From Chloroflexota bacterium (GTDB taxonomy: Bacteria > Chloroflexota > Anaerolineae > Ardenticatenales > JAADHH01), in the NCBI GenBank assembly GCA_013151955.1, contig JAADHH010000095.1, positions 3,195 to 67,194 on the forward strand: a stretch of 64,000 nucleotides of DNA, written 5' to 3'. The notes beneath the pieces were generated by a model. That model was given only the letters and a program-made list of their open reading frames with translations, had not been told where the DNA came from and ran no database searches. The position numbers were made by a program, and so were the translations under genes. This document shows positions 1 through 64,000 of the stretch, one piece after another. Numbering within the stretch: position 1 is the first letter of the stretch; every line of letters begins with the position of its first letter.

Positions 1-1086
1 CAAGTGCAGCGCGTGGTCGAAGCCAACTGCGAAGAAGAGACTCAACACCAGGAAGGTCGGAATGAAGAACGAGCCAATGTCCAGGGTGACAAAGTTGATG
101 GCAAAGGCAAGCTCGCCCGCCCAGGCCAACCCCAGGGTTGCGGCCAGTCGGGGGCGGGAGCGTATGGTTGCCGCAATGCCCCAACCTATGAAGATCAATG
201 CAAAGGGCGTAAATTGACTCCATAGCGCGTGCAGGTAGAGGGCGAAATGATTTTGCAAGCGGGCCAGAGAGCTGGCACCGAAAACAAAGTCGCGGTATTG
301 GCCGGCCATGGCAAAGCTCAGCAGACTCCCGGCGCTTAGCGGGGCAAAGAACTCGGAGTAGGGCGTTCCGGTGAAAGCGCGCACAGCGATGTAGCCGTAT
401 TGGGCCGCCCCCAAGAGGACGAGGAGCGTGACGATCACGATACTGCGCGGATGGAACACCGAGCGATCGGTGCAGATAACCAAAAAGGCGAAGGCCGGCA
501 GCAACGTGATCATCGTGAGATGATTGCCAAAGCTGAGTGCATAGATCAGACAGGCCAGATAGAACATGCGCCGGTTACCGCTGCGTCGCCAGTGAAAAAG
601 GGCCAGGAGCGTGGCTGCCACATAGAAAGCGTTGAGCGTATAGACTTCGGCGACGACCGCTTTGTCCCAGAAAAAGCGAGTCGTGCCGAACAAGAGGGCA
701 GAGAGGGCTGCGGCAAAGGGAGAAACGTCCAGTTCAAGGGCCGCCCAGAAGAGTGTCCCCACGGCCAGGGCACCAAACAGGGCCGACATCAGGTTGATGC
801 GATAGGCCAGCACACCAAAGGGCAGCCGCGCGAACAGGGCGTTCAACATTACATAGCCGGGATAGCCGGGGGAGTGCGGAATTCCGAGCACACGCCCGAT
901 GAATTGGAACTTGGCGTTATCCCCGCTCCCCCCCAACCCCGGTTGCAACGTGTGGAGGTATGCGAAGAAAGGAATCAGCACACAGAGAATGCCCCACAGC
1001 CACGTCGTGAACGGTCTTGGAGCAGGTTGTCCCGGAGGTTGAATGGGCCTGGGGGCTTTCCGGAAGCCTGGTCGTTCAGAGGGCAT
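1..1086 (-). CDS. Polytopic membrane glycosyltransferase-like protein (DUF2723/GT-C type), first 362 codons; gene continues past the left edge
   Basis: Absent from the ORF track because no stop lies in the window. Hand translation from ATG at 1086..1084 reads MPSERPGFRKAPRPIQPPGQPAPRPFTTWLWGILCVLIPFFAYLHTLQPGLGGSGDNAKFQFIGRVLGIPHSPGYPGY... It stays open to nt 1 and has repeated hydrophobic helices. Family assignment is from memory. Confidence 0.65.
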   Translation of the reverse strand, partial: MPSERPGFRKAPRPIQPPGQPAPRPFTTWLWGILCVLIPFFAYLHTLQPGLGGSGDNAKFQFIGRVLGIPHSPGYPGYVMLNALFARLPFGVLAYRINLMSALFGALAVGTLFWAALELDVSPFAAALSALLFGTTRFFWDKAVVAEVYTLNAFYVAATLLALFHWRRSGNRRMFYLACLIYALSFGNHLTMITLLPAFAFLVICTDRSVFHPRSIVIVTLLVLLGAAQYGYIAVRAFTGTPYSEFFAPLSAGSLLSFAMAGQYRDFVFGASSLARLQNHFALYLHALWSQFTPFALIFIGWGIAATIRSRPRLAATLGLAWAGELAFAINFVTLDIGSFFIPTFLVLSLFFAVGFDHALHL

Positions 1087-1116
1087 TGTACTCAACCACG
1101 GACGAACGGTGGGCAG

Positions 1117-2076
1117 CTAGTTTGCGGACTCATCGAAGCCCCAGGTATCGCTGACGACGTAGAGGGGGCGGGCCTTCACTTCGTCATAGATGCGCCCCAG
1201 GTATTCCCCAATGATGCCCAAGAAGATCAACTGTATCCCGCCTAGAAAGAGAACACTGACCAGGGTCGTCGCCTGACCCAGCAAGGCTTGGTGGCCGTAC
1301 AGGCGCAGAAAGATGACCGCGGCGATTCCAACCAGGCTCAGACTGGCGATGACGAAGCCAAAATAGGTTGCGATTTGCAACGGGAGGTAGGAGAAAGAAG
1401 TGATTCCGTCAAGGGCGAAGCGGACCATTTTTCGCAACGGGTATTTCGTTTCCCCGGCGAACCGCTCGGAGCGGACGTACTGCACACCGGTCTGCCGGAA
1501 TCCTGTCCAAACCGATAGGCCGCGCATGAAACGGTGCCGTTCGCGGAGGGTCCGCATTGCCTGCACTGCCTTTCGGTCGGCCAGGCGAAAATCGCCCGTA
1601 TCTGGGGGAATATCAATGTCTGTAATGCGGATGATAAGGCGGTAAAAGAGTTTGGCAGTCGTCTCTTTGAACCACGATTCCCCTTTCCTTTCCTGGCGCA
1701 TCGCGTAGACGACTTCGTACCCTTCCTTCCATTTTTCGATGAGCTGGAGGATGACTTCGGGAGGGTCTTGCAGGTCGGCATCGATGATGATCACGGCATC
1801 CCCTTGCGCATAGTCCAACCCGGCGGTGATGGCCACCTGGTGCCCAAAGTTGCGGGAGAAGTTGACGATCTTCACCCGGGGGTCCCGCTCCCGCAACTGG
1901 TGCATCAGTTCCAAAGAGCGGTCGTGACTCCCATCATTGACGAGCACCAATTCGTACGGTTCATCGAGCGTGTCCATGGCCTCTGTCACACGGCGGTGTA
2001 GTTCCTCGATGATTCGCTCTTCGTTGAAGACCGGAGCAACGATGGAGTAGCGCGGTCTCGGGCTCGGGTCGGCCAT
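1117..2076 (-). CDS. Family 2 glycosyltransferase, polyprenol-phosphate sugar transferase type (DPM1/GtrB/ArnC-like) with C-terminal TM helices
   Basis: ORF 1117..2229 trimmed to ATG 2076 ([20 protein letters not shown]...). Motifs VLVNDGSHD and [12 protein letters not shown], followed by two C-terminal hydrophobic helices. Confidence 0.9.
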
Positions 2077-2080
2077 GTCG

Positions 2081-2530
2081 TTATGTCCCTTCGTGTTGAT
2101 GGGCAGCTTCGGGGGAATCAAATGCCGCGCGGAAGGCTGCCGGTGGCGGTTGCGGACGTCCCTCACTGTCCAAAAAGACAAAGATTTGTTTGGCATCCAT
2201 GATGACCTCGCCGCCGGCCCCGCGATCATCTGCGCGCGTGATGCGGTACTGCATCGTCCAGCGGATTCGTCGTCCCCACTCGATCACCCCGCCGGTGACG
2301 TGTAGCGTGTCGCCAAAGCGTGCCGCCTTGCGGTAGTCCATGGAGGTGTGTACCACAACGGGGTACATCCCCCACGCATCGAAGTCATTGAAGCTCAAGC
2401 CGATTTGTTCGAGGTATTCGCAGCGGGCGAATTCCAGGTATTGGAGGTAGACAGCGTTGTTCACGTGGCCAAAAGAATCGAGTTCAAAGCTGCGTACCTT
2501 TACGGTGGCCGTACGTTGTGGATAGGACAT
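2081..2530 (-). CDS. Acyl-CoA thioesterase, hotdog fold (4HBT/YbgC family)
   Basis: 149-aa ORF. '[23 protein letters not shown]' is the typical 4HBT catalytic region. A 4-nt gap separates it from the downstream GT2 gene. Confidence 0.85.
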
Positions 2531-2569
2531 GACTCTGTTTTCCTGTCTGTTTTTTTATAGCCAAATGTG

Positions 2570-2694
2570 GTATCTTCTCAATATTTCGGGGTGAGCAGAA
2601 CGTCGTGCCCCCCTACCCTCCCCAACTTTGGGGGGGAATGTGCTCCCCCAGAATTGGGGGCCGGGGGGCGTTCCCCAAGTTATTGAGATGATAC
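2570..2694 (+). mobile_element. MITE, shared-TIR superfamily, core type A (copy A1)
   Basis: GTATCTTCTCAATATTTCGGGG ... CCCCAAGTTATTGAGATGATAC. Core has C5/G5 hairpins (CCCCAACTTTGGGG, CCCCCAGAATTGGGGG). Flanks CAAATGTG / CAAATGCA match at 6 of 8. Confidence 0.85.
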
Positions 2695-2779
2695 CAAATG
2701 CAGTTCAGAATCTCATTTTGGGATCAGCAAATACAGTATACGCCGAACGGCCAATTTGTCAAGACAAGACGATTTCAAA

Positions 2780-2940
2780 GCAGTCCCCATGAGCGGCGCG
2801 CTCGCCACCAAGGATGAAAATGGCGGGGCGTGAAACGTGAAGACGTGAAACGTATTGCGTATTGCGTATTGCGTCTTACGCATCACGTTTTACGTTTTAC
2901 CTGACACCTGACACCTTATTTTCAAAGAAGTTGAACTTCT
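2780..2940 (+). repeat. Family E composite repeat, copy E1 (heptamer-phased array 2829-2915)
   Basis: CGTGAAA CGTGAAGA CGTGAAA (CGTATTG)x3 CGTCTTA CGCATCA (CGTTTTA)x2 (CCTGACA)x2. Flanked by ...CACCAAGGATGAAAATGGCGG and TTATTTTCAAAGAAGTTGAACTTCT. Confidence 0.9.
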
Positions 2941-3019
2941 AACTGGATGTGGTATAATCTCGAGCAAGTAAAGTTGAACCGTGCAGCCCGATTTCGCTAT
3001 GGACGGCGAGCCAACACTC

Positions 3020-5383
3020 ATGAAAACGATGACCTTATTCCCGAAACCTTTGCTCTTGCAACGTGTGCTCCGCTCCTTGCTGGTGCGGCGCGTCCGTTCC
3101 CTGTTGACGCTGGCCGGCATCATTGTGGGGGTAGCCGGCGTGACTGCGGTTGTTTTCACGGCCCGCAACCTGGCCGATGCCCAGGCAGATGTTTACGACT
3201 CCGCTTCTCAGGCCGATATAACGTTTTGGGTATGGGATGCCAGTCCCTCTTTGCCGCGCACACTCACCAACCGCCCCGACGTGACCGCTGTAGAACTGCG
3301 CTGGACCGATTACGTGAAGGCCAACCTGGGCGAGAGTCGCCAGACGCTGCACCTGATTGGGCTGTCCAATCCGGCAGAGACTACCGTGAACCGTCTCGAC
3401 TTGTTGGCCGGACGCTATCCCGGCCCGGACCAGGCGTTGCTGGAGATTTCCTCACGCGATCTGGCCCCCCTCGAAATTGGAGACTCGATTACCTACCTCG
3501 ATTCCGCGGGTCGCCAACGCCGCTTGACCATCAGCGGTCTCGCACGCAGCCCGGCGCTCCTTTCCGCGCAACTGACCGGCCTGGCCACGGCCTTCGTTCC
3601 GGCGCGTACCGTGCGAGACTTGTTGGGCGTCTCCGGCGCGAACCAATTGCTCATCCGCGTTGCCGACCCCCGCCACAGCGGTGAAGCGGCGCGCGACATT
3701 GCCCGCTCGCTTGACAACCAGCACCTGCAACATGACGAACCACAGATACGCGACCCGAACAATTTTCCCGGCAAACGGGAATTGGACGCCCTATTTCGTT
3801 TGCTGGCCCTTTTTGCAGCGCTGGGGCTACTGCTGTGTGGGGTACTGGTCGGCAATACGCTCTCCATGCTGGTTGCCGAAGAGCAAAACGAGATCGGCAC
3901 ACTGAAGGCATTGGGCGCAGACCGCACGTACATCCTGCAAAGCTATCTGTTGGCCGCCCTTGTTTACGGCTTCCTGGGCACGCCGGTGGGCATCGCGTTG
4001 GGTGCCCTGTTGGGTTGGCGGATCATGTCCTTTTTGGGCGGGCTGACCAGCCTGTCTGCCCCGTTTGCCCTTGCACCGGAGGGCATTGCTGTGGGCGTCG
4101 CCGTGGGGCTGGGCGTGACCTTTTCGGCCGGTCTGGTTCCCGCCTATCATGCAGCCATGCTTCCCGTATCCGAGGCCTTGCAACCGCATGGTCTGGTCTC
4201 TCGCTATGCCCGTACCCGCCTGGAGCGCGTGTTGCAACACATGCGCAGACTGCCGCCCCTGACGGCCATGTCGCTGCGCAACCTGAGCCGCCGCCGCACC
4301 CGCAACGGCCTGACCGTGTTGGTCATTGCCCTGGCTGTGGCTACCCTGTTGGCTGCCCAGACCACGGAAGCCTCTGTGAACGGCGCCATCGACGAGGTCT
4401 TCCGTACCTATCGCGCGCAAGCGTGGGTCTTCTTCCGCCGGCCGGTCAGCCCCGACCTGAAACAGAGTTTGCAGGCCATCCCCGGCGTTGGCCAGGCCGA
4501 ACCGTGGACGTTGACCGACGCCTGGGTTGGCCATGCCCCGGTGCGCCTCTGGGGCCTGCCGGCCGATACCACACTATACCGGCCCAACCTGATTGCCGGC
4601 CGCTGGTACCGCCCGGATGAGCCGCGAGGAGCGGTCGTATCCGCCGATCTAGCGAAGCGGCAAGGCATAAACAGGGGGCAAAGCATCCAGGTGGACCTGG
4701 GCGAAGGCCGCCAAACTTCGTTGCACGTGGTTGGTATCGCCATAGACAACACAATCTTCTTGGGCAGCCAGGTGCAAAGCAAGGTGTTTGCTCCCCGCCG
4801 GACCGTCGCGCGTCTGCACGGGCTGCAGGGGCAGGCCAGCCTGTTTGCGCTAGGCCTGCGAGAGGGATCGCCGGCAGCGGTACAGTCGATTCTGGCGCAG
4901 ATCGAGCAGCGTTATGCCGCGTGGTTGCCCGCCGGCGAATCGGCCCAAGCCGAGGTAGACGCCGCCCGCAAACAATCGCAGACGTTGGGGCTGGCCCTGC
5001 GCAGCATGGTCGCACTCGTGGCCATCATTGGCGCGATCGGTCTGACAAACACGTTGACCATCGGCGTGCTGGAGCGCCGGCGCGAAATCGGCGTACTGCG
5101 AGCCCTCGGCGCCACCGACCGTCAGATTGCCCAGACTTTCATCGTCGAGGGGGTCGCACTGGGCCTCATGGGGTGGGTGCTGGGAGCAGTCATCGGCTAC
5201 GGTTTGGGCCAGGGGCTTGTGTACACCTTGGGCAGTGTGCTGTTTCGCATTCGCTACCTTTTTCCGCCTGGGGTGCTGCTCCTCAGCCTGGCCTTTGCAC
5301 TGGTCATCGCGGTTGCTGCCAGCCTGGGGCCGGCCTGGGCCGCCGCTCGCCTGCCCACCATCGAGACCTTGCGATACGAGTAG
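3020..5383 (+). CDS. ABC-transporter permease with two FtsX domains (MacB/YbbP-like); no ATPase partner nearby
   Basis: 800-aa ORF from GTG 2981; a likelier start is ATG 3020 (MKTMTLFPKPLLLQRVLRSLLVRRVRSLLTLAGIIVGVAGV). Two TM1 / large loop / 3-TM units. C-terminal 'IGVLRALGATDRQI' FtsX signature. Confidence 0.85.
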   Translation: MKTMTLFPKPLLLQRVLRSLLVRRVRSLLTLAGIIVGVAGVTAVVFTARNLADAQADVYDSASQADITFWVWDASPSLPRTLTNRPDVTAVELRWTDYVKANLGESRQTLHLIGLSNPAETTVNRLDLLAGRYPGPDQALLEISSRDLAPLEIGDSITYLDSAGRQRRLTISGLARSPALLSAQLTGLATAFVPARTVRDLLGVSGANQLLIRVADPRHSGEAARDIARSLDNQHLQHDEPQIRDPNNFPGKRELDALFRLLALFAALGLLLCGVLVGNTLSMLVAEEQNEIGTLKALGADRTYILQSYLLAALVYGFLGTPVGIALGALLGWRIMSFLGGLTSLSAPFALAPEGIAVGVAVGLGVTFSAGLVPAYHAAMLPVSEALQPHGLVSRYARTRLERVLQHMRRLPPLTAMSLRNLSRRRTRNGLTVLVIALAVATLLAAQTTEASVNGAIDEVFRTYRAQAWVFFRRPVSPDLKQSLQAIPGVGQAEPWTLTDAWVGHAPVRLWGLPADTTLYRPNLIAGRWYRPDEPRGAVVSADLAKRQGINRGQSIQVDLGEGRQTSLHVVGIAIDNTIFLGSQVQSKVFAPRRTVARLHGLQGQASLFALGLREGSPAAVQSILAQIEQRYAAWLPAGESAQAEVDAARKQSQTLGLALRSMVALVAIIGAIGLTNTLTIGVLERRREIGVLRALGATDRQIAQTFIVEGVALGLMGWVLGAVIGYGLGQGLVYTLGSVLFRIRYLFPPGVLLLSLAFALVIAVAASLGPAWAAARLPTIETLRYE

Positions 5384-5556
5384 GAAACAGAGCGGATGCG
5401 CCCTGCCCCCACCGCTGCCGGTTGACTTTCAGAGCAGCCTGTGCTATCATCCGGCGGTACACGTGCCGCGGCCGGTGCGATACGATGGCTGCGTCGAGGG
5501 CTTCCCACAATTGCTGGAGGGACAAAGAAAGCGGTCTGATCAATTCAAAACCTTTT

Positions 5557-7488
5557 ATGACGAAACAGCATTTTTTGCGAATGGTTCACAGGAAGGATAT
5601 TGGCGTACATGCCCCGTTAGCAGCTCTGATGGTTGTGTATGCTCTCCTTTTCTCCTTTCTGAGTTTGCGGCTGCATCAAACGTTTCATACGGGCAACGAT
5701 CTGGCCGTCTTTTCACAAGTCATTTGGAACACAACACAGGGACGTCCATTCGAAACTTCTCTGGTGGCCGAAGCAACCAACTTCTTGGGGCAACATTTCT
5801 CCCCGATTCTGGCACTCTTCACGCCGCTATACGCCATACGACCTGACGCCGGGATTCTGTTAGTCAGCCAGGCCGTCATCGTGGCGCTGGGTGCTATCCC
5901 CCTTTATGCCTATGCTACTCGCAAGCTGGGCGGAACAAGGTGGGGCCTGGGCATAGCCACAGCCTATCTCCTGTTTCCTGCGGTCCATTTCGTAACCCTG
6001 GACGAGTTTCATCCCATTGCCCTCGCCATCCCCCTTTTGGGATTCGCTGCGTACAGCTTACTCATGCGTCGTTACCGGGCTTTCTTTCTCGTCTTTGCCG
6101 TTGCCATGCTGGTGAAAGAGGAAACGACGCTGATCCTGGCCGGCATGGGTCTGCTCATCTTCTTCGTACACCGTCGCATCCGGTTGGGGATCGTGACAAC
6201 AGCACTCGGCGTGGGCCTGGCCGGCCTGCTACTGTATGTGATCATCCCGGGCCTGGCCCGTCCGGGATATGGCTACGTCTTTACACACCGCTATGATTAC
6301 CTTGGTGAAAATGTGACAGACATTGTTTTTCACCTGGTGACCCATCCGCAAATGGTTTTGCCGTACCTTTTGATCTGGCCCAAAGCGCTCTTCCTTATCC
6401 AACTATTCGGCGCGGTATCCCTGCTCCCTTTATTGGCACCAGGAACGCTGCTCATGGCGCTGCCCACCTTTGTCTATTTGCTGCTCAGTGATTACCCGTT
6501 TCAGTATTCGATCCAACACCAGTACACGGCCCCGCTCATTCCCATCTTGTTCCTGGCAGCGGTAGATGGCCTGTACCGGCTGTACCGGTGGGGACAAGGG
6601 CACGGCCACGATTGGCGGGTACCGGGGATGGGGATGTTGTTGGGCAGCGCGTTGCTCGCATTTGCCCTGTGGTCGCCCGCACCCCTCGGCGGAGCCTTCG
6701 ATCCGTCCGAGTACGCCATCACTGCACATGTGAAAGCCGGCCACCGGCTACTGGCCCAGATTCCCGCACAAGCCAGTGTCGCATCGGACTGGAAATTCTA
6801 TCCCCACCTGAGCAACCGCCGGGTGCTGGGCGACCTGCTGAACCCCCGTGTCTCCCCGGTGGATTTCGTGCTGGTGGATCAACCACCCGGCTATGTGTCG
6901 GCCCCGCTCTATCCCCACGTGTTGTTGCCCAAAGCAGACCAACCGTTGGTTTACCCCCTCTTCCAGGACATCGTCAAAGAAGACAATATCACCCTGAGTC
7001 AATACCAGCGGGACATAGTACTCCAGGGAATAGATGCCCGTTTTGGGGAGGTCCTCCGACTGGTCGCGATGGGCTGGATCAACGGCCCCTATGTCCCAGC
7101 GGGGCAACCGGCCAGACTTGTCCTTGTCTGGCAGGCCACGAGCCACCTGGACAAACGCTACGTGTTTTTTGTACACCTGCTTCGCACGCAGGATCAAGAA
7201 ACATCGTTGGTTGCGCAAGATGATCAAGAGCTGGGTAGGGGGCTGTTTCCAACGACAAAGTGGGATGAATGGGGTGCGAACAAACTTCTGGCCGATGAAT
7301 ACACCCTCTCCCCTCCACCGACCCTGCCGGCCGGCGACTACACCCTGACCGCGGGCGTCTATCCTCGCAGCGGTGGGCCGAACCTCACGGGAACAGACCG
7401 CCAAGGCAACGCCGTGGGCAACGAAGTCTACCTCGGCGTGTTGCACCTGACGCAATCGTCGCCCGCGAGGGAAGGGGGAACCCCATGA
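5557..7488 (+). CDS. DUF2079-type polytopic membrane protein (putative GT-C glycosyltransferase) with extracytoplasmic C-terminal beta-rich domain
   Basis: 855-aa ORF trimmed to ATG 5557 (MTKQHFLRMVHRKDIGVHAPLAALMVVYALLFSFLSLRLHQTFHTGNDLAVFSQVIWN...). The upstream 212 codons overlap the permease gene and are Arg/Gly-rich noise. Confidence 0.8.
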   Translation: MTKQHFLRMVHRKDIGVHAPLAALMVVYALLFSFLSLRLHQTFHTGNDLAVFSQVIWNTTQGRPFETSLVAEATNFLGQHFSPILALFTPLYAIRPDAGILLVSQAVIVALGAIPLYAYATRKLGGTRWGLGIATAYLLFPAVHFVTLDEFHPIALAIPLLGFAAYSLLMRRYRAFFLVFAVAMLVKEETTLILAGMGLLIFFVHRRIRLGIVTTALGVGLAGLLLYVIIPGLARPGYGYVFTHRYDYLGENVTDIVFHLVTHPQMVLPYLLIWPKALFLIQLFGAVSLLPLLAPGTLLMALPTFVYLLLSDYPFQYSIQHQYTAPLIPILFLAAVDGLYRLYRWGQGHGHDWRVPGMGMLLGSALLAFALWSPAPLGGAFDPSEYAITAHVKAGHRLLAQIPAQASVASDWKFYPHLSNRRVLGDLLNPRVSPVDFVLVDQPPGYVSAPLYPHVLLPKADQPLVYPLFQDIVKEDNITLSQYQRDIVLQGIDARFGEVLRLVAMGWINGPYVPAGQPARLVLVWQATSHLDKRYVFFVHLLRTQDQETSLVAQDDQELGRGLFPTTKWDEWGANKLLADEYTLSPPPTLPAGDYTLTAGVYPRSGGPNLTGTDRQGNAVGNEVYLGVLHLTQSSPAREGGTP

Positions 7489-9836
7489 CGAAGAAAGCTT
7501 CCCCTCTCCTGATAGCCGGGGCCATCTTCCTGTTCCTCGCTTCAATCTATCTGCTGACCTACAGCGGCGAGTTCCATGCCATTGATGAAGTTTCCATGTT
7601 CGCGGTGACGGAGAACCTGGTCAAGCACGGCACGTTCAATGCCAACCAAATGTTGTGGGCATCTGGCTGGTTGCCGGCGCAGAACAGAATCGGTCCAGAC
7701 GGAAACTACTACTCGAAGAAGGGCATCGGCCAATCCCTGGCCGCCAGCCCGCTTTATTGGGCCGGCCTACACCTCCCGCCGGCCGTGGGCCTGGTCCAAA
7801 TTACAATGCTGACGAACGTCCTCGTAACAGCGCTCACCGGTGCCCTTCTTTTCTTGCTCCTTCTCGAGTTGGGATTTTCCTTGCGTACGGGTGTGGCCGG
7901 GGCGATGATTTTTGGACTGGGAACGACGGCCTGGCCGTATACCAAAACCTTCTTTAACGAACCTCTGACCGCCTTGTGCCTGCTGGCTTCGTTCTATCTG
8001 CTGGTCCGTGCCCGCCGAAAACCCTCGTCCGCCAAGAGAGGGGCCCTTTCCGGCTTGCTGTTTGGTTTGGCGGTGAGTAGCCGCGTGGCAAACTTGGCCC
8101 TGGCGCCCGGGTTCATCGCCTACATTGTGTTCATAGAGCACCAAAACAGAAAGCCCGGCAGCCGCACCTACCGGCAGGTTGCGGGCTTCGTGCTTGCCCT
8201 CCTGCCTGTACTGCTCTTGCTCGGTGAATACAACTTTGTCCGATTTGGGAGTCCATTCGACAACGGCTACGCCTCACCCGAGGGCTTCACTGCGTTCCTA
8301 CCCACCAGTCTGTACGGATTCCTATTCAGCCCTGGAAAGAGCATCTTTGTCTATTCGCCGGTTTTGTTGCTCTCGCTCTTCGGACTACCCCTCTTCTGGC
8401 GACGATTTCGCGCGGAAACGTTGCTGATCGGCTGGATCGCAGCCACCTATTTGTGCGTATACGGGTTGTGGTTCATGTGGTGGGGGGGATGGAGTTGGGG
8501 GCCGCGTTTCCTCGTGCCTTTGATACCATTTCTGATGCTCCCTTTGGCCGGCTTGGTGGATACAATCTCCTGGCGTAGCAGACTGACCCAGTTGTCCGTG
8601 GCCCTCCTTGTTCTGGCCAGCGTAGGTGTTCAATTGGCCGGCGTCCTCGTGGATTTCAATCAATACCTTGCCGACTTACTTGCTCGGGGCGTGCCTGCCG
8701 AAGAGACCATCTTTCATATTCGCTATTGGCCGGTGCTGGGACATCTGGCCCTGGCCCGGCGCGGCGTGTTGGACATGGCCTGGCTCGGATGGGGCGAGAA
8801 CGGCTCCTACGTTGCGTGGCCGGTCGTCGGGTTGCTGCTCGTCGTAACCTGCTGCGCTCTTCTTGCCGGATACCGTTCCGCCCGACGCCCGAATAGTTCC
8901 CCTGCAAATGCAGCGCTTGTCGGGTTCAGCCTGTTGCTCTTGATCGCAGCCACCTATCTGGGGCTGCTGCGTTTCTCTGCCCAGCCCGACCACACCGTGG
9001 ATAGCGATCAACTGGCCCTGGTCGAACAGGTGCGGCAAACGGCACAGCCCCACGATGGCCTTGTGTTGGAATTGACCCCCAATCATAATTACTTCGAGCG
9101 GGCCGTCTCTTTCATGAATGCGTATCGCGCAGCTCCCCCCTATTATGGGATCATCCGTCCTGATCGCCCTGAAACTGCTGAACAGGAGAAGCTCAACGAA
9201 AGGATCGCATCTAGTTACCGCCGCCTGTGGCTGATGACCGAAGGCGTCTCGGCCGGCGACCCCGCCAGCACGACGGAGCGCTGGTACAACCAACATGCCT
9301 ACCTCGTCGGAAATCGCTGGTTTGGTTCGTCTCTGCGTCTTGGCACCTATTCTTTGCCCGCACCAGGGCAGCGCCCCCTCCTGACCCAAACCGGCGACGC
9401 ACGGGTCCTCGGCCGGCAAATAAAATTGCGCGCAACCCGTTTGTCCGTGGCCGAAGGGGTGCGACCCACGCACCCCTTGCGCGTTCGGCCGGGAGACACA
9501 TTGCAACTGGAACTCGATTGGGAAGCGATGCGCCCAATCTCAACGAGTATAAAAGTTTCGGTGCAGTTGTTGGATTGGCGGGGAGAGCTACGCCTGCAGG
9601 AAGACCGCTTGCCGGTTGGAGGCTTTCGGCCCGCGCCCACCTGGAAGCTCGGCGAACAGATCACCGACCGTTACGGGCTGGTCCTCCCCGACGATCTGTC
9701 CCGTGGACGATATGCCCTGATCACCAGACTCTATCGCACAACCGACGGCCAGCGATTGCGTACAGCCGCCGGGCAGGACCACATTCTCATCACCGAGCTT
9801 GTGCTGGAACCACCAGAGGCACCACACAGCCAATAA
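7485..9836 (+). CDS. GT39/PMT_2-like (ArnT-type) polytopic membrane glycosyltransferase with C-terminal soluble domain
   Basis: 783 aa. Its start overlaps the upstream stop by 4 nt (ATGA). N-terminus '...SGEFHAIDEVSMFAVTENLVKHG', more than 10 hydrophobic helices, and a C-terminal domain shared with two other proteins in the window. Confidence 0.8.
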   Translation: MTKKASPLLIAGAIFLFLASIYLLTYSGEFHAIDEVSMFAVTENLVKHGTFNANQMLWASGWLPAQNRIGPDGNYYSKKGIGQSLAASPLYWAGLHLPPAVGLVQITMLTNVLVTALTGALLFLLLLELGFSLRTGVAGAMIFGLGTTAWPYTKTFFNEPLTALCLLASFYLLVRARRKPSSAKRGALSGLLFGLAVSSRVANLALAPGFIAYIVFIEHQNRKPGSRTYRQVAGFVLALLPVLLLLGEYNFVRFGSPFDNGYASPEGFTAFLPTSLYGFLFSPGKSIFVYSPVLLLSLFGLPLFWRRFRAETLLIGWIAATYLCVYGLWFMWWGGWSWGPRFLVPLIPFLMLPLAGLVDTISWRSRLTQLSVALLVLASVGVQLAGVLVDFNQYLADLLARGVPAEETIFHIRYWPVLGHLALARRGVLDMAWLGWGENGSYVAWPVVGLLLVVTCCALLAGYRSARRPNSSPANAALVGFSLLLLIAATYLGLLRFSAQPDHTVDSDQLALVEQVRQTAQPHDGLVLELTPNHNYFERAVSFMNAYRAAPPYYGIIRPDRPETAEQEKLNERIASSYRRLWLMTEGVSAGDPASTTERWYNQHAYLVGNRWFGSSLRLGTYSLPAPGQRPLLTQTGDARVLGRQIKLRATRLSVAEGVRPTHPLRVRPGDTLQLELDWEAMRPISTSIKVSVQLLDWRGELRLQEDRLPVGGFRPAPTWKLGEQITDRYGLVLPDDLSRGRYALITRLYRTTDGQRLRTAAGQDHILITELVLEPPEAPHSQ

Positions 9837-9883
9837 GGTGAGGCAAGAGACGAACGTCACACAAATGCGTGGAAAGAAGGCAA

Positions 9884-9925
9884 AGAAAAAGCCCTGTCCG
9901 GAGAGGATCAGGGCTTTTTCTTTTC
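9884..9925. terminator. Bidirectional rho-independent terminator between the GT39-like gene and flp
   Basis: Stem AAAAAGCCCTG (9886-9896) pairs with CAGGGCTTTTT (9909-9919) around a 12-nt loop. T-runs follow on both strands. Confidence 0.75.
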
Positions 9926-9946
9926 GTTGAAAGGAGAGCTACAGTA

Positions 9947-10102
9947 TCAGGTGCCAGCGAGACCACTGGTAATCGCACTGAATACGCTACCGATTTGCGG
10001 GCCAAGTAACGCCAGAATGGCGATAACAATCACGGCCACGAGTACTAGGATCAACGCATATTCGACCAGACCTTGCCCTTCCTCTTGAGGGAGATACAAC
10101 AT
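9947..10102 (-). CDS. flp: Flp/Fap-family type IVb pilin precursor (51 aa)
   Basis: Too short for the ORF track; found by hand. MLYLPQEEGQG|LVEYALILVLVAVIVIAILALLGPQIGSVFSAITSGLAGT has the G/xxxEY Flp cleavage motif and a hydrophobic helix. SD AAAGGAGGTGA lies 6 nt upstream of the ATG. Confidence 0.85.
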   Translation of the reverse strand: MLYLPQEEGQGLVEYALILVLVAVIVIAILALLGPQIGSVFSAITSGLAGT

Positions 10103-10206
10103 TTCTAATCACCTCCTTTACGTGTGGATTTTTGAGGGCCCTGGATAAGATTATTTGAGGAGGCCCTCCTTGTTTCTGTGCCGGGTACTTTCCCAATTGC
10201 ACCTTT

Positions 10207-10235
10207 ATTATAGTACAGTTTCTCCTAAGAAGCAA
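10207..10235 (-). promoter_or_regulatory. Predicted sigma-70-type promoter for flp (TTGCTT-N17-TATAAT)
   Basis: On the minus strand, TTGCTT sits at 10235..10230, followed by a 17-nt spacer and TATAAT at 12..07. This implies a ~95-nt leader containing the hairpin GAGGGCC...GGCCCTC. Confidence 0.4.
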
Positions 10236-10285
10236 TAGGATGGTGGTACCAATTCCTGGCAGGAGAAAGCCCCAAATTCTGTAAT

Positions 10286-10422
10286 GTGTCAGGTGTCAGG
10301 TGTCAGGTAAAACGTGATGCGTGATGCGTAAGACGCAATACGTTTCACGTCTTCACGTTTCACGTCCCGCCATTTTGAAAATAAGTTTAGAAGTTCAACT
10401 TCTCGGAGAAGTTGAACTTCTT
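10286..10422 (-). repeat. Family E composite repeat, copy E2 (inverted relative to E1)
   Basis: The reverse complement reads CGTGAAA CGTGAAGA CGTGAAA CGTATTG CGTCTTA (CGCATCA)x2 CGTTTTA (CCTGACA)x3. Two AGAAGTTSAACTTCT palindromes at 10389-10421. Confidence 0.9.
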
Positions 10423-10452
10423 GGCCCAATGCGTGTTCCGTCGTCCCCCGCT

Positions 10453-11949
10453 CTACGCTCCACGCTGTTCATCACTGTGAATTTGCTCTATCAGGGCGAG
10501 TGCCTCGGCACGTGACCGAACCTCGCCCGCGGCCTGTGCTTCACGCACCGACTCCAAGAGGCGTCCGATCACGGGACCGGGCGATAGTTGCAAGTGGCGC
10601 ATAACTTCTCGTCCATTGATCAGTGAGGGCGGGAATACGACTTCTTCGCGCTCTTGAAAAAAGGCCGAAAAGAGTCTCTTGGCCACATCCAAATGTTTCT
10701 TCCACAAAGACTCGGTCAAATCAGGCCCCCAGGTCGCCCGCACATCGGCAAGGGAGAGTACCACCACGGCCAGGCCGGCAGCACCGGTATCGCGGAAGAA
10801 ACGGTAGATGGCCCGCCGGCTGGCCGGCTGATTGACCATTTGTAGCGGGCGCATGTGGTTGCGCGTGATCGTCTGCACCCAGGAAACCTCCGCGCTCGAA
10901 AAACGGAGGCGTTGCAAGACCGTCCCCGCCATCTCCGCTCCAACGCCTTCGTGCCCATAGAAATGTACGCGACCCCGCTCATCCACCGTACGACACGACG
11001 GCTTGCCGGCATCGTGCAACAGGGCGGCGAATTTGAGCAGGAGGGCGCGGGAGCGGCCGGCCGACAGCGTCCCCGCAAGGTATTCGGCGACTTGCGGACG
11101 ATGTTGCTCATCCACCTGCAGAAGCCTCACCGCGCTGTCCGGCTGGCCATAGAGCGCCTGAAGCAAGTCCTCCAAAGCCATCACAGCCGCAATCGTGTGC
11201 TCGAAAGCATCGAACTTGTGCGGTGCGGGCTGCTTCAATCCCCTGAGCGCGGCCAGCTCTGGGAAAACCGTGGTCAACAGCCCGAGCTGGGCCACATCCG
11301 GCAGGTGCGCAGCTCCGCGAGGAAGCGCAAGCAGGCGGCAAAACTCATCGCGCACACGTTCGCCCGACACGTTTGCCAGCAAGGGCGCATCGCGGATGAT
11401 TTGGTCTCGTGTGTCTGCATCAATCGTCAAGCCCAGTTCCGCCGCTTGTCTGGAAGCACGCAGTAAGCGGACCGCATCGGCTTGGAACACGCCGGCAGAG
11501 AGTGCGCGCAGTTTGCCTTTGGCCAAATCGTGCAGTCCGCCGGCCGGATCAAACAATCGTCCTGTGCGTACATCCACGGCCAAGGCGTTGACGGTGAAAT
11601 CCCGGCCGGCCAGGTCGTCGAGGATGTCATCGCCCCGGATGTGCGCGAAGTCCAGGGCCAGCCGGCGGTCGTGCCGGGCGAGAATGGCCCGCCCCGTGTC
11701 TCGTTCCTGATCGAGTGGGTAGTACGCACCCCGAAAATGGTTTGCCACACGACGCGCGACGTCGCAACCGGAGCCGTGAGCAACGGCGAAGTCAACATCC
11801 CCCTGCAACCCCCGCCCCGATACCATGTCGCGCACGGTCCCGCCGACAAGATAGATGCCCTTGAACGTCTGTGCGACGTATTGCACGACTTCTTGCAGGA
11901 AAGGATCGCCGCCGGACAAGGCTTCGGCGAGGGAGAATCGGGCATTCAT
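10453..11949 (-). CDS. cca: CCA tRNA nucleotidyltransferase / poly(A) polymerase family with HD domain
   Basis: 498 aa. 'LVGGTVRDMVSGRGLQGDVDFAV' is the nucleotidyltransferase head; 'LLHDAGKP' and 'ITRNHMRP' are HD-domain motifs. Confidence 0.85.
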   Translation of the reverse strand: MNARFSLAEALSGGDPFLQEVVQYVAQTFKGIYLVGGTVRDMVSGRGLQGDVDFAVAHGSGCDVARRVANHFRGAYYPLDQERDTGRAILARHDRRLALDFAHIRGDDILDDLAGRDFTVNALAVDVRTGRLFDPAGGLHDLAKGKLRALSAGVFQADAVRLLRASRQAAELGLTIDADTRDQIIRDAPLLANVSGERVRDEFCRLLALPRGAAHLPDVAQLGLLTTVFPELAALRGLKQPAPHKFDAFEHTIAAVMALEDLLQALYGQPDSAVRLLQVDEQHRPQVAEYLAGTLSAGRSRALLLKFAALLHDAGKPSCRTVDERGRVHFYGHEGVGAEMAGTVLQRLRFSSAEVSWVQTITRNHMRPLQMVNQPASRRAIYRFFRDTGAAGLAVVVLSLADVRATWGPDLTESLWKKHLDVAKRLFSAFFQEREEVVFPPSLINGREVMRHLQLSPGPVIGRLLESVREAQAAGEVRSRAEALALIEQIHSDEQRGA

Positions 11950-12164
11950 GAGGGGCTTGGGCGAACAAATCGCAAAATGGGGTCTTCTTTCGGACGCAGC
12001 CGACGAGCGGCTGTCCAGGCCTCACGGGGCGTCTTGCCCACCCCCACCACGCGCGGGCCGATCATAGCCACCCAGCGTCCTTCATAGAGGCGCAAGTGGT
12101 CAGAAGATGGTTGGGGTGCTTTGCGAACCGATTTTTCCTTCCGCATGATGGTGTGCCTGGCCAC
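11946..12164 (-). CDS. Small hypothetical protein (DUF5678-like?)
   Basis: 72-aa ORF (GTG 12164, or ATG 12146). Its stop overlaps the cca start by 4 nt (ATGA). 'LYEGRWVAMIGPRVVGVGKTPREAWTAAR' resembles the small DUF5678 family from memory. No other support. Confidence 0.4.
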   Translation of the reverse strand: MARHTIMRKEKSVRKAPQPSSDHLRLYEGRWVAMIGPRVVGVGKTPREAWTAARRLRPKEDPILRFVRPSPS

Positions 12165-12360
12165 CCTACACCTTCCGCAAAGATGTCATCCTGAGCCACA
12201 CGGGGGCAAAGAATCGTGTTTGGACGATTCTTCCCCACAAAGACACCAAGACACAAAGGGTCTGTTTTCCTTTGTGTCTTCGTGCCTTGGTAGTAAAGTT
12301 TTCTTGCTCTTCGTACAGGAATCCAGAAGTTTCGGTACGACTTCTTTCAGTCTGGCCGCG

Positions 12361-13230
12361 CTACGACAGCGTTTCGGCGACGAATTCGGCCACCTGACCG
12401 GGATGGCCGGCCACGCGAGCTCCGGCCGCTTCCAGCGCCGCGATCTTGCTTGCCGCGGTGCCGGTACCGCCGGAGATGATTGCGCCGGCGTGCCCCATGC
12501 GCTTGCCTGGAGGGGCCGTCCGCCCGGCGATAAAGCTAAAGACCGGTTTGGTTACGTTTTCGGCGATGAACTTGGCCGCTTCTTCTTCGTCGGTGCCGCC
12601 AATCTCACCGATCATAACAATCGCTTCTGTCTCTGCGTCATTCTGGAACAGGTTCAAGACGTCGATGAAGTTGGAGCCCGGCACCGGATCGCCACCGATG
12701 CCGACGACCGTGCTTTGCCCGATGTCTCGGGTGGTCAACTCCCAGACGACCTCGTAGGTCAACGTACCACTTCGGGAAACCAGCCCCACAGGGCCACGCT
12801 TGTGGATGTAGCCGGGGATGATGCCCACTTTGGCTTCGTCTGGCGTGGTCAAGCCGGGACAGTTTGGGCCGATGAGGCGTGTGCCGGTGGTGTCCAGGTA
12901 TCGTTTGACCGGGATCATGTCCAGTACGGGGATGCCTTCGGTAATGCAAACGATCAAGCCGATGCCGGCATCGGCGGCCTCCAAGATGGCGTCGGGGGCA
13001 AAGCGGGCCGGCACGTAGATGATAGACGTGTTGGCGCCCGTCTCGTCCACGGCCTTCTGAACCGTGTCGAAGACCGGCACGCCGGCAACTTCCTGCCCGG
13101 CGCGACCGGGGGTGACGCCGGCAACGACGGGGGTCCCGTAGGCAACCATCTGTTCCGTATGAAAAGTCCCCTCGCGGCCGGTAATGCCCTGTACCAGCAG
13201 ACGGGTGTTTTTGTCGACAAGGATGCTCAT
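12361..13230 (-). CDS. sucD: Succinyl-CoA synthetase subunit alpha
   Basis: 289 aa. [28 protein letters not shown]...; 'SRSGTLTYE'; and the phosphohistidine loop 'MGHAGAII'. Confidence 0.97.
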
Positions 13231-13287
13231 GAAATTCCTCCTGATATTGAAACAGCAATTGGCGAATGAGCGAACCGGTCCCCCGAT

Positions 13288-14628
13288 TCACGCATTCGAT
13301 TGACAAAAGCGTTTGGTTACGTCAAATAAGGTATGGGTGCCAAAACCCATGCTATCTACGGCGATGCGTTCGTCGTGGCCATGGGCCAAGCCGAAATGTT
13401 CCACTTGCGGATTGTACAATACCGGCGAGAAGCCGTAAACTTGCGTGCCCAGCCGGGTAACGTGCTTGGCGTCGGTCGCACCGGTCAACATGTACGGAAC
13501 CAGCACGGCACCGGGCATCGTTTCCATCATCACCTGGCGAATGACCTCGAACAGGGGAGAATCGGGCCCACTTTCCAGCGGAGCGCCATAATCCAGGAAC
13601 TCGATCTCGGCCTGATCCCCCAGCACCGCTTCCAGCTCTGCCCGAAAACTTTCTCTCGTTTGGTCGGGAACGATGCGCCCATCTACATGAGCCTCGGCCA
13701 CCGATGGAATTACGTTCACGCGGCTGCCAGATTGCAGCATGGTGGGGGTGGCCGTGTTGTGGAGCATAGCCACAAACGTGCGACGGAGGTCTTCCCGAAT
13801 GGGGAGGCTGTCTGGGTCAAGTCCCCCTCCATCGAGCAGCGTTTGCAGAGCAGCGCGTACTTCCGGCGTTTGCGTTTCACCGATGGTTTCGAACATCGTG
13901 CGCAGGGTGGTGGTGACGTGTACGGGGAGGGTCTGTTCTCCCAGGCACTGTATGGCCGCAGCCAGGTGTATCACAGCGTTGTCATTGTGCGGCACGGAAG
14001 CATGGCCCGGCTTCCCGCGTGTCCGCAACGCGAAGCGAGCATAGCCCTTTTCGGCCGTCTGGCAGGCGTAGAAAACCGTCCCTCCCACTTCGAAGGCAAA
14101 ACCGCCCCCTTCGTTCAGGGCGTATTCCGCCCGGATGAGGTCTGGGTGGTTGTCCACCAGCCAGCCGGCACCCCATTCCCCGCCGGCCTCCTCGTCTGCG
14201 GAAGCCATGAAGATTACGTCACGCCGGAGCGGGACATCCATGCGCCGGAGAAGCAACATGACCATCAATTCCATGGCGACCATCTGCTTCATGTCCACGG
14301 CCCCCCGGCCAAATATGTAGCCGTCCGCAATTTCAGCGGCGAAGGGGGGATGCGTCCAATGGTCTGCCTCGGCCGGCACCACATCGGTGTGTCCCATCAA
14401 GAGCAAGGGGGCCGCTTCATCTGCGCTGCGCAGTCGGGCAACCAGGTTGCTGCGTCCGGGGGACCCTTCCAGGATGACCGGTTCGATGCCTTCATCGCGC
14501 AGGATGTCCGCCAAGTATTCTGCGGCCAGCGCTTCGTTCCCGGGCGGATTCACCGTTTCCAGGCGAATGAGTGCCTGTAGATGTCGTACCGCCTCGTTCT
14601 GCAGAGCAGTCCAATCAAAATTGACCAT
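13288..14628 (-). CDS. M20/M25/M40 family metallopeptidase (ArgE/DapE/CPG2-like)
   Basis: 446 aa. 'LLMGHTDVVP', 'ADEEAGGEWGAGW' and 'NEGG' are metal-ligand motifs typical of M20. Confidence 0.85.
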   Translation of the reverse strand: MVNFDWTALQNEAVRHLQALIRLETVNPPGNEALAAEYLADILRDEGIEPVILEGSPGRSNLVARLRSADEAAPLLLMGHTDVVPAEADHWTHPPFAAEIADGYIFGRGAVDMKQMVAMELMVMLLLRRMDVPLRRDVIFMASADEEAGGEWGAGWLVDNHPDLIRAEYALNEGGGFAFEVGGTVFYACQTAEKGYARFALRTRGKPGHASVPHNDNAVIHLAAAIQCLGEQTLPVHVTTTLRTMFETIGETQTPEVRAALQTLLDGGGLDPDSLPIREDLRRTFVAMLHNTATPTMLQSGSRVNVIPSVAEAHVDGRIVPDQTRESFRAELEAVLGDQAEIEFLDYGAPLESGPDSPLFEVIRQVMMETMPGAVLVPYMLTGATDAKHVTRLGTQVYGFSPVLYNPQVEHFGLAHGHDERIAVDSMGFGTHTLFDVTKRFCQSNA

Positions 14629-14861
14629 TAAGAACTCAAATCTATCTTAAATTATCGGCACGGTTCATTTTACAAAGAAAACAGTTGGACAAATGGTAAC
14701 GGTTTGCACAGGCAAAATCCGTGACGCGTGGCCCGTGAAAAGAGCCTTCTTTCACGCATTACATTTCACGTTTTACGCGGATTCTTCCCGGCACCAAAAC
14801 TCCATTTGTCAACCTGCTTTCAGACCGTGCTGAACCATGCCCAATTATCCATCGTCGGGGG

Positions 14862-16001
14862 TTACAAATTGCCTCGTGCGGCAGCGACCGCTTTTTGTGC
14901 GCCTTCGGCCAGGCTGTTTGCTGTGGCCATTTGGGCGCCGGCCAAGATGGCGCGGCCCTCTTCCTGGTTCGTGCCGACCAGGCGAGTGACCATCGGCACA
15001 TCGGTGTCGATCTGTTCAAAAGCCTCCAGGATGCCTTTGGCTACTTCATCACAGCGGGTGATACCGCCGAAGATGTTAAAGAGTACCGCTTTCACCTTTG
15101 GATCGGCCAGGATGATCCGCAAGGCCGCTGCTACTTTGTCGGCTTGTGCGCCACCGCCGATGTCCAGGAAGTTGGCAGGTTCAGCGCCATAGAGCTTAAT
15201 CACATCCATCGTAGCCATCGCCAATCCGGCACCGTTGACCATGCAGCCGATTTCGCCATCCAGGTCCACGTAGCTCAGGCCGTGGCGGCGCGCTTCCGTC
15301 TCTGCTTCTGTCTCCTCATCGGCGTCGCGCAAGGCGGCCAGGTCGGGATGGCGGAAGAGTGCGCTATCGTCAAGTACGACCTTGCCGTCTACGGCCAACA
15401 GCTTGTTGTCGCCGGTCACCACGAGGGGGTTGATCTCGGCCAGGGTTGCGTCGCTGCTCAGAAAACAATCGAAGAGTTGGTGGGCAATTGTGGTAAAGGG
15501 GCGCACCAGTTCTTTGGCCAGTCCGATGCCAAAGGCCAACTGGCGTGCCTGGTAATCTTGGAACCCTACGGCCGGGTCAATACGGACCGTGATGATCTTC
15601 TCGGGGGTGGTAGCGGCCACCTCCTCGATGTCCATGCCACCGGCTGCGGAGGCCATGAGGGCTACGCGACGGGCGGCGCGGTCCATCACAGCGCCGAGGT
15701 AAATTTCGTCTGCAATGTCAGCGGCCTGGTCGATCAAGACCTTGTGGACGGTCAGTCCTTTGATGTCCATGCCCAAGATTTGGTCTGCCACGCGCCCGGC
15801 CTCATCGGCAGATTTGGCCAGTTTCACCCCGCCGGCCTTGCCACGCCCTCCCACCAGAACTTGCGACTTGACCACAACCGTGCCGCCAAGGCGCGCAGCA
15901 ACCTCGCGTGCCTCGGCAGGTGTTGTCGCCACATCACCGTCCGGAATGGGAACGCCAAACTGGGCAAATAGACGTTTAGATTGGTATTCTTGTAACTTCA
16001 T
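14862..16001 (-). CDS. sucC: Succinyl-CoA synthetase subunit beta
   Basis: ORF 14862..16049 trimmed to ATG 16001 ([20 protein letters not shown]...). ATP-grasp N-terminus and '[10 protein letters not shown]' ligase-CoA motif. Confidence 0.95.
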
Positions 16002-16137
16002 GAATATGCCTCCGCGGATAGGTAAAAGAAATGTACGTTTTGTCGTCAAGCAGGTGAACTACGGCACAAATTATAACACAGGGATGCCGATTTGACAATA
16101 TCTTATCTTCCGGCGTGCTGCACAAACGCAGTGATGT

Positions 16138-16166
16138 TTGACGAAAAGGGAAAAGTACATTAGAAT
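16138..16166 (+). promoter_or_regulatory. Candidate promoter upstream of rplY (TTGACG-N17-TAGAAT)
   Basis: TTGACG at 16138-16143, a 17-nt spacer, and TAGAAT at 16161-16166. This would give a ~210-nt leader. Confidence 0.3.
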
Positions 16167-16381
16167 AGGGCAGATGTCAGTTTGATCATTACAATGGAGG
16201 TTGGCAAATGAAGGCCACCGTTCGTGAAGGTCTCCTTCCGAGCGCTTGTGTGCCACCAAAGACGAAAACCGTGCAGAGCGTTGCAACGTTGTACCATGCA
16301 ACCGCTCGAACGTTCAACGGCAATGACGTCTGGCCGTTATCTTCATCACGGACGAATTTTACAAGGAGTGATCGTACAATC

Positions 16382-17041
16382 ATGAGTGAACTTCAACTAG
16401 AAGCATCCAAGCGTACAGTGCTAGGCAAAAAAGTCCGTCAGTTACGACGGCAGGGAATTACCCCGGTTGTTCTATACGGCCCGGCTATTGATCCAAGGCC
16501 GCTCCAAGTGGACGAGCGTGCATTGGAAAGGACACTTGCTCTTTCTGGGAGAACGCAACTGATCGACCTGAAGCTCATGCCAGAAGGCCTTTCGTACGCC
16601 TCACTGGCACGCGAGATCCAAGTTGACACCCTCACCCAACAACTGCTTCATGTGGACTTTCAGGCCGTAGTCATGGACCAAGAAATCTCGGCATCCATAC
16701 CTTTGGTTTTTGACGGAGAACCACGCCCCATGATGCAGAATCTGGGCGTACTTGTCCAAAATCTGGACAAGGTGGAAGTGTCGGCCCTCCCCATGAATTT
16801 GCCTGCCGAAATTCGGGTGGACCTTACCAGTCTCGCGGAAGTCGGCCAAAAAATTTCTGTGGCAGATTTACCACTGGGGCCCACCGTTCGCCTGCTGTCC
16901 GACCCTGAAGAATGGGTGGCCCAGATCGTGCATGCCCGGGTCGCCGAAACCACCGAAGTGGTCGACGAGGAAGCGCTGGAATCTGTTGAAGCAGAAACAG
17001 AAGAGACGACGCAGCCAGGAGAAGAGGAGCCAGCAAGCTAA
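16382..17041 (+). CDS. rplY: 50S ribosomal protein L25 / general stress protein Ctc (long form)
   Basis: ORF 16208..17041 trimmed to ATG 16382 (MSELQLEASKRTVLGKKVRQLRRQGITPVVLYG...). Acidic C-terminal tail. Confidence 0.9.
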   Translation: MSELQLEASKRTVLGKKVRQLRRQGITPVVLYGPAIDPRPLQVDERALERTLALSGRTQLIDLKLMPEGLSYASLAREIQVDTLTQQLLHVDFQAVVMDQEISASIPLVFDGEPRPMMQNLGVLVQNLDKVEVSALPMNLPAEIRVDLTSLAEVGQKISVADLPLGPTVRLLSDPEEWVAQIVHARVAETTEVVDEEALESVEAETEETTQPGEEEPAS

Positions 17042-17050
17042 CTCCGACTG

Positions 17051-17206
17051 CCTAGCAGGCTGTCGGAGAGGTCTGTTTTCTTCTCTATTAGGTCACAGAT
17101 TCTCACAGAGAAACACAGATGTTCAGGCCAAATCATCGGAAAATCTGTGTTTATCCTGCAAATCTGTGTCCCATGATTCTTTCTTTTCTCCGACAAGCTG
17201 CTAGTT
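17051..17206 (+). repeat. Family C repeat, copy C1 (subtype a, with terminal inverted repeats)
   Basis: CTAGCAGGCTGTCGGAGAG (left) is inverted relative to CTCCGACAAGCTGCTAG (right). The core 'CACAGATTCTCACAGA...AAAATCTGTGTTTATCCTGCAAATCTGTGTCCCATGATTCTTTC' is shared with 31681-31757. The left end forms a hairpin plus T-rich run just after the rplY stop. Confidence 0.8.
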
Positions 17207-17538
17207 GACAAGCCAGAACCAAACAGGATAATCACAGATTGCGCTGAGTCTCGGACTTCTCTTGGTTTTTTACTCTGCGGCAGTCTCCCGCTTGGTTGCT
17301 GGTAAACATAAAAGGACCACGGATACCACGAAATGTTCGTTTTTTGGTCTGTGCAATCTGTGGTTGAAACACCCCATGTCTTCACAGCAACACGTAACAG
17401 GGGGCTGCCTAACCTGCGCAATGGGGAAGCCCCTATCTTGCATTGAAATCGGCACTGGTGCGCCGGGTGAAACTACGGGTCGAGCAGTATCGTCCGCTCA
17501 CCCGGCCACCAGAAACATGAATTGAGGAAGGGTGTCGC

Positions 17539-18600
17539 GTGTTCAGTCTGCTGAATTTCTTCTTGGGACTCTTTTCGCGGGATATTGCTATTGATCTTGG
17601 TACGGCGAACACGCTTGTCATGGTTCGCGGCCAAGGGGTCGTGATCAATGAGCCTTCGGTCGTGGCCATTGAATCCAGGACCAAGCGCGTGCTGGCAATT
17701 GGCAGTGAAGCCAAACAGATGGTGGGACGAACGCCGGCCAGCATCGTTGCCATCCGACCGCTTCGAGACGGGGTGATCTCCGATTTCGACGTGACGGAGC
17801 GGATGTTGCACTATTTCATCCGCAAAGTCCACGAAAAGGGCTTCTTGCCCATTGCCCGTCCACGGGTCATCGTGGGCATACCGGGCGGTGTTACCGAAGT
17901 AGAAAAACGAGCGGTCCGCGACGCCTGTATCAGCGCCGGCGCGCGCGAAGCACACCTCATCGAGCAGCCGATGGCCGCCGCCATTGGTGCTGGCTTGCCG
18001 GTTACCGAATCGCTGGGGAGCATGATCATCGACATTGGAGGGGGTACGACCGAAGTTGCCGTCACCGCGCTGGGCGGAATTGTGGTCAATCACTCCATTC
18101 GCGTAGCCGGCGACGAAATGGATGAAGAGATTGTCAACTATGCCCGTCAAAAATATAACCTTTTGATTGGCGAACGCATGGCCGAACGTACAAAGCTCGA
18201 AATTGGGTCTGCTTACCCCCTCGAAGAAGAAAAAACCATGACCCTTCGGGGACGAAACCTGATTACAGGATTGCCAGAAGCAATCAACGTCAGTAGTGTG
18301 GAAATACGCGAAGCACTTGCCGGACCAGTGGGCATGATCGTGGAAGCAACGCGAAGCACGCTGGACGAAACCCCACCTGAATTGATTGCAGACCTCATGG
18401 AACATGGTATTGCCTTGGCCGGCGGTGGCGCGCTGCTCTTGGGACTGGCTCAAAGATTGTCGGAGGAGACCAAGATGCACGTCTACGTCGCAGATGACCC
18501 CCTCACATCGGTGGTCAAGGGAGCGGGAATGGTGTTGGAAGAGCTGGACACCTTGCGCAAGGTGTTGGCTCCCACGCAGCGTGCCGGCATTCCATCTTGA
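17539..18600 (+). CDS. mreB: Rod-shape-determining actin homologue MreB
   Basis: 353 aa, GTG start. 'DIAIDLGTANTLV' and 'IIDIGGGTTEVAV' are actin-fold phosphate motifs. Confidence 0.97.
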   Translation: MFSLLNFFLGLFSRDIAIDLGTANTLVMVRGQGVVINEPSVVAIESRTKRVLAIGSEAKQMVGRTPASIVAIRPLRDGVISDFDVTERMLHYFIRKVHEKGFLPIARPRVIVGIPGGVTEVEKRAVRDACISAGAREAHLIEQPMAAAIGAGLPVTESLGSMIIDIGGGTTEVAVTALGGIVVNHSIRVAGDEMDEEIVNYARQKYNLLIGERMAERTKLEIGSAYPLEEEKTMTLRGRNLITGLPEAINVSSVEIREALAGPVGMIVEATRSTLDETPPELIADLMEHGIALAGGGALLLGLAQRLSEETKMHVYVADDPLTSVVKGAGMVLEELDTLRKVLAPTQRAGIPS

Positions 18601-18693
18601 CCTTTACCTGTGTCGTGACTGAATTATTCCTTTCCGCTCGTATTTTGCGGATAATTTATAGCTGATCGTTACTACTCAGGCCGGCTTTGGCAA

Positions 18694-18812
18694 GCAATGA
18701 ATTGCCCGCCTATAATTGCGAAACCTGTTGAAACAGGTTGCTGTTGTGCTAGAATAGTGCGTTTTAACGCACTTCGCAGTCTCAGTCTCAGGCGGCGAAT
18801 TCATTCGTCGCT
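18694..18812 (+). repeat. Family F repeat, copy F1 (MITE-like, ~120 bp)
   Basis: About 88% identical by eye to the reverse complement of 53364-53487. Termini GCAATGAATTGCCCGCC / GGCGGCGAATTCATTCGTCGC are inverted. Internal hairpins AAACCTGTTGAAACAGGTT and AGTGCGTTTTAACGCACT. Confidence 0.85.
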
Positions 18813-18849
18813 TTTCTTGGATAGCACCCGGCTGAAAGGGAAGTCACTG

Positions 18850-19701
18850 TTGACGATACGCTTACGCAGCAATGTGCTGACTTTTTTGTCCCTTTCTGCG
18901 GTTGCGCTCATAGCCCTGGCCCTGCATCAAAACCAGAAGCTGCAACCCGTAGAAGGTCTTGTCTTGCGCGCTTTCGTACCTGCGCAAACCATGTTTAGCC
19001 ACCTTGGACAGAGCATTCAGGATACACTCGATACCGCACATGAACTTAGATCGCTGCAAGCCGAAAACCAACGACTACGCCAGCAAACGAACGACCTGTT
19101 GCTGAGCAAGGTACACCTGGCCGAAGTAGAACAACAAAACCTGCAACTACGGGAACTGTTAGACTTCAAGCAAAAAAACCCGGATTACACGGTGCAGTTA
19201 GCCGAAGTGATTGGCCGCTCGACGCCGGCCACCGTGATTGGCCGTGATCCAAGCAATCTGGTGCAATCCCTGCTCCTGAACCAGGGCACCGCCGATGGCG
19301 TACGCCAAGGCCAGGCCGTTGTTACTGCCCGCGGCCTGGTGGGACGAATCACAGAGGCCGATTTGAACTGGTCGAAAGTCCTGCTGCTGACCGACAGCAA
19401 TAGCCGGGTGAACGGGTTGTTACAAAGCAGCCGTGCCACCGGAATCGTCGCCGGTAGACAAGGGAAACTCTATCTCCGCTATGTTCCGCAGGGCGAGGAG
19501 ATCGTTCCAAACGACATTGTGGTTACTTCCGGCCTCGGCGGTTATCTCCCCAAAGGATTGGTCATTGGCCAGGTGCAAAACGTCCAACAGCGAGACGTAG
19601 ACATGTTCCAGGAAGCAGAAATTCGCTCCTTCGTCGATTTCTCCCGCCTGGAGTTGGTCATCGTCTTGCAAGATTTCACGCCGCTTCAGGTGCAGCCATG
19701 A
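18850..19701 (+). CDS. mreC: Rod-shape-determining protein MreC
   Basis: ORF 18697..19701. The first ~51 codons lie in repeat F1, so the start was moved to TTG 18850 (LTIRLRSNVLTFLSLSAVALIAL; start uncertain). Coiled-coil 'LRSLQAENQRLRQQ' and 'VVTSGLGGYLPKGLVIGQV'. Confidence 0.85.
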   Translation: MTIRLRSNVLTFLSLSAVALIALALHQNQKLQPVEGLVLRAFVPAQTMFSHLGQSIQDTLDTAHELRSLQAENQRLRQQTNDLLLSKVHLAEVEQQNLQLRELLDFKQKNPDYTVQLAEVIGRSTPATVIGRDPSNLVQSLLLNQGTADGVRQGQAVVTARGLVGRITEADLNWSKVLLLTDSNSRVNGLLQSSRATGIVAGRQGKLYLRYVPQGEEIVPNDIVVTSGLGGYLPKGLVIGQVQNVQQRDVDMFQEAEIRSFVDFSRLELVIVLQDFTPLQVQP

Positions 19702-20210
19702 CATCAGAAACCAATCTGTACCTGCCCCTTTTCGTATTGCCATTCGTTGCCTTTTTGCAATCTACAATTTTGCCACACCTGGAAGTGGTGGGGCTACGAC
19801 TCGATCTGGTTCTCCTGACCGTCATTTCCTGGAGTCTGATTCGGGGTATGCGAGAAGGAATGATTTGGGGTTTCATCGGCGGAGCGTTGATTGACTTGTT
19901 GTCTGCTGCCCCGTTCGGCATCCATACCTTCGCCATGCTCCTATGCGGCGTGATCAGTGGCGTGGGCGGCCGGAACGTCTTTCGACAGAACCTGCTCTTG
20001 TCTTTGGGGATTACTGCGGTGGCTTCTGTAGCATACTATGTTGTCTCGATGCTGTTACTTCAAATTTCAGGGTGGTCCGTATCTTGGCTGGCTACTTTTG
20101 GCTCGGTGGTCATTCCCATTGCGCTACTCAACACACTCAGCATACCGTTGATCCACCGCCTTGTCCAGAATCTACAGCGTTTTACCGGACAAAAAGAGCT
20201 AAGTTGGTGA
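19698..20210 (+). CDS. mreD: Rod-shape-determining protein MreD
   Basis: 170-aa multi-TM protein. 4-nt overlap with mreC; position in the mreBCD cluster. Confidence 0.85.
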   Translation: MTSETNLYLPLFVLPFVAFLQSTILPHLEVVGLRLDLVLLTVISWSLIRGMREGMIWGFIGGALIDLLSAAPFGIHTFAMLLCGVISGVGGRNVFRQNLLLSLGITAVASVAYYVVSMLLLQISGWSVSWLATFGSVVIPIALLNTLSIPLIHRLVQNLQRFTGQKELSW

Positions 20211-20226
20211 TTTCGGAGTATCGAAC

Positions 20227-22536
20227 GTGAATGCACAAAACAGAGGGCTGCGCTTTCTGCTGTTTCAAGTGGCAATCGTGGCCAGTTTCGTCATCTTGGC
20301 CATACCTCTGTGGCGACTTCAAATCGCCGAAGGGGGACACTACCGGCTACGGGCAGACGAAAACCGCTACTATGTAGTTTCGACCAACGCTCCTCGTGGC
20401 GTGATCTACGACCGGACCGGAAAGGTGTTGGCCCGCAACATGCCCAGGTTCAGCGTTCGCCTGTTGCCCAAAGCGATGGCCGATGATGCTGCCGAAGAAC
20501 AGGTATTGGAGCGCCTGATTTCAATGCTGAACGGGAAGATCGCCGGCGCTTCATTATCCAACCGTCCGTCAAATGGAGAGAATCTACACATCGAAGACAT
20601 CCGCAAACAACTTCAGGAAGGGCAATTCAATCCCTACCAACCCATTGTGATAGCAGACAACATCCCGCGGGACGTTGCCCTGGCCATCATGGAAGAACAT
20701 GAGAACCTTCCGGGGGTAGAAGTGACCGTGCGTGCACAGCGCCAATATGTGGAAGGCAAGTTGCTGTCCCACGTACTCGGTTTTGTCGGGAGCATCCCCG
20801 CAGAACAGGTGGATCGTTACGTGGGCCAACCCAACAGCGATTACACACCCCAAGATATCGTGGGCCTTTCCGGCGTGGAGTATGTTTTTGAGAATACACT
20901 CCGTGGGCACAAAGGCCAACGGCAAACCGAAGTAGACGTCGCCGGCCGTGAAGTGCGGATGATCAACGAAGTCCCAGCGGTCGCCGGCCACAACTTGATC
21001 ATCACGATAGATTTGGATTTGCAGCGCGTGGCTGCGGAAGCGCTGCGCAAACAGATGGCTATCATCCATTCCAAATCGGGCGTCGTAATTGCCATGAATC
21101 CCCAAAATGGGCAGATCCTGGCACTGGTTTCCCTGCCGAGCTATGACGACAACCTCTTCGTCGGCGGAATTTCTACGAACGATTACAACCGCCTGACCAA
21201 AGACGCTTTTCGCCCCCTCCTGAATCACGCCATCAGCGGAGTGTACCCCCCCGGTTCGACTTTCAAGATTGTCACAGCACTGGCCGCTCTGGAGGAAAAC
21301 GTCATTGATCGCAACACATACATCAATGATCCGGGCACCATCTGGCTGCCCAACAAATACTTCCCGGACGACCCAACCCTGGCCCAACCCTTCTACTGCT
21401 GGTACAAACCCGGCCATGGAGAACTGAATGTGGTGGGCGCGCTGGCACAATCGTGCGACGTGTTCTTCTACGAGGTGGGAGGCGGCTATCGTGAATTCCA
21501 AGGACTGGGGATAGAGAAACTCGCCGATTATTCACGACTCTTAGGCTTTGGGCGTGATACAGGAATTGACCTCCCCGGGGAATCGGCCGGTCTGGTGCCC
21601 AACAGGAAATGGAAGCGCTTGAACTATGGAGAAAGTTGGGTGACGGGCGACACATACAACATGGCCATCGGCCAAGGTGCCATCCTGGCCACCCCCCTGC
21701 AAGTTCTGAATGCCACGGCCGCAATCGCCAATGGGGGGACGCTCTACCAGCCCCAGTTGGTCTACCAGGTGCAAGACGCAGACGGCAATGTCCTGCGCGG
21801 ATTTCAACCGGATATCATCCGCCGGCTGCCCGTTTCCCAGGACAATCTCAACCTGGTGCGGGAGGGCCTGCGCCAGGCTGTACTCAATGGCACAGCACGG
21901 CATGTAAGCATCCCCGGTATATCCATCGCCGGCAAGACGGGCACCGCTGAATTCCCTGGCCGCCGGGACCGCGAGGGGAATTTGCCGACCCACGCCTGGT
22001 TTACGGCCTTCGCCCCTTTTCAAAACCCACAGATCGCCATAGTCGCTTTCGTCTACGGTGGAGGGGAAGGCTCGGCCGTATCGGTGCCCATTGCCCGGAA
22101 AATCTTGCAAGCCTATTTCCAGGCCCATCCCCTTTCCGGTTCGGAGGGGAGCGCGCCGGGAACGCCTCCTGCGAGTACAGGGGGCGCGCCGCCCCCTTCG
22201 GCCCCATCGCCGACACCCGCCGGACAGCCAGGTTCTTTCCAGGGACACATCGTCTCCGTTCAGCCACAAGAAAAGGAAATCTCTACCCTGTCCGGACAAG
22301 TTATCGACCGCTTCGGCAACGGGATACCGGGGACACAGGTAACACTCGATGGAGGCGGCCCGCCCGTGGCCCAGTTTGCAACCGGACCCAACGGCGAGTT
22401 CCAATACGATTATTTCAATCCGGCTTCCTCCCCCACGTGGAACATCCGCCTGACCGATTTACCGGGAGCACCGGTACTCACCGTGCAGGTGCAACCTTTC
22501 AAACATTACGTGGTAGAATTTCGCGAGGGCCGGTGA
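20227..22536 (+). CDS. mrdA: Penicillin-binding protein 2 (elongasome transpeptidase) with Pro-rich linker and C-terminal CarboxypepD_reg-like extension
   Basis: 769 aa. 'STFK' active site, 'SCD', and 'KTGTAE' (KTG box). C-terminus '...LSGQVIDRFGNGIPGTQVTLDGGG...GPNGEFQYD'. Confidence 0.93.
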   Translation: MNAQNRGLRFLLFQVAIVASFVILAIPLWRLQIAEGGHYRLRADENRYYVVSTNAPRGVIYDRTGKVLARNMPRFSVRLLPKAMADDAAEEQVLERLISMLNGKIAGASLSNRPSNGENLHIEDIRKQLQEGQFNPYQPIVIADNIPRDVALAIMEEHENLPGVEVTVRAQRQYVEGKLLSHVLGFVGSIPAEQVDRYVGQPNSDYTPQDIVGLSGVEYVFENTLRGHKGQRQTEVDVAGREVRMINEVPAVAGHNLIITIDLDLQRVAAEALRKQMAIIHSKSGVVIAMNPQNGQILALVSLPSYDDNLFVGGISTNDYNRLTKDAFRPLLNHAISGVYPPGSTFKIVTALAALEENVIDRNTYINDPGTIWLPNKYFPDDPTLAQPFYCWYKPGHGELNVVGALAQSCDVFFYEVGGGYREFQGLGIEKLADYSRLLGFGRDTGIDLPGESAGLVPNRKWKRLNYGESWVTGDTYNMAIGQGAILATPLQVLNATAAIANGGTLYQPQLVYQVQDADGNVLRGFQPDIIRRLPVSQDNLNLVREGLRQAVLNGTARHVSIPGISIAGKTGTAEFPGRRDREGNLPTHAWFTAFAPFQNPQIAIVAFVYGGGEGSAVSVPIARKILQAYFQAHPLSGSEGSAPGTPPASTGGAPPPSAPSPTPAGQPGSFQGHIVSVQPQEKEISTLSGQVIDRFGNGIPGTQVTLDGGGPPVAQFATGPNGEFQYDYFNPASSPTWNIRLTDLPGAPVLTVQVQPFKHYVVEFREGR

Positions 22537-22634
22537 GCGTGTCACCACTGGCGACAGAAGCTGCCCGCGGTGGAAACCGCGCCTATGGCTGCAAAGTTGG
22601 CGACAGGAGCGCCCTCCTTTTTTGAGAGAATATG

Positions 22635-22765
22635 GTATCTTCTCAATAATTCGGGGTAGGGGCACGGCCTTGCGCCTGCCCCGTAGGGCGACCGCTGCCC
22701 CGTAGGGTGACCGGCTGCCCCATAGGGCGACCGCAAGGGTACGCCCCTACTTTTTGAGAAGATAC
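22635..22765 (+). mobile_element. MITE, shared-TIR superfamily, core type B (copy B1)
   Basis: TIRs GTATCTTCTCAATAATTCGGGG / rc GTATCTTCTCAAAAAGTAGGGG. Flanking 8-mers AGAATATG (22627-34) and AGAATACG (22766-73) match at 7 of 8 positions, consistent with a TSD. Core holds 3 copies of a ~19-bp unit CTGCCCCGTAGGGCGACCG. Confidence 0.85.
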
Positions 22766-22777
22766 AGAATACGACCA

Positions 22778-23500
22778 ATGAAAGAAATGCGAACAGAACA
22801 CGAGAAAAAGAAAGCTCAACTGACCATCAAGGGCCTGCGCAATGGACTCTTGACCATCGTTCCCGAAGACGGCCCATGGACGGCATGGACATCTGAGTTG
22901 GAACGCAAGGTGAGCGTACAACCTGAATTCTTTCGGGGTGGGCGGATCATCCTGGAAGTGGGCTCTCGCCACCTTTCCGCCGATGAGCTGGGGAGCATGG
23001 AAGATTTGCTCGTGAAACATGGCCTTCGGCTGATCGGCGTGGTCGCCGACCTACCCGACACGCGACTCGCGGCATCAGAATTGGGCCTTCGCGTGATGCG
23101 TACGCGGCCGGGCAAAGAGCCCGTGCATGCGCCCGACACAGCCGGCCGTCACGCCGTTACCGGGGAGCCGGCTGTACTCGTCGAACGTACGCTGCGATCG
23201 GGACAATGGATCCAGTACGAGGGACACGTGATCGTATTGGGCGACGTGAATCCTGGCGCCAAAGTGGTTGCCGGAGGCAATATCATTGTATGGGGCAAAC
23301 TTCGCGGCGTTGTCCACGCCGGCGCAACCGGCAACGAAGAGTCCGTAGTTTGTGCTCTGGACTTGGCACCAACGCAATTGCGCATCGCCGGGTACTTCTC
23401 CCGGGCACCGGAAGCGCCATCCGCCGGCAAAGTGACCCCAGAGATCGCCCTGGTGCGTGACGATCAAATCATCGTACAGGCCTGGACCGATCATGGCTGA
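22778..23500 (+). CDS. minC: Septum site-determining protein MinC
   Basis: ORF 22754..23500 starts (TTG) inside MITE B1, so it was trimmed to ATG 22778. C-terminal beta-helix 'GDVNPGAKVVAGGNIIVWGKLRGVVHAG'. Confidence 0.9.
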   Translation: MKEMRTEHEKKKAQLTIKGLRNGLLTIVPEDGPWTAWTSELERKVSVQPEFFRGGRIILEVGSRHLSADELGSMEDLLVKHGLRLIGVVADLPDTRLAASELGLRVMRTRPGKEPVHAPDTAGRHAVTGEPAVLVERTLRSGQWIQYEGHVIVLGDVNPGAKVVAGGNIIVWGKLRGVVHAGATGNEESVVCALDLAPTQLRIAGYFSRAPEAPSAGKVTPEIALVRDDQIIVQAWTDHG

Positions 23501-23559
23501 CGGCGACCCAAAGCATGACCTGATTACCTATGAGCATTGGTTGAAGAGAGGGTGACAAT

Positions 23560-24351
23560 ATGGCAGGGTACGTGATTACCATTACATCGGGCAAAGGGGG
23601 GGTCGGCAAGACAACTACCACAGCCAACTTGGGCACAGCCTTAGCATTACAAGGCAAACGCGTGGTGTGCATAGACGCCGACATCGGGTTGCGCAACCTG
23701 GACGTAGTCATGGGACTTGAAAACCGGATTGTGTACGACTTGGTGGATGTCGTAGAGGGGCGATGCCGTCTGCGCCAGGCCCTCATTCGGGACAAACGTT
23801 TGCCGGAATTGCACCTTCTCCCGGCCGCGCAAACGCGGGACAAGACGGCCGTAAGCCCCGCCGAAATGGCCGAACTGTGCCATGTCTTGCGAAAGGACTT
23901 CGATTTTGTCCTGGTCGACTCCCCCGCCGGAATCGAACAAGGTTTTCGTAACGCGGTCGCCGGGGCAGATTATGTACTCGTCATCACCACCCCAGAGATC
24001 TCGGCGGTGCGCGATGCAGACCGCATCATCGGACTGGTGGAAGCAGCCGAAAAAGGGCCCGTACACTTGATCATCAATCGTGTGCGTACAAACATGGTGC
24101 AACGGGGCGACATGCTCGATACAAATGATGTAATCGAGATTCTTGCCGTTGACCTCATTGGTATCATCCCGGAAGACGAAGAGATCATCATCTCCACAAA
24201 TCGCGGCGTGCCGGTGGCGTTGGGAGAGCACTCTCGGGCAGGGCAAGCTTTTCGGAACGTGGCCGCGCGTATATTGGGTGAAGAAATATCTTTCATGCCC
24301 CTGCGTGATTCGCGCAGTTTTCTATCCCGGCTGCTCGACCGCGTCCGGTGA
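23560..24351 (+). CDS. minD: Septum site-determining ATPase MinD
   Basis: 263 aa. Deviant Walker A 'SGKGGVGKTT' and a C-terminal amphipathic tail. Confidence 0.97.
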   Translation: MAGYVITITSGKGGVGKTTTTANLGTALALQGKRVVCIDADIGLRNLDVVMGLENRIVYDLVDVVEGRCRLRQALIRDKRLPELHLLPAAQTRDKTAVSPAEMAELCHVLRKDFDFVLVDSPAGIEQGFRNAVAGADYVLVITTPEISAVRDADRIIGLVEAAEKGPVHLIINRVRTNMVQRGDMLDTNDVIEILAVDLIGIIPEDEEIIISTNRGVPVALGEHSRAGQAFRNVAARILGEEISFMPLRDSRSFLSRLLDRVR

Positions 24352-24373
24352 GCAACAGGAAGAGGGGAAGATT

Positions 24374-24655
24374 ATGGTAAACTGGAATCGCGTTTTTCGG
24401 CGACAACGACGCAGTGGCGATGTGGCAAGGGAACGACTGCAACTGGTCCTCGTGCATGACCGTGCCGGCGTTTCGCCCGAACTGATCCAGACACTACGGC
24501 ACGAGATCATCGATGTCATCTCCAAGTACCTGGATATAGACCAAGCCGGTATGGAGATCAATCTGACGCAAGGCCGTGACCGCAGCAAGCTGGTTGCCAA
24601 CATCCCCATCCGTAGTTCCCGAAGAGCGGGGCACACTCCAGAGGGCCGCGCTTGA
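24374..24655 (+). CDS. minE: Cell division topological specificity factor MinE
   Basis: ORF 24143..24655 trimmed to ATG 24374 (MVNWNRVFRRQRRSGDVARERLQLVLVHDR...). Position after minD. Confidence 0.9.
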   Translation: MVNWNRVFRRQRRSGDVARERLQLVLVHDRAGVSPELIQTLRHEIIDVISKYLDIDQAGMEINLTQGRDRSKLVANIPIRSSRRAGHTPEGRA

Positions 24656-24797
24656 CCAATCGCTCGGCAGCACGCCTCCCTTGCAGGCACGCAACGACGG
24701 AAAACATGCTTCTCGGGCGAGGAGGTTCGCCGCTTGATCTTTCTTCGTGTCCCGGCGACAAAAGACTCCAACACCAAAAGGTAACTGAGAACGACTT

Positions 24798-25901
24798 GTG
24801 ATCGACAATAGAACGCTGCGCCATTTTGATTACACACTCTTGCTCCTTACCCTGGCTTTGGTTGGCCTGGGGTTGGCCATGATCTATAGTGCCACCACTA
24901 CATTCTCTTCTGATCCTATCCCGCTATCCGAGAACTTTGTATTGCGTCAGGTGCTCTATCTGATCGCCGGGCTGGTGATCATGGTCCTATTGAGTATGGT
25001 TGACTACACCTTGTATGCCACATTCGTTCAGCCTCTCTATGTCTTTGTGCTGATCATGCTGGCACTGACCGCCCTGATCGGCCGCACGTACGGGGGCGCT
25101 CAACGATGGATTGATTTGCGCGTCTTCCCGGTCCAGCCATCCGAACTGAGCAAACTCCTGTTGATTCTGGTGCTGGCGCGATTCCTTGCCGACCGGGAAG
25201 GCAATTGGTGGAAACTGTGGGCCTCGTTTGTCGTCATTGCCCCTCCCATGATCCTGGTCTACCTCCAACCGAGCTTGAGCGCCACGATTGTGTTGGGCGT
25301 GATCTGGCTCGGAATGGTCGTCATGGCCGGGCTGCCACTGTGGCATTTGCTGCTCTTGGGTACCGGGGGAATTGCGTTGTTGCCCATGCTTTGGATGTCC
25401 ATGCACACTTACATGAAAGAACGCGTCCTGACCTTCCTGAATCCGGCCAGGGACCCTCTGGGGGCAGGCTACAACATTTTCCAGGCGCGCATTGCCCTGG
25501 GTTCGGGCGGTTTGTGGGGGCAAGGCTATCTCCGGGGTACACAGAGCCAATTGCGTTTCCTTCGCGTTCGGCACACGGACTTCATTTTCTCCGTACTCGG
25601 AGAGGAGCTCGGGTTCATCGGTGCCATGATTCTCTTCCTCTTGCTCGCCTTGCTGTTATTGCGATTGATCAGGAATGCCCGCCTGGCGCGGGACGGGTTT
25701 GGGCGATTGACGATTGTCGGGATCGCTTCCATGATTCTTTTTCAGAGCGTGGTCAATATCGGCGTGAACCTTGGTGTTTTGCCCGCCACAGGTATGCCGC
25801 TTCCGTTCGTCAGCTACGGTGGCAGCTCCTTGATTATGCTCCTCGCCGCAGAAGGGGTGGTACAAAGCATTGTCATCCATCGAAAAAAACTCGAATTCTG
25901 A
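24798..25901 (+). CDS. rodA: SEDS-family peptidoglycan polymerase RodA (FtsW/RodA/SpoVE)
   Basis: 367 aa, about 10 TM helices. 'QPSELSKL' and 'TDFIFSVLGEELGFIG' are SEDS motifs. Confidence 0.92.
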   Translation: MIDNRTLRHFDYTLLLLTLALVGLGLAMIYSATTTFSSDPIPLSENFVLRQVLYLIAGLVIMVLLSMVDYTLYATFVQPLYVFVLIMLALTALIGRTYGGAQRWIDLRVFPVQPSELSKLLLILVLARFLADREGNWWKLWASFVVIAPPMILVYLQPSLSATIVLGVIWLGMVVMAGLPLWHLLLLGTGGIALLPMLWMSMHTYMKERVLTFLNPARDPLGAGYNIFQARIALGSGGLWGQGYLRGTQSQLRFLRVRHTDFIFSVLGEELGFIGAMILFLLLALLLLRLIRNARLARDGFGRLTIVGIASMILFQSVVNIGVNLGVLPATGMPLPFVSYGGSSLIMLLAAEGVVQSIVIHRKKLEF

Positions 25902-26631
25902 CCGGAGAAGCCGGCCTTCCACCATTGCCATCGATGGCCCGGCGGCTTCTGGCAAGAGCACAATAGGACGTGCTTTGGCCAATCGCTTGCACTACCTGTT
26001 CCTCGATACCGGCGTAATGTATCGCGCGGTAACCTGGATAGCCCTGAAGAGACAAATCTCCCCCGCCAACGAAGCAGCCGTCTCTCGCCTGGCCCACGAG
26101 GTCTCGATTGAAATCGCCCCCCCTACGGTTCACGACGGCCGCCAGAACACGGTGACCGTAGATGGCGCGGATGTGACATGGAGCTTGCGCACGCCGGAGG
26201 TGGACAGCAACGTTTCGCAGGTTTCTGCCTACGCCGGCGTCAGAGAAGCGCTGACCGCACAACAAAAAAAAATCGGCGCGCGGGGCCACGTCGTCATGGT
26301 GGGTCGTGACATTGGCACCGTGGTACTGCCCCAGGCAGACCTGAAAATCTATCTCACGGCCACGCTGGAAGAACGCGCCCAACGTCGCCTGCGCGACTTG
26401 CGCGCGCGCGGACAGACGATGCCCTACGAGGCCGTGCTGAAAGATATGCGCCGCCGGGACAAAATCGACAGCGAGCGAGCACTGGCCCCCCTCCAGGCCG
26501 CAGACGATGCCGTGGTGCTGGATACAACCGATCGCACCATCAAGCAAGCTCTGGAGGAAATCCAACGTCTCGTGAATCGTGAGGAGACCAAGAAGTCGCC
26601 CGATTCGGCTCCAAAGAGCGTTTTTTCCTGA
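25870..26631 (+). CDS. cmk: Cytidylate kinase
   Basis: 253 aa. P-loop 'IAIDGPAASGKST'. The ATG 25870 start overlaps the rodA end by 32 nt; the start is uncertain. Confidence 0.9.
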   Translation: MSSIEKNSNSDRRSRPSTIAIDGPAASGKSTIGRALANRLHYLFLDTGVMYRAVTWIALKRQISPANEAAVSRLAHEVSIEIAPPTVHDGRQNTVTVDGADVTWSLRTPEVDSNVSQVSAYAGVREALTAQQKKIGARGHVVMVGRDIGTVVLPQADLKIYLTATLEERAQRRLRDLRARGQTMPYEAVLKDMRRRDKIDSERALAPLQAADDAVVLDTTDRTIKQALEEIQRLVNREETKKSPDSAPKSVFS

Positions 26632-26735
26632 ACACAAGCCCCATTTGGCAAATTCGTCACTCTTTGTTATAATCGGGCAATGAAACCTGTCCTGCCATTT
26701 ATTAGCAATGACAGAGAGGCCAGGAGGTGAAGCCA

Positions 26736-27965
26736 ATGTCGGCCACACGTCGCGTGCTGTTCTGTCTTTGGGGGATGTTCCTGATACTGGCTTTGTCTGC
26801 TTGCGCAGCAGCAGCCCCTGCGCAGCCTGTAGCGTTGGCTACTACATCGACGCCCCTGCCATCGCTGACCGCTACGCCCAAGCCTTCCCACACACCCGTT
26901 CCAACGACGACGTTTTCGCCTACGCCAATACCCAGCCCGACGGCAACAAACACGCCGGTCGCCTACGTGGTTCGCATTGGCGATTCGTTTTGGCGAATCT
27001 CCAGACGATTCGGCATTACCGTAGACGCCCTTCTCCAAGCCAATGGCCTGAACCGCAACGCTACGTTGCGTCCAGGCGAGACCTTGATGATTCCCAAGGA
27101 CACATCTGACCAAGTGGCGCTACAGACGGACACGACTTCGGCGGCCTCCACGTCGCCATCCGCACCTCCCGCAGCAGGTGCGGCACCCTCCGGCCCGGCA
27201 CCCGCCAAGCCCGCACAGGCCCGGACCCACGACAATCGCTATGCCCGGGCGGCGAAATCTACTCCCGCGCCACCCCACCAACCGGCCACCGGCCCAAGCG
27301 CGAAAACGGAACCTGCGCAGCAAAAACCGGCCGGCGTTACGCACATCGTACGGTCCGGCGACAGCCTGAGCAACATCGCCATCGAGAATGGCGCGAGCGT
27401 AGAGGTCATCATGGCCGCGAACGGCATCGAGGACCCCACACGACTCCGCGTGGGACAAGAATTGCTGATTCCGCTGGGAACAGCTACACCCGTGCCCGTC
27501 GCTACCCGGTCCCCTTCCCCATCACCGACGGCTTCCCTGCCCTACGCCGTTCCGGCACCGCTGTGGCCCATCAACGGTACGCGCCTTGCCGCAGACGAAT
27601 CACCAACATTGAGTTGGACCTCGGTGGGCATCCTCGATCCCGAAGAATACTATGTCGTCCGGTTGGAACGGCTGCGGGGCCCCGCTGCGACACAATCGTG
27701 GATGAAATGGCTCAAAACCACAAGCTGGCGAGTCTCCCCAGACCTCCGCGATCCTGAGCAGACCAAAGGACAACTATACCGGTGGAGCGTCGTGGTGATG
27801 CGCCACACAGGGACAGAGAAAGACAGTTCATGGACCGGCTTGCCCCTTAGCAACCCAAGCCCGACCCGCCGATTCCTGTGGCCTTTGCCGGTGAAAACAG
27901 CGCCCGCAAAACCGAACCAGAGTACACTGCCGATTCCTGTCGTACCCTCTGCGCACAGCGACTGA
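26736..27965 (+). CDS. Lipoprotein with two LysM peptidoglycan-binding domains and a Pro/Thr/Ala-rich linker
   Basis: ORF from GTG 26727; ATG 26736 has SD AGGAGG 8 nt upstream. Lipobox 'LALSAC'. LysM units 'YVVRIGDSFWRISRRFGITVDALLQANGL' and 'HIVRSGDSLSNIAIENGASVEVIMAANGI'. Confidence 0.85.
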   Translation: MSATRRVLFCLWGMFLILALSACAAAAPAQPVALATTSTPLPSLTATPKPSHTPVPTTTFSPTPIPSPTATNTPVAYVVRIGDSFWRISRRFGITVDALLQANGLNRNATLRPGETLMIPKDTSDQVALQTDTTSAASTSPSAPPAAGAAPSGPAPAKPAQARTHDNRYARAAKSTPAPPHQPATGPSAKTEPAQQKPAGVTHIVRSGDSLSNIAIENGASVEVIMAANGIEDPTRLRVGQELLIPLGTATPVPVATRSPSPSPTASLPYAVPAPLWPINGTRLAADESPTLSWTSVGILDPEEYYVVRLERLRGPAATQSWMKWLKTTSWRVSPDLRDPEQTKGQLYRWSVVVMRHTGTEKDSSWTGLPLSNPSPTRRFLWPLPVKTAPAKPNQSTLPIPVVPSAHSD

Positions 27966-28122
27966 GCGAATAAGCCTTGAGACCTGACAGGTTTTCCCCC
28001 GTTGCCTGGGCAGGCACGGAAGGCAACCTCACCGGCGGCGTACCGGCCCTGCGAAGCCGTCCGTGAAACCCGTCAGGTCTGGCGAAGCCCACGCTCGACG
28101 CTCCCCGATAGTGATAGCTTCC

Positions 28123-30018
28123 CTATTCATGCCACGGAATGATCAAGGCGTTATCCTGGGCCCGGCCCGAAGCAACCGGCAGCCGCTCTCCCGTCTCTGG
28201 CCGGTACATGCCGACCAATAGCTGGTATGGCCCCGGGGGCGCATCGCCGGGAACGACCAGCCTGTGGACATCGCGGATCACGTCGCCGGCCCGCCACTGC
28301 CGGGTACGAAATGTCCCCTCGCGTGGTGGCCCATCATGTTGCGCCCAACGTTTTCCCTGCGCATCCACCAGGTGGACGAAGACCGTGTAATCGGCGGCCG
28401 GCACAGCTTCCGCTTGCCATAGCAGAGTGACGGTGAGCGGCTGTCCCGGACGAATCACCCCCCCAGACCCCTCCCGCGCCCTTCCCGGCGAGGAAACGTC
28501 GTACCCCAGCAGGCGAATCGTTTGGGCCAGGTCCCCATCGTATGCACGAAAAGGGCGCGCCGGTCTACACAATTCATAGCCGTCCACCCGCCCGGTGCAG
28601 GCATAGTACATCTCCATGGCCGACAGCATTTCCCGACTGAAGCGGTGGAAGCCCTCGCGGTCGGCGTGTGCGCCCCGGCGAAGAACGAGGAGCGGGAAAC
28701 GGTGTGCGGCCAGGTCCTGCAAGAAGGGCGCGGGGTCCCACGCCCCCTGAGCGGCAAGTTGTGTATAGACAAAAGAATGGATGGCAACGGGCCGGTCATT
28801 GACGGCCAGGATGCCCATATCCTCCGCCAGGATGGGGTCAGGCACTCCCGCTAACCGTGCGGAGAGCTGCTCGTCAATCTGGGCCGTATGTTGCAGCCAG
28901 GCCGCCTCGGCGACCGGCCCCAACCGCTCAAATCCCGGCAGGAAGAGGCCCAGTTGTGCAATCACCAGCAGGGCCACGAGCAGGGTCGCCCATCCTCCAT
29001 TGCGCCGGTCGCCCAAGCGTTGCCAGGCCATGGCGGCGAGCAGGCACATCACGGCCAGCGTTTCCAAGTAATAGTTCTCCCACGCGCCCGCCTTGCCGGC
29101 GGAGAGCGTCACCAATGCTGCGCACAGGAAATAAACCCCGGCCAAGGAAAGGTGCCGCTCGCGCCACTCCATCAGCAATTCTCCCCCCGCCGAAATTGCG
29201 ATCAGGGCAACAAGTGCCAGAAACCCGCCGGTAAATCGCAGAAACGCCGCCAAATTGTAGGGGTTGGCGTTGCCGATCACCACGTCCGTAAAGAAAGTCC
29301 CTCCGGTGGCCAGATTCAAGCCGGCGAAGGCCAGTCCCCCGGCCGTGACCATTCCCAAGGCCCAAAGCAGCCCCCGCCGTCTGTCTTGCGATAGAAGCAC
29401 AAGGCCGTATGCCAGCGGCGCGGCAACGAACGATTGTTTGGTATAGAAGGCCAGCAAGAAGAGCAGGGAAGCAAAGAAGATGCGGCGCGGCGCAAACGTC
29501 TTTTCCCCTACAGGATATGCCAGGTACATGCCGGCCAGGCTAAAGGCCAATGCCAGCGCGTCGGGACGGAAAAACGTAGCCCAGCGGTAGGCGAAGGGAG
29601 AGGCGAGAAAGAGCAACGCGGCCATCATCGCCCACCTCTGCGCCGTCTTCTCACGACGGGCCAGGGCATAGATCACCCAGGCACTCAGCAAGATGCTGCC
29701 GGCCGAAATCAATCGCCCGCCCCACAGCGCCGGCCCGCCCAAACGCAAGAATTGTGCGGAAAGCCAGAGATAGAGAGGGGTGTAGACGGAAAAAGTGTAG
29801 GGGAAGCCCTCAATCGGTTTGTATGGCCAGCCTCCTCGTGCAAACTGGCGCGCCCAATCGAGCACCGGCCCTTCGCCATACTCAATCGTGTAGGGAAACC
29901 TGATTACCGCCCAACTCCGGTAGGCAAAGGCCAGCAAAAACAGGGCCAGCAACCCAAAAGCAAGGAGCGTTGCGCCCTGCCCGGGCCACCCGGTTTCGGA
30001 CTGGTGACGCCGGCTCAT
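28123..30018 (-). CDS. GT39/GT83-like (ArnT/PMT_2-type) polytopic membrane glycosyltransferase with C-terminal soluble domain
   Basis: ORF 28123..30192 trimmed to ATG 30018 (MSRRHQSETGWPGQGATLLAFGLLALFLLAF...). At least 11 hydrophobic helices. The C-terminus matches the domain in 5557..7488 and 7485..9836. Confidence 0.8.
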   Translation of the reverse strand: MSRRHQSETGWPGQGATLLAFGLLALFLLAFAYRSWAVIRFPYTIEYGEGPVLDWARQFARGGWPYKPIEGFPYTFSVYTPLYLWLSAQFLRLGGPALWGGRLISAGSILLSAWVIYALARREKTAQRWAMMAALLFLASPFAYRWATFFRPDALALAFSLAGMYLAYPVGEKTFAPRRIFFASLLFLLAFYTKQSFVAAPLAYGLVLLSQDRRRGLLWALGMVTAGGLAFAGLNLATGGTFFTDVVIGNANPYNLAAFLRFTGGFLALVALIAISAGGELLMEWRERHLSLAGVYFLCAALVTLSAGKAGAWENYYLETLAVMCLLAAMAWQRLGDRRNGGWATLLVALLVIAQLGLFLPGFERLGPVAEAAWLQHTAQIDEQLSARLAGVPDPILAEDMGILAVNDRPVAIHSFVYTQLAAQGAWDPAPFLQDLAAHRFPLLVLRRGAHADREGFHRFSREMLSAMEMYYACTGRVDGYELCRPARPFRAYDGDLAQTIRLLGYDVSSPGRAREGSGGVIRPGQPLTVTLLWQAEAVPAADYTVFVHLVDAQGKRWAQHDGPPREGTFRTRQWRAGDVIRDVHRLVVPGDAPPGPYQLLVGMYRPETGERLPVASGRAQDNALIIPWHE

Positions 30019-30026
30019 ACAGACGA

Positions 30027-30503
30027 TCAGTTTTCGCCGGCCCGCTGCGGGCGTTCTGGAGTATGCCAGCCTCTGGCGAAGCGGCCCACGTGCTTGCGGC
30101 AACGATGGTCCCAAACACCGCCGGGAGCTTCCCAGCCGCCGCCGGCACGCTGCTTGGTGCGAGCACAATCGTAGCAGACGTAGTCCCGGCACTTATCGCA
30201 CGGCCCACCCCAATAGATTTCCTCCGATGCGACCGCTTTGCCGCATGAGGCACAAGTGATTGCCGCTTCGGCCCAGCTATCGAAACAGTTCTGGCAAATC
30301 CCTTCCCACGCCACCGGCAGATGATGCCATTGTTCCGACCAGTAGCCTGCCGTTTCTGCCCGCCGCAGCCCGCTACACCGTTTGCAATGCGACTTTCCAC
30401 ACGTCCGGCAGGTTTTCATCTCCGCCGGATTGCGCAGATGCCCACACAACGGGCAGGTGGCCGGTTGCCGGCGCTCTTCATTGTCTGGTGATGGCATACT
30501 CAT
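30027..30503 (-). CDS. Cys-rich multi-zinc-ribbon-like protein (158 aa), unassigned family
   Basis: Seven CxxC pairs (C17/20, 32/35, 40/43, 70/73, 84/87, 102/105, 110/113) plus C135; Trp-rich. Its start abuts the GNAT stop, and its stop lies 8 nt before the GT39-like start. This composition is unlike GC-rich noise ORFs. Confidence 0.7.
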   Translation of the reverse strand: MSMPSPDNEERRQPATCPLCGHLRNPAEMKTCRTCGKSHCKRCSGLRRAETAGYWSEQWHHLPVAWEGICQNCFDSWAEAAITCASCGKAVASEEIYWGGPCDKCRDYVCYDCARTKQRAGGGWEAPGGVWDHRCRKHVGRFARGWHTPERPQRAGEN

Positions 30504-31397
30504 TCAATTCCTTCCGCGTATGACCCGCTCGAAAATCGCAAAGTTCAGGGCCTTGTCATTCACGTAACCGGCCGCTTCCAGAATCTCCGGCCAGGGCGAC
30601 CCTTTGGGCACAAAGGCCAATACCTCGCGGTCCGGTGTGGCTGTGGCCTTTCGACGCAGGGCCCGCACCAAATCGGCGACGGAATCTTGCGCGCCATCCA
30701 GCAGCCCAACCCACAAGCGGCCCCGTTCCGCCAAGAAATCGTGCGCATCTGGCGTAAGGGCGACCGCAGCAAGGGACCGGTCCGCACGGCGATAGCCGAC
30801 CACTTCACCGGCGCGCAAGTGTTCGGCCAGGCGAGCAGGCGTCAACGCCGGCCACCTCCAACCGACGGCGCACAGCCGGTGACCGGCCGCGAACACCTCG
30901 GACCGTTCCAGCAGGGCCATCACCGCCGGCCCCTCCTCCGGCCCCAACGTTTGCGGGGCCGGGGCCACGATCGATTCGTCCGCCCTCCCCCTGAAACAAA
31001 GCGGGGTTGCTACGCGACGAAAGTTCGACCTATCCATAATGTGATGTACGGCTGCGTTGTGCACACCGGTGGCCAGGCGCAGCACCCGCGGCCTCAGCCG
31101 GGCCAGGTACTGGCGCTGGCCGGCCATGTAGGCATTGGCCACACCCGACTTGCGCACCTCTGGGGCCACCCGCAACCCCTCCAGCCAAATCTCGCCCGGG
31201 CCCAGGGCGGTCACCTTGCCGATGGCGACCGGCTTGCCGTGCAGTTCACCTACCAAAAAAGCGCCGGTCACATCAGCAAGCCATTCGTCCCAAACATCGG
31301 CGATGTAGTCGCCAAACTCGTCCCAGGTATGCTCACAAAAGGCCAGCACCGCTTCTTTGTCTTCCGGTCGAGCCGGTCTTACGACAAATCCCTCCAT
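30504..31397 (-). CDS. GNAT-family N-acetyltransferase with C-terminal extension
   Basis: ORF 30504..31559. The upstream part runs through MITE D1, so the start was set at ATG 31397 (MEGFVVRPARPEDKEAVLAF...; SD AAGGAG upstream), with ATG 31424 as the alternative. Acetyl-CoA motif 'RVAPEVRKSGVANAYM'. Confidence 0.8.
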   Translation of the reverse strand: MEGFVVRPARPEDKEAVLAFCEHTWDEFGDYIADVWDEWLADVTGAFLVGELHGKPVAIGKVTALGPGEIWLEGLRVAPEVRKSGVANAYMAGQRQYLARLRPRVLRLATGVHNAAVHHIMDRSNFRRVATPLCFRGRADESIVAPAPQTLGPEEGPAVMALLERSEVFAAGHRLCAVGWRWPALTPARLAEHLRAGEVVGYRRADRSLAAVALTPDAHDFLAERGRLWVGLLDGAQDSVADLVRALRRKATATPDREVLAFVPKGSPWPEILEAAGYVNDKALNFAIFERVIRGRN

Positions 31398-31427
31398 TCG
31401 CAACGCGCTCCTTTGCTCACCCATTTC

Positions 31428-31518
31428 GTATCTTCTCAATAAAACGGGGTGGGACGACCCAGAAGTTCGACTTTTGGTAAAAGTCGAACTTCTTCGCCCC
31501 GGAATATTGAGAAGATAC
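31428..31518 (+). mobile_element. MITE, shared-TIR superfamily, core type D (copy D1)
   Basis: GTATCTTCTCAATAAAACGGGG ... CCCCGGAATATTGAGAAGATAC. Core is the palindrome AGAAGTTCGACTTTTGGTAAAAGTCGAACTTCT. No TSD is visible. Confidence 0.8.
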
Positions 31519-31757
31519 GTCAACATCGACAAAAAGTTGTCTATGTTTCTGTAGGACACAGATTCTCACAGAAAAACAGTATCTTCTCAAAAAGTAGGGG
31601 CGATCCCTTGCGGTCGCCCTACGGGGCAGGCGCAAGGCCATGCCCCTACCACACGGATTATTGAGAGGATACGAAAAACAGAGATAAAACATTCAGAAAA
31701 ATCTGTGTTTATCCTGCAAATCTGTGCCCCATGATTCTTTCTCCGACAAGCTGCTAG
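31519..31757 (+). repeat. Family C repeat, copy C2 (mosaic), interrupted by MITE B2
   Basis: GTCAACATCGACAAAAAGTTGTCTATGTTTCTGTAGGACACAGATTCTCACAGAAAAACA [insert] GAGATAAAACATTCAGAAAAATCTGTGT...CTCCGACAAGCTGCTAG. The uninterrupted form is at 63421-63480. Confidence 0.85.
31579..31672 (-). mobile_element. MITE, shared-TIR superfamily, core type B (copy B2), nested inside repeat C2
   Basis: GTATCTTCTCAA...TTGAGAGGATAC flanked by a perfect 8-bp direct repeat GAAAAACA (31571-78 and 31673-80). The copies at 63421-63480 and 48001-48040 carry GAAAAACA only once. Confidence 0.9.
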
Positions 31758-32725
31758 TATGCGGCCAACCGCCGCGCGGCCTCAGCGATCTTTGCCGCGT
31801 CCGGACGGAAAAAATCCTCCAGCGGCGGGCTATAGGGCACAGGCGTATCGGGTGCCGTGACCCGCAATACCGGCCCGTCCAGATAGTCGAAAGCCCGTTC
31901 GGCGATGAGGGCGGCCAGTTCCGCACCAAAACCGGCCGTGCGGCTCGCCTCGTGGGTGATGACCACCTTGCCCGTCTTGCGTGCGCTGGCCAACACAGTT
32001 TCTTCGTCCAGGGGAACCAGCGTGCGCAAGTCCAGCACCTCGGCGTCAATCCCTTCTTGCTCCAGCACCTCGGCAGCGGCCAGCGCCTCGTGGACCATCG
32101 CCCCGTACGCCAACAGGCTCAAATCGCTCCCTTTGCGTCGCACTGCGGCCTGGCCAAAGGGCACAACATAGTCGTCGGTCGGGATGTCCTCCTTGATCCG
32201 CCGGTAGAGGTATTTGTTTTCCAGGAAGATCACCGGGTTGGGGTCGCGGATGGCCGATTTCAGCAGTCCTTTGGCGTCGTAGGCCGTGGCCGGCACGACG
32301 ACCCGCAGGCCGGGCGCATGGCAAAACCACGCCTCCGGGTTCTGCGAGTGGAACGGGCCGGCGCGCACACCACCACCGGAAGGCGCACGAATGACAATCG
32401 GCACCGCAGCGCGCCAGCGATAGAAGCTGGTGCCGGCCACGTTGACGATTTGGTCGAAAGCGCAGGCCATGAAATCGGCAAATTGAATCTCGGCCACCGG
32501 GCGCATACCCATCATGGCCGACCCGATAGCCGAGCCAACGATGGCAATCTCGCACATCGGCGTATCGATCACACGGCGCGGGCCGAATGTCTCCAGCAAT
32601 CCTTGCGTCACCTTGAAGGCACCGCCGTACACGCCGATGTCTTCACCGAGCAAAAAGACCCGTTCATCCCGGTGCATTTCCTCTTCCAGGGCTTGATGGA
32701 TGGCTTCCAGGTATGTCACTTCCAT
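31754..32725 (-). CDS. 2-oxoacid dehydrogenase E1 component, beta subunit (transketolase-like)
   Basis: ORF 31754..32833 trimmed to ATG 32725 (SD GGAGGTG 6 nt upstream): MEVTYLEAIHQALEEEMHRDERVFLLGEDIGVYGGAFKVTQGL... The upstream 36 codons lie in a tandem repeat. Confidence 0.92.
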   Translation of the reverse strand: MEVTYLEAIHQALEEEMHRDERVFLLGEDIGVYGGAFKVTQGLLETFGPRRVIDTPMCEIAIVGSAIGSAMMGMRPVAEIQFADFMACAFDQIVNVAGTSFYRWRAAVPIVIRAPSGGGVRAGPFHSQNPEAWFCHAPGLRVVVPATAYDAKGLLKSAIRDPNPVIFLENKYLYRRIKEDIPTDDYVVPFGQAAVRRKGSDLSLLAYGAMVHEALAAAEVLEQEGIDAEVLDLRTLVPLDEETVLASARKTGKVVITHEASRTAGFGAELAALIAERAFDYLDGPVLRVTAPDTPVPYSPPLEDFFRPDAAKIAEAARRLAAY

Positions 32726-32744
32726 CGTTGTCACCTCCAAATTT

Positions 32745-32852
32745 TCTCCGGTATGGGCGCCCCTTGCGGTCGCCTTGGGCCAGGGCGAGCCTTGGGCCAG
32801 GGCGAACCTTGGGCAAGGGCGAACCTTGGGCAAGGGCGAACCTTGCCCCTAC
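32745..32852 (-). repeat. TIR-less type-B core containing a 4.5x tandem 17-bp repeat
   Basis: Units CCTTGGGCCAGGGCGAG (32773-89), CCTTGGGCCAGGGCGAA (32790-806), and CCTTGGGCAAGGGCGAA twice (32807-40). Flanked by CCCTTGCGGTCGCC and CCCCTAC as in MITE B cores. Fills the E1-alpha/E1-beta gap. Confidence 0.85.
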
Positions 32853-33817
32853 ACGTCGCAGAACACGCCTTCGAGGGCCTCGCGCCCTTCGGGGAAGGGG
32901 CTCTTTTCGGCAAAAGTCGTGGCGTCATCCACGGCAGCGGCGACGCGCGACGCGATCTCTTCCGCCAGCTCATCGGAGAGCAGGCCCTGCTGGCGTAGCG
33001 CCGCCTCGAAGCGGCGGATGGGGTCTTTTTCGCGCCACGCTGCGAGCAGTTCCTGTGGCACGTAGAAGGCATCGTCGTGTGCCGCATGGCCACGCATACG
33101 CATGGTCTTGGCCTCGATGAGTGTGGGGCCTTCGCCGCGTCGCGCCCGTTCCACCGCTTTGTGCACCACGTCGTAAACGGCCAGCACATCGTTGCCATCC
33201 ACCACAACGCCGGGGATGCCGTAACCGGCGGCGCGATCGGCCAGATTCTCGATGGCAAACTGCTTCTTCGTCGGCGTGGAATAGGCAAACTGGTTGTTCT
33301 CGCAAATGAAGACGGCCGGCGCTTTGAGTACCGAAGCGAGATTCAGCGTTTCGTGCGCCGCGCCTTCACTGCTGGAGCCATCGCCAAAGAAGGCCAGCGC
33401 CACACGCGGTTCCTGGCGCACCCAGAAAGCCATGGCCGCGCCCAGCGTCAACGGGAGTTGGTCGGGCAGGGGGCTGACGTAGCCGAGAATGCCCAGGTTC
33501 AGGTCGCCCATGCCGTGCGTGTTTCCGTCGCGGCCTCGACTGAGTGCCGTGCGCCGGCCCAAGAATTGGGCGAGTACCTGCCGGGGCGTGATGCCGCGCA
33601 CCAAGTAGGCCCCCAGATCACGGTGGAGCGGCGCCACCACATCATCCGGCCCCAGCGCCCACGCCGCGCCGACGGCTATCGCCTCGTGCCCCAGGCTGGA
33701 AAAAGAGACCCCCTCGATCTTCCCCTGCTTGAAGAGCAAGTCGATGCGGTCGTCCACAGCACGGGTCAGCAGCATATACTCGTAAATTTGCAGCAAATCC
33801 TCATTCGGTAAGGTCAT
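32849..33817 (-). CDS. 2-oxoacid dehydrogenase E1 component, alpha subunit (TPP-binding)
   Basis: ORF 32849..33838 (GTG) trimmed to ATG 33817 (SD GGAGGGGAGGG 8 nt upstream): MTLPNEDLLQIYEYMLLTRAVDDR... TPP motif 'GDGSSSEGAAHETLNLA'. Confidence 0.92.
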   Translation of the reverse strand: MTLPNEDLLQIYEYMLLTRAVDDRIDLLFKQGKIEGVSFSSLGHEAIAVGAAWALGPDDVVAPLHRDLGAYLVRGITPRQVLAQFLGRRTALSRGRDGNTHGMGDLNLGILGYVSPLPDQLPLTLGAAMAFWVRQEPRVALAFFGDGSSSEGAAHETLNLASVLKAPAVFICENNQFAYSTPTKKQFAIENLADRAAGYGIPGVVVDGNDVLAVYDVVHKAVERARRGEGPTLIEAKTMRMRGHAAHDDAFYVPQELLAAWREKDPIRRFEAALRQQGLLSDELAEEIASRVAAAVDDATTFAEKSPFPEGREALEGVFCDV

Positions 33818-33844
33818 AACCGAAACCCTCCCCTCCACGTCTGT

Positions 33845-35149
33845 TCACAAATAGTGCAGCTCCCGCGCGGCATAGCGCAACTCGTCGCGAAAATCGGGGT
33901 GAGCAATGGTGATCAACGCCTGTGCCCTTTGGCGGATGCTCTTGCCATACAGATCAGCGATTCCGAATTCGGTCACAATGTAGTGTACATCGTTTCTCGT
34001 GGTGGTCACGCCGGCCCCCGGCTTCAAGTCAGCAACGATGCGCGAGAACTTGCCGCCACTGGCCGTCGAGGGGAGCGCGATGATCGGCACACCGCCTCGT
34101 GAACGCGCGGCCCCACGGATGAAATCAATCTGGCCGCCCACACCGCTATAGAATCTGTGGCCAATCGAATCGGCACATACCTGCCCGCTCAAATCGACTT
34201 CGATGGCTGAGTTGATGGCCACCATCCGGTCGTTCTGGCTGATTACGAAAGGATCGTTGACGTAGCCGGTGGGGTGCATTTCCACGATGGGGTTGTTATC
34301 GACAAACTCGTAGAGCCTTTGCGACCCGAGCAGAAAGCCGGCCACGATCTTGCCACGGTGCAGTGTCTTGCGCTCGTTGGTGATGACGCCTGCCTCGACC
34401 AGGTCTATCACGCCGTCGGAGAACATTTCCGTGTGTACGCCCAGGTCCTTCTTGTTGTACAATGCGTGCAGGACACCGTCGGGGATGCCGCCGATGCCCA
34501 TTTGCAGGGTGGCGCCGTCGGGAATCAACTCGGCCACCTGCTCGCCGATGCGCAGTTGCAGCTCCGTGGTCTCGCCTTGCGGCAATTCGACCAACGGACG
34601 ATTGACCGGTACGGCGTAATCCAGCTTGCTGACGTGGATGAAACTATCACCCAGCGTGCGGGGCATACACTCGTTGACCTCGGCGACCACGATGCGCGCG
34701 GCCTCGGATGCCGGCTTGGTGATTCCAACCTCCACGCCGAAGGAGCAGAAGCCATGCTCGTCGGGAGGTGACACCTGCACGAGAGCCACATCCAACGCCA
34801 GGGGCGCGTCTCGACGAAAGAGGGCCGGAATTTCCGAAAGGAATACCGGAGTAAAATCGGCACGTCCCTCATTGATGGCACGGCGCATGTTGGGGCCAAT
34901 GAAAAGCACGTTCGTGCGGATGTGTCCTTCCATGTCTGGGGCCATGTACGGCGCGTCTCCGACGGTGAGGACGTGGACCAGCTCCAGGTCGGTGAGTTCG
35001 TGTGCCCGGCGTGCGAGGGCCTGCACCAGCGTCTCCGGCATACTGCAATTGCCGGTCATGAAGATGCGTTGGGCCGACTGGACGACCTGCAAAGCCTCGT
35101 CTGGGGGAACGATCCGTTCGCGGTAAGTCTTTTCCCAGGTGACACTCAT
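33845..35149 (-). CDS. Acetyl-CoA hydrolase/transferase family protein (4-hydroxybutyrate / succinyl-CoA:acetate CoA-transferase type)
   Basis: ORF 33845..35290 trimmed to ATG 35149 (MSVTWEKTYRERIVPPDEALQVV...). 'SGVGGQIDFIRGA' family motif. 4-nt overlap with the ald stop. Confidence 0.88.
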   Translation of the reverse strand: MSVTWEKTYRERIVPPDEALQVVQSAQRIFMTGNCSMPETLVQALARRAHELTDLELVHVLTVGDAPYMAPDMEGHIRTNVLFIGPNMRRAINEGRADFTPVFLSEIPALFRRDAPLALDVALVQVSPPDEHGFCSFGVEVGITKPASEAARIVVAEVNECMPRTLGDSFIHVSKLDYAVPVNRPLVELPQGETTELQLRIGEQVAELIPDGATLQMGIGGIPDGVLHALYNKKDLGVHTEMFSDGVIDLVEAGVITNERKTLHRGKIVAGFLLGSQRLYEFVDNNPIVEMHPTGYVNDPFVISQNDRMVAINSAIEVDLSGQVCADSIGHRFYSGVGGQIDFIRGAARSRGGVPIIALPSTASGGKFSRIVADLKPGAGVTTTRNDVHYIVTEFGIADLYGKSIRQRAQALITIAHPDFRDELRYAARELHYL

Positions 35150-36243
35150 CGTATGTTTCCCCCATCGTTTTGCCGCAGGGCCGGATGGATGACTGCCCCG
35201 TTCCGGGTGTTCACGCCACGACCGAGGTCGGGATGTTGCCGAATCGCTTTGTCGAGACCCTGGGTGGCGATGGCCATGATGTACGGCCACACGGCATTAC
35301 TGAGGGCGTGCGTGGCGGTGCGCGCCACTGCGCTGGTCATATTCGGCACACAGTAGTGGATGACGCCTTCCGCTACGTAGCAGGGATCATCGAGTGTTGT
35401 GGGACGGGTAGTCTCCACGCAGCCTCCTTGATCCACGGAGATGTCCATAATCAGCGATTGCGGCTTCATCGAGCGCACCATATCTCGCGTGATAATCACC
35501 GGGGCGCGCGCGCCGGCCACCAGAATAGCACCAACCACTACGTCCGCAAAATGCAGCACCTTCTCCAGATTAAACCGGTGGGCTACCATCGTAATCACCT
35601 GATCGCCAAAGTGCTGATCGACCCATTGCAAACGGGCCAGGTCTTTATCCAGGACGTGGATGCTGGCCCCCAGGCCAAGAAAGGAGCGGATGGCGCTCGT
35701 GCCGACCATGCCCGCACCGACGATGGCCACCTCAGCCGGCGGCACACCGGGCAGGCCGCCCAGCAGAACCCCTTTGCCGCCACAACCAACCTCCAGCAGG
35801 CGGGCCGCCGTCTGGGCGGTCATACGTCCGGCGATCTCGCTGATGGCCGAAAGGACCGGCAGGTGGCCCGCTTCATCTTCGATGGTCTCGTATCCGATGG
35901 CCGTAACCTGGTGGTCGAGGAGCAACCGCATCTTGGTTGGCTGGGCCGATGCCAGGCTCAAGAAGCTCATTACGATTTGCCCGGGCTGTAGCGTTTCCAG
36001 TTCCTGTTGTGTGGGGCGGGCTACTTTGAGAATCAAGTCTGCGCGTGCAAACGCTTCGTGGGCTGTGTACACGATTTGCGCACCCGCAGCGCGGTAGTCT
36101 TCATCTCGAAAACCCGAACTGACGCCGGCCCCCCTCTCTACATAGAATCTATGGCCGGCCTGGGTCAGCATTTGCACGATGGCCGGCATGAGACCCACGC
36201 GACACTCGAAGGGACGTGTTTCCTTGGGAATGCCAATGTTCAC
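35146..36243 (-). CDS. ald: Alanine dehydrogenase (AlaDH/PNT family)
   Basis: 365 aa. MNIGIPKETRPFECRVGLMP...; NAD fold 'VAIVGAGMVGTSA'. Confidence 0.88.
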   Translation of the reverse strand: MNIGIPKETRPFECRVGLMPAIVQMLTQAGHRFYVERGAGVSSGFRDEDYRAAGAQIVYTAHEAFARADLILKVARPTQQELETLQPGQIVMSFLSLASAQPTKMRLLLDHQVTAIGYETIEDEAGHLPVLSAISEIAGRMTAQTAARLLEVGCGGKGVLLGGLPGVPPAEVAIVGAGMVGTSAIRSFLGLGASIHVLDKDLARLQWVDQHFGDQVITMVAHRFNLEKVLHFADVVVGAILVAGARAPVIITRDMVRSMKPQSLIMDISVDQGGCVETTRPTTLDDPCYVAEGVIHYCVPNMTSAVARTATHALSNAVWPYIMAIATQGLDKAIRQHPDLGRGVNTRNGAVIHPALRQNDGGNIR

Positions 36244-36310
36244 GCTATATCCTCCATTTTGAAAATAGGTTTCGAGTTGTATATTCCGTGTTGCGTCGCT
36301 CGACGCTCGA

Positions 36311-36520
36311 CGCGATTTTCATCCGTGGTGGCGTGCAACCGCTCAGGGTGACTGTTATGAAAATAACGTGTCAGGTAAAACGTAATGCGTGATGCGTGAT
36401 GCGTAAGACGCAATACGCATTACGTTTCACGTCTTCACGTTTCACGCATTACGTTTCACGCCTTCACGTTTCACGTCCTACGATTTTCATCCTTGGTGGC
36501 GGGCAACCGCCCATGGGCAC
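36311..36520 (-). repeat. Family E composite repeat, copy E3 (longest array, about 15 units)
   Basis: 36369-36478 is the inverted heptamer array with the GAAA block duplicated. Bracketed by a ~38-bp direct repeat CGATTTTCATCCNTGGTGGCGNGCAACCGC (36314-50 and 36481-520). Confidence 0.9.
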
Positions 36521-36628
36521 TGCTTTCTTAATACTACCCTGTTTCGCAAAAAAATGCAAGAGGCCGATGTTCCACGGTTGACAAACGAACCTACGCGCGC
36601 TAGAATAAGTTCATCACATTGGGAGGTC

Positions 36629-39034
36629 ATGAGGAACGTGAAACACCATTTGCCGCTTGCTTTTGTCCTGGTCGCCTCGCTCGGCTTGCTGCTTTCTGGC
36701 AGCGTTGTGCGGGCTGCCACCCCACGCCCCGTTTCGCCTGCTCCGGCCCCCCTCCCCGGCCTGCCCGCTCGCGGGGTGACGGCCCTCAGCCTTGACGCAA
36801 ACGGGGAACTCTGGGCCGGCACCCTCACGGGACTGGCCCATTTCGATGGACGGCGCTGGCAGACATTCGCAACAGCGCGTGCAATCGGCGTGCCCTGGAT
36901 CTCGGCCCTGCTGACCGACCGGCAGGGGCGTCTTTGGGCCGGCACCCTGGGGAAGGGGCTGTACCGTCGCGACGGAAACGAGTGGCGAACGGTGGACCGG
37001 CCCTTGCCGAAGACCACAAGCGACTGGATCACCGCTCTGGCAACGGACGATGGGGGCCGCTTGTGGGCCGGCACCTTTGGTGGCGGGCTCGCCTCCTTCG
37101 ACGGAACAACCTGGACGCGATACCCCCACAGCAATGGCCCGGCCGGCCCCTGGGTCCAGACGCTAACGTCGGACCGCCAGGGCCAGGTCTGGGTGGGGAC
37201 GTGGGCCGGCGGCTTGAGTCGATTCGACGGCCATACGTGGCAGACGTACACTGTGGCCGATGGCCTACCCGACAATCAAGTGAACGCCCTGGTCGTGGGG
37301 GCCGATGGTGCGCTGTGGGCCGGTACGAACGCGGGCTTGGCCCGTTTTGATGGCCGGCAGTGGCAAACCTTCACCGTGGCGCGCGGTCTGCCGGACGACC
37401 ACATTTCCGCATTGGCCGCCGCACCCGACGGCACGATCTGGGTAGGCACGGCGCGCGGTCTGGCCCGCTTTCAGGATGGCCGATTCTCTGTGGTGTGGAC
37501 CGGCGAAAGTTCGACGCCGCCGGTCATTTCGGCTCTGGCCACCGACCCACAGGGCACGCTCTGGATCGGCACGCTAAGAGAGGGAGTGTTTCGCCTGGGC
37601 AACGCTCCGCCCCCGGCCGTGCAAAACGCACACAGGCCGGTCGTTCTCGTCCACGGCTGGCACGGCCCTGCCAGCGACCTGCTTGCCGACAGCCAACTCA
37701 AGTTCCTGGCCCGTTGGCTGCGTGCCGACGGCTACCCGGTCTTCTACGCCACGGACATCACTGCGGAGCGGACGCTGGACGAAAACGCCCGGGCGTTGCA
37801 GCAGACGATCACCCGTGCCCGCCGAGCCACCGGCGCAAGCCGCGTACACCTGATCGGCCACAGCATGGGCGGCCTGGTCGCCCGCGCCTATGTGGAATCG
37901 GACCGCTACGCCGGCGACGTCGCCTCAGTGACCATGCTGGGCACGCCGAACGGCGGGCTGCACTTGTGGTATGGCCAACTGGCCCGCTGGCTGCGTGAGG
38001 GCCGCGCCGAGCCATCGCTGATCGAATTGACGCCAGAATTCATGGCCAGGTTCAACGCGACCCATCGCCCGCCCCCCGCTGTGCCCTACCTGCTGCTGGC
38101 CGGCGACCTGACCGGGCGGGTGGATGTGTTGCGCGGCTGGCCGGCCAACGACGGCCTGATCCGGCGAGACAGTGTCTTCGCCCTGCCCGGCGTCCACGTC
38201 TCCACCGCTGATGCCCACGGCTGGACCGACGAGACCATTCTGTATGGCGTGCCGGCATACACCTGGCCACGCCGCACCTATGACCGCTATATCCGGCCCT
38301 GGCTGAACGATTGCGACGAACGGAGTGACTCGCCGTCGTGCGCTCCAGCACCTCCCGTGCCACGGGCCACGGTTGAAGCCCCACACGTTCCGCCCCACAC
38401 GCCAACCATCACCCGCAACATTGCCGCCGGCACCACGCTCACTCTGCCTCTCACCCTGGACCTCACGGGCACAGCACGCTTCTTCCTGACCTGGGATAGC
38501 GGTGACATACGGTTCCGGCTGGTGACGCCCGGCGGAATCGTACACGACGGTGAACAAGGTGAGCGCGACAAAGGCGTTGCCTACCTGCGATTGCGCGACC
38601 CGGAAATCGTGCCCTTTGCGGTATATCGTGTGACGAAGCCCCCGGCCGGCCGCTGGTTGATGGTGGTTGAGAATCGGGGAATCGCTCCGGCAACAATAAC
38701 AGCGTACGCCGTGCCGGAGGACGGCCAGACGCTGGATGTGTCCACCGACAAAATTCAATACGCTGCGAGCGAACCGGTCGTCATTCGCGCGGCCTGGCAA
38801 GTGAACGGGCAGCCGGTGCGTGGCGGCACACTGGTCGCAAAGGTGGCGGCGGAGGGGGGGTACCGCTCCGTGCTCCTGGCCGACGACGGCCGGCACGAAG
38901 ACGGCCGGGCCAACGATGGCCTGTATGCTGCGCAATTCGTGCCCTCGCAGGCCGGGTACCAGGTGGCTTCCGTCACCGCTCGCCGGCCGGGCAGGACACC
39001 CCGTGTGCAAGAGATCATCTTCAACGTTTCTTGA
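36629..39034 (+). CDS. Secreted fusion protein: seven Reg_prop-type beta-propeller blades, then alpha/beta-hydrolase (lipase class 2/PGAP1-like), then C-terminal Ig-like domains
   Basis: ORF from 36554 trimmed to ATG 36629 (SD GGGAGG): MRNVKHHLPLAFVLVASLGLLLSGSVVRAA signal peptide. Seven '(L/V)W(A/V/I)GT..GL..FDG..W' blades. 'VVLVHGWHG' and 'IGHSMGG' (Ser codon 37862-64). C-terminal 'LLADDGRHEDGRANDGLYAAQF'. Confidence 0.85.
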   Translation: MRNVKHHLPLAFVLVASLGLLLSGSVVRAATPRPVSPAPAPLPGLPARGVTALSLDANGELWAGTLTGLAHFDGRRWQTFATARAIGVPWISALLTDRQGRLWAGTLGKGLYRRDGNEWRTVDRPLPKTTSDWITALATDDGGRLWAGTFGGGLASFDGTTWTRYPHSNGPAGPWVQTLTSDRQGQVWVGTWAGGLSRFDGHTWQTYTVADGLPDNQVNALVVGADGALWAGTNAGLARFDGRQWQTFTVARGLPDDHISALAAAPDGTIWVGTARGLARFQDGRFSVVWTGESSTPPVISALATDPQGTLWIGTLREGVFRLGNAPPPAVQNAHRPVVLVHGWHGPASDLLADSQLKFLARWLRADGYPVFYATDITAERTLDENARALQQTITRARRATGASRVHLIGHSMGGLVARAYVESDRYAGDVASVTMLGTPNGGLHLWYGQLARWLREGRAEPSLIELTPEFMARFNATHRPPPAVPYLLLAGDLTGRVDVLRGWPANDGLIRRDSVFALPGVHVSTADAHGWTDETILYGVPAYTWPRRTYDRYIRPWLNDCDERSDSPSCAPAPPVPRATVEAPHVPPHTPTITRNIAAGTTLTLPLTLDLTGTARFFLTWDSGDIRFRLVTPGGIVHDGEQGERDKGVAYLRLRDPEIVPFAVYRVTKPPAGRWLMVVENRGIAPATITAYAVPEDGQTLDVSTDKIQYAASEPVVIRAAWQVNGQPVRGGTLVAKVAAEGGYRSVLLADDGRHEDGRANDGLYAAQFVPSQAGYQVASVTARRPGRTPRVQEIIFNVS

Positions 39035-39073
39035 CACTGTGTGATCCATAGTGTATACTGTACTTTGAAAACA

Positions 39074-39262
39074 GTAGCCATGCGCGGCTGCGCGCCACCA
39101 ACGATGAAAATGGCGGGACGTGAAACGTGAAGGCGTGAAACGTAATGCGTATTGCGTCTTACGCATCACGCATCACGCATTACGTTTTACCTGACACCTG
39201 ACACGTTATTTTCATAACAGTCGTCAGAGCGTGTTGCGTAGTGCGTATTGCGTGCCGCTCGC
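39074..39262 (+). repeat. Family E composite repeat, copy E4
   Basis: CGTGAAA CGTGAAGG CGTGAAA CGTAATG CGTATTG CGTCTTA (CGCATCA)x2 CGCATTA CGTTTTA (CCTGACA)x2, followed by extra NTTGCGT units at 39231-39255. Confidence 0.9.
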
Positions 39263-39314
39263 CCATTGAAAATTGAAATTTGATCATTATTTGTCTGACA
39301 ATGGAGTCGACTAC

Positions 39315-40514
39315 ATGAGTTCTTTGCCTCTTCACAACATTCGGGTATTGGATTTGACCCGCTTGCTTCCCGGCGGGTTTTGCTCGCTGATTCTGGCTGA
39401 TTTGGGTGCCGAAGTGATCAAGGTAGAAGATCGCCGGCTGGGTGACTACTGCCGTTGGTGGGACCCAAAGGTGGGTGATTACAACGCCGGGTTTCAGGTG
39501 CTCAACCGGAACAAACGCAGTGTGTGTCTGGACCTCAAGCGCCCCGCAGGCCCCGACATCTTTCTGCGCATGGCCGAAACAGCAGACGTGGTGATGGAAA
39601 GTTTTCGCCCTGGGACGATGAAGCGCCTGAACGTCGGCTACGAACGCTTGCGCAGTCGCAACCCGCGCCTGATTTACTGTGCCATCAGCGGGTATGGCCA
39701 GAGCGGCCCCCACGTACGCCGCGCCGGACACGACCTGAATTTTCTGGCCGAATCTGGAGCGCTGGCGGCTGCCGGCCCGCCCGGCACCGCACCGGCGACT
39801 CCATCCATCCAGGCCGCCGACATGGGCGCCGGCTTCACAGCCGCAAATGCGATCCTGGCTGCCCTCTACCGCCGGGAGCAAACCGGCCAGGGGGCCTTCA
39901 TCGACACCTGTCTGTTGGACGCCGCGCTTTCCTTTTCCTTTCTCCTTCGCGCCCTGGCCTTTGCCCTGGACCGCCCTCCCCAACCGGGCGGGGAAGAACT
40001 GACCGGAGGGCTGGCCTGCTACCACGTCTACGCCACCGCAGACGGCAAGGCGATGGCCTTGGGCGCGTTGGAACCCAAGTTCTTCCGGGCCTTTTTGAGC
40101 CTGATCGGGCGAGACGAACTCGCCAGCGACCAACTTGACCCCCAGAAACAGCCGGCGCTAAAGCGCGAGCTGACCCGCATCTTCGCCGAGAAGACGCAAG
40201 CAGAATGGACCACTTTTCTTGCCGACCATGACGCAGATGTCTGCTGTACACCCATTCAGGACGCATTGGCGGCGGACGCAAACGCACAAATCGCCGCCCG
40301 TCACCTCTTGTTCCAGGCCGATGGAGTCGCCCACACCCGGTCGCCGGTACGCCTGGCGGGGATACCTCCGCCGGCGTATCGCCCGCCTCCGGAGTTTGGG
40401 GCAGACACGGCAGCCATCCTACGCGAAATCGGCCTGGACGATTCAGAAATCGAGGCACTCTTTGCGGACCGGGTCGCCGGACCGGGGAGAAACCGATTGA
40501 CGACCACCCATTGA
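39315..40514 (+). CDS. Family III CoA-transferase (CaiB/BaiF; alpha-methylacyl-CoA racemase-like)
   Basis: ORF from 39273 trimmed to ATG 39315: MSSLPLHNIRVLDLTRLLPGGFCSLILADLGAEVIKVED, the canonical family III N-terminus. Confidence 0.9.
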   Translation: MSSLPLHNIRVLDLTRLLPGGFCSLILADLGAEVIKVEDRRLGDYCRWWDPKVGDYNAGFQVLNRNKRSVCLDLKRPAGPDIFLRMAETADVVMESFRPGTMKRLNVGYERLRSRNPRLIYCAISGYGQSGPHVRRAGHDLNFLAESGALAAAGPPGTAPATPSIQAADMGAGFTAANAILAALYRREQTGQGAFIDTCLLDAALSFSFLLRALAFALDRPPQPGGEELTGGLACYHVYATADGKAMALGALEPKFFRAFLSLIGRDELASDQLDPQKQPALKRELTRIFAEKTQAEWTTFLADHDADVCCTPIQDALAADANAQIAARHLLFQADGVAHTRSPVRLAGIPPPAYRPPPEFGADTAAILREIGLDDSEIEALFADRVAGPGRNRLTTTH

Positions 40515-40526
40515 CAATGATTGAAG

Positions 40527-40655
40527 GTATCTTCTCGATAATTCGGGGTGAGCAGAACGTCATGCCCCCCTAACCCCCCAACTTTGGGGGGAATGTGCTC
40601 CCCCAGAATTGGGGGCCGGGGGGCGTTCGCGTTCCCCAAGTTATCGAGAAGATAC
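40527..40655 (+). mobile_element. MITE, shared-TIR superfamily, core type A (copy A2) with perfect 8-bp TSD
   Basis: GTATCTTCTCGATAATTCGGGG ... CCCCAAGTTATCGAGAAGATAC. Flanked by GATTGAAG at 40519-26 and 40656-63. Inserted between the CoA-transferase stop and the thiolase RBS. Confidence 0.92.
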
Positions 40656-40673
40656 GATTGAAGGAGTATATCG

Positions 40674-41816
40674 ATGACTACAGCATATATCATTGAAGCA
40701 GTGCGCACACCAAGTGGCCGGCGAAATGGATTGTTGCGCCCTATGCGCCCCATCGAGCTGGCTGCATTCATCCTGCGAGCACTCGTCGAGCGGGCCAACA
40801 TCGAGCCTGAACAGATTGACGATGCGATCATGGGCTGCGTGACCGAGACCGGTGAGCAAGGGGGGAATATCGCCCGGCTGGCCACGCTCCACGCCGGATT
40901 CCCGGTGACCGTGCCGGCGGTGACGCTCAACCGGATGTGCGGCTCCGGGCAACAGGCCATACACTTCGCCGCCCAAGCCGTTTTGGCGGGCGACATGGAC
41001 CTGGTCATCGGCGGTGGCGTGGAGAGCATGAGTCGCGTGCCGATGGGGTCTGACTGGAATTTCACCGCGCTGCCGGCCGGTTTTCCCTTCGACCTGGTTC
41101 CGCAAGGGATCTCGGCGGAAATGATGGCCGAGAAGTGGAATCTGTCCCGTGAGGTGCTGGACGATTTTGCCTATGAGAGTCACCTGCGTGCGGCACGGGC
41201 CACACACGAAGGCCGCTTCGACCGCGAGATCGCCCCGGTGGAGGTGCCCCTCGACGGTGGCACACGCACGGTGCGTGTGGACGAAGGCATCCGTTTCGAA
41301 CCAGACCGGGAAAAGATGGCCGCGTTGCAACCGGCATTCAAACCGGGCGGCGTGATCACGGCGGCGAATGCCAGCCAGATCAGTGACGGCGCTGCGGCGC
41401 TGCTCGTTGCTTCGGAGCGGGCGGTCCGCGAATATGGCCTGCGGCCACGTGCCCGCATCGTGGCCCGTGCCGTCGTTGGCACCGACCCCGTGCTCATGCT
41501 CGATGGCCCGATACCCTCTACGTCTCGCGTCCTGGAGCGCGCCGGCTTGACCCTGGACGACATCGCCTGCTTCGAAGTGAACGAAGCGTTTGCCTCGGTT
41601 GTACTGGCCTGGCAGCGCGAAACTGGCGTCGACCTGGAGCGGGTGAACGTCAACGGTGGCGCTATCGCCCTGGGACACCCGTTGGGGGCCACCGGCGCGC
41701 GCCTGATGACCACCCTGCTCCACGAGTTGGAGCGTACCGGAGGACGCTATGGCTTACAAACGATGTGTATCGGCTGGGGAATGGCCACGGCCACAATCAT
41801 TGAACGAATTGCGTAA
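40674..41816 (+). CDS. Thiolase (acetyl-CoA C-acyltransferase)
   Basis: 380 aa. 'VTLNRMCGSGQQAI' (active Cys), 'NVNGGAIALGHPLGATG', and 'CIGWGMA' at the C-terminus. Confidence 0.95.
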   Translation: MTTAYIIEAVRTPSGRRNGLLRPMRPIELAAFILRALVERANIEPEQIDDAIMGCVTETGEQGGNIARLATLHAGFPVTVPAVTLNRMCGSGQQAIHFAAQAVLAGDMDLVIGGGVESMSRVPMGSDWNFTALPAGFPFDLVPQGISAEMMAEKWNLSREVLDDFAYESHLRAARATHEGRFDREIAPVEVPLDGGTRTVRVDEGIRFEPDREKMAALQPAFKPGGVITAANASQISDGAAALLVASERAVREYGLRPRARIVARAVVGTDPVLMLDGPIPSTSRVLERAGLTLDDIACFEVNEAFASVVLAWQRETGVDLERVNVNGGAIALGHPLGATGARLMTTLLHELERTGGRYGLQTMCIGWGMATATIIERIA

Positions 41817-41831
41817 CGAAAGGAGAGGAAA

Positions 41832-43457
41832 ATGCAAGGCTTAATGATGGACTACCCGCTCACCATTCAGACAATCCTGGAGCGGGTAAATCAGTTCTAT
41901 CCGCGGAAGGAGGTTATCTCCAAGCTGCCTACCGGTGTACATCGCTATACCTACGGCGATTTCTACCGGCGCGTGCACCGCCTGGCGAATGTATTGCAAG
42001 ATTTGGGGGTGAAACCGGGGGATCGCGTGGCGACCTTTTCCTGGAATCACTACCGCCACCTCGAACTGTACTACGCGATTCCCTGCATGGGCGCGGTGCT
42101 GCACACGTTGAACATTCGCTTGTTTCCTGAGCAGCTCGCTTATGTGATCAATCACGCCGAGGACAAAGCTATTTTCGTTGACGCCAGCTTGCTCCCCTTG
42201 GTGGAACGGATCAAGGAGCACATCGGCGGCGTAGGTACATTCGTGATCATGAACGACACCGGCCAGCCGCCCCAAACGGCATTGGAACCGCTTGCCGATT
42301 ATGAGGGCCTGATGGCCGGTGCGGCGGAGACGTTCGCCTTTCCGCAACTTGGCGAAAATGATGCGGCGGTGATGTGCTACACCTCCGGCACGACAGGCGA
42401 GCCGAAAGGGGCGGTCTACAGCCATCGCGCGATCTATCTCCATTCCATGGCCGAGTGCATGGCAGATACATTGGCTCTTTCGGAACGGGACACCATCATG
42501 CCGGTGGTACCGATGTTCCACGCCAATGCCTGGGGGGTTCCCTTTGCAGCCCCGATGACCGGCGCTTCCCAGGTATTCCCCGGGCCCTTCATGAAACCGC
42601 CCGATCTGGCCGGCTTGATTCAGGATGAGAAAGTCACTTTCACCGCCGGTGTGCCGACCCTCTGGTTTGGTCTCTACCACTTGTTGATGCAGGAAGATTA
42701 CGACATGAGCAGCCTGCGGGCGATGGTCGTTGGCGGAGCGGCAATGCCCCAGAGCCTGATCGAGGATTTCGAGAAGAATTTGGGTATCCGGGTCATCCAT
42801 GCCTGGGGCATGACGGAGACGACCCCGTTGGGCACGGTGGCCAACCTGAAGAGCAATATGGATTCGTGGTCCGAGGCCGATCGCTACAGTGTGCGGGCCA
42901 AACAGGGCACACCTGTGCCAGGCGTGGAAATCCGCGCCATGGATGAAGCCGGTAACATCGTGCCTTGGGATGGCCAGACGATGGGCGAGTTGCAAGTGCG
43001 CGGCCCCTGGGTCATTCGGAGCTATTACAACGATCCGCGCAGCCCACAATCTTTTACCGACGACGGCTGGTTGCACACCGGAGATGTGGTAACGATTGAC
43101 CCCGAAGGGTATATGCAGATCACCGACCGGACAAAAGATCTGGTGAAGAGTGGCGGCGAATGGATTTCTTCGCAGGCGCTGGAGAATGCGCTGATGGCGC
43201 ACGACAAGGTGCTCGAAGCGGCCGTGATCGCCATTCCGCACCCCGAGTGGCAAGAACGCCCGTTGGCCTGTGTGGTGATCGCACCGGAGCACAAAGACCA
43301 GGTGACGAAAGAAGAATTGTTGGCCTTCATTCGGCCCAAGTTTGCCAAGTGGTGGCTGCCGGACGATGTCGTCTTTGTGGAGGAGTTGCCCAAAACCAGT
43401 GTCGGAAAGTTCGACAAGAAGGTGTTGCGCGAGCGATACAAGGAGTACGGGTTATAG
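41832..43457 (+). CDS. AMP-dependent acyl-CoA synthetase (medium/long-chain fatty acid-CoA ligase)
   Basis: 541 aa. AMP-binding 'YTSGTTGEPKGA', 'GWLHTGDV', and 'PKTSVGKFDKK'. Confidence 0.93.
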   Translation: MQGLMMDYPLTIQTILERVNQFYPRKEVISKLPTGVHRYTYGDFYRRVHRLANVLQDLGVKPGDRVATFSWNHYRHLELYYAIPCMGAVLHTLNIRLFPEQLAYVINHAEDKAIFVDASLLPLVERIKEHIGGVGTFVIMNDTGQPPQTALEPLADYEGLMAGAAETFAFPQLGENDAAVMCYTSGTTGEPKGAVYSHRAIYLHSMAECMADTLALSERDTIMPVVPMFHANAWGVPFAAPMTGASQVFPGPFMKPPDLAGLIQDEKVTFTAGVPTLWFGLYHLLMQEDYDMSSLRAMVVGGAAMPQSLIEDFEKNLGIRVIHAWGMTETTPLGTVANLKSNMDSWSEADRYSVRAKQGTPVPGVEIRAMDEAGNIVPWDGQTMGELQVRGPWVIRSYYNDPRSPQSFTDDGWLHTGDVVTIDPEGYMQITDRTKDLVKSGGEWISSQALENALMAHDKVLEAAVIAIPHPEWQERPLACVVIAPEHKDQVTKEELLAFIRPKFAKWWLPDDVVFVEELPKTSVGKFDKKVLRERYKEYGL

Positions 43458-44159
43458 GGGACGAGCCAGAGTCAGGCCGTAGACGGCTTGCGCTCCCTGT
43501 TCACGAAGGGTGTGCGCGCAGGCCGACAAGGTCGCTCCGGTAGTCAGGACGTCATCAATCAGGAGGGGGCGATGGCCGGCGACGTGAGCAGGCGAGGCTT
43601 CGAACGCCCCCTGCACATTCAGCCACCGTTCACGTGCCGAGAGGCCAACTTGGGGAGGCGTTTGGCGCGTGCGCCGCAGGGCCTGTTCCACCACGGGCAA
43701 GCCTGTGCGCTGCGCCAGACGCTCTGCTAAGAGGGTGGATTGGTTGTATCCCCGTTCTTGTTCGCGGGTTTGGTGCAGCGGCACCGGCACGATCATGTCT
43801 GCGGAAAAGGTCTGGGCTTCCCAAACATCCAGGAGAAGGTCGCCCAGCGGGTTGGCCAAATCGCGCAGATTGTTGTATTTGAGAACGTGAATGGCTCTGC
43901 GGAGAGGGCCGTCGAACGGTGCGACCGCGCGTAGCCGGTCGAATTCCGGGGGGTGCGCGCGACAGAATCCACACGTGCTTTTCCGGGACGGGAGTGCCCT
44001 GCTGCACGTGGGGCATACGGGGCCGGCAAAAGGGGTGATGTGGTCAAGACAAGATGGGCAGAGGAGCGCACCGGTTTTCCGGCAATGCACACAGCGTGGC
44101 GGGAAGAGGAGGTCGAGCAGGGTTTTCTGGGTTTTGATCCAATGATGCCGCAGATTCAT
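43452..44159 (-). CDS. comF: ComF-family phosphoribosyltransferase-like protein (competence protein ComFC type)
   Basis: 356-aa ORF trimmed to ATG 44159 (235 aa): N-terminal zinc fingers 'CVHCRKTGALLCPSC...CPTCSRAL...CGFC' and PRTase motif 'LLIDDVLTTGATL'. Its start overlaps the DUF192 stop by 4 nt. Confidence 0.88.
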   Translation of the reverse strand: MNLRHHWIKTQKTLLDLLFPPRCVHCRKTGALLCPSCLDHITPFAGPVCPTCSRALPSRKSTCGFCRAHPPEFDRLRAVAPFDGPLRRAIHVLKYNNLRDLANPLGDLLLDVWEAQTFSADMIVPVPLHQTREQERGYNQSTLLAERLAQRTGLPVVEQALRRTRQTPPQVGLSARERWLNVQGAFEASPAHVAGHRPLLIDDVLTTGATLSACAHTLREQGAQAVYGLTLARPL

Positions 44160-44503
44160 GAATCGAAGATCGCCAGTTTGTCCCCGACGACGATGCCTTG
44201 CCGGGCAATGGTGCCGGCCGGCAGCTCTAAGACTGCGTGCGTCCCCCGAACCCAGGGGCCGGGACGTTGCGGTGGCATGGCCTCGGTCAGGCGGATGACT
44301 GTATTGTTCTCGTCGAGATACAAAACATCGATGGGAAAGCGCATCAGAAATGTGTGGATGGAGCTTTCGGGGCACAGCAGGAGGCCTTCCCCTTTGGCAA
44401 GCGCCTTCCTTCCCAGCAGCCCGCGCAAACGGGCAAGAAAACTTGTCGCCATCATACCACGTGTCACGATTTCGGTGTTTCGGGTGAGATTTGTAACTCT
44501 CAT
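44156..44503 (-). CDS. DUF192 (COG1430) domain protein
   Basis: 115 aa. 'ARLRGLLGRKALAKGEGLLLCPESSIHTFLMRFPIDVLYLDENN' fits the DUF192 pattern. 4-nt overlaps with tadC upstream and comF downstream. Confidence 0.8.
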   Translation of the reverse strand: MRVTNLTRNTEIVTRGMMATSFLARLRGLLGRKALAKGEGLLLCPESSIHTFLMRFPIDVLYLDENNTVIRLTEAMPPQRPGPWVRGTHAVLELPAGTIARQGIVVGDKLAIFDS

Positions 44504-45429
44504 ATCCCCTTGAAGGTTTCAATCAAACGAGGTATGGCCGGCCCGAGTAGAACGATGAAGAGCGAAGGGAAGATCAGGAAGGCCAGTGGGATGAGCATTT
44601 TGATCGGCGCTTTTTGGGCCGCTTCTTCGGCGCGCTGCCGTCGTTTGATGCGCATCTGCTTCGACTGAATGCGCAACACCTTGGCAATGCTCACGCCCAA
44701 TTGGTCGGCCTGGATGATGGCGGCTGCAAAGCTGGTAACGTCGTCCACATCCATGCGGTAGGCCATCTCCCGGAGCGCTTCCCGGCGCGATTTCCCAATC
44801 CGAAGTTCGCTGATGACCCGTCCAAAGGCTTGAGATAGTTCGTTGTCCCACTTTTCGTTTACCTTGGCCAGGGCAGCATCAAAGCCAAGTCCCGCTTCGA
44901 CGCTGATCGTGAGCAGGTCCAGGGCATCGGGCAACGCTTTTATAATTTCATGCTGTCGTTGGCGGATTTTCTGGCCTAACCACATCGTAGGCAGGAAAAA
45001 GCCGAGGGCTACGAGGGCGATTACAAAGAAAAGTATCCTGGAGGGCTCTGTGCGGGCGAGGAAAAAGAGCACGCCCGGGACAGCTCCTGTAACCAGCGCC
45101 GAGAGGCCGCGCACACCCATGAACTCAGCCGGCGTCCAGTCGTTGGGGTTGCCGGCCATATCGAGCTTGTGTTGCAGAGTTTCGAGGTTTCTTTGGGGAG
45201 CAAAGCGCATAACAAAACCGGACATGGTCTGGATGATTGGCTTGATGGCCCGATCCTGGAAAGGTACTTGCAATTCGATTTCTTCCAACGTGCGGGGTTG
45301 CCGGCCCCCATAGCGGTTGAGTCTTTCTTGCACAGGGTTCTCGCGGCGGGTGAGGGCCAGGCCCACGAAGATCAAGGCAATGCTTGATCCGGCGAGCAAG
45401 GCAACGATCAAGGCCAGCAGTCCACTCAT
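44500..45429 (-). CDS. tadC: Tad pilus inner-membrane platform protein TadC (T2SS-F family)
   Basis: ORF trimmed to ATG 45429 (MSGLLALIVALLAGSSIALIFVG...). T2SSF domain 'ALPDALDLLTISVEAGLGFDAAL'. Confidence 0.9.
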   Translation of the reverse strand: MSGLLALIVALLAGSSIALIFVGLALTRRENPVQERLNRYGGRQPRTLEEIELQVPFQDRAIKPIIQTMSGFVMRFAPQRNLETLQHKLDMAGNPNDWTPAEFMGVRGLSALVTGAVPGVLFFLARTEPSRILFFVIALVALGFFLPTMWLGQKIRQRQHEIIKALPDALDLLTISVEAGLGFDAALAKVNEKWDNELSQAFGRVISELRIGKSRREALREMAYRMDVDDVTSFAAAIIQADQLGVSIAKVLRIQSKQMRIKRRQRAEEAAQKAPIKMLIPLAFLIFPSLFIVLLGPAIPRLIETFKGI

Positions 45430-45431
45430 AA

Positions 45432-46394
45432 TTACACCTCGATATTCACAATTTTTCGGATGATGAAGAAACCGATGGTGATCATCACGATAGCAACCGT
45501 CAGCATCGTCCACCCGCAGGTAGTGGTGTAGAGCAAAGACATATACTCTTTGTCAATGACAAACAGGACGGCGGCCAGGATGACGGGCAAGAGGGTGATG
45601 ATATATCCGGATAGCATCTGCTGAGAGGTCAACACACGGATTTCGCCCTGAATGCGCACCCGTTCTCGTATCGTTTCGCCGATAATGTCCAGGATTTCGG
45701 CAAGATTGCCGCCCACTTCGCTTTGGACGAGGACGGCCGTGATCATCATGTCCAGGTCTTCGCTGTTGATGCGACGCAGCATATTGTTGAGGGCTTCTTC
45801 GTTTGTCAGCCCCAGCCCGACCTCCCGCACCACACGTTCAAATTCTATGGAGATGGGGGGAGATAACTCGCGGGAGATCACTTCAATAGATTGCATGAGG
45901 CTGTAGCCGGCCCGCAGGCTGTTGGCCAGCAGGGTGATTGCATCGCCCAGTTGATCATTGAAGGCGTTCAGGCGGCGTTGCTGTCGCCAGCGCACGTACA
46001 GACGCGGCAAGAAATATCCGCCAATGCTGAAGATCAAGGCCAGGACGAGCACGCGAAACAGGACCAACCCCAAAAGGAAAGTCAGGAGCACAGTGGCGAT
46101 GTTAATCAAGATATATTCGGAGGTCGTGATTTTGAGGTCGGCGCGAGCCAGTTCGACGGCCAGTGCCGGCCCGGCAACGCGACGTTCCAACATGCGGTTG
46201 AGCATCTGGGCAAAGCGACCTGGACGTTTGCTGTCACCTTCTTGAGTGGGTTGCACCACTCCTTCCCGCGTGGCATAGCGGTCCAGACGAGAACCGATCA
46301 CTTCGGCCCGACTGCCCATGAATTGGGCCAAGCCGCCGAAGAACATCAGTACGGCGATCCCCATAGCAATTGAAAGGATGATTGGCGAAATCAC
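45432..46394 (-). CDS. tadB: Tad pilus inner-membrane platform protein TadB (T2SS-F family)
   Basis: 320 aa. 'QLGDAITLLANSLRAGYSLMQSIE' T2SSF motif and 3-4 TM helices. Confidence 0.9.
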   Translation of the reverse strand: MISPIILSIAMGIAVLMFFGGLAQFMGSRAEVIGSRLDRYATREGVVQPTQEGDSKRPGRFAQMLNRMLERRVAGPALAVELARADLKITTSEYILINIATVLLTFLLGLVLFRVLVLALIFSIGGYFLPRLYVRWRQQRRLNAFNDQLGDAITLLANSLRAGYSLMQSIEVISRELSPPISIEFERVVREVGLGLTNEEALNNMLRRINSEDLDMMITAVLVQSEVGGNLAEILDIIGETIRERVRIQGEIRVLTSQQMLSGYIITLLPVILAAVLFVIDKEYMSLLYTTTCGWTMLTVAIVMITIGFFIIRKIVNIEV

Positions 46395-46478
46395 TCTGCA
46401 AACTCCGAAATAAGGTTATGCACCCAGTCCGCCAGAATGGGCGGACAAAGTGCGTGGCCCTTGAGTCAGCCCGGGCAG

Positions 46479-47873
46479 CTACGAATAATACTGGTCGTCC
46501 ATCCCAAACATGTTCGGGGGCAGCATAATTCCCGTGGCTTCTATGCGATCTACGAATTTAGGACGAATGCCGGTCGGGCGTAGCCGGCCCACAATACGCC
46601 CATCTTCAATGCCCGTTTGTTGGAAGACGAATATGTCCTGCATGACGATCACATCGCCTTCCATGCCTTGGACTTCGGCGATGTTCACCACTTTTCTGGT
46701 GCCATCGCGGAAGCGGTCTTGGTGAACGATCAGGTCGATGGCCGATGAGATTTGCTCGCGGATGGCCCGCAGCGGCAGGGCCATTCCGGCCATCAGAGTC
46801 ATCGTTTCGAGACGAGCCAGTGTGTCGCGCGGCCCATTCGAGTGTGCCGTAGTCATGCTGCCGTCGTGGCCCGTGTTCATCGCTTGCAACATATCCAGGG
46901 CTTCGGCTGCGCGCACCTCGCCAACGATGATGCGATCAGGGCGCATACGCAGCGCATTGACGACGAGCTGCCGGATGGACACCTCGCCACGTCCCTCGAT
47001 GTTGGGAGGGCGTGATTCCAATGTGACGACATGCTCTTGTCTGAGTTTGAGTTCTGCAGCGTTTTCAATCGTGACGATTCGCTCGTCGTTGGGAATGCTC
47101 GACGATAAGATGTTGAGCAGGGTCGTCTTTCCCGAACCGGTGCCGCCAGAAACTACGACATTCAACCGGGACTTTACGCAGGCATCCAAAAACTCCAACG
47201 CCTCGGAAGTTATGGAGCCAAACCGCAACAGGTCTTCCCCACCCAGACGTTCACGGCCAAACTTTCGGATGGTGATGGTGGGGCCTATGAGTGCCAGAGG
47301 GGGGATGATGATGTTGACACGTGATCCATCTGGCAGGCGAGCATCCACATAAGGCTGGCTCTCATCCACCCGGCGTCCAATGGGGGAGACAATGCGGTCG
47401 ATGATGCGCATCACATGTTCATCATCGTCGAACAGGTTCGTGACCTTTTCCAGTTTTCCGGCCCGCTCTATGTAGATGCTTTTTGGCCCGTTGACCATGA
47501 TTTCGGTGATGCTGTCGTCTTGTAAGAGGGGTTCAATGGGGCCGTAGCCCAGGATTTCCGCCAGAACCTGTTCAAATAAGGCCCGGCGTTGGGATCGCGT
47601 CAGCACCATGCCTTCCTGGGCCAACAGCGTGTCGAACACCTGACGGATCGTTTCCTGCATTTCTTCCCGATGGCTGAGGTCAATCTGCGTATCCAATTCG
47701 GCGATGAGTTGTGTTTGGATCCGCCTTTTGAGAGATGTGAGAGGGTCTTTGGCCTTGGCCAACGGTTGACGACGGAAGCGCAACGCTTCCATTTTGGAAG
47801 TGCCCTGCTCCTTGTCACCGATATCAGGGAGCCGGCCGGTTTGTTTCTTTTCAAGTCGCTTGAGTAAAGACAT
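46479..47873 (-). CDS. cpaF: Tad pilus secretion ATPase CpaF/TadA
   Basis: 464 aa. Walker A 'SGGTGSGKTTLLN', 'RPDRIIVGEVR', and 'TGHDGSMTTAHSN' (His box). Confidence 0.95.
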   Translation of the reverse strand: MSLLKRLEKKQTGRLPDIGDKEQGTSKMEALRFRRQPLAKAKDPLTSLKRRIQTQLIAELDTQIDLSHREEMQETIRQVFDTLLAQEGMVLTRSQRRALFEQVLAEILGYGPIEPLLQDDSITEIMVNGPKSIYIERAGKLEKVTNLFDDDEHVMRIIDRIVSPIGRRVDESQPYVDARLPDGSRVNIIIPPLALIGPTITIRKFGRERLGGEDLLRFGSITSEALEFLDACVKSRLNVVVSGGTGSGKTTLLNILSSSIPNDERIVTIENAAELKLRQEHVVTLESRPPNIEGRGEVSIRQLVVNALRMRPDRIIVGEVRAAEALDMLQAMNTGHDGSMTTAHSNGPRDTLARLETMTLMAGMALPLRAIREQISSAIDLIVHQDRFRDGTRKVVNIAEVQGMEGDVIVMQDIFVFQQTGIEDGRIVGRLRPTGIRPKFVDRIEATGIMLPPNMFGMDDQYYS

Positions 47874-47890
47874 ATTCTAGCACCAAGTTT

Positions 47891-48085
47891 CTACGCATTG
47901 TCCGAGACTTCGCTCAGAAAATGTGGCCCCTGACGGGGCAGTTGACAAAAGGACAGGGGACACAGATTTACACAGGCTTCGACACAGGCTTCGCACACAG
48001 ATTTTTCTGAATGTTTTATCTCTGTTTTTCTGTGTCCTACAGAAACATCGACAACTTTTTGTCGACCTTGACGCCCTAAGCGCCT
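47891..48085 (-). repeat. Family C repeat, copy C3 (subtype b)
   Basis: The reverse complement is about 90% identical by eye to 63391-63582. It fills the cpaE-cpaF intercistronic gap and abuts the cpaE stop codon. Confidence 0.88.
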
Positions 48086-49376
48086 ACCGCTTCCGCCACC
48101 GTCTAAATAGTCCTCCGGGAGTTGCTGCCTGCTTTTTGTGCATTGTTTCCGTCGGACCCGGCGGGGGCAGTTGTTCGACGATTTGCTGGGCCAGGTGTAA
48201 CAGGTTCTGCCCAACAGCAGAGTTCGGCTGCCCCTGTACGACAGGCAGACCCTGGTTGACGGCTTTGGTCGTTGCCGCATCATCACGTATCACGTCGGTA
48301 AGGACAGGATGTTTCACACTGGCTTCTATGTCGCGTACGCGAATCCCTCCTCGGGGGTCGTGCTTGTTGAGCACGAGCAAAATCTTTTCCGGCTCATAGG
48401 TCAAAGCCTCGGTAACCTCGAAGAAGGTCTTGGTATTTTTTATGGCCGTTATTTCGGTCGTCGTCAACAGAATGATTCGGTCGCTAAGATCAAATAGAGT
48501 CAATGTTGGTTCTTGGAAAGAAGTCCACGTATCAATTACGATGTAATCAAAGATCAGTCGCAGCTTCTCCAGGATTATGGTCAGGTGCTCCGTCGTGACG
48601 AGTTCGGCCATCTCGGGCTTGGGTGGTGAGAGCAGGGCCTTTACGCCGGAGGAGTGCGTGATCAGCAAACCGGCCAGGAATTCTTCGTCCAGGTCGTCAA
48701 TTTGCTCGACGGCGTCAACTATGCTCCTTTGGGAAGAAAGGTTCAGGAGTACACCCACGTCGCCAAATTGCAGACTGCCATCCACAATCGCTACTTTGGT
48801 CTTCGTCACTTCTCGAATGGCGATTGCCAGATTGGTGACCACCGTGCTGGTTCCGACCCCCCCCTTTGCGCCATAAACGGTAATCACTCTCCCTTTCGGC
48901 GATGGCGGGACGGGCTGGGCGACCGGTACCGGAGCCAACGCCTCTCCTTGGGGAGGCGGGGGGGTGGCCGGGCGACGGCGCTGGCCCAAGTCGTAAACGC
49001 GCCGTATGCTGGTGACCAATTCTTCTGCGGTGAAGGGTTTGATCAGGAATTCGCGTGCGCCGGCCAACATGGAACGTCGCAGGTAGTCGGCCTCTCCCTG
49101 TACCGACATCATGATCACCTGGGTGTTGGGAGCGCTTTCCGATATTTTCTCGCCGGCCGTCACCCCGTCCATGCCCGGCATGTTGATGTCCATCAAGACG
49201 ACATCTGGCTGCAACTCCATGACCATCTCGACACCTTCCGCACCGTCCGATGCCGAGCCAACAACCTGAATGTCCTTTTCGAAGTATAGGAGCTTCTTTA
49301 GGTTCTCACGAGTTTCCGGTATATCATCCACAACCAGGACGTGGATCATTTTGTTAGGGTCTGCGTTTTCAGACAT
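48084..49376 (-). CDS. cpaE: Response-regulator receiver domain fused to CpaE/TadZ-type MinD/ParA ATPase
   Basis: 430 aa. REC 'IHVLVVDDIPETR...DVVLMDINMPGMDG...MMSVQG...FLIKPF' has all phospho-acceptor residues. Then 'VITVYGAKGGVGTSTVVTNLA', a deviant Walker A. Confidence 0.9.
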   Translation of the reverse strand: MSENADPNKMIHVLVVDDIPETRENLKKLLYFEKDIQVVGSASDGAEGVEMVMELQPDVVLMDINMPGMDGVTAGEKISESAPNTQVIMMSVQGEADYLRRSMLAGAREFLIKPFTAEELVTSIRRVYDLGQRRRPATPPPPQGEALAPVPVAQPVPPSPKGRVITVYGAKGGVGTSTVVTNLAIAIREVTKTKVAIVDGSLQFGDVGVLLNLSSQRSIVDAVEQIDDLDEEFLAGLLITHSSGVKALLSPPKPEMAELVTTEHLTIILEKLRLIFDYIVIDTWTSFQEPTLTLFDLSDRIILLTTTEITAIKNTKTFFEVTEALTYEPEKILLVLNKHDPRGGIRVRDIEASVKHPVLTDVIRDDAATTKAVNQGLPVVQGQPNSAVGQNLLHLAQQIVEQLPPPGPTETMHKKQAATPGGLFRRWRKR

Positions 49377-49411
49377 GCGCCTGCGTCAACTCCTTGCCGG
49401 ACCAATTATGC

Positions 49412-50191
49412 TTATCGAGGGCGAACATCAAATTCGCGAATTATGTAGTCTTCGTTCACGGTCTCTGTCTTGACCTCTTCGTGATCTCCGGCAGCACGTA
49501 GCGCCAGATCCACAAGGGTGTTCTCCCGTAGACTTTTCAGGATGATTGCCTGTTGGCGGTCGACCAAAAAAGTGATCACTTGTTGTTGCTGGTTCTGCTG
49601 CTGATTGCTCGGAATGTTCCACGATCCCACGCGCAGGACCTCGATATCTTGCAAGGCGAGTTGTGTGGCCGGTTTTTGGGTGACGCCTTGGGCCGTGTCT
49701 TCTTGCAGCCTCATGCTCACCAGAACATCGACTCTATCGCCCGCCTGGATCGCTCCGGCGACACCACTAATGTTGTCCACGGGCATAGCCACGGCTACTT
49801 TGCCTTTCGGAATGATGAACGATGCGTCCGAGCCCAGCCCCAGTCTCGTTTCTTCCACCTTTTTGTCGATCAACATTGAGCTCAGCAGGATCTGGCCGGG
49901 GAAGATCGGGCTTCTCGTCAGCTTGCCCACCGCGTCCGCCGGATTCAATATCGCGCCAGGCGGAACGGAGTCCTGCGGCCACTCCTTGACTCCGATTGCG
50001 TCGGGGGGTACCGGGACATGGGCTTCGATATTCTGGAACGCGACCACCACAGATGCCGTCTCTACGGGCTGGACGTTAGTCCCTTGCGGCTGGCGGCGCA
50101 ATATGAACAGGGTGGCTCCTGCAGACACAATGGCAAGGATGAACCCTAGTACAATCAGGAGTCTTGCGCTACGTTGCATCTTTTCCTCCAA
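49412..50191 (-). CDS. cpaB: Flp pilus assembly protein CpaB/RcpC (SAF domain)
   Basis: 259 aa. N-terminal TM helix 'ARLLIVLGFILAIVSAGATLFIL'. Position upstream of cpaE. Confidence 0.8.
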   Translation of the reverse strand: MEEKMQRSARLLIVLGFILAIVSAGATLFILRRQPQGTNVQPVETASVVVAFQNIEAHVPVPPDAIGVKEWPQDSVPPGAILNPADAVGKLTRSPIFPGQILLSSMLIDKKVEETRLGLGSDASFIIPKGKVAVAMPVDNISGVAGAIQAGDRVDVLVSMRLQEDTAQGVTQKPATQLALQDIEVLRVGSWNIPSNQQQNQQQQVITFLVDRQQAIILKSLRENTLVDLALRAAGDHEEVKTETVNEDYIIREFDVRPR

Positions 50192-50335
50192 TATTTCGCG
50201 TGATGTAGGGTCATTAAATCGCCCTCATGGTGATTGGGTGATGATAAACGAGTACGTAATGTCCGATGTTCTCTCGCCACTACCAATATTTTACATCGAA
50301 ACCTACGAAAGAGCAAAATGTGACAACTTAGAATT

Positions 50336-52027
50336 TCAATCAGCCCGCACGGTGGGCAAAAAGAGAACCTGATTGGAATCTCTGGGTGCATAATAGAGTT
50401 CGATGCCGTGCAACACCGGTGTAGTAGAAGAGAGTGCCGTAGAAAAATTCAAACGATAGTTCACCTGGCCGGTCGTTTGGATGGGCACTACGTAGGTGAT
50501 TCGCGACGTTTGTGTCAGTGCGTTGGTTGCCTGGCCAGCGGCGACCAGCGGATGCGACGAAATGTCTGTGTCGACCCACGGTTGGCTGGAGTCTGCCTGA
50601 TAGGCAAAGGTAATTGTGGCAGCCGTCGTATCGGTTATGGCCGTTTCCAGAGCGAACCGCTGCAGGTAGCTGTTCTCCGGTAGTTGCATCGTGCCGGTGT
50701 AGATCCCGTGTGGCATGTATTGCGCGGCCAGGCCACGTGTGGGGGCACTGTACACGCTTGCCTGAGGGAAAGCGTGGGTGTTCGCCCCACCGACCACGAA
50801 GATGTGGTCCGCCAGCCAGGTCCCTGTGTGCGCGTAGCGCGGGGCCGGCAAGGGATAGGTCGTTCGCCAGACGGGGTCACCGGCCTGCTCACGATATAGG
50901 TAATCGGGTGCGGAAGGATCCAGCGCGACGCTGATCACTTCGTCCCGGTGGCCGCTGGTCAAGGTGGGGCCTACCCCGCCGGCCAAAAGAATTTGAGCGT
51001 TGACTTGAACTGTTGCTGCCTCCAAAAAGGATTCTGGGAGTGGCAAGGAAGCCGTATGCCAATTGGAAAGCGACCCATCCGGCTGGATATCGGCGTAGAA
51101 CATGCTGGCATTGCCCTGCCCAGACGAGACGTCGTCTCCGCCCATGACGAAAAGTGTAGCATTGCCATCAGCGTGACGATAGAGCACGGACATAGCGTGT
51201 GCCAGCACTTTTGGGAGCGCCGGCGCGGTCTGGAATGCCGTGATGTGTCCGGCTCCATCTATGTCTGCCCAATGCACTTCATTGTGAGTTTGGGCGCTCC
51301 CTCCGATCACTGTCTGTCCCCCCAGGAAGTACAGGTGTTGCCCGTACAACGCTCCCATGGCGTAATGCGCGGGATATGGCAAGCGTACGGTCTCTGTGAT
51401 CCAGGAACTGATGGTGCCATCTGGCTGCATGGTCGCGCGGAAGATGGTATCCTGCGAGGGGAACTCCAGGCCCGGTCCCTGTCGTGTAAATCCTCCAAGA
51501 ATGTAAAGGTACGTTTCCGTCGAGTCCAGCAAGGCTATGTGGCCGGCCAGGGCAACAGGCATCGCGTTGGCCAACGGTTGCCACGGATTCAATTGAATCG
51601 CGGCCCCATTTTCGGTTGATGATACCACAGAAGTGGCATAGATGGTGTTGGTCGGATTGATTCCGTCTGCGCCTATGCCTCCGGTCACATACAGCCGATT
51701 TCCACGGGCCACGGTTGCCATCTGGCTACGGGGGGCAGGGAGAGATTCTGCGGCCTGCCACGGTTCGGTCACCCCGATAGGTAGCAGTTGCAACGCGCCA
51801 CCGGCGAGATCAATCACTTGGACGTGGCTCGTCTGCCCAGCTTCAAAGTCCGCGACCGTGGTGTGGGGAATCGAGAAAGCGGTCCAGCTTGCTCCCAAGG
51901 GGAGTAGCCCCTGGCGTGCAGTTGCAGATATGAGTATGAGTAGAGCGCCCAAGACAAATAGAGGCCATCGTTTCCCCGCCCGGCGATATCTCATGATCGG
52001 TTGTAACACATTTCTTTCTTGGCGCAT
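50336..52027 (-). CDS. Membrane-anchored Kelch-type beta-propeller protein (6 blades) with C-terminal beta-sandwich region
   Basis: 563 aa (alternative start ATG 51994). TM 'WPLFVLGALLILISA'. Blades marked by RLYVTGGIG, YLYILGGF, HLYFLGGQ, TLFVMGGDD, ILLAGGVG and IFVVGGAN. Confidence 0.75.
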   Translation of the reverse strand: MRQERNVLQPIMRYRRAGKRWPLFVLGALLILISATARQGLLPLGASWTAFSIPHTTVADFEAGQTSHVQVIDLAGGALQLLPIGVTEPWQAAESLPAPRSQMATVARGNRLYVTGGIGADGINPTNTIYATSVVSSTENGAAIQLNPWQPLANAMPVALAGHIALLDSTETYLYILGGFTRQGPGLEFPSQDTIFRATMQPDGTISSWITETVRLPYPAHYAMGALYGQHLYFLGGQTVIGGSAQTHNEVHWADIDGAGHITAFQTAPALPKVLAHAMSVLYRHADGNATLFVMGGDDVSSGQGNASMFYADIQPDGSLSNWHTASLPLPESFLEAATVQVNAQILLAGGVGPTLTSGHRDEVISVALDPSAPDYLYREQAGDPVWRTTYPLPAPRYAHTGTWLADHIFVVGGANTHAFPQASVYSAPTRGLAAQYMPHGIYTGTMQLPENSYLQRFALETAITDTTAATITFAYQADSSQPWVDTDISSHPLVAAGQATNALTQTSRITYVVPIQTTGQVNYRLNFSTALSSTTPVLHGIELYYAPRDSNQVLFLPTVRAD

Positions 52028-52086
52028 ACCGGCCGGTTGCTAATAGGAACCTGGTGCGCTTGCCACGAATCGATTGGGTCACGCTG

Positions 52087-53337
52087 CTATCGTGTCATTT
52101 TAATGATCATCACGCCTTTGTCGTTGGCGCCGCCCAGCTCCCCTTGTGGAGCTACGTACCGTACGAAATGTCCCCGAATGTATTTGTTGTCCCCGTGATC
52201 TTGAATCTCGTCCACCTGGAAGGCGGCAAAGGAGACGATGTTATAGTAATACTTGTTATCATAAGTGCCGTTATTTGTGTAGGTGTCTATGATAGTCGCA
52301 TAAGCGGGGTCGCTCCACCCGTATTGACCATAGGCCGGGTTGTTATGGCATTGTCCTGGGTTGGGGCCAGGGTCATACGAGCCACCGACATCGCGGTGGT
52401 TGCTGGGATCATCGTTGCACTTCTGGTCTGTCGTGTAATGATAGGCAATGTCGTAGACCGGCATGATCAGCACCTGGCCGACGTGTGCTTCCCGTAGGAT
52501 GTGCTGGGTATCCCGGGGTGGATAGCGGTGTTCTTGCTCCCAGCCATACTTTCCTGCGGGGTCTCCTTGTATGCGCGTGCGCTCGAATATCGTGGAGTCG
52601 TGGTATCCTTCACGGGTCCACTGCTTGAGTAGTGCGTCGCCGATGTTGCACTTGTTCGGGTACGCGCAACTGAGGTCCAGCAAGGCGGCGTTTGCGCCGG
52701 TGATGTCGCCACTATCCAACGTGCAGCCGCTCCCCCCTCCGTGGTGATTGCTCTGGTAGGCGTCGTCATGGTATCCACCGTCGTCATCATGGTGGTCATC
52801 TCCATGCTGGTTACAATCCTGTCCCCAAATTTTGTACGAGGCTCCGTATGTGAAATCGAAATTCGAGATGGCGATGGGAGACAATCCGCTTACGGCCTTC
52901 GCCGTGCCGAATTGTGCCGTCGCTTCGGCCATGACAGTGAACGTGGGGCGGCCCACGATGCCCGAAACATAGCCATTGAATTGGTGTCCCGCCTGCACAC
53001 GCACTCCATTCGTCCAAGACGGTGTCGGTTGATTCAGACATTGAACGGGTACGTCACGTGGCGTATAGAACATGGAAACTTTGTCGCTATCGGCCCCCTG
53101 GCGCGTGACCGCATATTCCCGAATCGTGGAACACAGGGCCAATTCATTCGTTTGCCCGGTGGCCAGGGCTACCGCTCCGGCTATGGCCGCACTGTCGGCC
53201 GCATTTTGCATACTGCGTCGCTGTAAATAGTTGTTGCTACCATCAACGGACAAGGCCAGGAAGCCCAGCAAAGCAGCTAAGACCAGGGCTATTATGACCA
53301 TCGACTGTCCTTCTTCTCTTCGCATGATCTGTATCAT
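52087..53337 (-). CDS. TadG-like (Tad_N, pilus-assembly) protein with His/Asp-rich insert
   Basis: 416 aa. N-terminus 'REEGQSMVIIALVLAALLGFLALSVDGSNNYLQRRSMQNAADSAAIAGA' is the TadG/Tad_N pattern. 'HGDDHHDDDGGYHDDAYQSNHHGGG' at residues 177-200. Confidence 0.75.
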   Translation of the reverse strand: MIQIMRREEGQSMVIIALVLAALLGFLALSVDGSNNYLQRRSMQNAADSAAIAGAVALATGQTNELALCSTIREYAVTRQGADSDKVSMFYTPRDVPVQCLNQPTPSWTNGVRVQAGHQFNGYVSGIVGRPTFTVMAEATAQFGTAKAVSGLSPIAISNFDFTYGASYKIWGQDCNQHGDDHHDDDGGYHDDAYQSNHHGGGSGCTLDSGDITGANAALLDLSCAYPNKCNIGDALLKQWTREGYHDSTIFERTRIQGDPAGKYGWEQEHRYPPRDTQHILREAHVGQVLIMPVYDIAYHYTTDQKCNDDPSNHRDVGGSYDPGPNPGQCHNNPAYGQYGWSDPAYATIIDTYTNNGTYDNKYYYNIVSFAAFQVDEIQDHGDNKYIRGHFVRYVAPQGELGGANDKGVMIIKMTR

Positions 53338-53363
53338 CGTCCACGGCTCCCCTCACCCCAAAA

Positions 53364-53487
53364 GCGACGAATGAATTCGCCGCCTGAGACTGCTGCGTAG
53401 TGCGTTAAAACGCACTATTCCTGCTATTCCTGCATGACAGCAACCTGTTTCAACAGGTTTCGCAATTATAGGCAGGCAATTCATTGC
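53364..53487 (-). repeat. Family F repeat, copy F2
   Basis: Reverse complement of F1 (18694-18812), about 88% identical by eye. Lies between the tadE-like and tadG-like genes. The spurious ORF 53353..53583 runs through it. Confidence 0.85.
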
Positions 53488-53495
53488 TCTTTTTC

Positions 53496-53954
53496 TCAAT
53501 TGCTGCGCACCGGTTGGACGGCTGTTGCCTGCAACTGGATATTCTGTCGTCCCGTAAAGCTGCGGAAAAAGGGTGTAATCCAATCGTACTCGTAAGACAG
53601 GGTCACGGTAATGGTGTCCCCAATGCCCGGTGATACCGGATCGCTTAGGTCTACAGCTACGTTGGTAATCTTGCTGGTATCGACGAGACCTTGTTGACTT
53701 TCATGTCTGGTGCGATAGTCCACGTTGTCCGGATCGGCACAGGACGCCCCACTCGAGGCGTAGGGGCAGCCGGGGTAGAAGGAGCCGTAGGAGGCTCCTT
53801 CGCCCGCCGCATTGCCCAGTGCAACATAAGTGAAATAGGCACGCCCCAAGTCTGCGATACCCATGATCAATAGAATGAGTACCGTCATCCCCAGGGCCAA
53901 CTCAACGATGCCCTGGCCTCTCTCCTCGCCAATCCTCATTCGGTTCCACCCCAT
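53496..53954 (-). CDS. TadE-like pseudopilin
   Basis: 152 aa. 'GEERGQGIVELALGMTVLILLIMGIADLGRAYFTYVALGNAAGEGASYG' is the TadE N-terminal domain. Confidence 0.85.
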   Translation of the reverse strand: MGWNRMRIGEERGQGIVELALGMTVLILLIMGIADLGRAYFTYVALGNAAGEGASYGSFYPGCPYASSGASCADPDNVDYRTRHESQQGLVDTSKITNVAVDLSDPVSPGIGDTITVTLSYEYDWITPFFRSFTGRQNIQLQATAVQPVRSN

Positions 53955-54035
53955 GTCCTCATCTCTTCCCCAGTTGTCAGCTTATGACACGTGAAACGTG
54001 TTCCGTACTGCACCGTTCACCATTCATCATTCACG

Positions 54036-57000
54036 CTACGGGCAGGGTCTGGTCCCAGTGATCTGCGGGGCCAGGTCCACAACGTGGGTCTGGTCGTCAG
54101 AACCCGTGAATGAGACTTGAGCCGTACCCGCCGAACTGGGTGGCGGATTGCTCACAGTCGCCGAAAGCGTGATCGTCACCGAATCGTCAACCTTCATGTT
54201 GCCCAGGTTCCAGGTCATCGTCTGGCCATTGACGCTGGCCGGCGACGGATTGGCCGAGCCGTTCACATATTGCAAGTCAGCCGGCAACACCTCGGTAACT
54301 ACCACATTCTTCCAAATGATCTGTGTGATCTGTGTGCCAATATCCTGGAAAATTCCGGCTAGATCGCTGGAGTTCGGCGCTTCATAGTAATGCGCACTAT
54401 CCGAAGCCATACTTCGCAGTACATTGCGGGCCAGGTTCTCCGTAGCGCTGCCGTGTTGCTGCCCGACATCGCCCAGGTTGAGACCAATCGTGAATACCGT
54501 GGTCCCCTGGTTCTTGGCGGAAGCCGCTTGGTTGATGGCGTCATTCGTGCAGTTGGTGGGCGAAGAGGGCCAAGTGCTGCAACCCTGGGAGCTGCCATGC
54601 CGGCGGTTGGCCACACCATCGCTCAGCACGACGATGATCGGTATGGCATTGCTTCGCGCCCGGCTGCTGTTTAGCTCTTGTTGAGCCTTGTAGACGGCAT
54701 CGCCGATGTTGGTGTAACCATTGGCGTTGAAGTTGTCGATGGCGTTTTTCACGCTATTGAAATTGTTCGTCAGACTGTGGTCCTTGCTGGCTGTCGTAGA
54801 GTAGGAAACGAGCCCTACTTTGTCCGTGCTGGAATCGAGCTGATCGATCAGCAGTTTGGCCGCACTCTTGGCATCGCTGATGGGCTGCGGTGGGTTGCCA
54901 CCCGCGTCGTCCATGGAACCGGAGCGATCGAGCACGATCATGACATCCAGCTTGGTATGTTGCGTGAACGGTGTCCCCGTAGGTTGGACCCCTATGGCAA
55001 TGTCGGCAATCTCGCACTGCCCAGAGGTCGTCGGCGTAGCCGTTACCGTTGGTGTGGGCGTGGCTGTGGACGTGGGCGTGCTGGTAGCCCCTCCCTGCGG
55101 CGTACTGGTCGCCGCCGGCGGCGCGCACGGCCCCGGTTGCACGTTGACTGTGTTCTGACCAACGCGGCTGGGCGATGCGTGGATGTAGGGGATCGTCACA
55201 TGGTCGAACCCGGCTTGCCCAAAGGCGGCCTTGTCCACGTCCACGGTGTAAATCACTTCGTAGAGCCAGTTCGGATAACTCGGGTTGGGCGTGTAGTTGG
55301 CATCTGTCGCCGGCGAATCGGTGGTCATGTTGGAGTATCCGGCGCTATTCAGATTGTAGTCCAGCGATGTAGAAGCGCTCAGCACCCAGGCTGCATTCCC
55401 CACATTCACGCTGCCGTCACCGCCCGTCACCCCTTGGGAGGCATAGCCGGAAGGCGCGCTGCCATCCACATCCAGATAGTCTACGGAAATATCCATCACC
55501 TCACTGCCGTTGCCATCGTAGAGCAGGAACTGCGCCCGGTCGCTCTTCCAGAGGTCCTGGAACGTGTGTTGTTTGAGCCGGCCATTCTTCCAGTACTCAG
55601 ATGTGTTGGCTCCGTAGGTGTTGTCCACGAATTCCTTATCCAATACCAGGCGGATGCGGATGTACCCGCCCATGTCTGTGGCGTACAGTTGGGTGTAGAA
55701 GTATTCGGGTCCCTGGCCCGGGTAGGCCGGGTTTGGCGACACATAGCAGACTTCCTGGCTGCCGCCGGGGGTCGGCGTGGCGGTGGGCGAACCGGAAGGG
55801 GTGGTCGTACTCGTCGGCGTCGATTCAGGCCCCTGACTGCCGCCGCTGCCACTGGTGGTGATGCTGCAACCATTTTCAAAGTAGAAGGTCACCACAAAGT
55901 CGCCCATGTTGAAATAGGAAGCCAGGTCGGATGGACTATGGTCGAAGTCCGCCTCCCAGGTTTTGCCGTGGTTCTTCTTGATTTCCTTATCACCGGAGAA
56001 GTGCGAGACGTCGGTGGGGGACGAATGCCCATCGCCACCCCAGATGCGGTGGCCGCCCAACTTGAACCAGTCGATCTTCATGTGCGGGTAATGATCGCTC
56101 TCCGGCCAGTAGAAGACAATGCGGTCGAGTTCTGCATCCTCGTCCGTGCCATTCGTGATTGTGGTTTGCACGTGGTCCTTGTTGCTGGGCACGGTGACCA
56201 GTTGGCTGGCCGTCAGACCGCTGCACTGCGACGAGGTCGTCGGTACCGGCGTGGGGCTAGGCTGTGCCGTAGACTCTGGCGTGGGGCTAGGCCCAAACTG
56301 GCTGCTGCCCGATGCGGAAACGGCGCACCCACCCTCGAAATAAATGGTCACCTGGTAGCTGGAGAGGTTGAAGACGTCGGTCAAGTGTTCGGGGCCGTCC
56401 TTGATCTTGGCTTTCCAGGTCTTGTGGTGGCCGTGCTCAATCTCACGGTGATCATCATGTCCAGACAGGGTGACATCGGTGGGCGGCGAGGCGTCATCTC
56501 CCTCCCATATTTCGTGGTCATCCAGCTTGAACTTGTCCACCTTCATGTTGGGGTAATCGCCGCTGGTCGGCCAGACAAAGTAGATCCGGGTAATCTTGGC
56601 GTTATCGTGACTGGCATTGTTCGTAAGGGTAACCCGCAGTTCGTCATTATCGTGCAAGGTTATGTCGCTGGCGGCGATGCTCTGGCACTGCGCGGGAGTG
56701 GTCGGTGTCGGGCTGCTGGCAATTGTTGTGGCGGTGGGAGACGAGCGGCCGCAATCCGAGACCTGGATGGTAACAGAATCTTGCTCACCGGTCGCCGGTA
56801 CGACAGCGTACACACGGTAGCGTCCGGTGCCCTGGTTGCCTCCGTTCATGTCGTCGGGGACAACGGTAACATTGCGATGGGCATTGAAGTCATCCAGGTG
56901 CCAGTTCCGAAACTGTTCCGGCCCCGGTTGTTGTTCGTAATAGAAAGTATACGACGTGCCCACCGGAGAGACTTGCACATAGTTGCTCAGATTGAACGTG

Positions 57001-57560
57001 TCCCAAATACACACGCTCAGGTTTTCCGTCGCGAAGGAAACATCTCCCCCCGGATTGGGTGTCGTGGTGGGCGTGAAGGTCGGTGTGGGCAAGGGCGCAA
57101 AGGTAGGAGGACTATCCTGCCATGGAGCCGATTCGCCTCCCGATCCAACAATGGTGCGTGCAGAGACAAAGCTGACCGTCATCGATGGTAGGATACGGTT
57201 GATAAACGGGGTCATCGGATGGTAAGAATAGCTGGGAGTTACCACGATGCGGTAGTCTCCCGGTATCGTTTGCGAAAGGTCTACGTTGTGACCAAAAACG
57301 CCGTCATCATAGGCGATGGCAACGTGTACATCATCGGCGCGAATGGTTACAATTTTGGAGCGTACTGCCTGAATGATCCCCAAGGTATCGCCCGGATTGG
57401 CCGCACCGTAGCGGGAACCTTCCCTTGCCGCATTCGACAGATTGCTCCAAAGCAACATAGCATGGCCCATGTCCACAATGCCTGAAATGATGATGAGCAA
57501 TATCGGCAGTACAAGCGCAAATTCTAGTAAGCTCTGCCCTTTTTGGGTTCTTCTCTTCAT
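54036..57560 (-). CDS. Giant TadE-N-terminal / vWA-domain protein (1174 aa) with internal tandem modules; putative pilus-associated adhesin
   Basis: SD GGAGGG upstream. N-terminus 'MKRRTQKGQSLLEFALVLPILLIIISGIVDMGHAMLLWSNLSNAAREGSRYG' (TadE). vWA MIDAS 'VLDRSGSMDD...YTNIG...VVLSDGVANRR' (residues ~869-1080). Thr/Pro linkers. Two homologous ~127-aa modules at residues 291-417 and 445-570. Confidence 0.85.
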   Translation of the reverse strand: MKRRTQKGQSLLEFALVLPILLIIISGIVDMGHAMLLWSNLSNAAREGSRYGAANPGDTLGIIQAVRSKIVTIRADDVHVAIAYDDGVFGHNVDLSQTIPGDYRIVVTPSYSYHPMTPFINRILPSMTVSFVSARTIVGSGGESAPWQDSPPTFAPLPTPTFTPTTTPNPGGDVSFATENLSVCIWDTFNLSNYVQVSPVGTSYTFYYEQQPGPEQFRNWHLDDFNAHRNVTVVPDDMNGGNQGTGRYRVYAVVPATGEQDSVTIQVSDCGRSSPTATTIASSPTPTTPAQCQSIAASDITLHDNDELRVTLTNNASHDNAKITRIYFVWPTSGDYPNMKVDKFKLDDHEIWEGDDASPPTDVTLSGHDDHREIEHGHHKTWKAKIKDGPEHLTDVFNLSSYQVTIYFEGGCAVSASGSSQFGPSPTPESTAQPSPTPVPTTSSQCSGLTASQLVTVPSNKDHVQTTITNGTDEDAELDRIVFYWPESDHYPHMKIDWFKLGGHRIWGGDGHSSPTDVSHFSGDKEIKKNHGKTWEADFDHSPSDLASYFNMGDFVVTFYFENGCSITTSGSGGSQGPESTPTSTTTPSGSPTATPTPGGSQEVCYVSPNPAYPGQGPEYFYTQLYATDMGGYIRIRLVLDKEFVDNTYGANTSEYWKNGRLKQHTFQDLWKSDRAQFLLYDGNGSEVMDISVDYLDVDGSAPSGYASQGVTGGDGSVNVGNAAWVLSASTSLDYNLNSAGYSNMTTDSPATDANYTPNPSYPNWLYEVIYTVDVDKAAFGQAGFDHVTIPYIHASPSRVGQNTVNVQPGPCAPPAATSTPQGGATSTPTSTATPTPTVTATPTTSGQCEIADIAIGVQPTGTPFTQHTKLDVMIVLDRSGSMDDAGGNPPQPISDAKSAAKLLIDQLDSSTDKVGLVSYSTTASKDHSLTNNFNSVKNAIDNFNANGYTNIGDAVYKAQQELNSSRARSNAIPIIVVLSDGVANRRHGSSQGCSTWPSSPTNCTNDAINQAASAKNQGTTVFTIGLNLGDVGQQHGSATENLARNVLRSMASDSAHYYEAPNSSDLAGIFQDIGTQITQIIWKNVVVTEVLPADLQYVNGSANPSPASVNGQTMTWNLGNMKVDDSVTITLSATVSNPPPSSAGTAQVSFTGSDDQTHVVDLAPQITGTRPCP

Positions 57561-57717
57561 GGGTCCTGCCCTCCACGTCTACGCAAGCATGTAGAATCCG
57601 AAGATGGTCTTGAAATAGTCTTTGCCTTCTACTATTATATCCTAACGCTACGTGCCAAGCAATAGGATTGTAGTACCGTTACACAGCCAACTTCTGCCAT
57701 TGTGACAAGCAAATGAG

Positions 57718-57842
57718 GTATCTTCTCAATAATTCGGGGTGAGTGGACCGTCGTGCCTCCCTACCCCCCAAAAACTTTTGGGGGAGTGTGCTCCCCCAGA
57801 ATTGGGGCCCCGGGGGCGTTTCCCAGGTTATTGAGAAGATAC
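57718..57842 (+). mobile_element. MITE, shared-TIR superfamily, core type A (copy A3)
   Basis: GTATCTTCTCAATAATTCGGGG ... CCCAGGTTATTGAGAAGATAC. Flanks CAAATGAG / CAAATGGA match at 6 of 8. Confidence 0.85.
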
Positions 57843-57898
57843 CAAATGGACGAATCGGCGAATGTCCCCTGGCCAAAGACCACGCCGGTCTGCCAAAA

Positions 57899-59863
57899 TC
57901 AAAAGTCAAATTCGACATATTCCGTCTCGCGCAGGGCCGGCTCTGCAATGCCCAAAATGGACAGCAATTCGGCAATCATCTCTGTCTTGCGGATGGCATC
58001 TTTTCGGGACCACGTGCGACTCTTGATTTCCAGAAAAGGGGCACCCTTCGCCGGACGGATCATGGTGTCCATGTTGATCACAAAGGCTGTGCCCCGGAAG
58101 GCGATGTGCAAACGCTCACGTCGTTTTTGCACCTCGCGTGACTCCGCGGGTTGAAAATACTCCTGGTAGAAGCGGAGAGACCGGTCCGCGATGGCCACGT
58201 AGCGCGCACGGGACAAAACCACGGCATGTTCGTAGGCCACCTTTTCGGCAGGCTCCATCAAGGTGAGGAAATAGAGCGGATGTACCTCTCCGGCCGTTCC
58301 GCTGACAAAATCTTCCCGGTAGCGGATGCGGCCCTCTTCCGGACCAAAGAGCAAGTAGGTGTCGTACTGCTCGCGCTGACTGCCCCGGCCAATGACTACA
58401 TCGGGGTGACTGAAGGCCTGGTGCAGTTGCAAAGGCTCTGCCAACTCCGCCTTGACTTGCACCTCGAAGGTCTCCTGGTGTTCCACCGTGCTGATGGCCA
58501 CCAGTTTGCTCAACAGGTCTCCCTCGCGCTCCGCCAAGAAGGCGTAGATTTGTTCAGACTGTTGTTGGGCTTCTTTTGCGATAGCGGGCAGGTCAACGGT
58601 GAGGAGTTGACCATCACGCAGCAGGAACTGCCCATTCACGATGACGTGGCGCACATCATTGCTCTTGGCGCTGTACACCAGTTGCGAATACACGGTCTCT
58701 GTGATGGGCTGATACATCGGCGTCAGATGGGCCGCCGCATGATCTACGGTGACCATGTCCGCGCGTTTGCCCGATTCCAGGGAGCCGATCAAATGATCCA
58801 GGTGAATGGCTCGCGCACTTTCGATGGTGGCCAGGGCCAGGGCCTGTTTGGCCGGCAAGGCCAGGGGGTCATGGTTCACCCCTTTGGGCAACAAGGCCGC
58901 GAGACGCATCTCCTCAAACATGTCCTGATCGTTGTTGCTCGCTGCGCCATCTGTGCCGATGCCCACCGCGATCCCTTTGGCCAACATCTCTGCAACGGGA
59001 GCCACGCCGCTGGCCAGCTTCAGGTTGCTGGTTGGATTGTGGGCCACGCCCACACCGTAATCGTGCAGGATTTCCAGTTCCCCATGCCGGGGATGGACGC
59101 AGTGTGCAGCGATGGTTTTGGCCTCGAACAGCCCCACGGAAGCCCCCCAGGCGATGGGAGGGAGGTCGTGCTCCGACTGGGTCTCCTCCACTTCCCGGCG
59201 CGTCTCCGACAGATGGATGATCAAGGGGACATCATAGCGGAGGGCCAGTTGGCGAGTCAGTTGCAGGACTTCCGCGGTGCAGCTATAGGGTGCATGAGGG
59301 GCAACAGCCGGCACGATGAGGGGATGGTCTTTCCATTCCTTGATCATCTCTTCGCAGTAGGCCAGGCTCTCATCGTAACTCTCCGCGTCGGGGGTGGACC
59401 AATTCATGATGGTCTCGCCGCAAATCGCCCTCATGCCGGCCTCGGCAGCCGCTTGGGCCACGGCTCCCTCAAAGTAGTACATGTCCACAAAGCAGGTTGT
59501 GCCGCCACGTATCATTTCGGCGCAGGACAGCAGCGTGCCCAGGCGACAGAACGCTTCGCAAACGAAGGCCCGTTCGACCGGCAGCATGTACCCGTAGAGC
59601 CACACATCCAGTTGGCGGTCATCAGCCAGTCCCCGGAGCAAACTCATCGGCACGTGGGTGTGTGCGTTGATCAGGCCGGGGATGATGGTCTGCCCGGCAC
59701 AATCTACCACGGTGTCGGCATGATGGGCCGCAGCGATTTCCCCGGCCGGCCCTACGGCAACGATGTTTTCTGCCAGGATCGCAATTGCCCCGTTTTCGAA
59801 TACGTCTCTGGCGGGATTCATCGTCACGACCGTGCCGCCGGTCAAAATTATGTCTACGTTCAT
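57899..59863 (-). CDS. MtaD-like amidohydrolase (5'-methylthioadenosine/S-adenosylhomocysteine/adenosine-type deaminase) fused to a C-terminal CYTH-like domain
   Basis: ORF to 59881 (TTG); ATG 59863 has SD GAGGAG. 'GLINAHTHVPMSLLRG' is the metal site. The C-terminal 193 aa (57902-58480), 'FEVQVKAEL...QYDTYL...RIRYRED...KRRERLHIAFRGTAFVINMDTM...PFLEIKSRT', matches the CYTH topology motifs. Confidence 0.85.
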   Translation of the reverse strand: MNVDIILTGGTVVTMNPARDVFENGAIAILAENIVAVGPAGEIAAAHHADTVVDCAGQTIIPGLINAHTHVPMSLLRGLADDRQLDVWLYGYMLPVERAFVCEAFCRLGTLLSCAEMIRGGTTCFVDMYYFEGAVAQAAAEAGMRAICGETIMNWSTPDAESYDESLAYCEEMIKEWKDHPLIVPAVAPHAPYSCTAEVLQLTRQLALRYDVPLIIHLSETRREVEETQSEHDLPPIAWGASVGLFEAKTIAAHCVHPRHGELEILHDYGVGVAHNPTSNLKLASGVAPVAEMLAKGIAVGIGTDGAASNNDQDMFEEMRLAALLPKGVNHDPLALPAKQALALATIESARAIHLDHLIGSLESGKRADMVTVDHAAAHLTPMYQPITETVYSQLVYSAKSNDVRHVIVNGQFLLRDGQLLTVDLPAIAKEAQQQSEQIYAFLAEREGDLLSKLVAISTVEHQETFEVQVKAELAEPLQLHQAFSHPDVVIGRGSQREQYDTYLLFGPEEGRIRYREDFVSGTAGEVHPLYFLTLMEPAEKVAYEHAVVLSRARYVAIADRSLRFYQEYFQPAESREVQKRRERLHIAFRGTAFVINMDTMIRPAKGAPFLEIKSRTWSRKDAIRKTEMIAELLSILGIAEPALRETEYVEFDF

Positions 59864-59885
59864 ACCTGTCTCCTCAATCAATTTT

Positions 59886-59945
59886 AGAAGTTTTCTCCCA
59901 GAAGTTCAACTTCTCCCAGAAGTTGAACTTCTGAACTTCTGGGGG
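59886..59945. repeat. Cluster of AGAAGTTSAACTTCT palindromes
   Basis: AGAAGTTTTCTCCCAGAAGTTCAACTTCTCCCAGAAGTTGAACTTCTGAACTTCTGG. The same palindrome is found at 2926-2940, 10389-10421 and within MITE D1. Confidence 0.85.
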
Positions 59946-59986
59946 AACTTATTATTTACGCTTGCTTACTTTGCCGGATTTGGCTT

Positions 59987-61408
59987 CTACGGTAAGGCCG
60001 TGGCAACCACGGAGCCGTCGTCGTCTGTAAGATCAATCAGCACATGTTCCAGCGCACCGGTAAACATGCGCATCTGGTCTTTGATGATGATTTCTGTCCA
60101 GGCCGCGAGGTGGCCATATACGATGACACGTGGTTTGCCTTTCTCCCGGTCTTGCGCCATGTCTTCCAACTGCTTCCGCAATTCTTCGGCCTCTTCATTC
60201 AGAATGGCTTGAACACCCTCCAACCGGGAGAGCAGATCGGCTCGGTCGGCGGGCAATTGGCCAAAGTCGTCTTTCAGTCCTTCCAGGATGGAGATTTGTG
60301 CGTTGACTTGTTGCAGATTCTTGATATCTGCGTCCAGTCGCTTTTGGCTTTCTCTGCGCTTCCGGGCACGAGACGGTTTCTCTCCCACGCGCAGACGGGT
60401 AACCGCTCCTCGTCGCGACCCCACGTTGACCACGTTGATATCGTTGCCGGCGACCATAGTACCGGCAACGATGTCCCCCCTTTGTGTGTCCTCGGATCCG
60501 ACGATGATGGAATCCTCAGCCTGGAAATGGCAGCGCACAGCTTCGCGTTCCACGTAAACATTGCCTCCTGCGGCGACGTTCGTGCGGTCCGCGAACTGTA
60601 GATGTACGTCCCCCTGGGCCACGATATTTGCTCGATTGGGCCCACTGACCACGCCCTTTTTGACGTACACATCACTGTCGCTCTCCAGCGCGGCATCCTC
60701 CAGGAATCCGTGCACAGTTATGTCCCCGGTTGCTTTGACCTTGAACCCGCTGCGTACATTGCCATGAATGATCACCTGACCATCGACATCGAGATTGCCT
60801 GTAGAGAAATCTACATCCCCATTGACAGTGAAGGTCTGCTCTACGGAAAGGCGCACAGTTTTTCCGTAGTCGCGGATGTGCAATTGCCCGTTGATGGACG
60901 CAATCAACTCCAAGGGGTCTGCCTCGGACAATTGTGTGCCATGCCCTGTTGGCAAGGGTACATCACGGCCATTGTGTGCCGGAAGGGGACGTCCCAACAC
61001 ATTGAACCCCGGTGTCCCTTGTGTCGGAGGAATCTTGCGTGCCAGCGACTGCCCTGCGCTGACGTTGATCACCAGTCCCAAGTTACGATAATCTACGCGA
61101 CCACTCTCTTTCTCTTGAGGTCTTCCCGCCTCCGGCAAATCCACAAGAAGTTCAATTTGCGCGTCGGTACCGTGGATGGCCGGTTGCCCCTCGGCGACCA
61201 ACTCGCGGTTCACGTAGCGCTGGCCGGCGATGATTTCATCAATTTTGTCCAGAAGCACGCCACCTTCCACGGATGCCTGGCCCAGTGCTTCGTAGACATC
61301 GTCCACGGTGTAAGGATAGGGTTCCCCATCAAGAGAACGCGGCAGGGTGAGATAGGCCTTCATCTTATCCTGCGATACGGTTACCTTCCGAGGGGACTTC
61401 GCGTTCAT
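59987..61408 (-). CDS. FapA/DUF342 family protein
   Basis: ORF to 61498; likely start ATG 61408 (MNAKSPRKVTVSQDKMKAYLTLP). Beta-helical 'GNVRSGFKVKATGDITVHGFLEDAALESDSDVYVKKGVV...GDVHLQFADRTNVAAGGNVYV' and a C-terminal coiled coil. Confidence 0.8.
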   Translation of the reverse strand: MNAKSPRKVTVSQDKMKAYLTLPRSLDGEPYPYTVDDVYEALGQASVEGGVLLDKIDEIIAGQRYVNRELVAEGQPAIHGTDAQIELLVDLPEAGRPQEKESGRVDYRNLGLVINVSAGQSLARKIPPTQGTPGFNVLGRPLPAHNGRDVPLPTGHGTQLSEADPLELIASINGQLHIRDYGKTVRLSVEQTFTVNGDVDFSTGNLDVDGQVIIHGNVRSGFKVKATGDITVHGFLEDAALESDSDVYVKKGVVSGPNRANIVAQGDVHLQFADRTNVAAGGNVYVEREAVRCHFQAEDSIIVGSEDTQRGDIVAGTMVAGNDINVVNVGSRRGAVTRLRVGEKPSRARKRRESQKRLDADIKNLQQVNAQISILEGLKDDFGQLPADRADLLSRLEGVQAILNEEAEELRKQLEDMAQDREKGKPRVIVYGHLAAWTEIIIKDQMRMFTGALEHVLIDLTDDDGSVVATALP

Positions 61409-61700
61409 GCTCCATTCGGCCTTTTCGGCGAATCGCAGAGAGAGATTCGTTCCGCTTTCCGCCCCTGGGTGATTGTCCTGCAAAGTAGGCGTACACAATG
61501 GAGGTCAACATTTATTCCATCCGCTAAATTATACCAAATTTCTTGCCAAAAGTAAATAGGCGCTTAGGGCGTCAACATCGACGAAATTTTGTCACTGCTT
61601 TGAAAACCAGATGTCAGTTGTCAGTCGTCAGTAGCCAGATGTCAGATGTCATATCATGTAGCCCTTGAATCCCCATTCCAGGGCGGGTTCGTCCCTCTGG

Positions 61701-61767
61701 CCCCCCTACCCCCCCAATCCTGGGGGGAACCATCCGACTCCCCCCAGAATTGGGGGGCCGGGGGGGC
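61701..61767 (+). repeat. TIR-less fragment of the type-A MITE core
   Basis: CCCCCCTACCCCCCCAATCCTGGGGGGAACCATCCGACTCCCCCCAGAATTGGGGGGCCGGGGGGGC parallels the A1-A3 cores. A family C left-end fragment sits at 61556-61595. Confidence 0.7.
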
Positions 61768-61803
61768 TTCCGCCGCTCCACGCTCCACGCCCCTCCTCGC
61801 AGG

Positions 61804-63285
61804 TCACTCTTGCAGCAGTGTGATGGCTGCTTGCAAGCGTTGCAACACCCGTTCCCTCCCCAATATGTGAATCGTGCCAAAGAGGGGGGGCGACACCTTC
61901 TTGCCGGTGACGGCCACGCGAATTGGGCCAAAAAAGGCGTTGGGCTTGAGCTGCCTTCCGGTAACGACGGCCCGCAAGGCTGTTTCCACGTCGGTCTCCG
62001 CAAAGGTGGGGAGAGAAGCAAGCGTTTGGTAGGCCAAATCCAGCAGTTGCCGGGTTTGATCCACGGTCTGTTTCTTGCCGACCAGATCGTGGGGGGTAGG
62101 GTGGACTTCCGGGACGAAGAAACTGTCAACCAAGTCAACGGCGTCGGGCAGACGCTTGATGCGCACCCGAATGAGTGGTACCAACGCGCGCAAGGTATCC
62201 ATATCCGGGGATAGTCCCGCGTCGCGCAGAACAGGGAGCAGGCGGGCCGCCAAATCATCCACGGGCATCGTGCGGATGTACTGACCATTCATCCAATCAA
62301 GCTTTTCATAGGAGAAGGCAGCGGCGGATGGCTTCACCTGGTCCAGGTCAAAATGATCGATCAGTTGTTGGCGGGTGATGATCTCCGTGTGATCGTCGTA
62401 GCTCCAACCGATCAGGGCCAGGAAGTTGAACAGGGCCTCCGGCAGGTATCCTGCGGCGCGAAAATCTTTCAGATGGACGTAAGCTTCGCGATTGCCGGCC
62501 AGTTTCTTGCGTTTGCTCATTTTCCCTTTGCCGGAGGGGTCCAAAATGATCGGCAGATGCGCGAAGAGGGGCGGCGTCCACCCAAACGCTGCGTAGAGTT
62601 GCACATGTTTGGGCACGCTGGGCAACCATTCATCGGCACGCAGGACGTGCGTGATGGCCATCAAATGATCATCCACGACGTTGGCCAGGTGGTAGGTCGG
62701 AAAGCGGTCCGTTTTGAGCAGCACAAAATCATCGAGCGTCTCATTCTGCACGACGATGTCCCCCCTGATCTGGTCGTGGAATCGAGTTTCCCCTTCCAGC
62801 GGCATTTTGAAGCGTACGACTGCTGTCTCTCCCCGCGCTTCGCGGTCCCGTCTTTGCTGCGCTGTCAGCCCGCGACAGCGGCGGTCGTAGCCGGCCGGTT
62901 CTTTGCGTGCCTGCCGTTCTTTTCGCATTTGGGCCAGGCGGTCGGGAGAGCAGAAGCATTTATAGGCATGGCCCTCCGCAATCAGTTGTTCGGCGTATCG
63001 GCGATAGATATCCGTCCTCTCAGACTGGAAGTAGGGACCGTAGGGGCCACCGGCTTCCGGGCCTTCATCCCAATCGAGGCCCAGCCAACGCAAGCCACTC
63101 AGCAGGTCGTCCAACGCATCCTCCTGGTAGCGTGTGCGGTCGGTATCCTCGATACGGAGGATGAACTGCCCGCCGTAGTGCCGGGCAAAGAGCCAGTTGA
63201 ACAGTGCCGAGCGGGCACCGCCCACGTGGAGATAGCCGGTGGGACTGGGTGCAAACCGTACACGTGGTCTTTGTTCTTGTTTCAT
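61804..63285 (-). CDS. gltX: Glutamyl-tRNA synthetase
   Basis: ORF to 63453 runs into repeats; trimmed to ATG 63285: MKQEQRPRVRFAPSPTGYLHVGGARSALFNWLFARHYGGQFILRIEDTD (HIGH region); 'KMSKR' (KMSKS). Confidence 0.95.
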   Translation of the reverse strand: MKQEQRPRVRFAPSPTGYLHVGGARSALFNWLFARHYGGQFILRIEDTDRTRYQEDALDDLLSGLRWLGLDWDEGPEAGGPYGPYFQSERTDIYRRYAEQLIAEGHAYKCFCSPDRLAQMRKERQARKEPAGYDRRCRGLTAQQRRDREARGETAVVRFKMPLEGETRFHDQIRGDIVVQNETLDDFVLLKTDRFPTYHLANVVDDHLMAITHVLRADEWLPSVPKHVQLYAAFGWTPPLFAHLPIILDPSGKGKMSKRKKLAGNREAYVHLKDFRAAGYLPEALFNFLALIGWSYDDHTEIITRQQLIDHFDLDQVKPSAAAFSYEKLDWMNGQYIRTMPVDDLAARLLPVLRDAGLSPDMDTLRALVPLIRVRIKRLPDAVDLVDSFFVPEVHPTPHDLVGKKQTVDQTRQLLDLAYQTLASLPTFAETDVETALRAVVTGRQLKPNAFFGPIRVAVTGKKVSPPLFGTIHILGRERVLQRLQAAITLLQE

Positions 63286-63309
63286 GTCTCCCCTTGATTT
63301 GATACTTTC

Positions 63310-63390
63310 GTATCTTCTCAATATTTTGGGGGAATGTGCTCCCCCCAGAATTGAGGCCCGGGGGGCGCTCCCCAAGTTATTGAGATGATA
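63310..63390 (+). mobile_element. MITE, shared-TIR superfamily, truncated type-A core (copy A5)
   Basis: GTATCTTCTCAATATTTTGGGGGAATGTGCTCCCCCCAGAATTGAGGCCCGGGGGGCGCTCCCCAAGTTATTGAGATGATAG. The right TIR is degenerate, and there is no TSD. Confidence 0.75.
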
Positions 63391-63582
63391 GGCGCTTAGG
63401 GCGTCAAGATCGACAACTTTTTGTCGATGTTTCTGTAGGACACAGATTCTCACAGAAAAACAGAGATAAAACTTTCAGAAAAATCTGTGTGCGAAGCCCG
63501 TGTAAATCTGTGTCCCCTGTCCTTTTGTCAACTGCCCCGTCAGGGGCCACATTTTCTGAGCGAAGTCTCGGACAATGCGTAG
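63391..63582 (+). repeat. Family C repeat, copy C4 (subtype b, uninterrupted reference copy)
   Basis: GGCGCTTAGGGCGTCAAGATCGACAACTTTTTGTCGATGTTTCTGTAGGACACAGATTCTCACAGAAAAACAGAGATAAAAC...GAGCGAAGTCTCGGACAATGCGTAG. Confidence 0.88.
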
Positions 63583-63591
63583 ATACTTTCG

Positions 63592-64000
63592 TTATGCGGG
63601 CAAGTGCGCAAACGCATCGCGCAGATGCCAGCGACGTTGCCAGCGGTAGGTGGGATGTGGAGCAAAGCGGCGGCGGACATCCTCCGGCCGCACGTTGCCC
63701 AGGATGTTCATCCGTGCGACATCCCCCACTCCCATTCCCATCGCCATGCAATACTGCAAATACCCTATTTCATGCGGATCATAGCCCATCAAATGGCTCG
63801 TCAGCGCGTCTGCTGCCAACCAGTCGCGGCTGGCCACAGCGATGCGCCAATCTACGGCCTGTCCATCGGCCGGCCCTTCTCCTTCCATGCCCTGGAAACC
63901 GTCAATCACGCTCAAATGGGGATAGACGTGAGGTGCCAGGCAGGCCAGGTTTAGATTCATGACCCCGAATCCTTGGTGCATAGCGGCCTTGTCGCTTCGT
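63592..64000 (-). CDS. DUF362 domain protein, C-terminal part (gene starts beyond right edge)
   Basis: The frame stays open upstream of the track's Met (...RSDKAAMHQGFGVMNLNLACLAPHVYPHLSVIDGFQGMEGEGP...). 'IAVASRDWLAADALTSHLMGYDPHEIGYLQY' fits DUF362 C-termini from memory. Confidence 0.65.
   Translation of the reverse strand, partial: RSDKAAMHQGFGVMNLNLACLAPHVYPHLSVIDGFQGMEGEGPADGQAVDWRIAVASRDWLAADALTSHLMGYDPHEIGYLQYCMAMGMGVGDVARMNILGNVRPEDVRRRFAPHPTYRWQRRWHLRDAFAHLPA

Follow-up and report, generated by a model that had tools for sequence, protein, structure and literature searches.

A probable Tad (type IVc) pilus operon encoding a Kelch propeller and a giant adhesin-like minor pilin in an uncultured Chloroflexota bacterium

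The locus was studied within a 64-kb stretch of DNA (64,000 nucleotides, hereafter the window) from an uncultured Chloroflexota bacterium represented by an NCBI MAG (locus tags GXP41_). The ORF list contained eleven minus-strand genes running from 57560 to 43452, at the positions given in the original prediction, in the order giant TadE-VWA-DUF11 protein, TadE-like protein, TadG-like protein, Kelch propeller, CpaB, REC-CpaE, CpaF, TadB, TadC, DUF192, and ComF (Table 1). Profile searches against Pfam and NCBIfam confirmed the identities of all eleven products. The ComF start was corrected to 44159, which gives a 4-nt overlap with the end of the DUF192 gene; translation of CpaB likely begins at an ATG at about 50179. 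Further minus-strand genes (amidohydrolase, FapA, and GluRS) precede the tad locus but do not belong to it.

Table 1. Features of the tad locus and of the separate flp unit (window coordinates; a dot stands for no strand)
Feature	Position	Strand	Evidence or remark
Stand-alone flp unit	9882..10235	-	Sequence reading, Pfam, Flp HMM
ComF/ComFC-family protein	43452..44159	-	Pfam double zinc ribbon and PRTase
DUF192 protein, 115 aa, no signal peptide	44156..44503	-	Pfam, E 9e-21
TadC platform protein	44500..45429	-	Pfam T2SSF
TadB platform protein	45432..46394	-	Pfam T2SSF
CpaF/TadA motor ATPase	46479..47873	-	Pfam T2SSE, E 9e-62
Dispersed intergenic repeat, cpaE-cpaF gap	47885..48086	.	85-98% match to 63389-63588 (inverted) and 31518-31708
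CpaE/TadZ-type MinD/ParA ATPase fused to receiver domain	48084..49376	-	Pfam Response_reg (E 6e-30), AAA_31, CbiA
CpaB/RcpC	49412..50191	-	Pfam SAF and RcpC domains, N-terminal TM
Kelch protein, 563 aa	50336..52027	-	Pfam Kelch repeats
TadG/CpaL-type minor-pilin-like protein, 416 aa	52087..53337	-	Pfam Tad/PF13400 N-terminus (E 2e-10), weak Tad_C
Dispersed intergenic repeat, tadE-tadG gap	53360..53488	.	92-100% match to 18693-18815 (inverted, upstream of mreC)
Small TadE/TadF-type minor pilin, 152 aa	53496..53954	-	Pfam TadE (E 6e-11); signal ...ERG/QGIVEL
Giant minor pilin, 1174 aa	54036..57560	-	Pfam TadE, VWA, DUF11
Dispersed repeat with terminator-like hairpin, between amidohydrolase and giant genes	57710..57848	.	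Copies at 2562-2700, 40521-40630, 63259-63397

The core machinery was recovered with Pfam and NCBIfam as the textbook Tad set that had been proposed (CpaF, TadB/C, CpaE, and CpaB). CpaB scored 141.5 bits with TIGR03177, against a cut-off of 71. CpaF was 65-70% identical to other CpaF proteins of Chloroflexota and reached 335 bits with the TadA-family model TIGR03819, slightly under the cut-off of 373. TadB and TadC are two adjoining T2SSF proteins, the tadC start abutting the tadB stop. The receiver domain of REC-CpaE is canonical and not degenerate; its translation contains all the phospho-acceptor residues (DD, D, S, and K), and the domain looks phosphorylatable from its sequence.

Gene order was identical in a sister genome (L081), and also in L086 apart from the Kelch and ComF genes, which are missing there. 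The core order cpaB-cpaE-cpaF-tadB-tadC-(DUF192)-comF was conserved over 34 Chloroflexota loci. All eleven genes are under purifying selection, with dN/dS values of 0.06-0.18 relative to L081.

The cluster may be co-transcribed: tadB, tadC, DUF192, and comF abut or overlap by 4 nt. A single transcript is only a proposal, since two of the intergenic gaps are occupied by hairpin-rich repeats that include weak terminator-like sites. These gaps had been described as repeat-filled; the fillings are genome-wide dispersed intergenic repeats with copies elsewhere in the window and are not specific to the operon. The repeat in the cpaE-cpaF gap (hairpin-rich, z = -2.6) has no counterpart at that position in L081 or L086, and one of the two gap repeats is a recent insertion. 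A third repeat, at the far end, delimits the locus on its upstream side; a terminator-like site (57798-57779) and a promoter-like site (57658-57631) lie upstream of the giant gene.

According to the original prediction, three large genes of the locus were not standard Tad components. This holds for the Kelch gene; the other two encode minor pilins of the TadE and TadG families (Pfam). They belong to the known tadE/F/G tip or priming module, with modular extensions of the sort reported in Myxococcus, Caulobacter, and others (PMC12075869, PMC13533445). The giant protein starts with a class-III signal (MKRRTQKG/QSLLEF) ahead of its TadE domain (residues 8-50, E 2e-12). Its middle part consists of two tandem beta-sandwich repeats (~291-420 and ~446-572) and an unannotated beta-rich region (~600-860), and this central region gave no Pfam match even at E<=1. 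A VWA domain (872-1072, E 1e-21) with an intact MIDAS motif (LDRSGSM; DxSxS) and a DUF11 domain (1084-1156) follow. The AF2 model was poor (mean pLDDT 44), and only the repeat pair and the VWA domain reached moderate confidence. Homologues with 64-91% identity were found in five clusters only; dN/dS relative to L081 was 0.10. The small TadE-like protein is kept in L081, L082, and L086 (dN/dS 0.12). The TadG-like protein has a His/Asp-rich insert and no VWA domain (dN/dS 0.07), whereas in the relatives L022, L004, and L020 the VWA domain stays on the TadG-like protein.

The Kelch gene is a real extra, the sole non-standard gene among the three large ones. Its product has an N-terminal TM anchor (23-39), a six-bladed propeller (88-431; AF2 pLDDT >90), and a low-confidence C-terminal domain, and its extreme C-terminal tail is conserved (...VLFLPTVRAD). 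The best Foldseek matches of the propeller were the Kelch domains of LZTR1, KLHDC, Keap1, and YjhT. The gene also stands directly after the TadG-like gene in L081, L082, L085, L018, and L022. Since it is missing from the close relative L086, it is dispensable for the machine. The protein would be an extracellular, membrane-anchored accessory co-inherited with the minor-pilin module, probably with a function in ligand binding or in association with the tip. A more specific reading makes it a non-pilin tip subunit, a functional analogue of PilC/PilY1, which docks through a C-terminal strand (phi-phi-L-P-phi-phi-R/K) into the TadG-like protein by beta-strand addition and forms, together with the VWA domain of the giant pilin, a split VWA-and-propeller adhesin. 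That the Kelch gene directly succeeds the TadG-like gene in five or more independent lineages or loci of Chloroflexota is consistent with such a role, as are the TM anchor, pre-propeller motif, and C-terminal tail common to all of them, a dN/dS of 0.16, and the beta-strand addition of PilY1 or CpaL established in other type IV filaments (PMC13533445). However, the propeller is a generic six-bladed Kelch and not of the PilY1 type, the N-terminal membrane anchor is retained, the L086 locus does without the gene, and TadG/CpaL provides its own terminal strand (PMC13533445). The same tail was moreover found on unrelated ORFs and on an FG-GAP protein encoded 3 kb away from a tad locus; therefore, it may be a general signal of Chloroflexota surface proteins. 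We regard docking at the tip in this manner as unlikely, although it is the best of the alternatives considered here.

DUF192 and ComF are not peculiar to this locus; both are conserved neighbours of tadC in the loci compared. DUF192, which has a 4-nt overlap with the end of tadC, comes after tadC in 14 of 27 Chloroflexota loci and in about 23 of the 46 loci from other phyla, and a Firmicutes tad operon likewise ends with it (PMC12786226). Of 27 evaluable Chloroflexota loci, which belong to several classes, 26 have ComF downstream of tadC and in the same orientation. The roles of both proteins in a pilus system are putative. ComF raises the question of a pilus serving primarily DNA uptake (competence), as in Micrococcus luteus, with a translationally coupled ComF acting after pilus-mediated DNA capture. 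The overlapping starts and stops of tadC, DUF192, and comF, the near-constant position of ComF, and the Tad-dependent transformation established in a monoderm (PMC4322843) point in this direction. Both domains of ComF are present (zinc ribbon and PRTase-like). Against a competence pilus, the NCBIfam scores stayed under the cut-offs (GntX, E 5e-40; comF TIGR00201, E 5e-33, 114.8 bits with a cut-off of 233.6). ComF is missing from the otherwise identical L086 locus, no comEA, comEC, or dprA was found in the 64-kb window, and the VWA and Kelch modules suggest adhesion over DNA binding. In relatives, hpf is the next gene after comF. If comF-hpf is a common housekeeping pair across many bacteria, the adjacency of tadC and comF may be the conserved synteny of two separate units. 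A primary function in competence appears improbable, somewhat more so than the docking of the Kelch protein.

As predicted, flp is absent from the cluster, and the only flp of the window (9947-10102, minus strand) lies about 34 kb away; no other small ORF scored with the Flp HMM. Its signals comprise a promoter (-35 TTGCTT at 10235-10230, 17-nt spacer, -10 TATAAT at 10212-10207), a Shine-Dalgarno sequence (GGAGG, 10116-10112), and an intrinsic terminator (9914-9882). The CDS (10102-9947) encodes 51 aa beginning with MLYLPQEEG/QGLVEY.... The match to Pfam Flp_Fap (E 3e-6, 27 bits) was below the gathering score of 32, and the HMM built from related loci gave E 7e-22. The protein is 77-84% identical to the cluster-linked Flp of relatives. 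An identical Flp adjoins the CCA-enzyme gene in the sister genomes L087-L089; the orphan position is thus conserved among them. No flp was present within 4-12 kb upstream at 11 of 25 evaluable related loci, and Anaerolineales tad clusters without a pilin are on record (PMC4877987).

The absence of an A24 prepilin peptidase in cis was also confirmed, none being found in the 64-kb window by tblastn or with an HMM from Pfam-verified A24 seeds. The sole short multi-TM ORF of the window (19698-20210) is MreD. An A24 peptidase in cis occurred at none of 36 Chloroflexota-type loci, compared with 27 of the 46 loci that come from other phyla or have another gene order (L035-L080), and an unlinked tadV is typical of actinobacterial tad loci (PMC4322843). 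A secretin was found neither in the window nor in the Chloroflexota loci; 13 other loci had one, most of them from diderm phyla. This is as expected for a monoderm, which has no outer membrane and needs no secretin.

Four proteins had been proposed to share a class-III-type signal, and a six-frame regex scan found exactly four occurrences of the motif in 64 kb, each N-terminal, in the Flp, TadE-like, giant, and TadG-like proteins. The proposed cleavage mark was off by two residues; the G/XXXXEY rule (PMC4322843) places the cut upstream of it, after the first Gly (EEG/QGLVEY). From the absence in cis, we infer a trans-encoded A24 peptidase, in agreement with the proposal of one peptidase encoded elsewhere. 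All four proteins may be its substrates as proposed, the TadG-like protein less surely so because it has Ile and not Glu at mature position 5; Glu5 is missing from the TadG-like proteins of all related loci.

We interpret the locus, with a probability of roughly 80%, as an operon for a functional Tad (type IVc) pilus like those of monoderms, bacteria with a single membrane. That it is instead a silent or decaying remnant whose pilin and peptidase genes were lost, as might be suggested by Anaerolineales clusters without a preceding pilin gene that were untranscribed in one metatranscriptome (PMC4877987), is very improbable given eleven intact ORFs under purifying selection, gene order kept in sister genomes, and an intact, conserved flp with strong expression signals in the same genome.

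In a functional pilus, the fibre would be made of the 42-residue Flp pilin, supplied by a separate, strongly signalled monocistronic gene. The A24 (TadV-type) peptidase would mature Flp and the TadE-type prepilins after the Gly of G/XXXXE(Y/F/L). CpaF is predicted to be the motor that inserts and extracts pilins by way of the TadB/TadC platform. REC-CpaE (TadZ) would place or regulate the machine, and CpaB/RcpC would form an extracytoplasmic collar. The three prepilin-like proteins would represent the tadE/F/G minor-pilin set and, by analogy with Caulobacter CpaJ/K/L and Myxococcus KilL/M/N, may assemble a priming or tip complex with the Glu5-less TadG-like protein at its apex. The giant TadE-family subunit, a putative adhesin, would display the metal-dependent VWA module and the beta-sandwich domains.

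Tad clusters and pili have been reported in Chloroflexota (PMC4877987, PMC7332563, PMC13319060), with pilA/flp-cpaB-cpaE-cpaF-tadB-tadC in Anaerolineales (Xia et al. 2016, PMC4877987), rcpC-tadZABC, tadEEG, and flp in Chloroflexales (PMC7332563), and Tad pili in Litorilinea (PMC13319060). The present locus resembles them in core genes, their order, CpaF sequence (61-70% identity), and the lack of a secretin, and some described clusters likewise have no preceding pilin gene. It differs in that flp has moved beside the gene for the CCA-adding enzyme and the minor-pilin module includes the 1174-aa TadE-VWA-DUF11 protein and the Kelch gene. DUF192 and ComF, unmentioned in these three papers, are conserved in the loci compared here. 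Micrococcus luteus tad-1/tad-2 (PMC4322843) are similar in the monoderm host without secretin, TadE/F-like minor pilins, a small Flp with a G/XXXXEY site, and tadV unlinked from the tad genes. Unlike here, M. luteus has no TadZ and its flp lies inside the cluster; its tad function is DNA uptake. Three TadE/TadF/TadG-type proteins, one of them large and modular, are also found as the Myxococcus KilL/M/N 'Tips' and Caulobacter CpaJ/CpaK/CpaL (PMC12075869, PMC13533445, PMC12607857). In Myxococcus, the gene for the major pilin lies apart from those for the machinery (PMC12075869), and a second, unidentified peptidase has been postulated; TadG/CpaL is the apical PilK analogue (PMC13533445). The large modular subunit of those systems is of the TadG/KilN/CpaL type, whereas here the largest, VWA-bearing one is of the TadE family, and their hosts are diderms with secretins. 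Pilins or fimbrial tip subunits that carry a MIDAS-bearing VWA domain are likewise known, namely Streptococcus sanguinis PilB (cited in PMC12075869) and P. gingivalis Mfa5 (PDB 6tnj). They belong to filaments of another class and show no homology beyond the VWA domain, which in the giant protein matches that of Mfa5 weakly in sequence.

The architecture, first read as unusual, is fairly ordinary for Chloroflexota: the absences of pilin, peptidase, and secretin genes and the presence of DUF192 and ComF are normal for related loci of this lineage. Only the associated Kelch-propeller protein and the oversized adhesin-like minor pilin are mildly new.

The tad locus in the window belongs to the known Chloroflexota/monoderm Tad family and carries a tip module that is specific to its lineage. 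The original prediction had named eleven consecutive minus-strand genes (57560 to 43452); these identities were borne out by the ORF map and by Pfam/NCBIfam scans, which recovered the Tad core families for the products. The observation itself is thus confirmed, and the interpretation attached to it is supported only in part: the gene content stands, the supposed anomaly of the locus and the cleavage sites do not. The genes tadB and tadC abut, and 4-nt overlaps occur at both tadC/DUF192 and DUF192/comF. In all eleven genes dN/dS was 0.06–0.18, each calculated against L081 (tad locus of a closest relative); therefore, the locus is kept by selection. The CpaE/TadZ homologue has a canonical receiver domain with the phospho-acceptors DD, D, S, and K all present, and no histidine kinase was found near it. 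In TadZ of known structure, the receiver domain is degenerate. The remaining genes of the window are housekeeping ones (mreBCD, pbp2, minCD, rodA, CoA metabolism, and GT-C glycosyltransferases). Directly upstream of the tad locus, and on its strand, are genes for FapA/DUF342 and an amidohydrolase, an arrangement confined to the three closest genomes. These genes were rejected as members of the locus, since beyond its closest relatives (L081 and L086) no tad locus has them as companions.

Coordinates of the features discussed (positions in the window unless a locus handle is given)
Feature	Coordinates	Strand	Remarks
Giant protein, 1174 aa	54036-57560	-	TadE N-terminus, VWA, DUF11
TadE-like protein, 152 aa	53496-53954	-	PF07811
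TadG-like protein, 416 aa	52087-53337	-	PF13400
Kelch protein, 563 aa	50336-52027	-	Kelch repeats; C-terminal tail at 50336-50370
CpaB/RcpC	49412-50191	-	score above NCBIfam equivalog cut-off
REC-CpaE	48084-49376	-	canonical receiver, MinD/ParA-type ATPase
CpaF	46479-47873	-	T2SSE
TadB	45432-46394	-	T2SSF
TadC	44500-45429	-	T2SSF
DUF192 protein	44156-44503	-	PF02643
ComF	43452-44159	-	double zinc ribbon, PRTase
flp	9947-10102		
GT-C-type glycosyltransferases	4921-9836; 28123-30192; 1117-2229	+; -; -	
PMT_2 gene after flp, L088	6821-9724		same strand as flp
FapA/DUF342; amidohydrolase	59987-61498; 57899-59881	-	
MreD	19698-20210		5-TM ORF
48-aa ORF, L086	19071-19217		
Repeat copies	2562-2700; 40521-40630; 57710-57848; 63259-63397		57710-57848 upstream of giant gene
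Repeat copies	17089-17184; 31518-31742; 47885-48086; 61556-61600; 63389-63588		47885-48086 in cpaE-cpaF gap
Repeat copies	18693-18815; 53360-53488		53360-53488 in tadE-tadG gap
Repeat copies	2800-2931; 10280-10376; 36350-36534; 39060-39222		
Tail-bearing ORFs	L018 2510-5647; L022 4732-7059; L085 4489-7446		
Tail-bearing ORFs	L004 143-1945; L020 650-1999; L038 14286-16226		
hpf after comF	L020 14657-15229; L010 14155-14718; L022 14536-15072; L004 14402-15115; L017 14032-14589		S30AE

Related tad loci were collected by a CpaF-based scan with one genome per species (80 loci, L001–L080), and five more were added through Kelch or giant homologues. The best 34 of the 80 loci were almost all labelled Chloroflexota (Anaerolineae, Caldilineaceae, Thermoflexus, Ardenticatenaceae, Promineifilaceae, Limnocylindria, and others), with a CpaF identity of 59–70%. 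The gene order cpaB-cpaE-cpaF-tadB-tadC was conserved throughout the related loci. The locus had been described as lacking an A24 prepilin peptidase and a secretin, and the whole window contains neither; a 5-TM ORF considered as a peptidase was rejected, since it is MreD. The view that missing pilin, peptidase, and secretin genes make the locus anomalous was not upheld, because the same absences recur in related Chloroflexota loci. An A24 HMM built from Pfam-verified seeds matched 27 of the 46 loci among L035–L080 and gave no match in L001–L034, in L081–L085, or in the window. The only Chloroflexota match was L038, a locus of different gene order. Unlinked tadV is also typical of actinobacterial tad loci (PMC4322843). 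Thirteen other loci had secretin homologues, located between cpaB and cpaE; most of these loci belong to diderm phyla, and none of the Chloroflexota loci compared had one. Of 25 evaluable related loci, 14 carry flp in cis and 11 do not. Tad clusters without a pilin gene have been reported for Anaerolineales (PMC4877987), and Chloroflexota are already known to have Tad clusters and pili (PMC7332563, PMC13319060).

The single flp gene predicted for the window was recovered with an Flp HMM built from the related loci (E 7e-22), with no second match; the Pfam Flp_Fap match was under the gathering score (E 3e-6). Its product shares 77–84% identity with the Flp proteins that relatives encode at their tad clusters, and it is therefore a relocated orthologue. 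The gene forms a self-contained unit with a −35 box TTGCTT, a 17-nt spacer, a −10 box TATAAT, a Shine-Dalgarno sequence GGAGG 9 nt ahead of the ATG, and a canonical intrinsic terminator. Three other assemblies, of sister species, encode an identical 51-aa Flp at the corresponding position behind the CCA-adding enzyme gene, and the neighbouring proteins there show 85–91% identity. Both sister tad loci, L081 and L086, are without flp in cis, so the relocation is stable in this lineage. A 48-aa ORF of L086 was considered as flp and rejected. The orphan flp adjoins genes of large GT-C-type membrane glycosyltransferases (DUF2079 and PMT-like), with a further PMT_2 gene 18 kb off; in L088, a sister genome with identical Flp, a PMT_2 gene follows flp. 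The glycosyltransferase genes beside flp hint at pilin O-glycosylation.

A six-frame regex scan of the window returned four occurrences of the shared N-terminal motif and no more, one in Flp and one in each of the three pilin-like proteins, as had been proposed. The cleavage site had been placed wrongly by two residues: the G/XXXXEY processing rule (PMC4322843) puts it upstream, after the first Gly. The predicted sites are MLYLPQEEG/QGLVEY in Flp, MKRRTQKG/QSLLEF in the giant protein, ERG/QGIVEL in the TadE-like protein, and EEG/QSMVII in the TadG-like protein. Mature position 5 of the latter is Ile, and it is I, V, or L in every TadG-like protein of the related loci. The lack of Glu5 fits TadG/CpaL as the apical, PilK/GspK-like subunit (PMC13533445). 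With two TadE-type proteins and one TadG-type protein, the window matches the TadE/F/G set, which assembles into modular, heterotrimeric tip complexes in Myxococcus and is predicted to do likewise in many other bacteria (PMC12075869). A His/Asp-rich stretch at residues ~175–205 of the TadG-like protein (QHGDDHHDDDGGYHDDAYQSNHHGGG) may be a metal-binding insert.

The VWA adhesin module shifts between TadG-type and TadE-type minor pilins across related loci. It is carried by the TadG-like protein in L022 (766 aa), L004 (910 aa), and L020 (974 aa), and by the TadE-family giant, with an intact MIDAS motif (DRSGS), in the window lineage. This is in keeping with the idea of an adaptable tip of Tad pili. 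The giant protein has only five close homologue clusters (64–91% identity), one of which (P0019) gave no VWA match. No Pfam family was detected at E ≤ 1 in its central 700 residues, in the TadG-like C-terminus, or in the Kelch C-terminus. The AF2 model of the giant protein was poor (mean pLDDT 44); only the VWA domain and two tandem beta-sandwich repeats reached moderate confidence. Searched against PDB sequences, the giant, TadG-like, and Kelch proteins gave generic VWA or Kelch matches only.

AF2 predicted for the Kelch protein a TM helix (23–39) and a six-bladed propeller (88–431, pLDDT >90), the Foldseek matches of which were generic Kelch domains. The protein has few close homologues, with four clusters at ≥52% identity. 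According to the Kelch HMM, a Kelch gene directly follows the TadG-like gene in L081, L082–L084, L085, L018 (Thermoflexus), and L022 (Ca. Aquidulcis), and the Kelch proteins of these loci have in common an N-terminal anchor, a pre-propeller motif, and an extreme C-terminal tail, phi-phi-L-P-phi-phi-(R/K). The same tail closes one unannotated ORF each in L004 and L020, both lying a short way upstream of the minor-pilin genes, as well as an FG-GAP propeller protein of L038, 3 kb from the tad genes. Examples of the tail, which is followed by x-x-COOH, are VLFLPTVRAD, VFLPLVLRNW, VYLPLVFKQSP, VFLPIILKKA, VYLPAILKNR, and LYLPVIHKP. The tail could serve as a docking strand or as a surface-protein signal specific to the phylum. 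The giant of L086 is 71% identical, and this locus has no Kelch gene and no ComF. Recurrence in several loci together with absence from L086 therefore makes the Kelch protein a recurrent but dispensable accessory with a putative role. Among the papers that could be searched, none names both Kelch and Tad pili. An undescribed Chloroflexota tip accessory, in which a membrane-launched Kelch protein would dock its tail strand on the Glu5-less TadG-like protein and make up, with the giant VWA-bearing TadE pilin, a split PilY1-like "VWA + propeller" adhesin of a monoderm pilus, is improbable, at roughly one chance in seven.

Weaker still is the reading in which conserved tadC-DUF192-comF coupling marks the pilus as a DNA-uptake organelle. 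Of the 27 Chloroflexota loci that could be evaluated, 26 have comF behind tadC and on its strand, and this link to tad genes could point to DNA uptake. DUF192 follows tadC in 14 of the 27; among loci from Firmicutes, Acidobacteriota, Actinomycetota, and Verrucomicrobiota, about half show this order. A Firmicutes tad operon with DUF192 at its 3′ end has been recorded in one paper (PMC12786226). In relatives, however, hpf (ribosome hibernation factor) comes next after comF, so that what lies behind tadC may be a comF-hpf pair; no hpf occupies this position in the window. Such a pair is a common housekeeping one in many bacteria, and as far as this holds, the inference of DNA uptake is weakened.

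Dispersed intergenic repeat families spread through the window have copies at three places of the locus: in the cpaE-cpaF gap, in the tadE-tadG gap, and upstream of the giant gene. At the cpaE-cpaF gap, L081 and L086 have no such copy; the one in the window is therefore a recent insertion. At least four such hairpin-rich families (30–200 nt, 75–100% identity, both orientations) fill many intergenic spacers; they had no Rfam match, nor did the window in an Rfam scan. Terminator-like sites were not enriched over shuffles, promoter/terminator counts were not above shuffled expectation, and no transcript boundaries were deduced from them.

In the best-supported reading, the locus encodes a monoderm Tad pilus. 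The machine would consist of CpaF, TadB/C, REC-CpaE, and CpaB; a TadE/TadE/TadG tip complex displaying the VWA adhesin would prime assembly, Flp supplied in trans would be polymerised into the fibre, and prepilins would be matured by an unlinked A24 peptidase. Three by-products may interest those working on pili, and by themselves open no long-standing question: the recurrence of Kelch genes with a conserved tail in minor-pilin modules of several Chloroflexota lineages, the shift of the VWA module between minor pilins, and the position of DUF192 and ComF behind tadC. The main value is a correction: Chloroflexota tad clusters without pilin, peptidase, and secretin genes are not to be taken as anomalous.

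Follow-up and report, generated by a model that had tools for sequence, protein, structure and literature searches.

DUF192 and comF genes at the 3′ end of a tad pilus operon in Chloroflexota

We find that a 115-aa DUF192 protein without a signal peptide is widespread as a terminal gene in tad operons, and that in the 64-kb stretch of DNA analysed here (the window, from an Ardenticatenales-like Chloroflexota genome) it is followed by a comF gene that looks like a member of an ordinary comF-hpf pair rather than a dedicated component of the Tad machine. On the complete account, the two genes are the 3′ end of the tad operon, DUF192 is a Tad accessory protein, and comF is an ordinary gene whose comF-hpf block came to lie behind tad in an ancestor; we assign this a probability of about 0.7.

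Results

The tad operon

The operon lies on the minus strand, in the order pseudopilins, Kelch protein, rcpC, REC-tadZ, tadA, tadB, tadC, DUF192 and comF. Its first gene (54036..57560) encodes a giant TadE-VWA-DUF11 protein of 1174 aa (Pfam TadE E 2e-12, VWA E 1e-21, and DUF11). This is followed by a TadE-like pseudopilin (53496..53954; Pfam TadE E 5.6e-11), a TadG-like pseudopilin (52087..53337; Pfam Tad (TadE/G-like) E 1.7e-10) and a Kelch-repeat beta-propeller protein (50336..52027; Pfam Kelch families), homologues of which occupy the same place in the operons of loci L001, L006, L047, L053 and L056. Then come rcpC/cpaB (49412..50191; Pfam RcpC E 1e-19 and SAF; NCBIfam pilus_cpaB 141.5 bits, above the cut-off of 71), tadZ/cpaE with an N-terminal receiver domain (48084..49376; Pfam Response_reg E 6e-30, AAA_31, CbiA and ParA) and the pilus ATPase gene tadA/cpaF (46479..47873; Pfam T2SSE E 9e-62; NCBIfam TadA-family ATPase 335 bits). 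The platform proteins are of the T2SSF family, i.e. TadB (45432..46394; Pfam T2SSF E 1.3e-19) and the inner-membrane protein TadC (44500..45429; Pfam T2SSF E 4e-18; homologues of 305-312 aa). A single locus therefore carries TadA/CpaF, TadB and TadC, TadZ/CpaE, RcpC/CpaB and pseudopilins, which is the core of a Tad/Flp type IVc system. There is no secretin domain (RcpA/CpaC) in the cluster, consistent with a monoderm-type system. No prepilin peptidase (TadV/CpaA) is present among the window ORFs scanned with Pfam; it may be encoded elsewhere in the genome.

Motif scanning and translation revealed one candidate Flp pilin in the window and no other, a 51-aa protein (…GQGLVEYALIL…) encoded on the minus strand at 9947..10102, 34 kb from the tad cluster. 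It has the G/LVEYAL motif and matches Pfam Flp_Fap with E 3e-6, at 27.3 bits against a gathering score of 32.2. Two large membrane-protein genes adjoin it, one of DUF2079 and the other with a weak PMT match that falls below the Pfam cut-off.

The 210-bp spacer between tadZ and tadA (47874..48083, minus strand) is a repeated element with the palindrome TCGACAA-N4-TTGTCGA. An 86% identical inverted copy lies at 63392-63588, and there are partial copies at 31518-31708 and 61560-61593. No Rfam match was found for it, nor anywhere in the window. It could possibly serve as an internal operator or promoter for tadA-tadB-tadC-DUF192-comF.

[quoted passage not shown]

DUF192 and comF each overlap the preceding gene by 4 nt, as an earlier note on this DNA had stated. 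On the minus strand the tadC stop codon (TGA, 44502-44500) overlaps the DUF192 start codon (ATG, 44503-44501), giving an ATGA at 44500-44503 (…AAGGGGAT ATG A GAGTT…). The DUF192 stop codon (TGA, 44158-44156) overlaps the comF start codon (ATG, 44159-44157) in the same way at 44156-44159 (…GATTC ATG A ATCTG…). A 4-nt ATGA is the commonest overlap between genes of an operon, and is unremarkable in itself; as read from the sequence, the two overlaps are good evidence for co-transcription of tadC, DUF192 and comF. The spacing of tadC and DUF192 in relatives ranges from -14 to +40 nt, and that of DUF192 and comF is -4 nt in six of them (L001, L004, L064, L073, L163 and L164). The further claim of the note, that DUF192 and comF are the last genes of the tad operon at its 3′ end, is supported.

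Public database proteins identical to those of the window have exactly 115 aa (named DUF192) and 235 aa (named ComF family protein by NCBI), which supports the start codons assigned to the two genes. The tadC start is likely to be ATG 45429, which follows a GAGGTG Shine-Dalgarno sequence and lies 2 nt past the tadB stop (GAGGTGTAATTATG). Its frame is open as far as GTG 45513, which is the less likely start. An ORF of 356 aa (43452-44522) was rejected as a gene, being merely the comF frame left open upstream across DUF192; homologues align from residue 1 of ComF. There is no Shine-Dalgarno sequence before the comF ATG, so that comF is probably translated by re-initiation. A scan of the minus strand between 43000 and 46500 gave no sigma-70-like promoter.

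The operon is bounded by a convergent gene for an AMP-dependent ligase (41832..43457, plus strand; Pfam AMP-binding E 3e-84), the 3′ end of which overlaps the comF stop by 6 nt. A consensus scan places a weak terminator-like hairpin at 43400..43416 (minus strand), 36 nt past the comF stop and within the 3′ end of the ligase gene.

The DUF192 protein

The DUF192 gene (44156..44503, minus strand) matches Pfam PF02643 with E 9.2e-21 and a score of 74.2 bits against a gathering score of 27, covering profile positions 5-96 of 96. Proteins of this family are often annotated 'membrane protein'. The protein encoded in the window starts MRVTNLTRNTEIVTRG…, directly at the conserved core, and by inspection has no hydrophobic stretch, signal peptide or membrane segment. 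Most of the tad-linked homologues begin at the same position.

An AF2 model of the protein (pLDDT 89.7) was compared with known structures using Foldseek, and matched only 3m7a and 3pjy (TM 0.83 and 0.79, E 1e-8, 24-26% identity). A profile comparison also gives a match (E 6e-11), and the modelled fold is that of Saro_0823 (3m7a) and R01717 (3pjy). The chains of 3m7a and 3pjy are longer (140 and 136 aa), whereas the tad-linked proteins have about 115 aa and no N-terminal hydrophobic segment; R01717 is, by its annotation, a hypothetical signal peptide protein. Within the tad-linked set H50 does not vary, but in the alignment it is not conserved in 3m7a and 3pjy. Any mechanism for DUF192 is a guess, because the fold matches nothing beyond other DUF192 structures. 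Caulobacter CpaM was considered as a possible DUF192 protein and rejected, since it is annotated as a polysaccharide deacetylase.

DUF192 at the end of tad operons

Gene neighbourhoods were surveyed in three ways, seeded with DUF192, comF and tadC. Because the loci were taken in order of their similarity to the proteins of the window, the proportions describe this subfamily and clade and not all DUF192 genes or tad operons; on this basis 51 of the 74 evaluable DUF192-seeded loci have a tad gene (tadC or tadA) that ends less than 500 bp upstream of DUF192 and on its strand. The gap between the two genes in these loci has a median of 40 nt, and in eight they overlap. Extending the distance to 10 kb brings the number of loci with tad genes to 62 of 74. 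The other 12, including L004 with its DUF192-comF-hpf trio, had no detected tad gene over that distance.

DUF192 is directly adjacent to tad in Chloroflexota, Bacillota, Desulfuromonadota-type (Geobacter-type) lineages and Omnitrophota, and in Actinomycetota tad genes are found on the opposite strand no more than about 5 kb away. Where tadA is the last tad gene DUF192 follows tadA (L020, L032, L035, L044, L063, L075 and L080); it tracks the end of the operon, whichever tad gene is last. Some tad operons of the same clade lack DUF192 (L081, L082, L086, L097, L100, L115, L118 and L162), which is therefore not essential for every such Tad machine. Outside Chloroflexota, and in Chloroflexaceae, the next gene usually encodes a GT-C membrane glycosyltransferase. 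The earlier note had cast DUF192 as a partner of ComF. This was not borne out as a specific relationship, since DUF192 is linked to tad in several phyla where there is no link to comF.

A literature search for DUF192, UPF0127, COG1430 and PF02643 yielded no functional study, only an observation on Bulleidia extructa, in which a 112-aa DUF192 protein is encoded by the penultimate gene of the tad operon (PMC12786226). It therefore lies near the 3′ end as in the window, but the next gene encodes a coiled-coil protein and not ComF. The same paper notes, for a small number of genomes of Erysipelotrichales and Helcococcus, that DUF192 consistently adjoins Tad genes, and that it has the 3pjy/3m7a fold (PMC12786226). 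This is the one passing mention of the association in the literature, made with neither a survey of other phyla nor a proposed function.

The ComF protein and its neighbours

[quoted passage not shown] The earlier description of ComF as a zinc finger joined to a PRTase fold holds: there is a double zinc ribbon (Pfam DZR_2 E 1.2e-10, residues 14-67) and a phosphoribosyltransferase-type domain (Pribosyltran E 5.6e-7). Among 31 homologues there is no variation at C23, C26, C34, C37, C49, C52 and C63, and almost none at C66. The PRPP loop (LLIDDVLTTGATL) is similarly conserved as DDVxTTGAT, with D202, D203, T206 and T207 invariant in the 31 homologues. The best NCBIfam matches both fall below their cut-offs, i.e. 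PRK11595 GntX (137.4 against 304 bits) and TIGR00201 comF (114.8 against 233.55 bits). In sequence searches of solved structures the only matches were to PRPP synthetases and PRT enzymes, and these were confined to the region of the PRPP loop. ComFC is needed for transformation, binds single-stranded DNA and associates with the membrane via ComEC (PMC9005727).

The adjacency of tadC and comF, whose absence in relatives the earlier note had named beforehand as grounds for refutation, is conserved. comF follows tadC in all eight tadC-seeded contigs (TadC 62-78% identical), with DUF192 between them in seven, and in many more Chloroflexota loci. It is next to DUF192 in 16 of 78 DUF192-seeded loci, all of them in Chloroflexota, and next to tad in 8 of 53 comF-seeded loci; comF-seeded metagenome loci with tadC upstream comprise seven in which it is directly adjacent, without DUF192, and one with DUF192 as well. 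Across the three seeded surveys the adjacency of comF and tad is confined to Chloroflexota. We found no report of a tad-comF operon in the literature.

The gene that follows comF is frequently hpf, encoding a ribosome hibernation factor, as seen in 13 of 24 linked loci, in six of the eight tadC-seeded contigs and in 14 of 65 comF-seeded loci. In relatives it is often trailed in turn by a gene for a low-molecular-weight phosphatase. The window and L001 have no hpf after comF, and the convergent AMP-ligase gene occupies its place. In Streptococcus pneumoniae comFA-comFC-hpf is one block of the competence regulon (PMC6560143). This Firmicutes arrangement, a ComFC-type protein with zinc finger and PRT domain followed by long-form hpf, recurs in most of the Chloroflexota relatives, but there the comFA helicase gene is missing upstream and comF is preceded by tadC/DUF192. 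Since hpf follows comF in most relatives, comF appears to belong to an ordinary comF-hpf pair that abuts the tad operon. Moreover the conserved block includes genes with no role in a pilus, so that the adjacency of comF need not mean a shared function.

Discussion

The conservation of DUF192 as a terminal gene in the tad operons of several phyla makes it most likely that the protein is a Tad accessory factor, as yet uncharacterised. It would be a small, beta-rich and probably cytoplasmic protein that might act from the cytoplasmic side, on the platform of TadB and TadC or on the ATPase TadA, and the ATGA overlap would permit its translation to be coupled to that of tadC. comF would be the ordinary ComF(C) gene of the organism. 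We suggest that in the ancestor of a large Chloroflexota clade an old comF-hpf pair became the immediate downstream neighbour of the tad operon, and that the tadC-(DUF192)-comF-hpf block has been kept since. In the lineage of the window hpf would have gone from the locus and the spacers would have collapsed to 4-nt overlaps, leaving ComF co-transcribed with the Tad platform genes. To judge from the gene arrangement, ComF is very likely co-expressed with the Tad machine here.

How much meaning should be attached to the position of comF? It could be none, with comF-hpf lying behind tad through shared ancestry and expressed by read-through. This is a real possibility, at somewhat less than even odds; the link is limited to one phylum, and from Firmicutes to Chloroflexota comF also keeps hpf, an apparently unrelated neighbour. 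Yet the adjacency spans class-level divergence (Anaerolineae-type, Chloroflexia and Thermomicrobiaceae records) while the genes beyond the block differ, it outlasts the loss of DUF192 and of hpf, and the spacers have repeatedly shrunk to overlaps, which suggests selection for co-expression. Alternatively the Tad pilus of this clade might take up DNA as in Micrococcus luteus, with comF placed in the operon so that a cytoplasmic DNA-handling protein is made with the pilus. The precedent invoked in the earlier note is real, as transformation is Tad-dependent in M. luteus (PMC4322843), and so is DNA uptake in Liberibacter crescens (PMC8513845). Further, the order tadC-(DUF192)-comF persists at ComF identities of 40-50%, with outer flanks that change, many lineages have tight or overlapping junctions, comF lies directly behind tadC even where DUF192 is missing, and ComFC works at a membrane step with ComEC (PMC9005727). 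Against this, the same block contains hpf and often the phosphatase gene, so its conservation is not specific to DNA uptake, and the tad-DUF192 operons of Chloroflexaceae, Bacillota, Geobacter-type lineages and Omnitrophota have no link to comF. No comEC, comEA or dprA is present among the Pfam-scanned ORFs of the window, nor does any of the three recur in the 134 ORFs that neighbour 17 comF-linked loci. We know of no described transformation system in Chloroflexota. The locus thus hints at pilus-driven DNA uptake, a reasonable hypothesis that we nevertheless consider rather unlikely. It can be elaborated such that the pilus of a large Anaerolineae-centred clade serves for transformation or DNA scavenging, its operon having captured comF and the starvation gene hpf to switch on pilus, DNA import and hibernation together, with DUF192 a previously unrecognised cytoplasmic Tad component in at least four phyla; all of this together is unlikely.

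Other roles can be considered for DUF192. It might partner ComF instead of Tad, as would suit the L004 trio, in which DUF192 and comF overlap by 4 nt and the 10 kb upstream contain no tad gene, and the recurrence of that overlap in six further loci. But comF is missing from 35 of the 51 tad-adjacent DUF192 loci, and eight loci have tadC-comF with no DUF192, making such a pair very improbable. An assignment to glycosylation of the pilin or envelope, and not to the pilus motor, is also improbable. A GT-C glycosyltransferase gene (TMEM260-like/PMT_2 or GT87) directly follows DUF192 in Chloroflexaceae, Geobacteraceae and some Anaerolineales, GT2 genes recur near the comF-linked loci (8 of 134 neighbour ORFs), and the neighbours of the Flp candidate include the DUF2079 gene and the sub-cut-off PMT match. 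However, many DUF192-tad loci have no adjacent glycosyltransferase gene, and the DUF192 of the window, with neither signal peptide nor membrane segment, has no similarity to glycosyltransferases or sugar-modifying enzymes.

Tad pili are major organelles of adhesion and colonisation, and their gene set is considered to be well defined. By closing tad operons in at least four phyla DUF192 becomes a concrete candidate for a missing Tad component, and one open to testing where relatives are tractable, for example Geobacter-type bacteria or Firmicutes. Chloroflexota are abundant and mostly uncultured, and the tad-comF(-hpf) block provides a specific and falsifiable hypothesis for DNA uptake in this phylum that would extend the two cases of Tad-dependent uptake. 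If the link is only positional it carries a caution, that comF neighbourhoods (like comF-hpf) can be conserved without obvious shared function.

In M. luteus and L. crescens, as proposed for the window, it is a Tad machine that is implicated as the type IV filament for DNA uptake, but the likeness is one of functional analogy only. There the link is genetic and experimental and the com genes are unlinked to tad, whereas in Chloroflexota it is purely positional; comF is unlinked to tad in L. crescens (PMC8513845), and is not mentioned in the M. luteus paper (PMC4322843). Compared with the Tad/Flp operons of monoderms (e.g. Bifidobacterium breve, M. luteus, and Mycobacterium tuberculosis Rv3654c-Rv3660c), the window has the same core set with no secretin in the cluster. 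It adds the Kelch propeller and the 1174-aa TadE-VWA-DUF11 protein, and its only Flp candidate is 34 kb away. Neither DUF192 nor comF is included in the list of Tad components quoted in PMC6668835, and comF appears nowhere in that paper. The operon of the window thus ends in two genes, DUF192 and comF, that lie outside any described Tad gene set.

The 3′ end of the tad operon

The tad operon ends, on the minus strand, with tadC and two further genes, each beginning within the end of its predecessor. The tadC stop codon (TGA, 44502-44500) overlaps the ATG (44503-44501) of an ORF of 115 aa, and the stop codon of this ORF (44158-44156) overlaps the ATG (44159-44157) of an ORF of 235 aa. In Pfam the tadC product matches T2SSF (E 4e-18), the 115-aa ORF DUF192 (PF02643; E 9e-21) and the 235-aa ORF both DZR_2 (E 1e-10) and Pribosyltran (E 6e-7). 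The two 4-nt overlaps and the DUF192 and ComF identities claimed in the earlier note are confirmed. Identical 115-aa and 235-aa proteins from a Chloroflexi MAG are present in the public collection, named DUF192 and ComF family protein, which supports both start codons. Overlaps of 4 nt at ATGA are frequent within operons, and are thus ordinary evidence that the genes belong to one operon, nothing anomalous. The start of tadC is most likely the ATG at 45429, behind GAGGTG and 2 nt past the tadB stop. A G-rich stretch lies immediately 5′ of the DUF192 ATG. No Shine-Dalgarno-like sequence precedes the comF ATG, which would fit translation of comF by re-initiation. From 43000 to 46500 no sigma-70-like promoter was predicted for the minus strand; 3′ of comF there is a predicted weak hairpin resembling a terminator, and the end of comF, with its stop codon, shares 6 nt with a convergent AMP-ligase gene. 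A 356-aa ORF (43452-44522) was rejected as a gene, being the comF frame that stays open upstream.

By Pfam and NCBIfam the cluster extends from 57560 to 43452, and all its genes are on the minus strand. It opens with a 1174-aa protein (54036-57560) that begins as a TadE pseudopilin and also carries internal repeats and VWA and DUF11 domains; it may be a pilus-tip adhesin. There follow TadE-like and TadG-like pseudopilins, a Kelch beta-propeller protein (50336-52027) whose position is kept in several relatives, RcpC/CpaB, TadZ/CpaE with a receiver domain, a 210-bp spacer (47874-48083), and then TadA/CpaF, TadB, TadC, DUF192 and ComF. Pfam and NCBIfam scans of the cluster found no secretin, indicating a Tad system of monoderm type. 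The sole Flp-pilin candidate found (51 aa, MLYLPQEEGQGLVEYALIL..., 9947-10102, minus strand) lies 34 kb from the cluster and scores below the Pfam gathering score for Flp_Fap. Two large genes for membrane proteins lie convergent to it, one at 4921-7488 (DUF2079) and the other at 7485-9836 (matching PMT weakly, under the Pfam cut-off).

We note that the spacer between tadZ and tadA is a repeated element, with an inverted copy at 63392-63588 (86% identical) and partial copies at 31518-31708 and 61560-61593. The copies have a common core with the palindrome TCGACAA-N4-TTGTCGA, and the element has no match in Rfam. It may serve as a common operator or promoter, in which case tadA to comF would form a transcription unit of its own. 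Elsewhere in the window a plus-strand cluster for cell shape and division (17539-25901) contains mreB, mreC, PBP2, minC, minD (assigned by its N-terminal motif only) and rodA, with a 170-aa ORF (19698-20210, not Pfam-scanned) in the position of mreD; the window is therefore ordinary chromosome and not a mobile element.

DUF192 is associated with tad operons across phyla

An alignment of DUF192 homologues was used to retrieve 80 genome loci, in which homologues of the window's Tad proteins and of its ComF were located by tblastn (E 1e-4, coverage at least 40%). In 51 of the 74 loci with enough upstream sequence, the 500 bp before DUF192 contain the end of a same-strand tad gene, and tad genes lie within 10 kb in 62 of the 74; divergent tad genes may escape these thresholds, and as loci were ranked by likeness to the window proteins the frequencies hold for this subfamily and clade. 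The gap in the 51 adjacent loci has a median of 40 nt, with eight overlapping. By the taxon labels of the database records, DUF192 lies directly behind tad in many Chloroflexota orders, in Bacillota (Peptococcaceae, Syntrophomonadaceae), in Geobacter, Geomonas and Desulfuromonadaceae, and in Omnitrophota. The association holds with other geometry in Actinomycetota (loci L038, L040, L062 and L077), where DUF192 is 3-5 kb from tadZ-tadA-tadB-tadC on the opposite strand. Where operons close with tadA rather than tadC, DUF192 comes after tadA; it thus marks the end of the tad operon. The moderate interest of the locus rests chiefly on this link across phyla.

The AF2 model of DUF192 is confident (pLDDT 89.7), and its structure matches are limited to 3m7a and 3pjy, both structural-genomics DUF192 entries. 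By inspection of the alignment the window protein has no N-terminal hydrophobic segment, in contrast to those family members that are annotated as exported or membrane proteins. Its invariant residues are R25, H50, D59, E93 and D108. The one mention that we found in the literature concerns Bulleidia extructa, whose tad operon carries near its 3′ end a DUF192 gene (112 aa) with no assigned function (PMC12786226). Caulobacter CpaM, considered as a DUF192 protein, was rejected as it is annotated as a polysaccharide deacetylase.

The gene following DUF192 differs between lineages. In Chloroflexaceae, Geobacteraceae and some Anaerolineales a large ORF of roughly 410-710 aa recurs after tadC/tadA-DUF192 (L007, L008, L011, L017, L019, L021, L023, L025, L026, L033, L036, L041, L043, L045, L050, L051, L067, L076, L016 and L032). 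The next gene in Chloroflexaceae, Geobacteraceae and further lineages is usually a GT-C membrane glycosyltransferase, judging from seven of the ORFs scanned with Pfam: TMEM260-like/PMT_2 (L011, L033, L050, L076) or GT87 (L016, L032), with TPR matches only in L069; in L046 the gene encodes a protein with VanW/PG_binding_4. Glycosylation of pilin or envelope may thus be tied to such Tad operons.

Linkage of comF to tad, and a possible role in DNA uptake

Three seeded surveys place the linkage of comF to tad in Chloroflexota only. Of the genome loci seeded with DUF192, 78 were evaluable, and in 16 of these comF comes directly after DUF192; all 16 are Chloroflexota (Ardenticatenales, Caldilineae, Anaerolineae, one Thermomicrobiaceae and two Chloroflexia). 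Seeding with ComF gave 80 metagenome loci, 53 of them evaluable; in seven tadC immediately precedes comF across gaps of 77-296 bp, too short to fit DUF192, and one more has tadC-DUF192-comF. With TadC as seed (62-78% identical), comF follows tadC in all 8 long contigs, with DUF192 between them in seven. Adjacency in relatives, which the earlier note had set as a test of its reading, is therefore conserved; it is close to universal within this clade, and persists where DUF192 is lost. An Ardenticatenaceae contig (L004, 9905-11756) has DUF192-comF-hpf with no tad gene detectable in the 10 kb upstream, the sole such locus met.

The earlier note took this coupling to suggest a possible use of the pilus in DNA uptake. 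ComFC works with the uptake channel as a membrane-proximal partner (PMC9005727), and Tad pili drive DNA uptake in two unrelated bacteria, M. luteus (PMC4322843) and L. crescens (PMC8513845). The tad-comF block is moreover kept at about 40-50% ComF identity while genes outside it vary between loci, and its junctions have recurrently contracted until the genes overlap (DUF192/comF at -4 nt in L001, L004, L064, L073, L163 and L164). Yet comF is unlinked to tad in L. crescens, and the M. luteus paper makes no mention of comF. The best two NCBIfam matches of the window ComF, comF and GntX, both fall under their cut-offs. A Pfam scan covering most of the window's larger ORFs found no ComEC, ComEA or DprA, nor are these among the 25 most frequent families (down to two members) in 134 neighbouring ORFs of 17 linked loci, where HPF (9) and GT2 (8) recur.

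The conserved block also holds genes that are not known to act in pili or in DNA uptake. Long-form hpf (Ribosomal_S30AE plus C-terminal domain), encoding a ribosome hibernation factor, follows comF on the same strand in 13 of 24 linked loci, in 6 of 8 TadC-seeded contigs and in 14 of 65 comF-seeded loci, and a low-molecular-weight phosphatase often comes next; loci with hpf behind comF include L004, L006, L010, L015, L031, L047, L053, L081, L082, L086, L100, L115, L118 and L163-L168; hpf has been lost from this position in the window and in L001. It is conceivable, as a suggestion of our own, that pilus, DNA import and ribosome hibernation share a starvation logic. The recurrence of hpf makes the tad-linked comF look like the ordinary comF of an old comF-hpf pair. 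The overlaps, the operon end and the adjacency stand, and the interpretation of the earlier note is supported in part; we consider a function of this pilus in DNA uptake possible, though less likely than not.

We favor, with a probability of about 0.7, a monoderm-type tad operon end in which DUF192 is an uncharacterised but widely conserved Tad accessory gene, and an ordinary comF has probably abutted the operon since the ancestor of a large Chloroflexota clade. In the window comF would now be fused into the tad transcription and translation unit. The comF-hpf pair is common to Firmicutes and most Chloroflexota relatives of this locus; in S. pneumoniae comFA-comFC-hpf form one block, with hpf labelled 'Secondary' (i.e. 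read-through or an additional TSS, by the table footnote; PMC6560143).

Follow-up and report, generated by a model that had tools for sequence, protein, structure and literature searches.

A deaminase fused to a remodelled triphosphate-tunnel domain throughout the Chloroflexota

The gene described here lies on the minus strand of the window, that is, the whole stretch of 64,000 nucleotides that was analysed; the features below are all on this strand. It is part of an uninterrupted open reading frame (57899..59881) of 660 residues counted from a TTG codon. An ATG at 59863, with a Shine-Dalgarno-like GAGGAG motif a few bases 5' of it, gives a 654-residue product that is 100% identical to GenBank NOZ06218.1, and the identical protein is present in independent assemblies. 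On the basis of the open reading frame list and of this identity, the whole gene, a deaminase-CYTH fusion with its stop codon (57899-57901), was placed at 57899..59863, with 57902-59863 as the coding part. Directly 5' of the gene, a weak sigma-70-like promoter match (59881..59909) agrees with the consensus at 9/12 positions and is a consensus match only. About 90 nt past the stop codon, a terminator-like GC hairpin followed by a T-run (57779..57807) is made of a repeated 'CCCCAATTCTGGGGG' element. The fusion gene is surrounded by housekeeping genes and Tad pilus genes, and no SAM, MTA or purine genes were found in the remainder of the window. An anti-phage defence deaminase (e.g. RADAR RdrB-like) was considered and rejected, given this context and the lack of any match of the fusion protein to PADLOC defence-system models.

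Species-representative genomes that carry the CYTH domain of the fusion number at least 582 and come from every class of Chloroflexota. Cultured genera that have the gene are Roseiflexus, Chloroflexus and Thermoflexus. The preliminary description had itself envisaged that a frameshift or an assembly error might have merged two adjoining genes. Apart from the general possibility of such an artefact, the one sign in its favour is locus L048, where the match is split between two frames. In the other 79 of the 80 independent genome loci that were fetched, a single in-frame match covers all 654 residues and thus both halves. Moreover, 193 full-length fusion homologues, with 38-100% identity to the query, could be aligned end to end, and the helices of the linker between the domains are conserved. 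Together with the uninterrupted frame and the identical protein in independent assemblies, these loci and homologues refute the artefact, to which we give a negligible probability. Three apparently stand-alone CYTH-only proteins (P0097, P0098 and P0242) begin with the last amidohydrolase strand ('…NG.FLLRDR.LLTLD') and are thus truncated gene calls. The deaminase-CYTH fusion is a real, obligate and phylum-wide gene in Chloroflexota.

The preliminary description was not aware of a characterised deaminase-CYTH fusion. In agreement with this, literature searches for a deaminase-CYTH or amidohydrolase-CYTH fusion found no relevant paper, but the fusion is not rare: it extends over the phylum and already bears a label in some annotation pipelines, as 'CYTH domain-containing protein' or 'deaminase/adenylate cyclase class IV'. 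Clustering of the open reading frames around the 80 loci revealed no phylum-wide neighbour that would hint at a ligand. Of these loci, about 11 have a CoaE-like kinase immediately downstream and 6 have a PNP-like gene close by, while sigma-54-type response regulators occur in 13.

The N-terminal half (aa 1-434; 58562..59863) is an amidohydrolase domain of the MTA/SAH/5'-deoxyadenosine deaminase type (cog0402-like), as first proposed for the ~435 N-terminal residues. Pfam Amidohydro_1 (PF01979) covers aa 59-412 with E = 3.4e-72. The closest solved relatives are MTA/SAH deaminases, namely 4F0R, PA3170 (4GBD) and Tm0936; a PDB search with the N-terminal 434 residues gave E = 3.8e-90 for 4F0R and 1.6e-65 for Tm0936. 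Comparison with 4DZH, 4F0R and 4GBD using Foldseek yielded TM-scores of 0.95-0.97 and rmsd values of 1.4-1.6 Å. The top NCBIfam matches, PRK09045 (467 bits), 5'-deoxyadenosine deaminase (366) and MtaD (322), all stay below their equivalog cut-offs (540, 522 and 779, respectively), so that the substrate is not settled by any curated model. MTA, SAH, 5'-deoxyadenosine and adenosine are candidate substrates.

Catalytic residues of the deaminase are invariant in 193/193 fusions. They comprise the HxH metal-binding motif (H68 and H70; 59654..59662), which is located in NAHTHVP, where the preliminary description had seen it (aa 68-70), the HxxE motif with a metal ligand and the catalytic glutamate (H217 and E220; 59204..59215), the downstream histidine H254 and the aspartate of GTD, D305 (58949-58951). 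Equally invariant is E97 (59573..59575) in a P-x-E motif aligned with P-T-E of 4F0R. Going by Tm0936, we take this residue to be the ribose-hydroxyl-binding glutamate of the deaminase group. HxH, HxxE, H and D are common to the fusion and to the characterised MTA/SAH/5'-deoxyadenosine deaminases (Tm0936, PA3170, Cv1032 = 4F0R and DadD). The latter are single-domain proteins of about 405-470 residues, whereas the fusion has a 220-residue C-terminal extension and a conserved 5-residue insertion near aa 385 (~aa 385-389) that is missing in the three stand-alone structures. By its fold, its closest relatives and its catalytic residues, the deaminase half is intact and of the MtaD type.

The C-terminal half (aa 459-654; 57902..58489) had to be assigned through homologues, hhalign and a fold search, direct scans being empty. 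Pfam and NCBIfam scans of the C-terminal 220 residues of the window's protein gave no match, even at E <= 10, and PDB sequence and profile searches with the C-terminal half returned no CYTH chain but only spurious matches to MutS and haemagglutinin. In contrast, 16 of 27 family members individually matched Pfam CYTH (PF01928; best E = 7.3e-9), and hhalign aligned the family with canonical CYTH over 162 columns (probability 92%, E = 6.7e-7). An AlphaFold model of the C-terminal half was obtained with a pLDDT of 88.7. Its top Foldseek matches are all CYTH/TTM structures, the best one being SaTTM (7NS9; E = 2.2e-7, probability 1.0). They include YpAC-IV (3N0Z/2FJT), AtTTM1 (7Z67, match no. 6), AtTTM3 (5A68) and ThTPase. 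Most of the 46 matches at E <= 1e-3 have the TTM fold; Med18/Med20 are also found among the fold matches. According to the model, the C-terminal half has the CYTH/TTM fold, an eight-stranded antiparallel β-barrel tunnel. The CYTH assignment of the preliminary description is thereby upheld by profile comparison as well as by structure prediction, although the window copy itself fails Pfam and its CYTH membership therefore rests on transitive homology and fold. With the family profile, no more than 321 clusters were retrieved (E <= 1e-3) among 1.84e9, generic CYTH proteins being out of reach.

The two domains are joined by a linker (aa 435-458; 58490..58561), delineated from the secondary structure of the models and from conservation. 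In the AlphaFold models, it is a helical hairpin in which the last part of a long helix (425-447) is followed by a short one (450-457). Linker residues F442 and K453 are invariant. The full-length model has a pLDDT of 91.0 and a pTM of 0.85; the latter value suggests, as soft evidence, that the two domains are rigidly packed.

Comparison with TTM enzymes shows which parts of the tunnel are retained. The ExExK hallmark reads E467-V-Q469-V-K471 (58451..58465), with the second glutamate replaced by glutamine (E 193/193, Q 192/193, K 193/193). It is aligned with EVEVK of canonical CYTH and with E5/E7 of SaTTM. The DxY motif, D501-T-Y503 (58355..58363), is kept and invariant; in SaTTM, D38/Y40 mutants indicated that this motif places a water. 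The phosphate-binding RxR pair is also invariant, aligned with canonical RVR and followed by an invariant E-D, in R514-Y-R516-E517-D518 (58310..58324). In the invariant K580-R-R582-E-R584 (58112..58126), the canonical KxR pair is followed by a third, family-specific arginine; K580-R-R582 is aligned with canonical KKR, the counterpart of 'EKIR' in SaTTM. The β8 strand carries E612-I-K614-S-R616-T-W618 (58010..58030), in which the metal-2 glutamate of 'ExE' is replaced by lysine, and family-specific R and W follow. E612, R616 and W618 are found in 193/193 sequences and K614 in 188/193, the 5 others having Q; E612-I-K614 is aligned with canonical EME and with E135/E137 of SaTTM. Finally, Y649 (57917..57919) is invariant and aligned with the conserved tyrosine described for the C-terminal plug helix of TTM proteins, hhalign pairing EY with canonical SY.

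The motifs quoted in the preliminary description are at the places given there (FEVQVK 466-471, QYDTYL 499-504, RIRYRED 512-518, KRRER...INMD 580-599 and PFLEIKSRT 609-617), and the degenerate ExExK and ExE that it pointed out turn out to be family-wide. The degeneration is, however, wider than noted. Replacements also affect the TxK lysine and two β5 glutamates, one of which has become arginine (R554), and the basic residues R554, R584, K614 and R616 are gained with respect to canonical TTM and conserved. The basic tunnel is thus kept and enlarged (K471, R514, R516, R552, R554, K580, R582, R584, K614 and R616). Tunnel-facing residues, as well as the position of the tunnel with respect to the deaminase active site, were deduced from strand periodicity and alignment and should be regarded as predicted. 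In SaTTM, E7 and E135 coordinate the metal M1, and E5, E7 and E137 coordinate the water-activating M2; the second β8 glutamate is required for TTM/ThTPase catalysis. Q469 aligns with E7 and K614 with E137. Mapped on SaTTM, the metal-2 site would be lost and the metal-1 site weakened. Given the near-invariance of Q469 and K614 over 38-100% identity, these substitutions of metal ligands appear to be fixed rather than a sign of decay. Positions conserved at >=98% represent 16.3% of the CYTH half and 17.1% of the deaminase half.

Canonical TTMs (SaTTM, NeuTTM, CthTTM, AtTTM3, YgiF N-domain) share with the fusion the eight-stranded tunnel fold, the K of ExExK, RxR, KxR, DxY, the first β8 glutamate and the plug tyrosine. 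They are single-domain proteins with ExExK, β5 ExE and β8 ExE motifs and two metals, and they hydrolyse PPPi or NTP. In contrast, the CYTH domain described here is always fused and has Q469, R554 and K614 instead, plus R584, R616 and W618. Class IV adenylate cyclases (CyaB/YpAC-IV) share the fold and also deviate at the second β8 position. According to Vogt 2021, they need HFxxxxExExK, an alanine as second β8 residue and, where RxR has its first arginine, a small residue. The fusion has none of these: HF is missing in …VEHQETFEVQVK (…EHQETFEVQVK), R514 is still present and K614 occupies the β8 position. An identity as class IV adenylate cyclase was rejected, and the JGI label 'adenylate cyclase class IV' is unsupported because of the missing HF, the two retained RxR arginines and the β8 lysine. 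Thiamine triphosphatase was rejected as well. This enzyme is marked by W/YxRxR, the aromatic residue of which stacks on the thiazole ring, whereas the fusion has an arginine two residues before R514 (G-R-I-R-Y-R; family consensus GR[IL]RYR) and no aromatic.

The same barrel variant was found in another setting. In two metagenomic proteins, P0376 and P0378, which the family profile finds specifically (E about 1e-17), it stands behind two winged-helix DNA-binding domains. The motifs are FEIQ[MV]K ... VE[LM]K[SA]NAW, that is, ExQxK and ExK[SA]xxW. The HTH is Lrs14/Sta1-like, of archaeal type. These proteins thus differ from the deaminase fusion by their N-terminal partner, a winged-helix pair, and they are rare; a search for further wHTH-CYTH relatives returned none. 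An ABC transporter operon with a binding protein of the SsuA/NMT1 type follows directly downstream of these genes; as the transporter is typed only as SsuA/TauA/NMT1-like, it offers no hint of the ligand. In P0376 and P0378, the barrel variant is presumptively a sensor.

The closest parallel in design is provided by AtTTM1 and AtTTM2, in which a nucleoside kinase is connected to a TTM domain by a helical hairpin; the TTM domain was described as 'catalytically incompetent' and proposed to regulate the kinase. As in the fusion, a nucleoside-metabolising enzyme is N-terminal and a TTM barrel C-terminal to the hairpin, Glu of ExExK is replaced by Gln, and neither the basic tunnel nor the plug tyrosine has been lost. 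The differences are also clear. The partner in AtTTM1/2 is a P-loop uridine/cytidine-kinase-like domain, unrelated to the amidohydrolase deaminase, and the plant proteins are eukaryotic and tail-anchored to mitochondria. Both glutamates of ExExK are Gln in AtTTM1/2, and only the second one in the Chloroflexota fusion, where, unlike in AtTTM1/2, a β8 glutamate is replaced by lysine, a charge reversal. At the sequence level, AtTTM1/2 and the fusion were not detectably related in any specific way, which points to an apparent convergence of design. The fusion shares the AtTTM1/2-type layout (metal glutamate replaced, basic tunnel kept, hairpin to an enzyme), which defines a functional class, not a homologous family.

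Because its metal-binding glutamates are replaced, the tunnel is likely to bind a signal rich in phosphate without cutting it. Binding rather than hydrolysis, as suggested by the preliminary description, is the best-supported reading, by alignment with E7 and E137 of SaTTM and by the AtTTM1/2 precedent. We propose, with a probability of roughly 0.55, that the protein combines a working deaminase with a non-hydrolytic tunnel domain, which binds a (poly)phosphate ligand and has a regulatory or assisting role towards the deaminase. The N-terminal Zn/Fe-dependent deaminase would turn adenosine-type by-products of SAM chemistry into inosine analogues. The C-terminal barrel would be devoid of the two-metal hydrolytic apparatus, the glutamate bridging M1 and M2 being Gln, the β8 metal-2 glutamate Lys and one β5 glutamate Arg, while the phosphate-binding Lys/Arg ladder, DxY and the plug tyrosine are kept and reinforced. 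The tunnel could then hold a negatively charged (poly)phosphate-containing metabolite uncleaved, with Lys614 and the extra arginines possibly replacing metals as charge neutralisers. Once occupied, it may act through the rigidly packed helical hairpin on the access, activity or oligomeric state of the deaminase. Salvage of SAM by-products and purines would thereby be coupled to a signal of phosphate or nucleotide status. For the CYTH domain, binding and regulation are thus both suggested by residues and analogy.

Several residues that are invariant in the family, as in active sites, may nevertheless support some chemistry in a one-metal site. These are E467, D501/Y503, which correspond to the water-placing pair of SaTTM, E612, the central M1 ligand, and E517/D518. 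The CYTH domain could then still be catalytic through a single metal held by E467, Q469 and E612, or with Lys614 in the stead of metal 2. It would act as a pyrophosphatase, a triphosphatase or in phosphotransfer, for instance to clear PPPi/PPi from adenosyl-transfer chemistry. AtTTM1/2, the regulatory precedent itself, lack ExExK and ExE and still show low but measurable pyrophosphatase activity in vitro, and class IV adenylate cyclases function even though their second β8 position is Ala. However, in essentially all members other residues stand in place of the bridging glutamate and of the M2 glutamate. M2 is the metal that activates the water, and catalysis in TTM/ThTPase needs the second β8 glutamate. 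With, in addition, the β5 Glu to Arg change, the loss of the TxK lysine and the fusion of the same variant to DNA-binding domains, which is typical for sensors and not for enzymes, we consider a bifunctional enzyme unlikely.

The obligate fusion and the rigid packing suggested by the pTM would also suit a composite site, in which the tunnel grips a (tri)phosphate tail and offers the adenine to the amidohydrolase. The protein would then deaminate nucleotides, not nucleosides, with ATP/dATP, Ap(n)A, adenosine thiamine triphosphate or an adenylylated compound as candidate substrates. The preliminary description had named a triphosphorylated substrate as an alternative. The full phosphate-binding ladder of the tunnel is kept, and the conserved insertion at ~aa 385-389 could add to a shared surface. 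Against this idea, the deaminase superposes closely on nucleoside-specific MTA deaminases and keeps the glutamate of P-x-E, while the phylum-wide single-copy distribution and the missing defence-system match speak against a RADAR-like ATP deaminase role; we regard it as improbable. The evidence weighs still more against a barrel that would serve oligomerisation, stability or localisation and bind no small ligand. Among the fold matches are Med18/Med20, in which a TTM-like fold serves structure only. Yet invariance is concentrated on alternating charged strand residues (E/Q/K, RxR, KxRxR, NxD, ExKxR) aligned with the tunnel lining of canonical TTMs, as would not be expected of a scaffold, and DxY and the plug tyrosine are kept. 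Such a structural appendage appears very improbable to us, and the non-hydrolytic, phosphate-binding tunnel is the reading retained here.

CYTH/TTM domains are seen almost entirely as enzymes, namely triphosphatases, cyclases and a polyP polymerase. To our knowledge, the plant kinase-TTM pair is the only well-described example of a non-catalytic, regulatory TTM. We tentatively raise the possibility that the ExQxK/ExK barrel forms a distinct, undescribed 'sensor-CYTH' clade, a metal-free (poly)phosphate/nucleotide module that would be used phylum-wide as an allosteric domain of the deaminase and, elsewhere, as the ligand domain of transcription factors. If true, its ligand, such as PPPi, polyP, PRPP, (p)ppGpp or thiamine phosphate, would be a so far unrecognised regulator of methionine and purine salvage. 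Its second deployment would be in archaeal-type one-component transcription factors controlling an ABC importer. As a second independent case, it would make the triphosphate tunnel a recurrent sensor scaffold, here with a remodelled tunnel fixed in at least 582 species of one phylum and conserved as tightly as an active site. Automated labels such as 'adenylate cyclase class IV' or plain 'amidohydrolase' are corrected, and a residue-level hypothesis is supplied that is open to simple binding and kinetic assays. Sediments, hot springs and wastewater are rich in Chloroflexota, and the fusion would, if this reading is true, give a handle on how these bacteria control the disposal of MTA, SAH and 5'-deoxyadenosine.

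An uninterrupted open reading frame covers positions 57899-59881 of the window on the minus strand. From the ATG at 59863, which has a GAGGAG motif 5' of it, the gene encodes a 654-residue protein with 100% identity to GenBank entry NOZ06218.1, 'MAG: amidohydrolase [Chloroflexi bacterium]'. A preliminary description had proposed that this protein fuses an MtaD-type deaminase to a CYTH domain; all the motifs that it quoted are found where it placed them in the window sequence.

The N-terminal part is a deaminase, as proposed. Pfam Amidohydro_1 matches residues 59-412 (E = 3.4e-72), and the nearest solved sequences are the MTA/SAH deaminase Cv1032 (4F0R, E = 3.8e-90), 4DZH, 3LNP, PA3170 (4DYK/4GBD) and Tm0936. 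The full-length AlphaFold model superimposes on solved deaminases with TM-scores of 0.95-0.97 and rmsds of 1.4-1.6 Å. H68/H70, H217/E220, H254 and D305, as well as E97, do not vary among 193 full-length homologues. The deaminase domain is therefore intact. Three related deaminase/hydrolase models are among the NCBIfam matches: PRK09045 scores best (467 bits), while the models for 5'-deoxyadenosine deaminase and MtaD reach 366 and 322 bits, and each stays under its equivalog cut-off. We infer the exact substrate. The fused deaminase also carries a conserved 5-residue insertion at residues ~385-389 (window ~58697-58711; '…P-I-T-E-T-V-Y-S-Q…', family consensus NVYSQLVY). This insertion is absent from all three aligned stand-alone structures, 4F0R, 4DZH and 3LNP, and might contact the CYTH domain.

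The C-terminal 220 residues of the window copy have no match in Pfam, NCBIfam or PDB sequences. Profile searches were positive with its relatives: many of 184 homologues have precomputed PF01928 matches beside amidohydrolase families, and 16 of 27 non-redundant members individually match Pfam CYTH (best E = 7.3e-9). The AlphaFold model of the domain (pLDDT 88.7, pTM 0.81) shows two helices, then a β-barrel, then a long helix. A Foldseek search of the PDB with this model gave 46 hits at E ≤ 1e-3. The top-scoring ones are all CYTH/TTM enzymes, namely SaTTM (7NS9, E = 2.2e-7), YpAC-IV, AtTTM1, AtTTM3 and ThTPase; Cet1/Pct1 and the TTM-like Med18/20 come further down the list. The CYTH assignment is correct, and some annotation pipelines already label members as CYTH-containing.

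A canonical CYTH gene (PF01928 E = 1.4e-26; EVEVK…EME), found by chance beside a relative in locus L081, served as a bridge to solved structures. The fusion family aligns with it over 162 columns (hhalign probability 92%, E = 6.7e-7), and it matches SaTTM (E = 5e-19) and YpAC-IV (E = 2e-8). According to this mapping, the fusion keeps E467 (SaTTM E5), K471 (Lys of ExExK), D501 and Y503 (DxY), R514 and R516 (RxR), R552 (Arg of 'TRxExE'), K580 and R582 (KxR), D599 (Asp of 'LD'), E612 (SaTTM E135) and Y649 (plug-helix Tyr). SaTTM E7 is replaced by Q469, SaTTM E137 by K614 and the first Glu of 'TRxExE' by R554; the Lys of 'TYKG' is lost at position 536 (T or M). R584, N597, R616 and W618 are family-specific extras in the barrel.

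These mapped positions are essentially invariant in 193 fusions sharing 38-100% identity with the query (median 55%). Residue 469 is Gln in 192 of them, 614 is Lys in 188 and 554 is Arg in 182, and the degenerate E-V-Q-V-K and β8 E-I-K motifs noticed in the window copy hold across the family. The two halves are equally rich in positions conserved at ≥98% (16.3% in the CYTH half, 17.1% in the deaminase half). A helix between β5 and β6 (window 58151-58183, residues 561-571, SLRFYQEYFQP) follows a near-invariant L-R-F-Y-x-E-Y-F-x-P pattern (R564, F565, Y566, E568, Y569, F570 and P572), whereas its equivalent in canonical CYTH proteins is variable. It might form a domain interface or part of a ligand site.

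In SaTTM, E7 and E135 bind metal 1, while E5, E7 and E137 bind the water-activating metal 2. Because the fusion has Gln for the bridging Glu and Lys for the metal 2 Glu, its sequence predicts that it cannot assemble a two-metal hydrolytic site. The basic ladder for phosphate binding is kept and extended. The first β8 Glu is kept throughout the CYTH/TTM family. A barrel with residual single-metal catalysis is an alternative that we consider rather unlikely. A class IV cyclase was rejected since the HF motif is absent, RxR has both its Arg and β8 carries Lys instead of Ala. The JGI label 'cytosine/adenosine deaminase-related metal-dependent hydrolase/adenylate cyclase class IV', attached to orthologues P0178, P0181 and P0219, is contradicted in its cyclase part, as these proteins have neither the HF motif nor the ExA signature. 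A ThTPase was rejected since the aromatic residue ahead of RxR is absent.

A precedent exists in AtTTM1/2, in which a nucleoside-kinase domain is followed by a helical hairpin and a TTM domain with the ExExK Glu changed to Gln (Pesquera et al. 2022). In that TTM, metal was not seen and an anion was bound in a conserved basic tunnel; the authors call the domain 'catalytically incompetent' and propose that it gates the kinase (Pesquera et al. 2022). The fusion, too, connects an enzyme through a helical hairpin (helices 425-447 and 450-457) to a degenerate TTM, but is assembled from unrelated parts. Its full-length model (pTM 0.85) suggests a fixed arrangement of the two domains; structure-search matches to this model include no solved structure covering both. 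We favor, with a probability of roughly 55%, an MtaD-type deaminase to which a non-hydrolytic CYTH module is obligately attached; this module would bind (poly)phosphate and regulate or assist the deaminase. That the two domains together bind a phosphorylated adenosine substrate in a composite site appears improbable, more so than single-metal catalysis.

Divergent relatives P0376 and P0378, specifically found by the family profile (E about 1e-17), carry the same ExQxK…ExK[SA]xxW barrel C-terminal to two winged-helix domains. Such genes are found at L081:608-1729 and L082:590-1762, and also in L083-L085. In all five loci a fused ABC ATPase-permease gene lies directly 3', followed in L082-L085 (P0376 type) by an SsuA/NMT1-type binding-protein gene; in L081 the canonical CYTH gene is divergently adjacent. 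One-component regulators have this arrangement, which supports a ligand-sensing role of the ExQxK/ExK barrel variant. These uncharacterised winged-helix proteins may represent a new family of CYTH-sensor transcription factors.

When one genome per GTDB species was scanned, the fusion's CYTH domain turned up in at least 582 species. Among the matches listed, carriers are Anaerolineae, Ardenticatenia, Caldilineae, Thermoflexus and Chloroflexia (Roseiflexus, Chloroflexus, Chloroploca, Herpetosiphonaceae), and the closest locus is an Ardenticatenales MAG (92% identity over the CYTH domain). Of 80 fetched loci, 79 have one tblastn match that stays in frame across the whole 654 residues as far as the contig permits, which disposes of the frameshift or assembly error envisaged earlier. 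The fusion is real and ancient. Short 'stand-alone' CYTH proteins start with an amidohydrolase tail and were therefore rejected as truncated gene calls. Searched exhaustively with the family profile, 1.84 billion representative proteins yielded only 321 clusters at E ≤ 1e-3, mostly fragments of the same fusion; the barrel is thus a tight, well-separated CYTH subfamily. Three fusion-encoding loci (L034, L071, L077) lie in MAGs that carry the labels Blastocatellaceae, Deltaproteobacteria and Klebsiella. The probable cause is mis-binning or mislabelling of Chloroflexota contigs, the alternative being horizontal transfer.

The fusion protein matches no defence-system model, and the 80 loci share no phylum-wide conserved neighbour. 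A CoaE-like P-loop kinase gene is immediately downstream on the same strand in about 11 of these loci, and a purine-nucleoside-phosphorylase-like gene lies within 1-3 genes in 6; neither occurs in the window. There, a FapA-like gene and gltX are upstream and a Tad pilus cluster is downstream, and the fusion gene has its own weak promoter-like site and terminator-like hairpin. A GC-rich element, 'CCCCAATTCTGGGGG', often an inverted pair with ~25 nt spacing, is present at 2620-2659, 40576-40614, 57793-57807, 61712-61755 and 63342-63356 (8 matches in the window versus 0.3 expected by chance). Copies directly 3' of the stop codons of the fusion gene and gltX form terminator-like hairpins, and the element resembles a family of REP-like or terminator repeats. 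The Tad cluster includes a Kelch-repeat protein (50336-52027) and a 1174-residue protein (54036-57560, minus strand) with an N-terminal TadE signal, a DUF11 domain, a C-terminal VWA domain and two internal ~150-residue repeats, each preceded by a Pro/Thr-rich linker ('…RIYFVWPTSGDYPNMKVDKFKLDDHEIWEGDD…', '…RIVFYWPESDHYPHMKIDWFKLGGHRIWGGDG…'). GC content falls to 0.527-0.535 at 16001-20000, versus 0.56-0.63 in the remaining window.

Literature searches found no paper on the deaminase-CYTH architecture, in agreement with the preliminary description, which knew of no characterised example. Reviews of CYTH fusions name only HD, exopolyphosphatase, nucleotide kinase and CHAD as partners. The fusion is a real, widespread and uncharacterised protein, in which a known design takes a new form.
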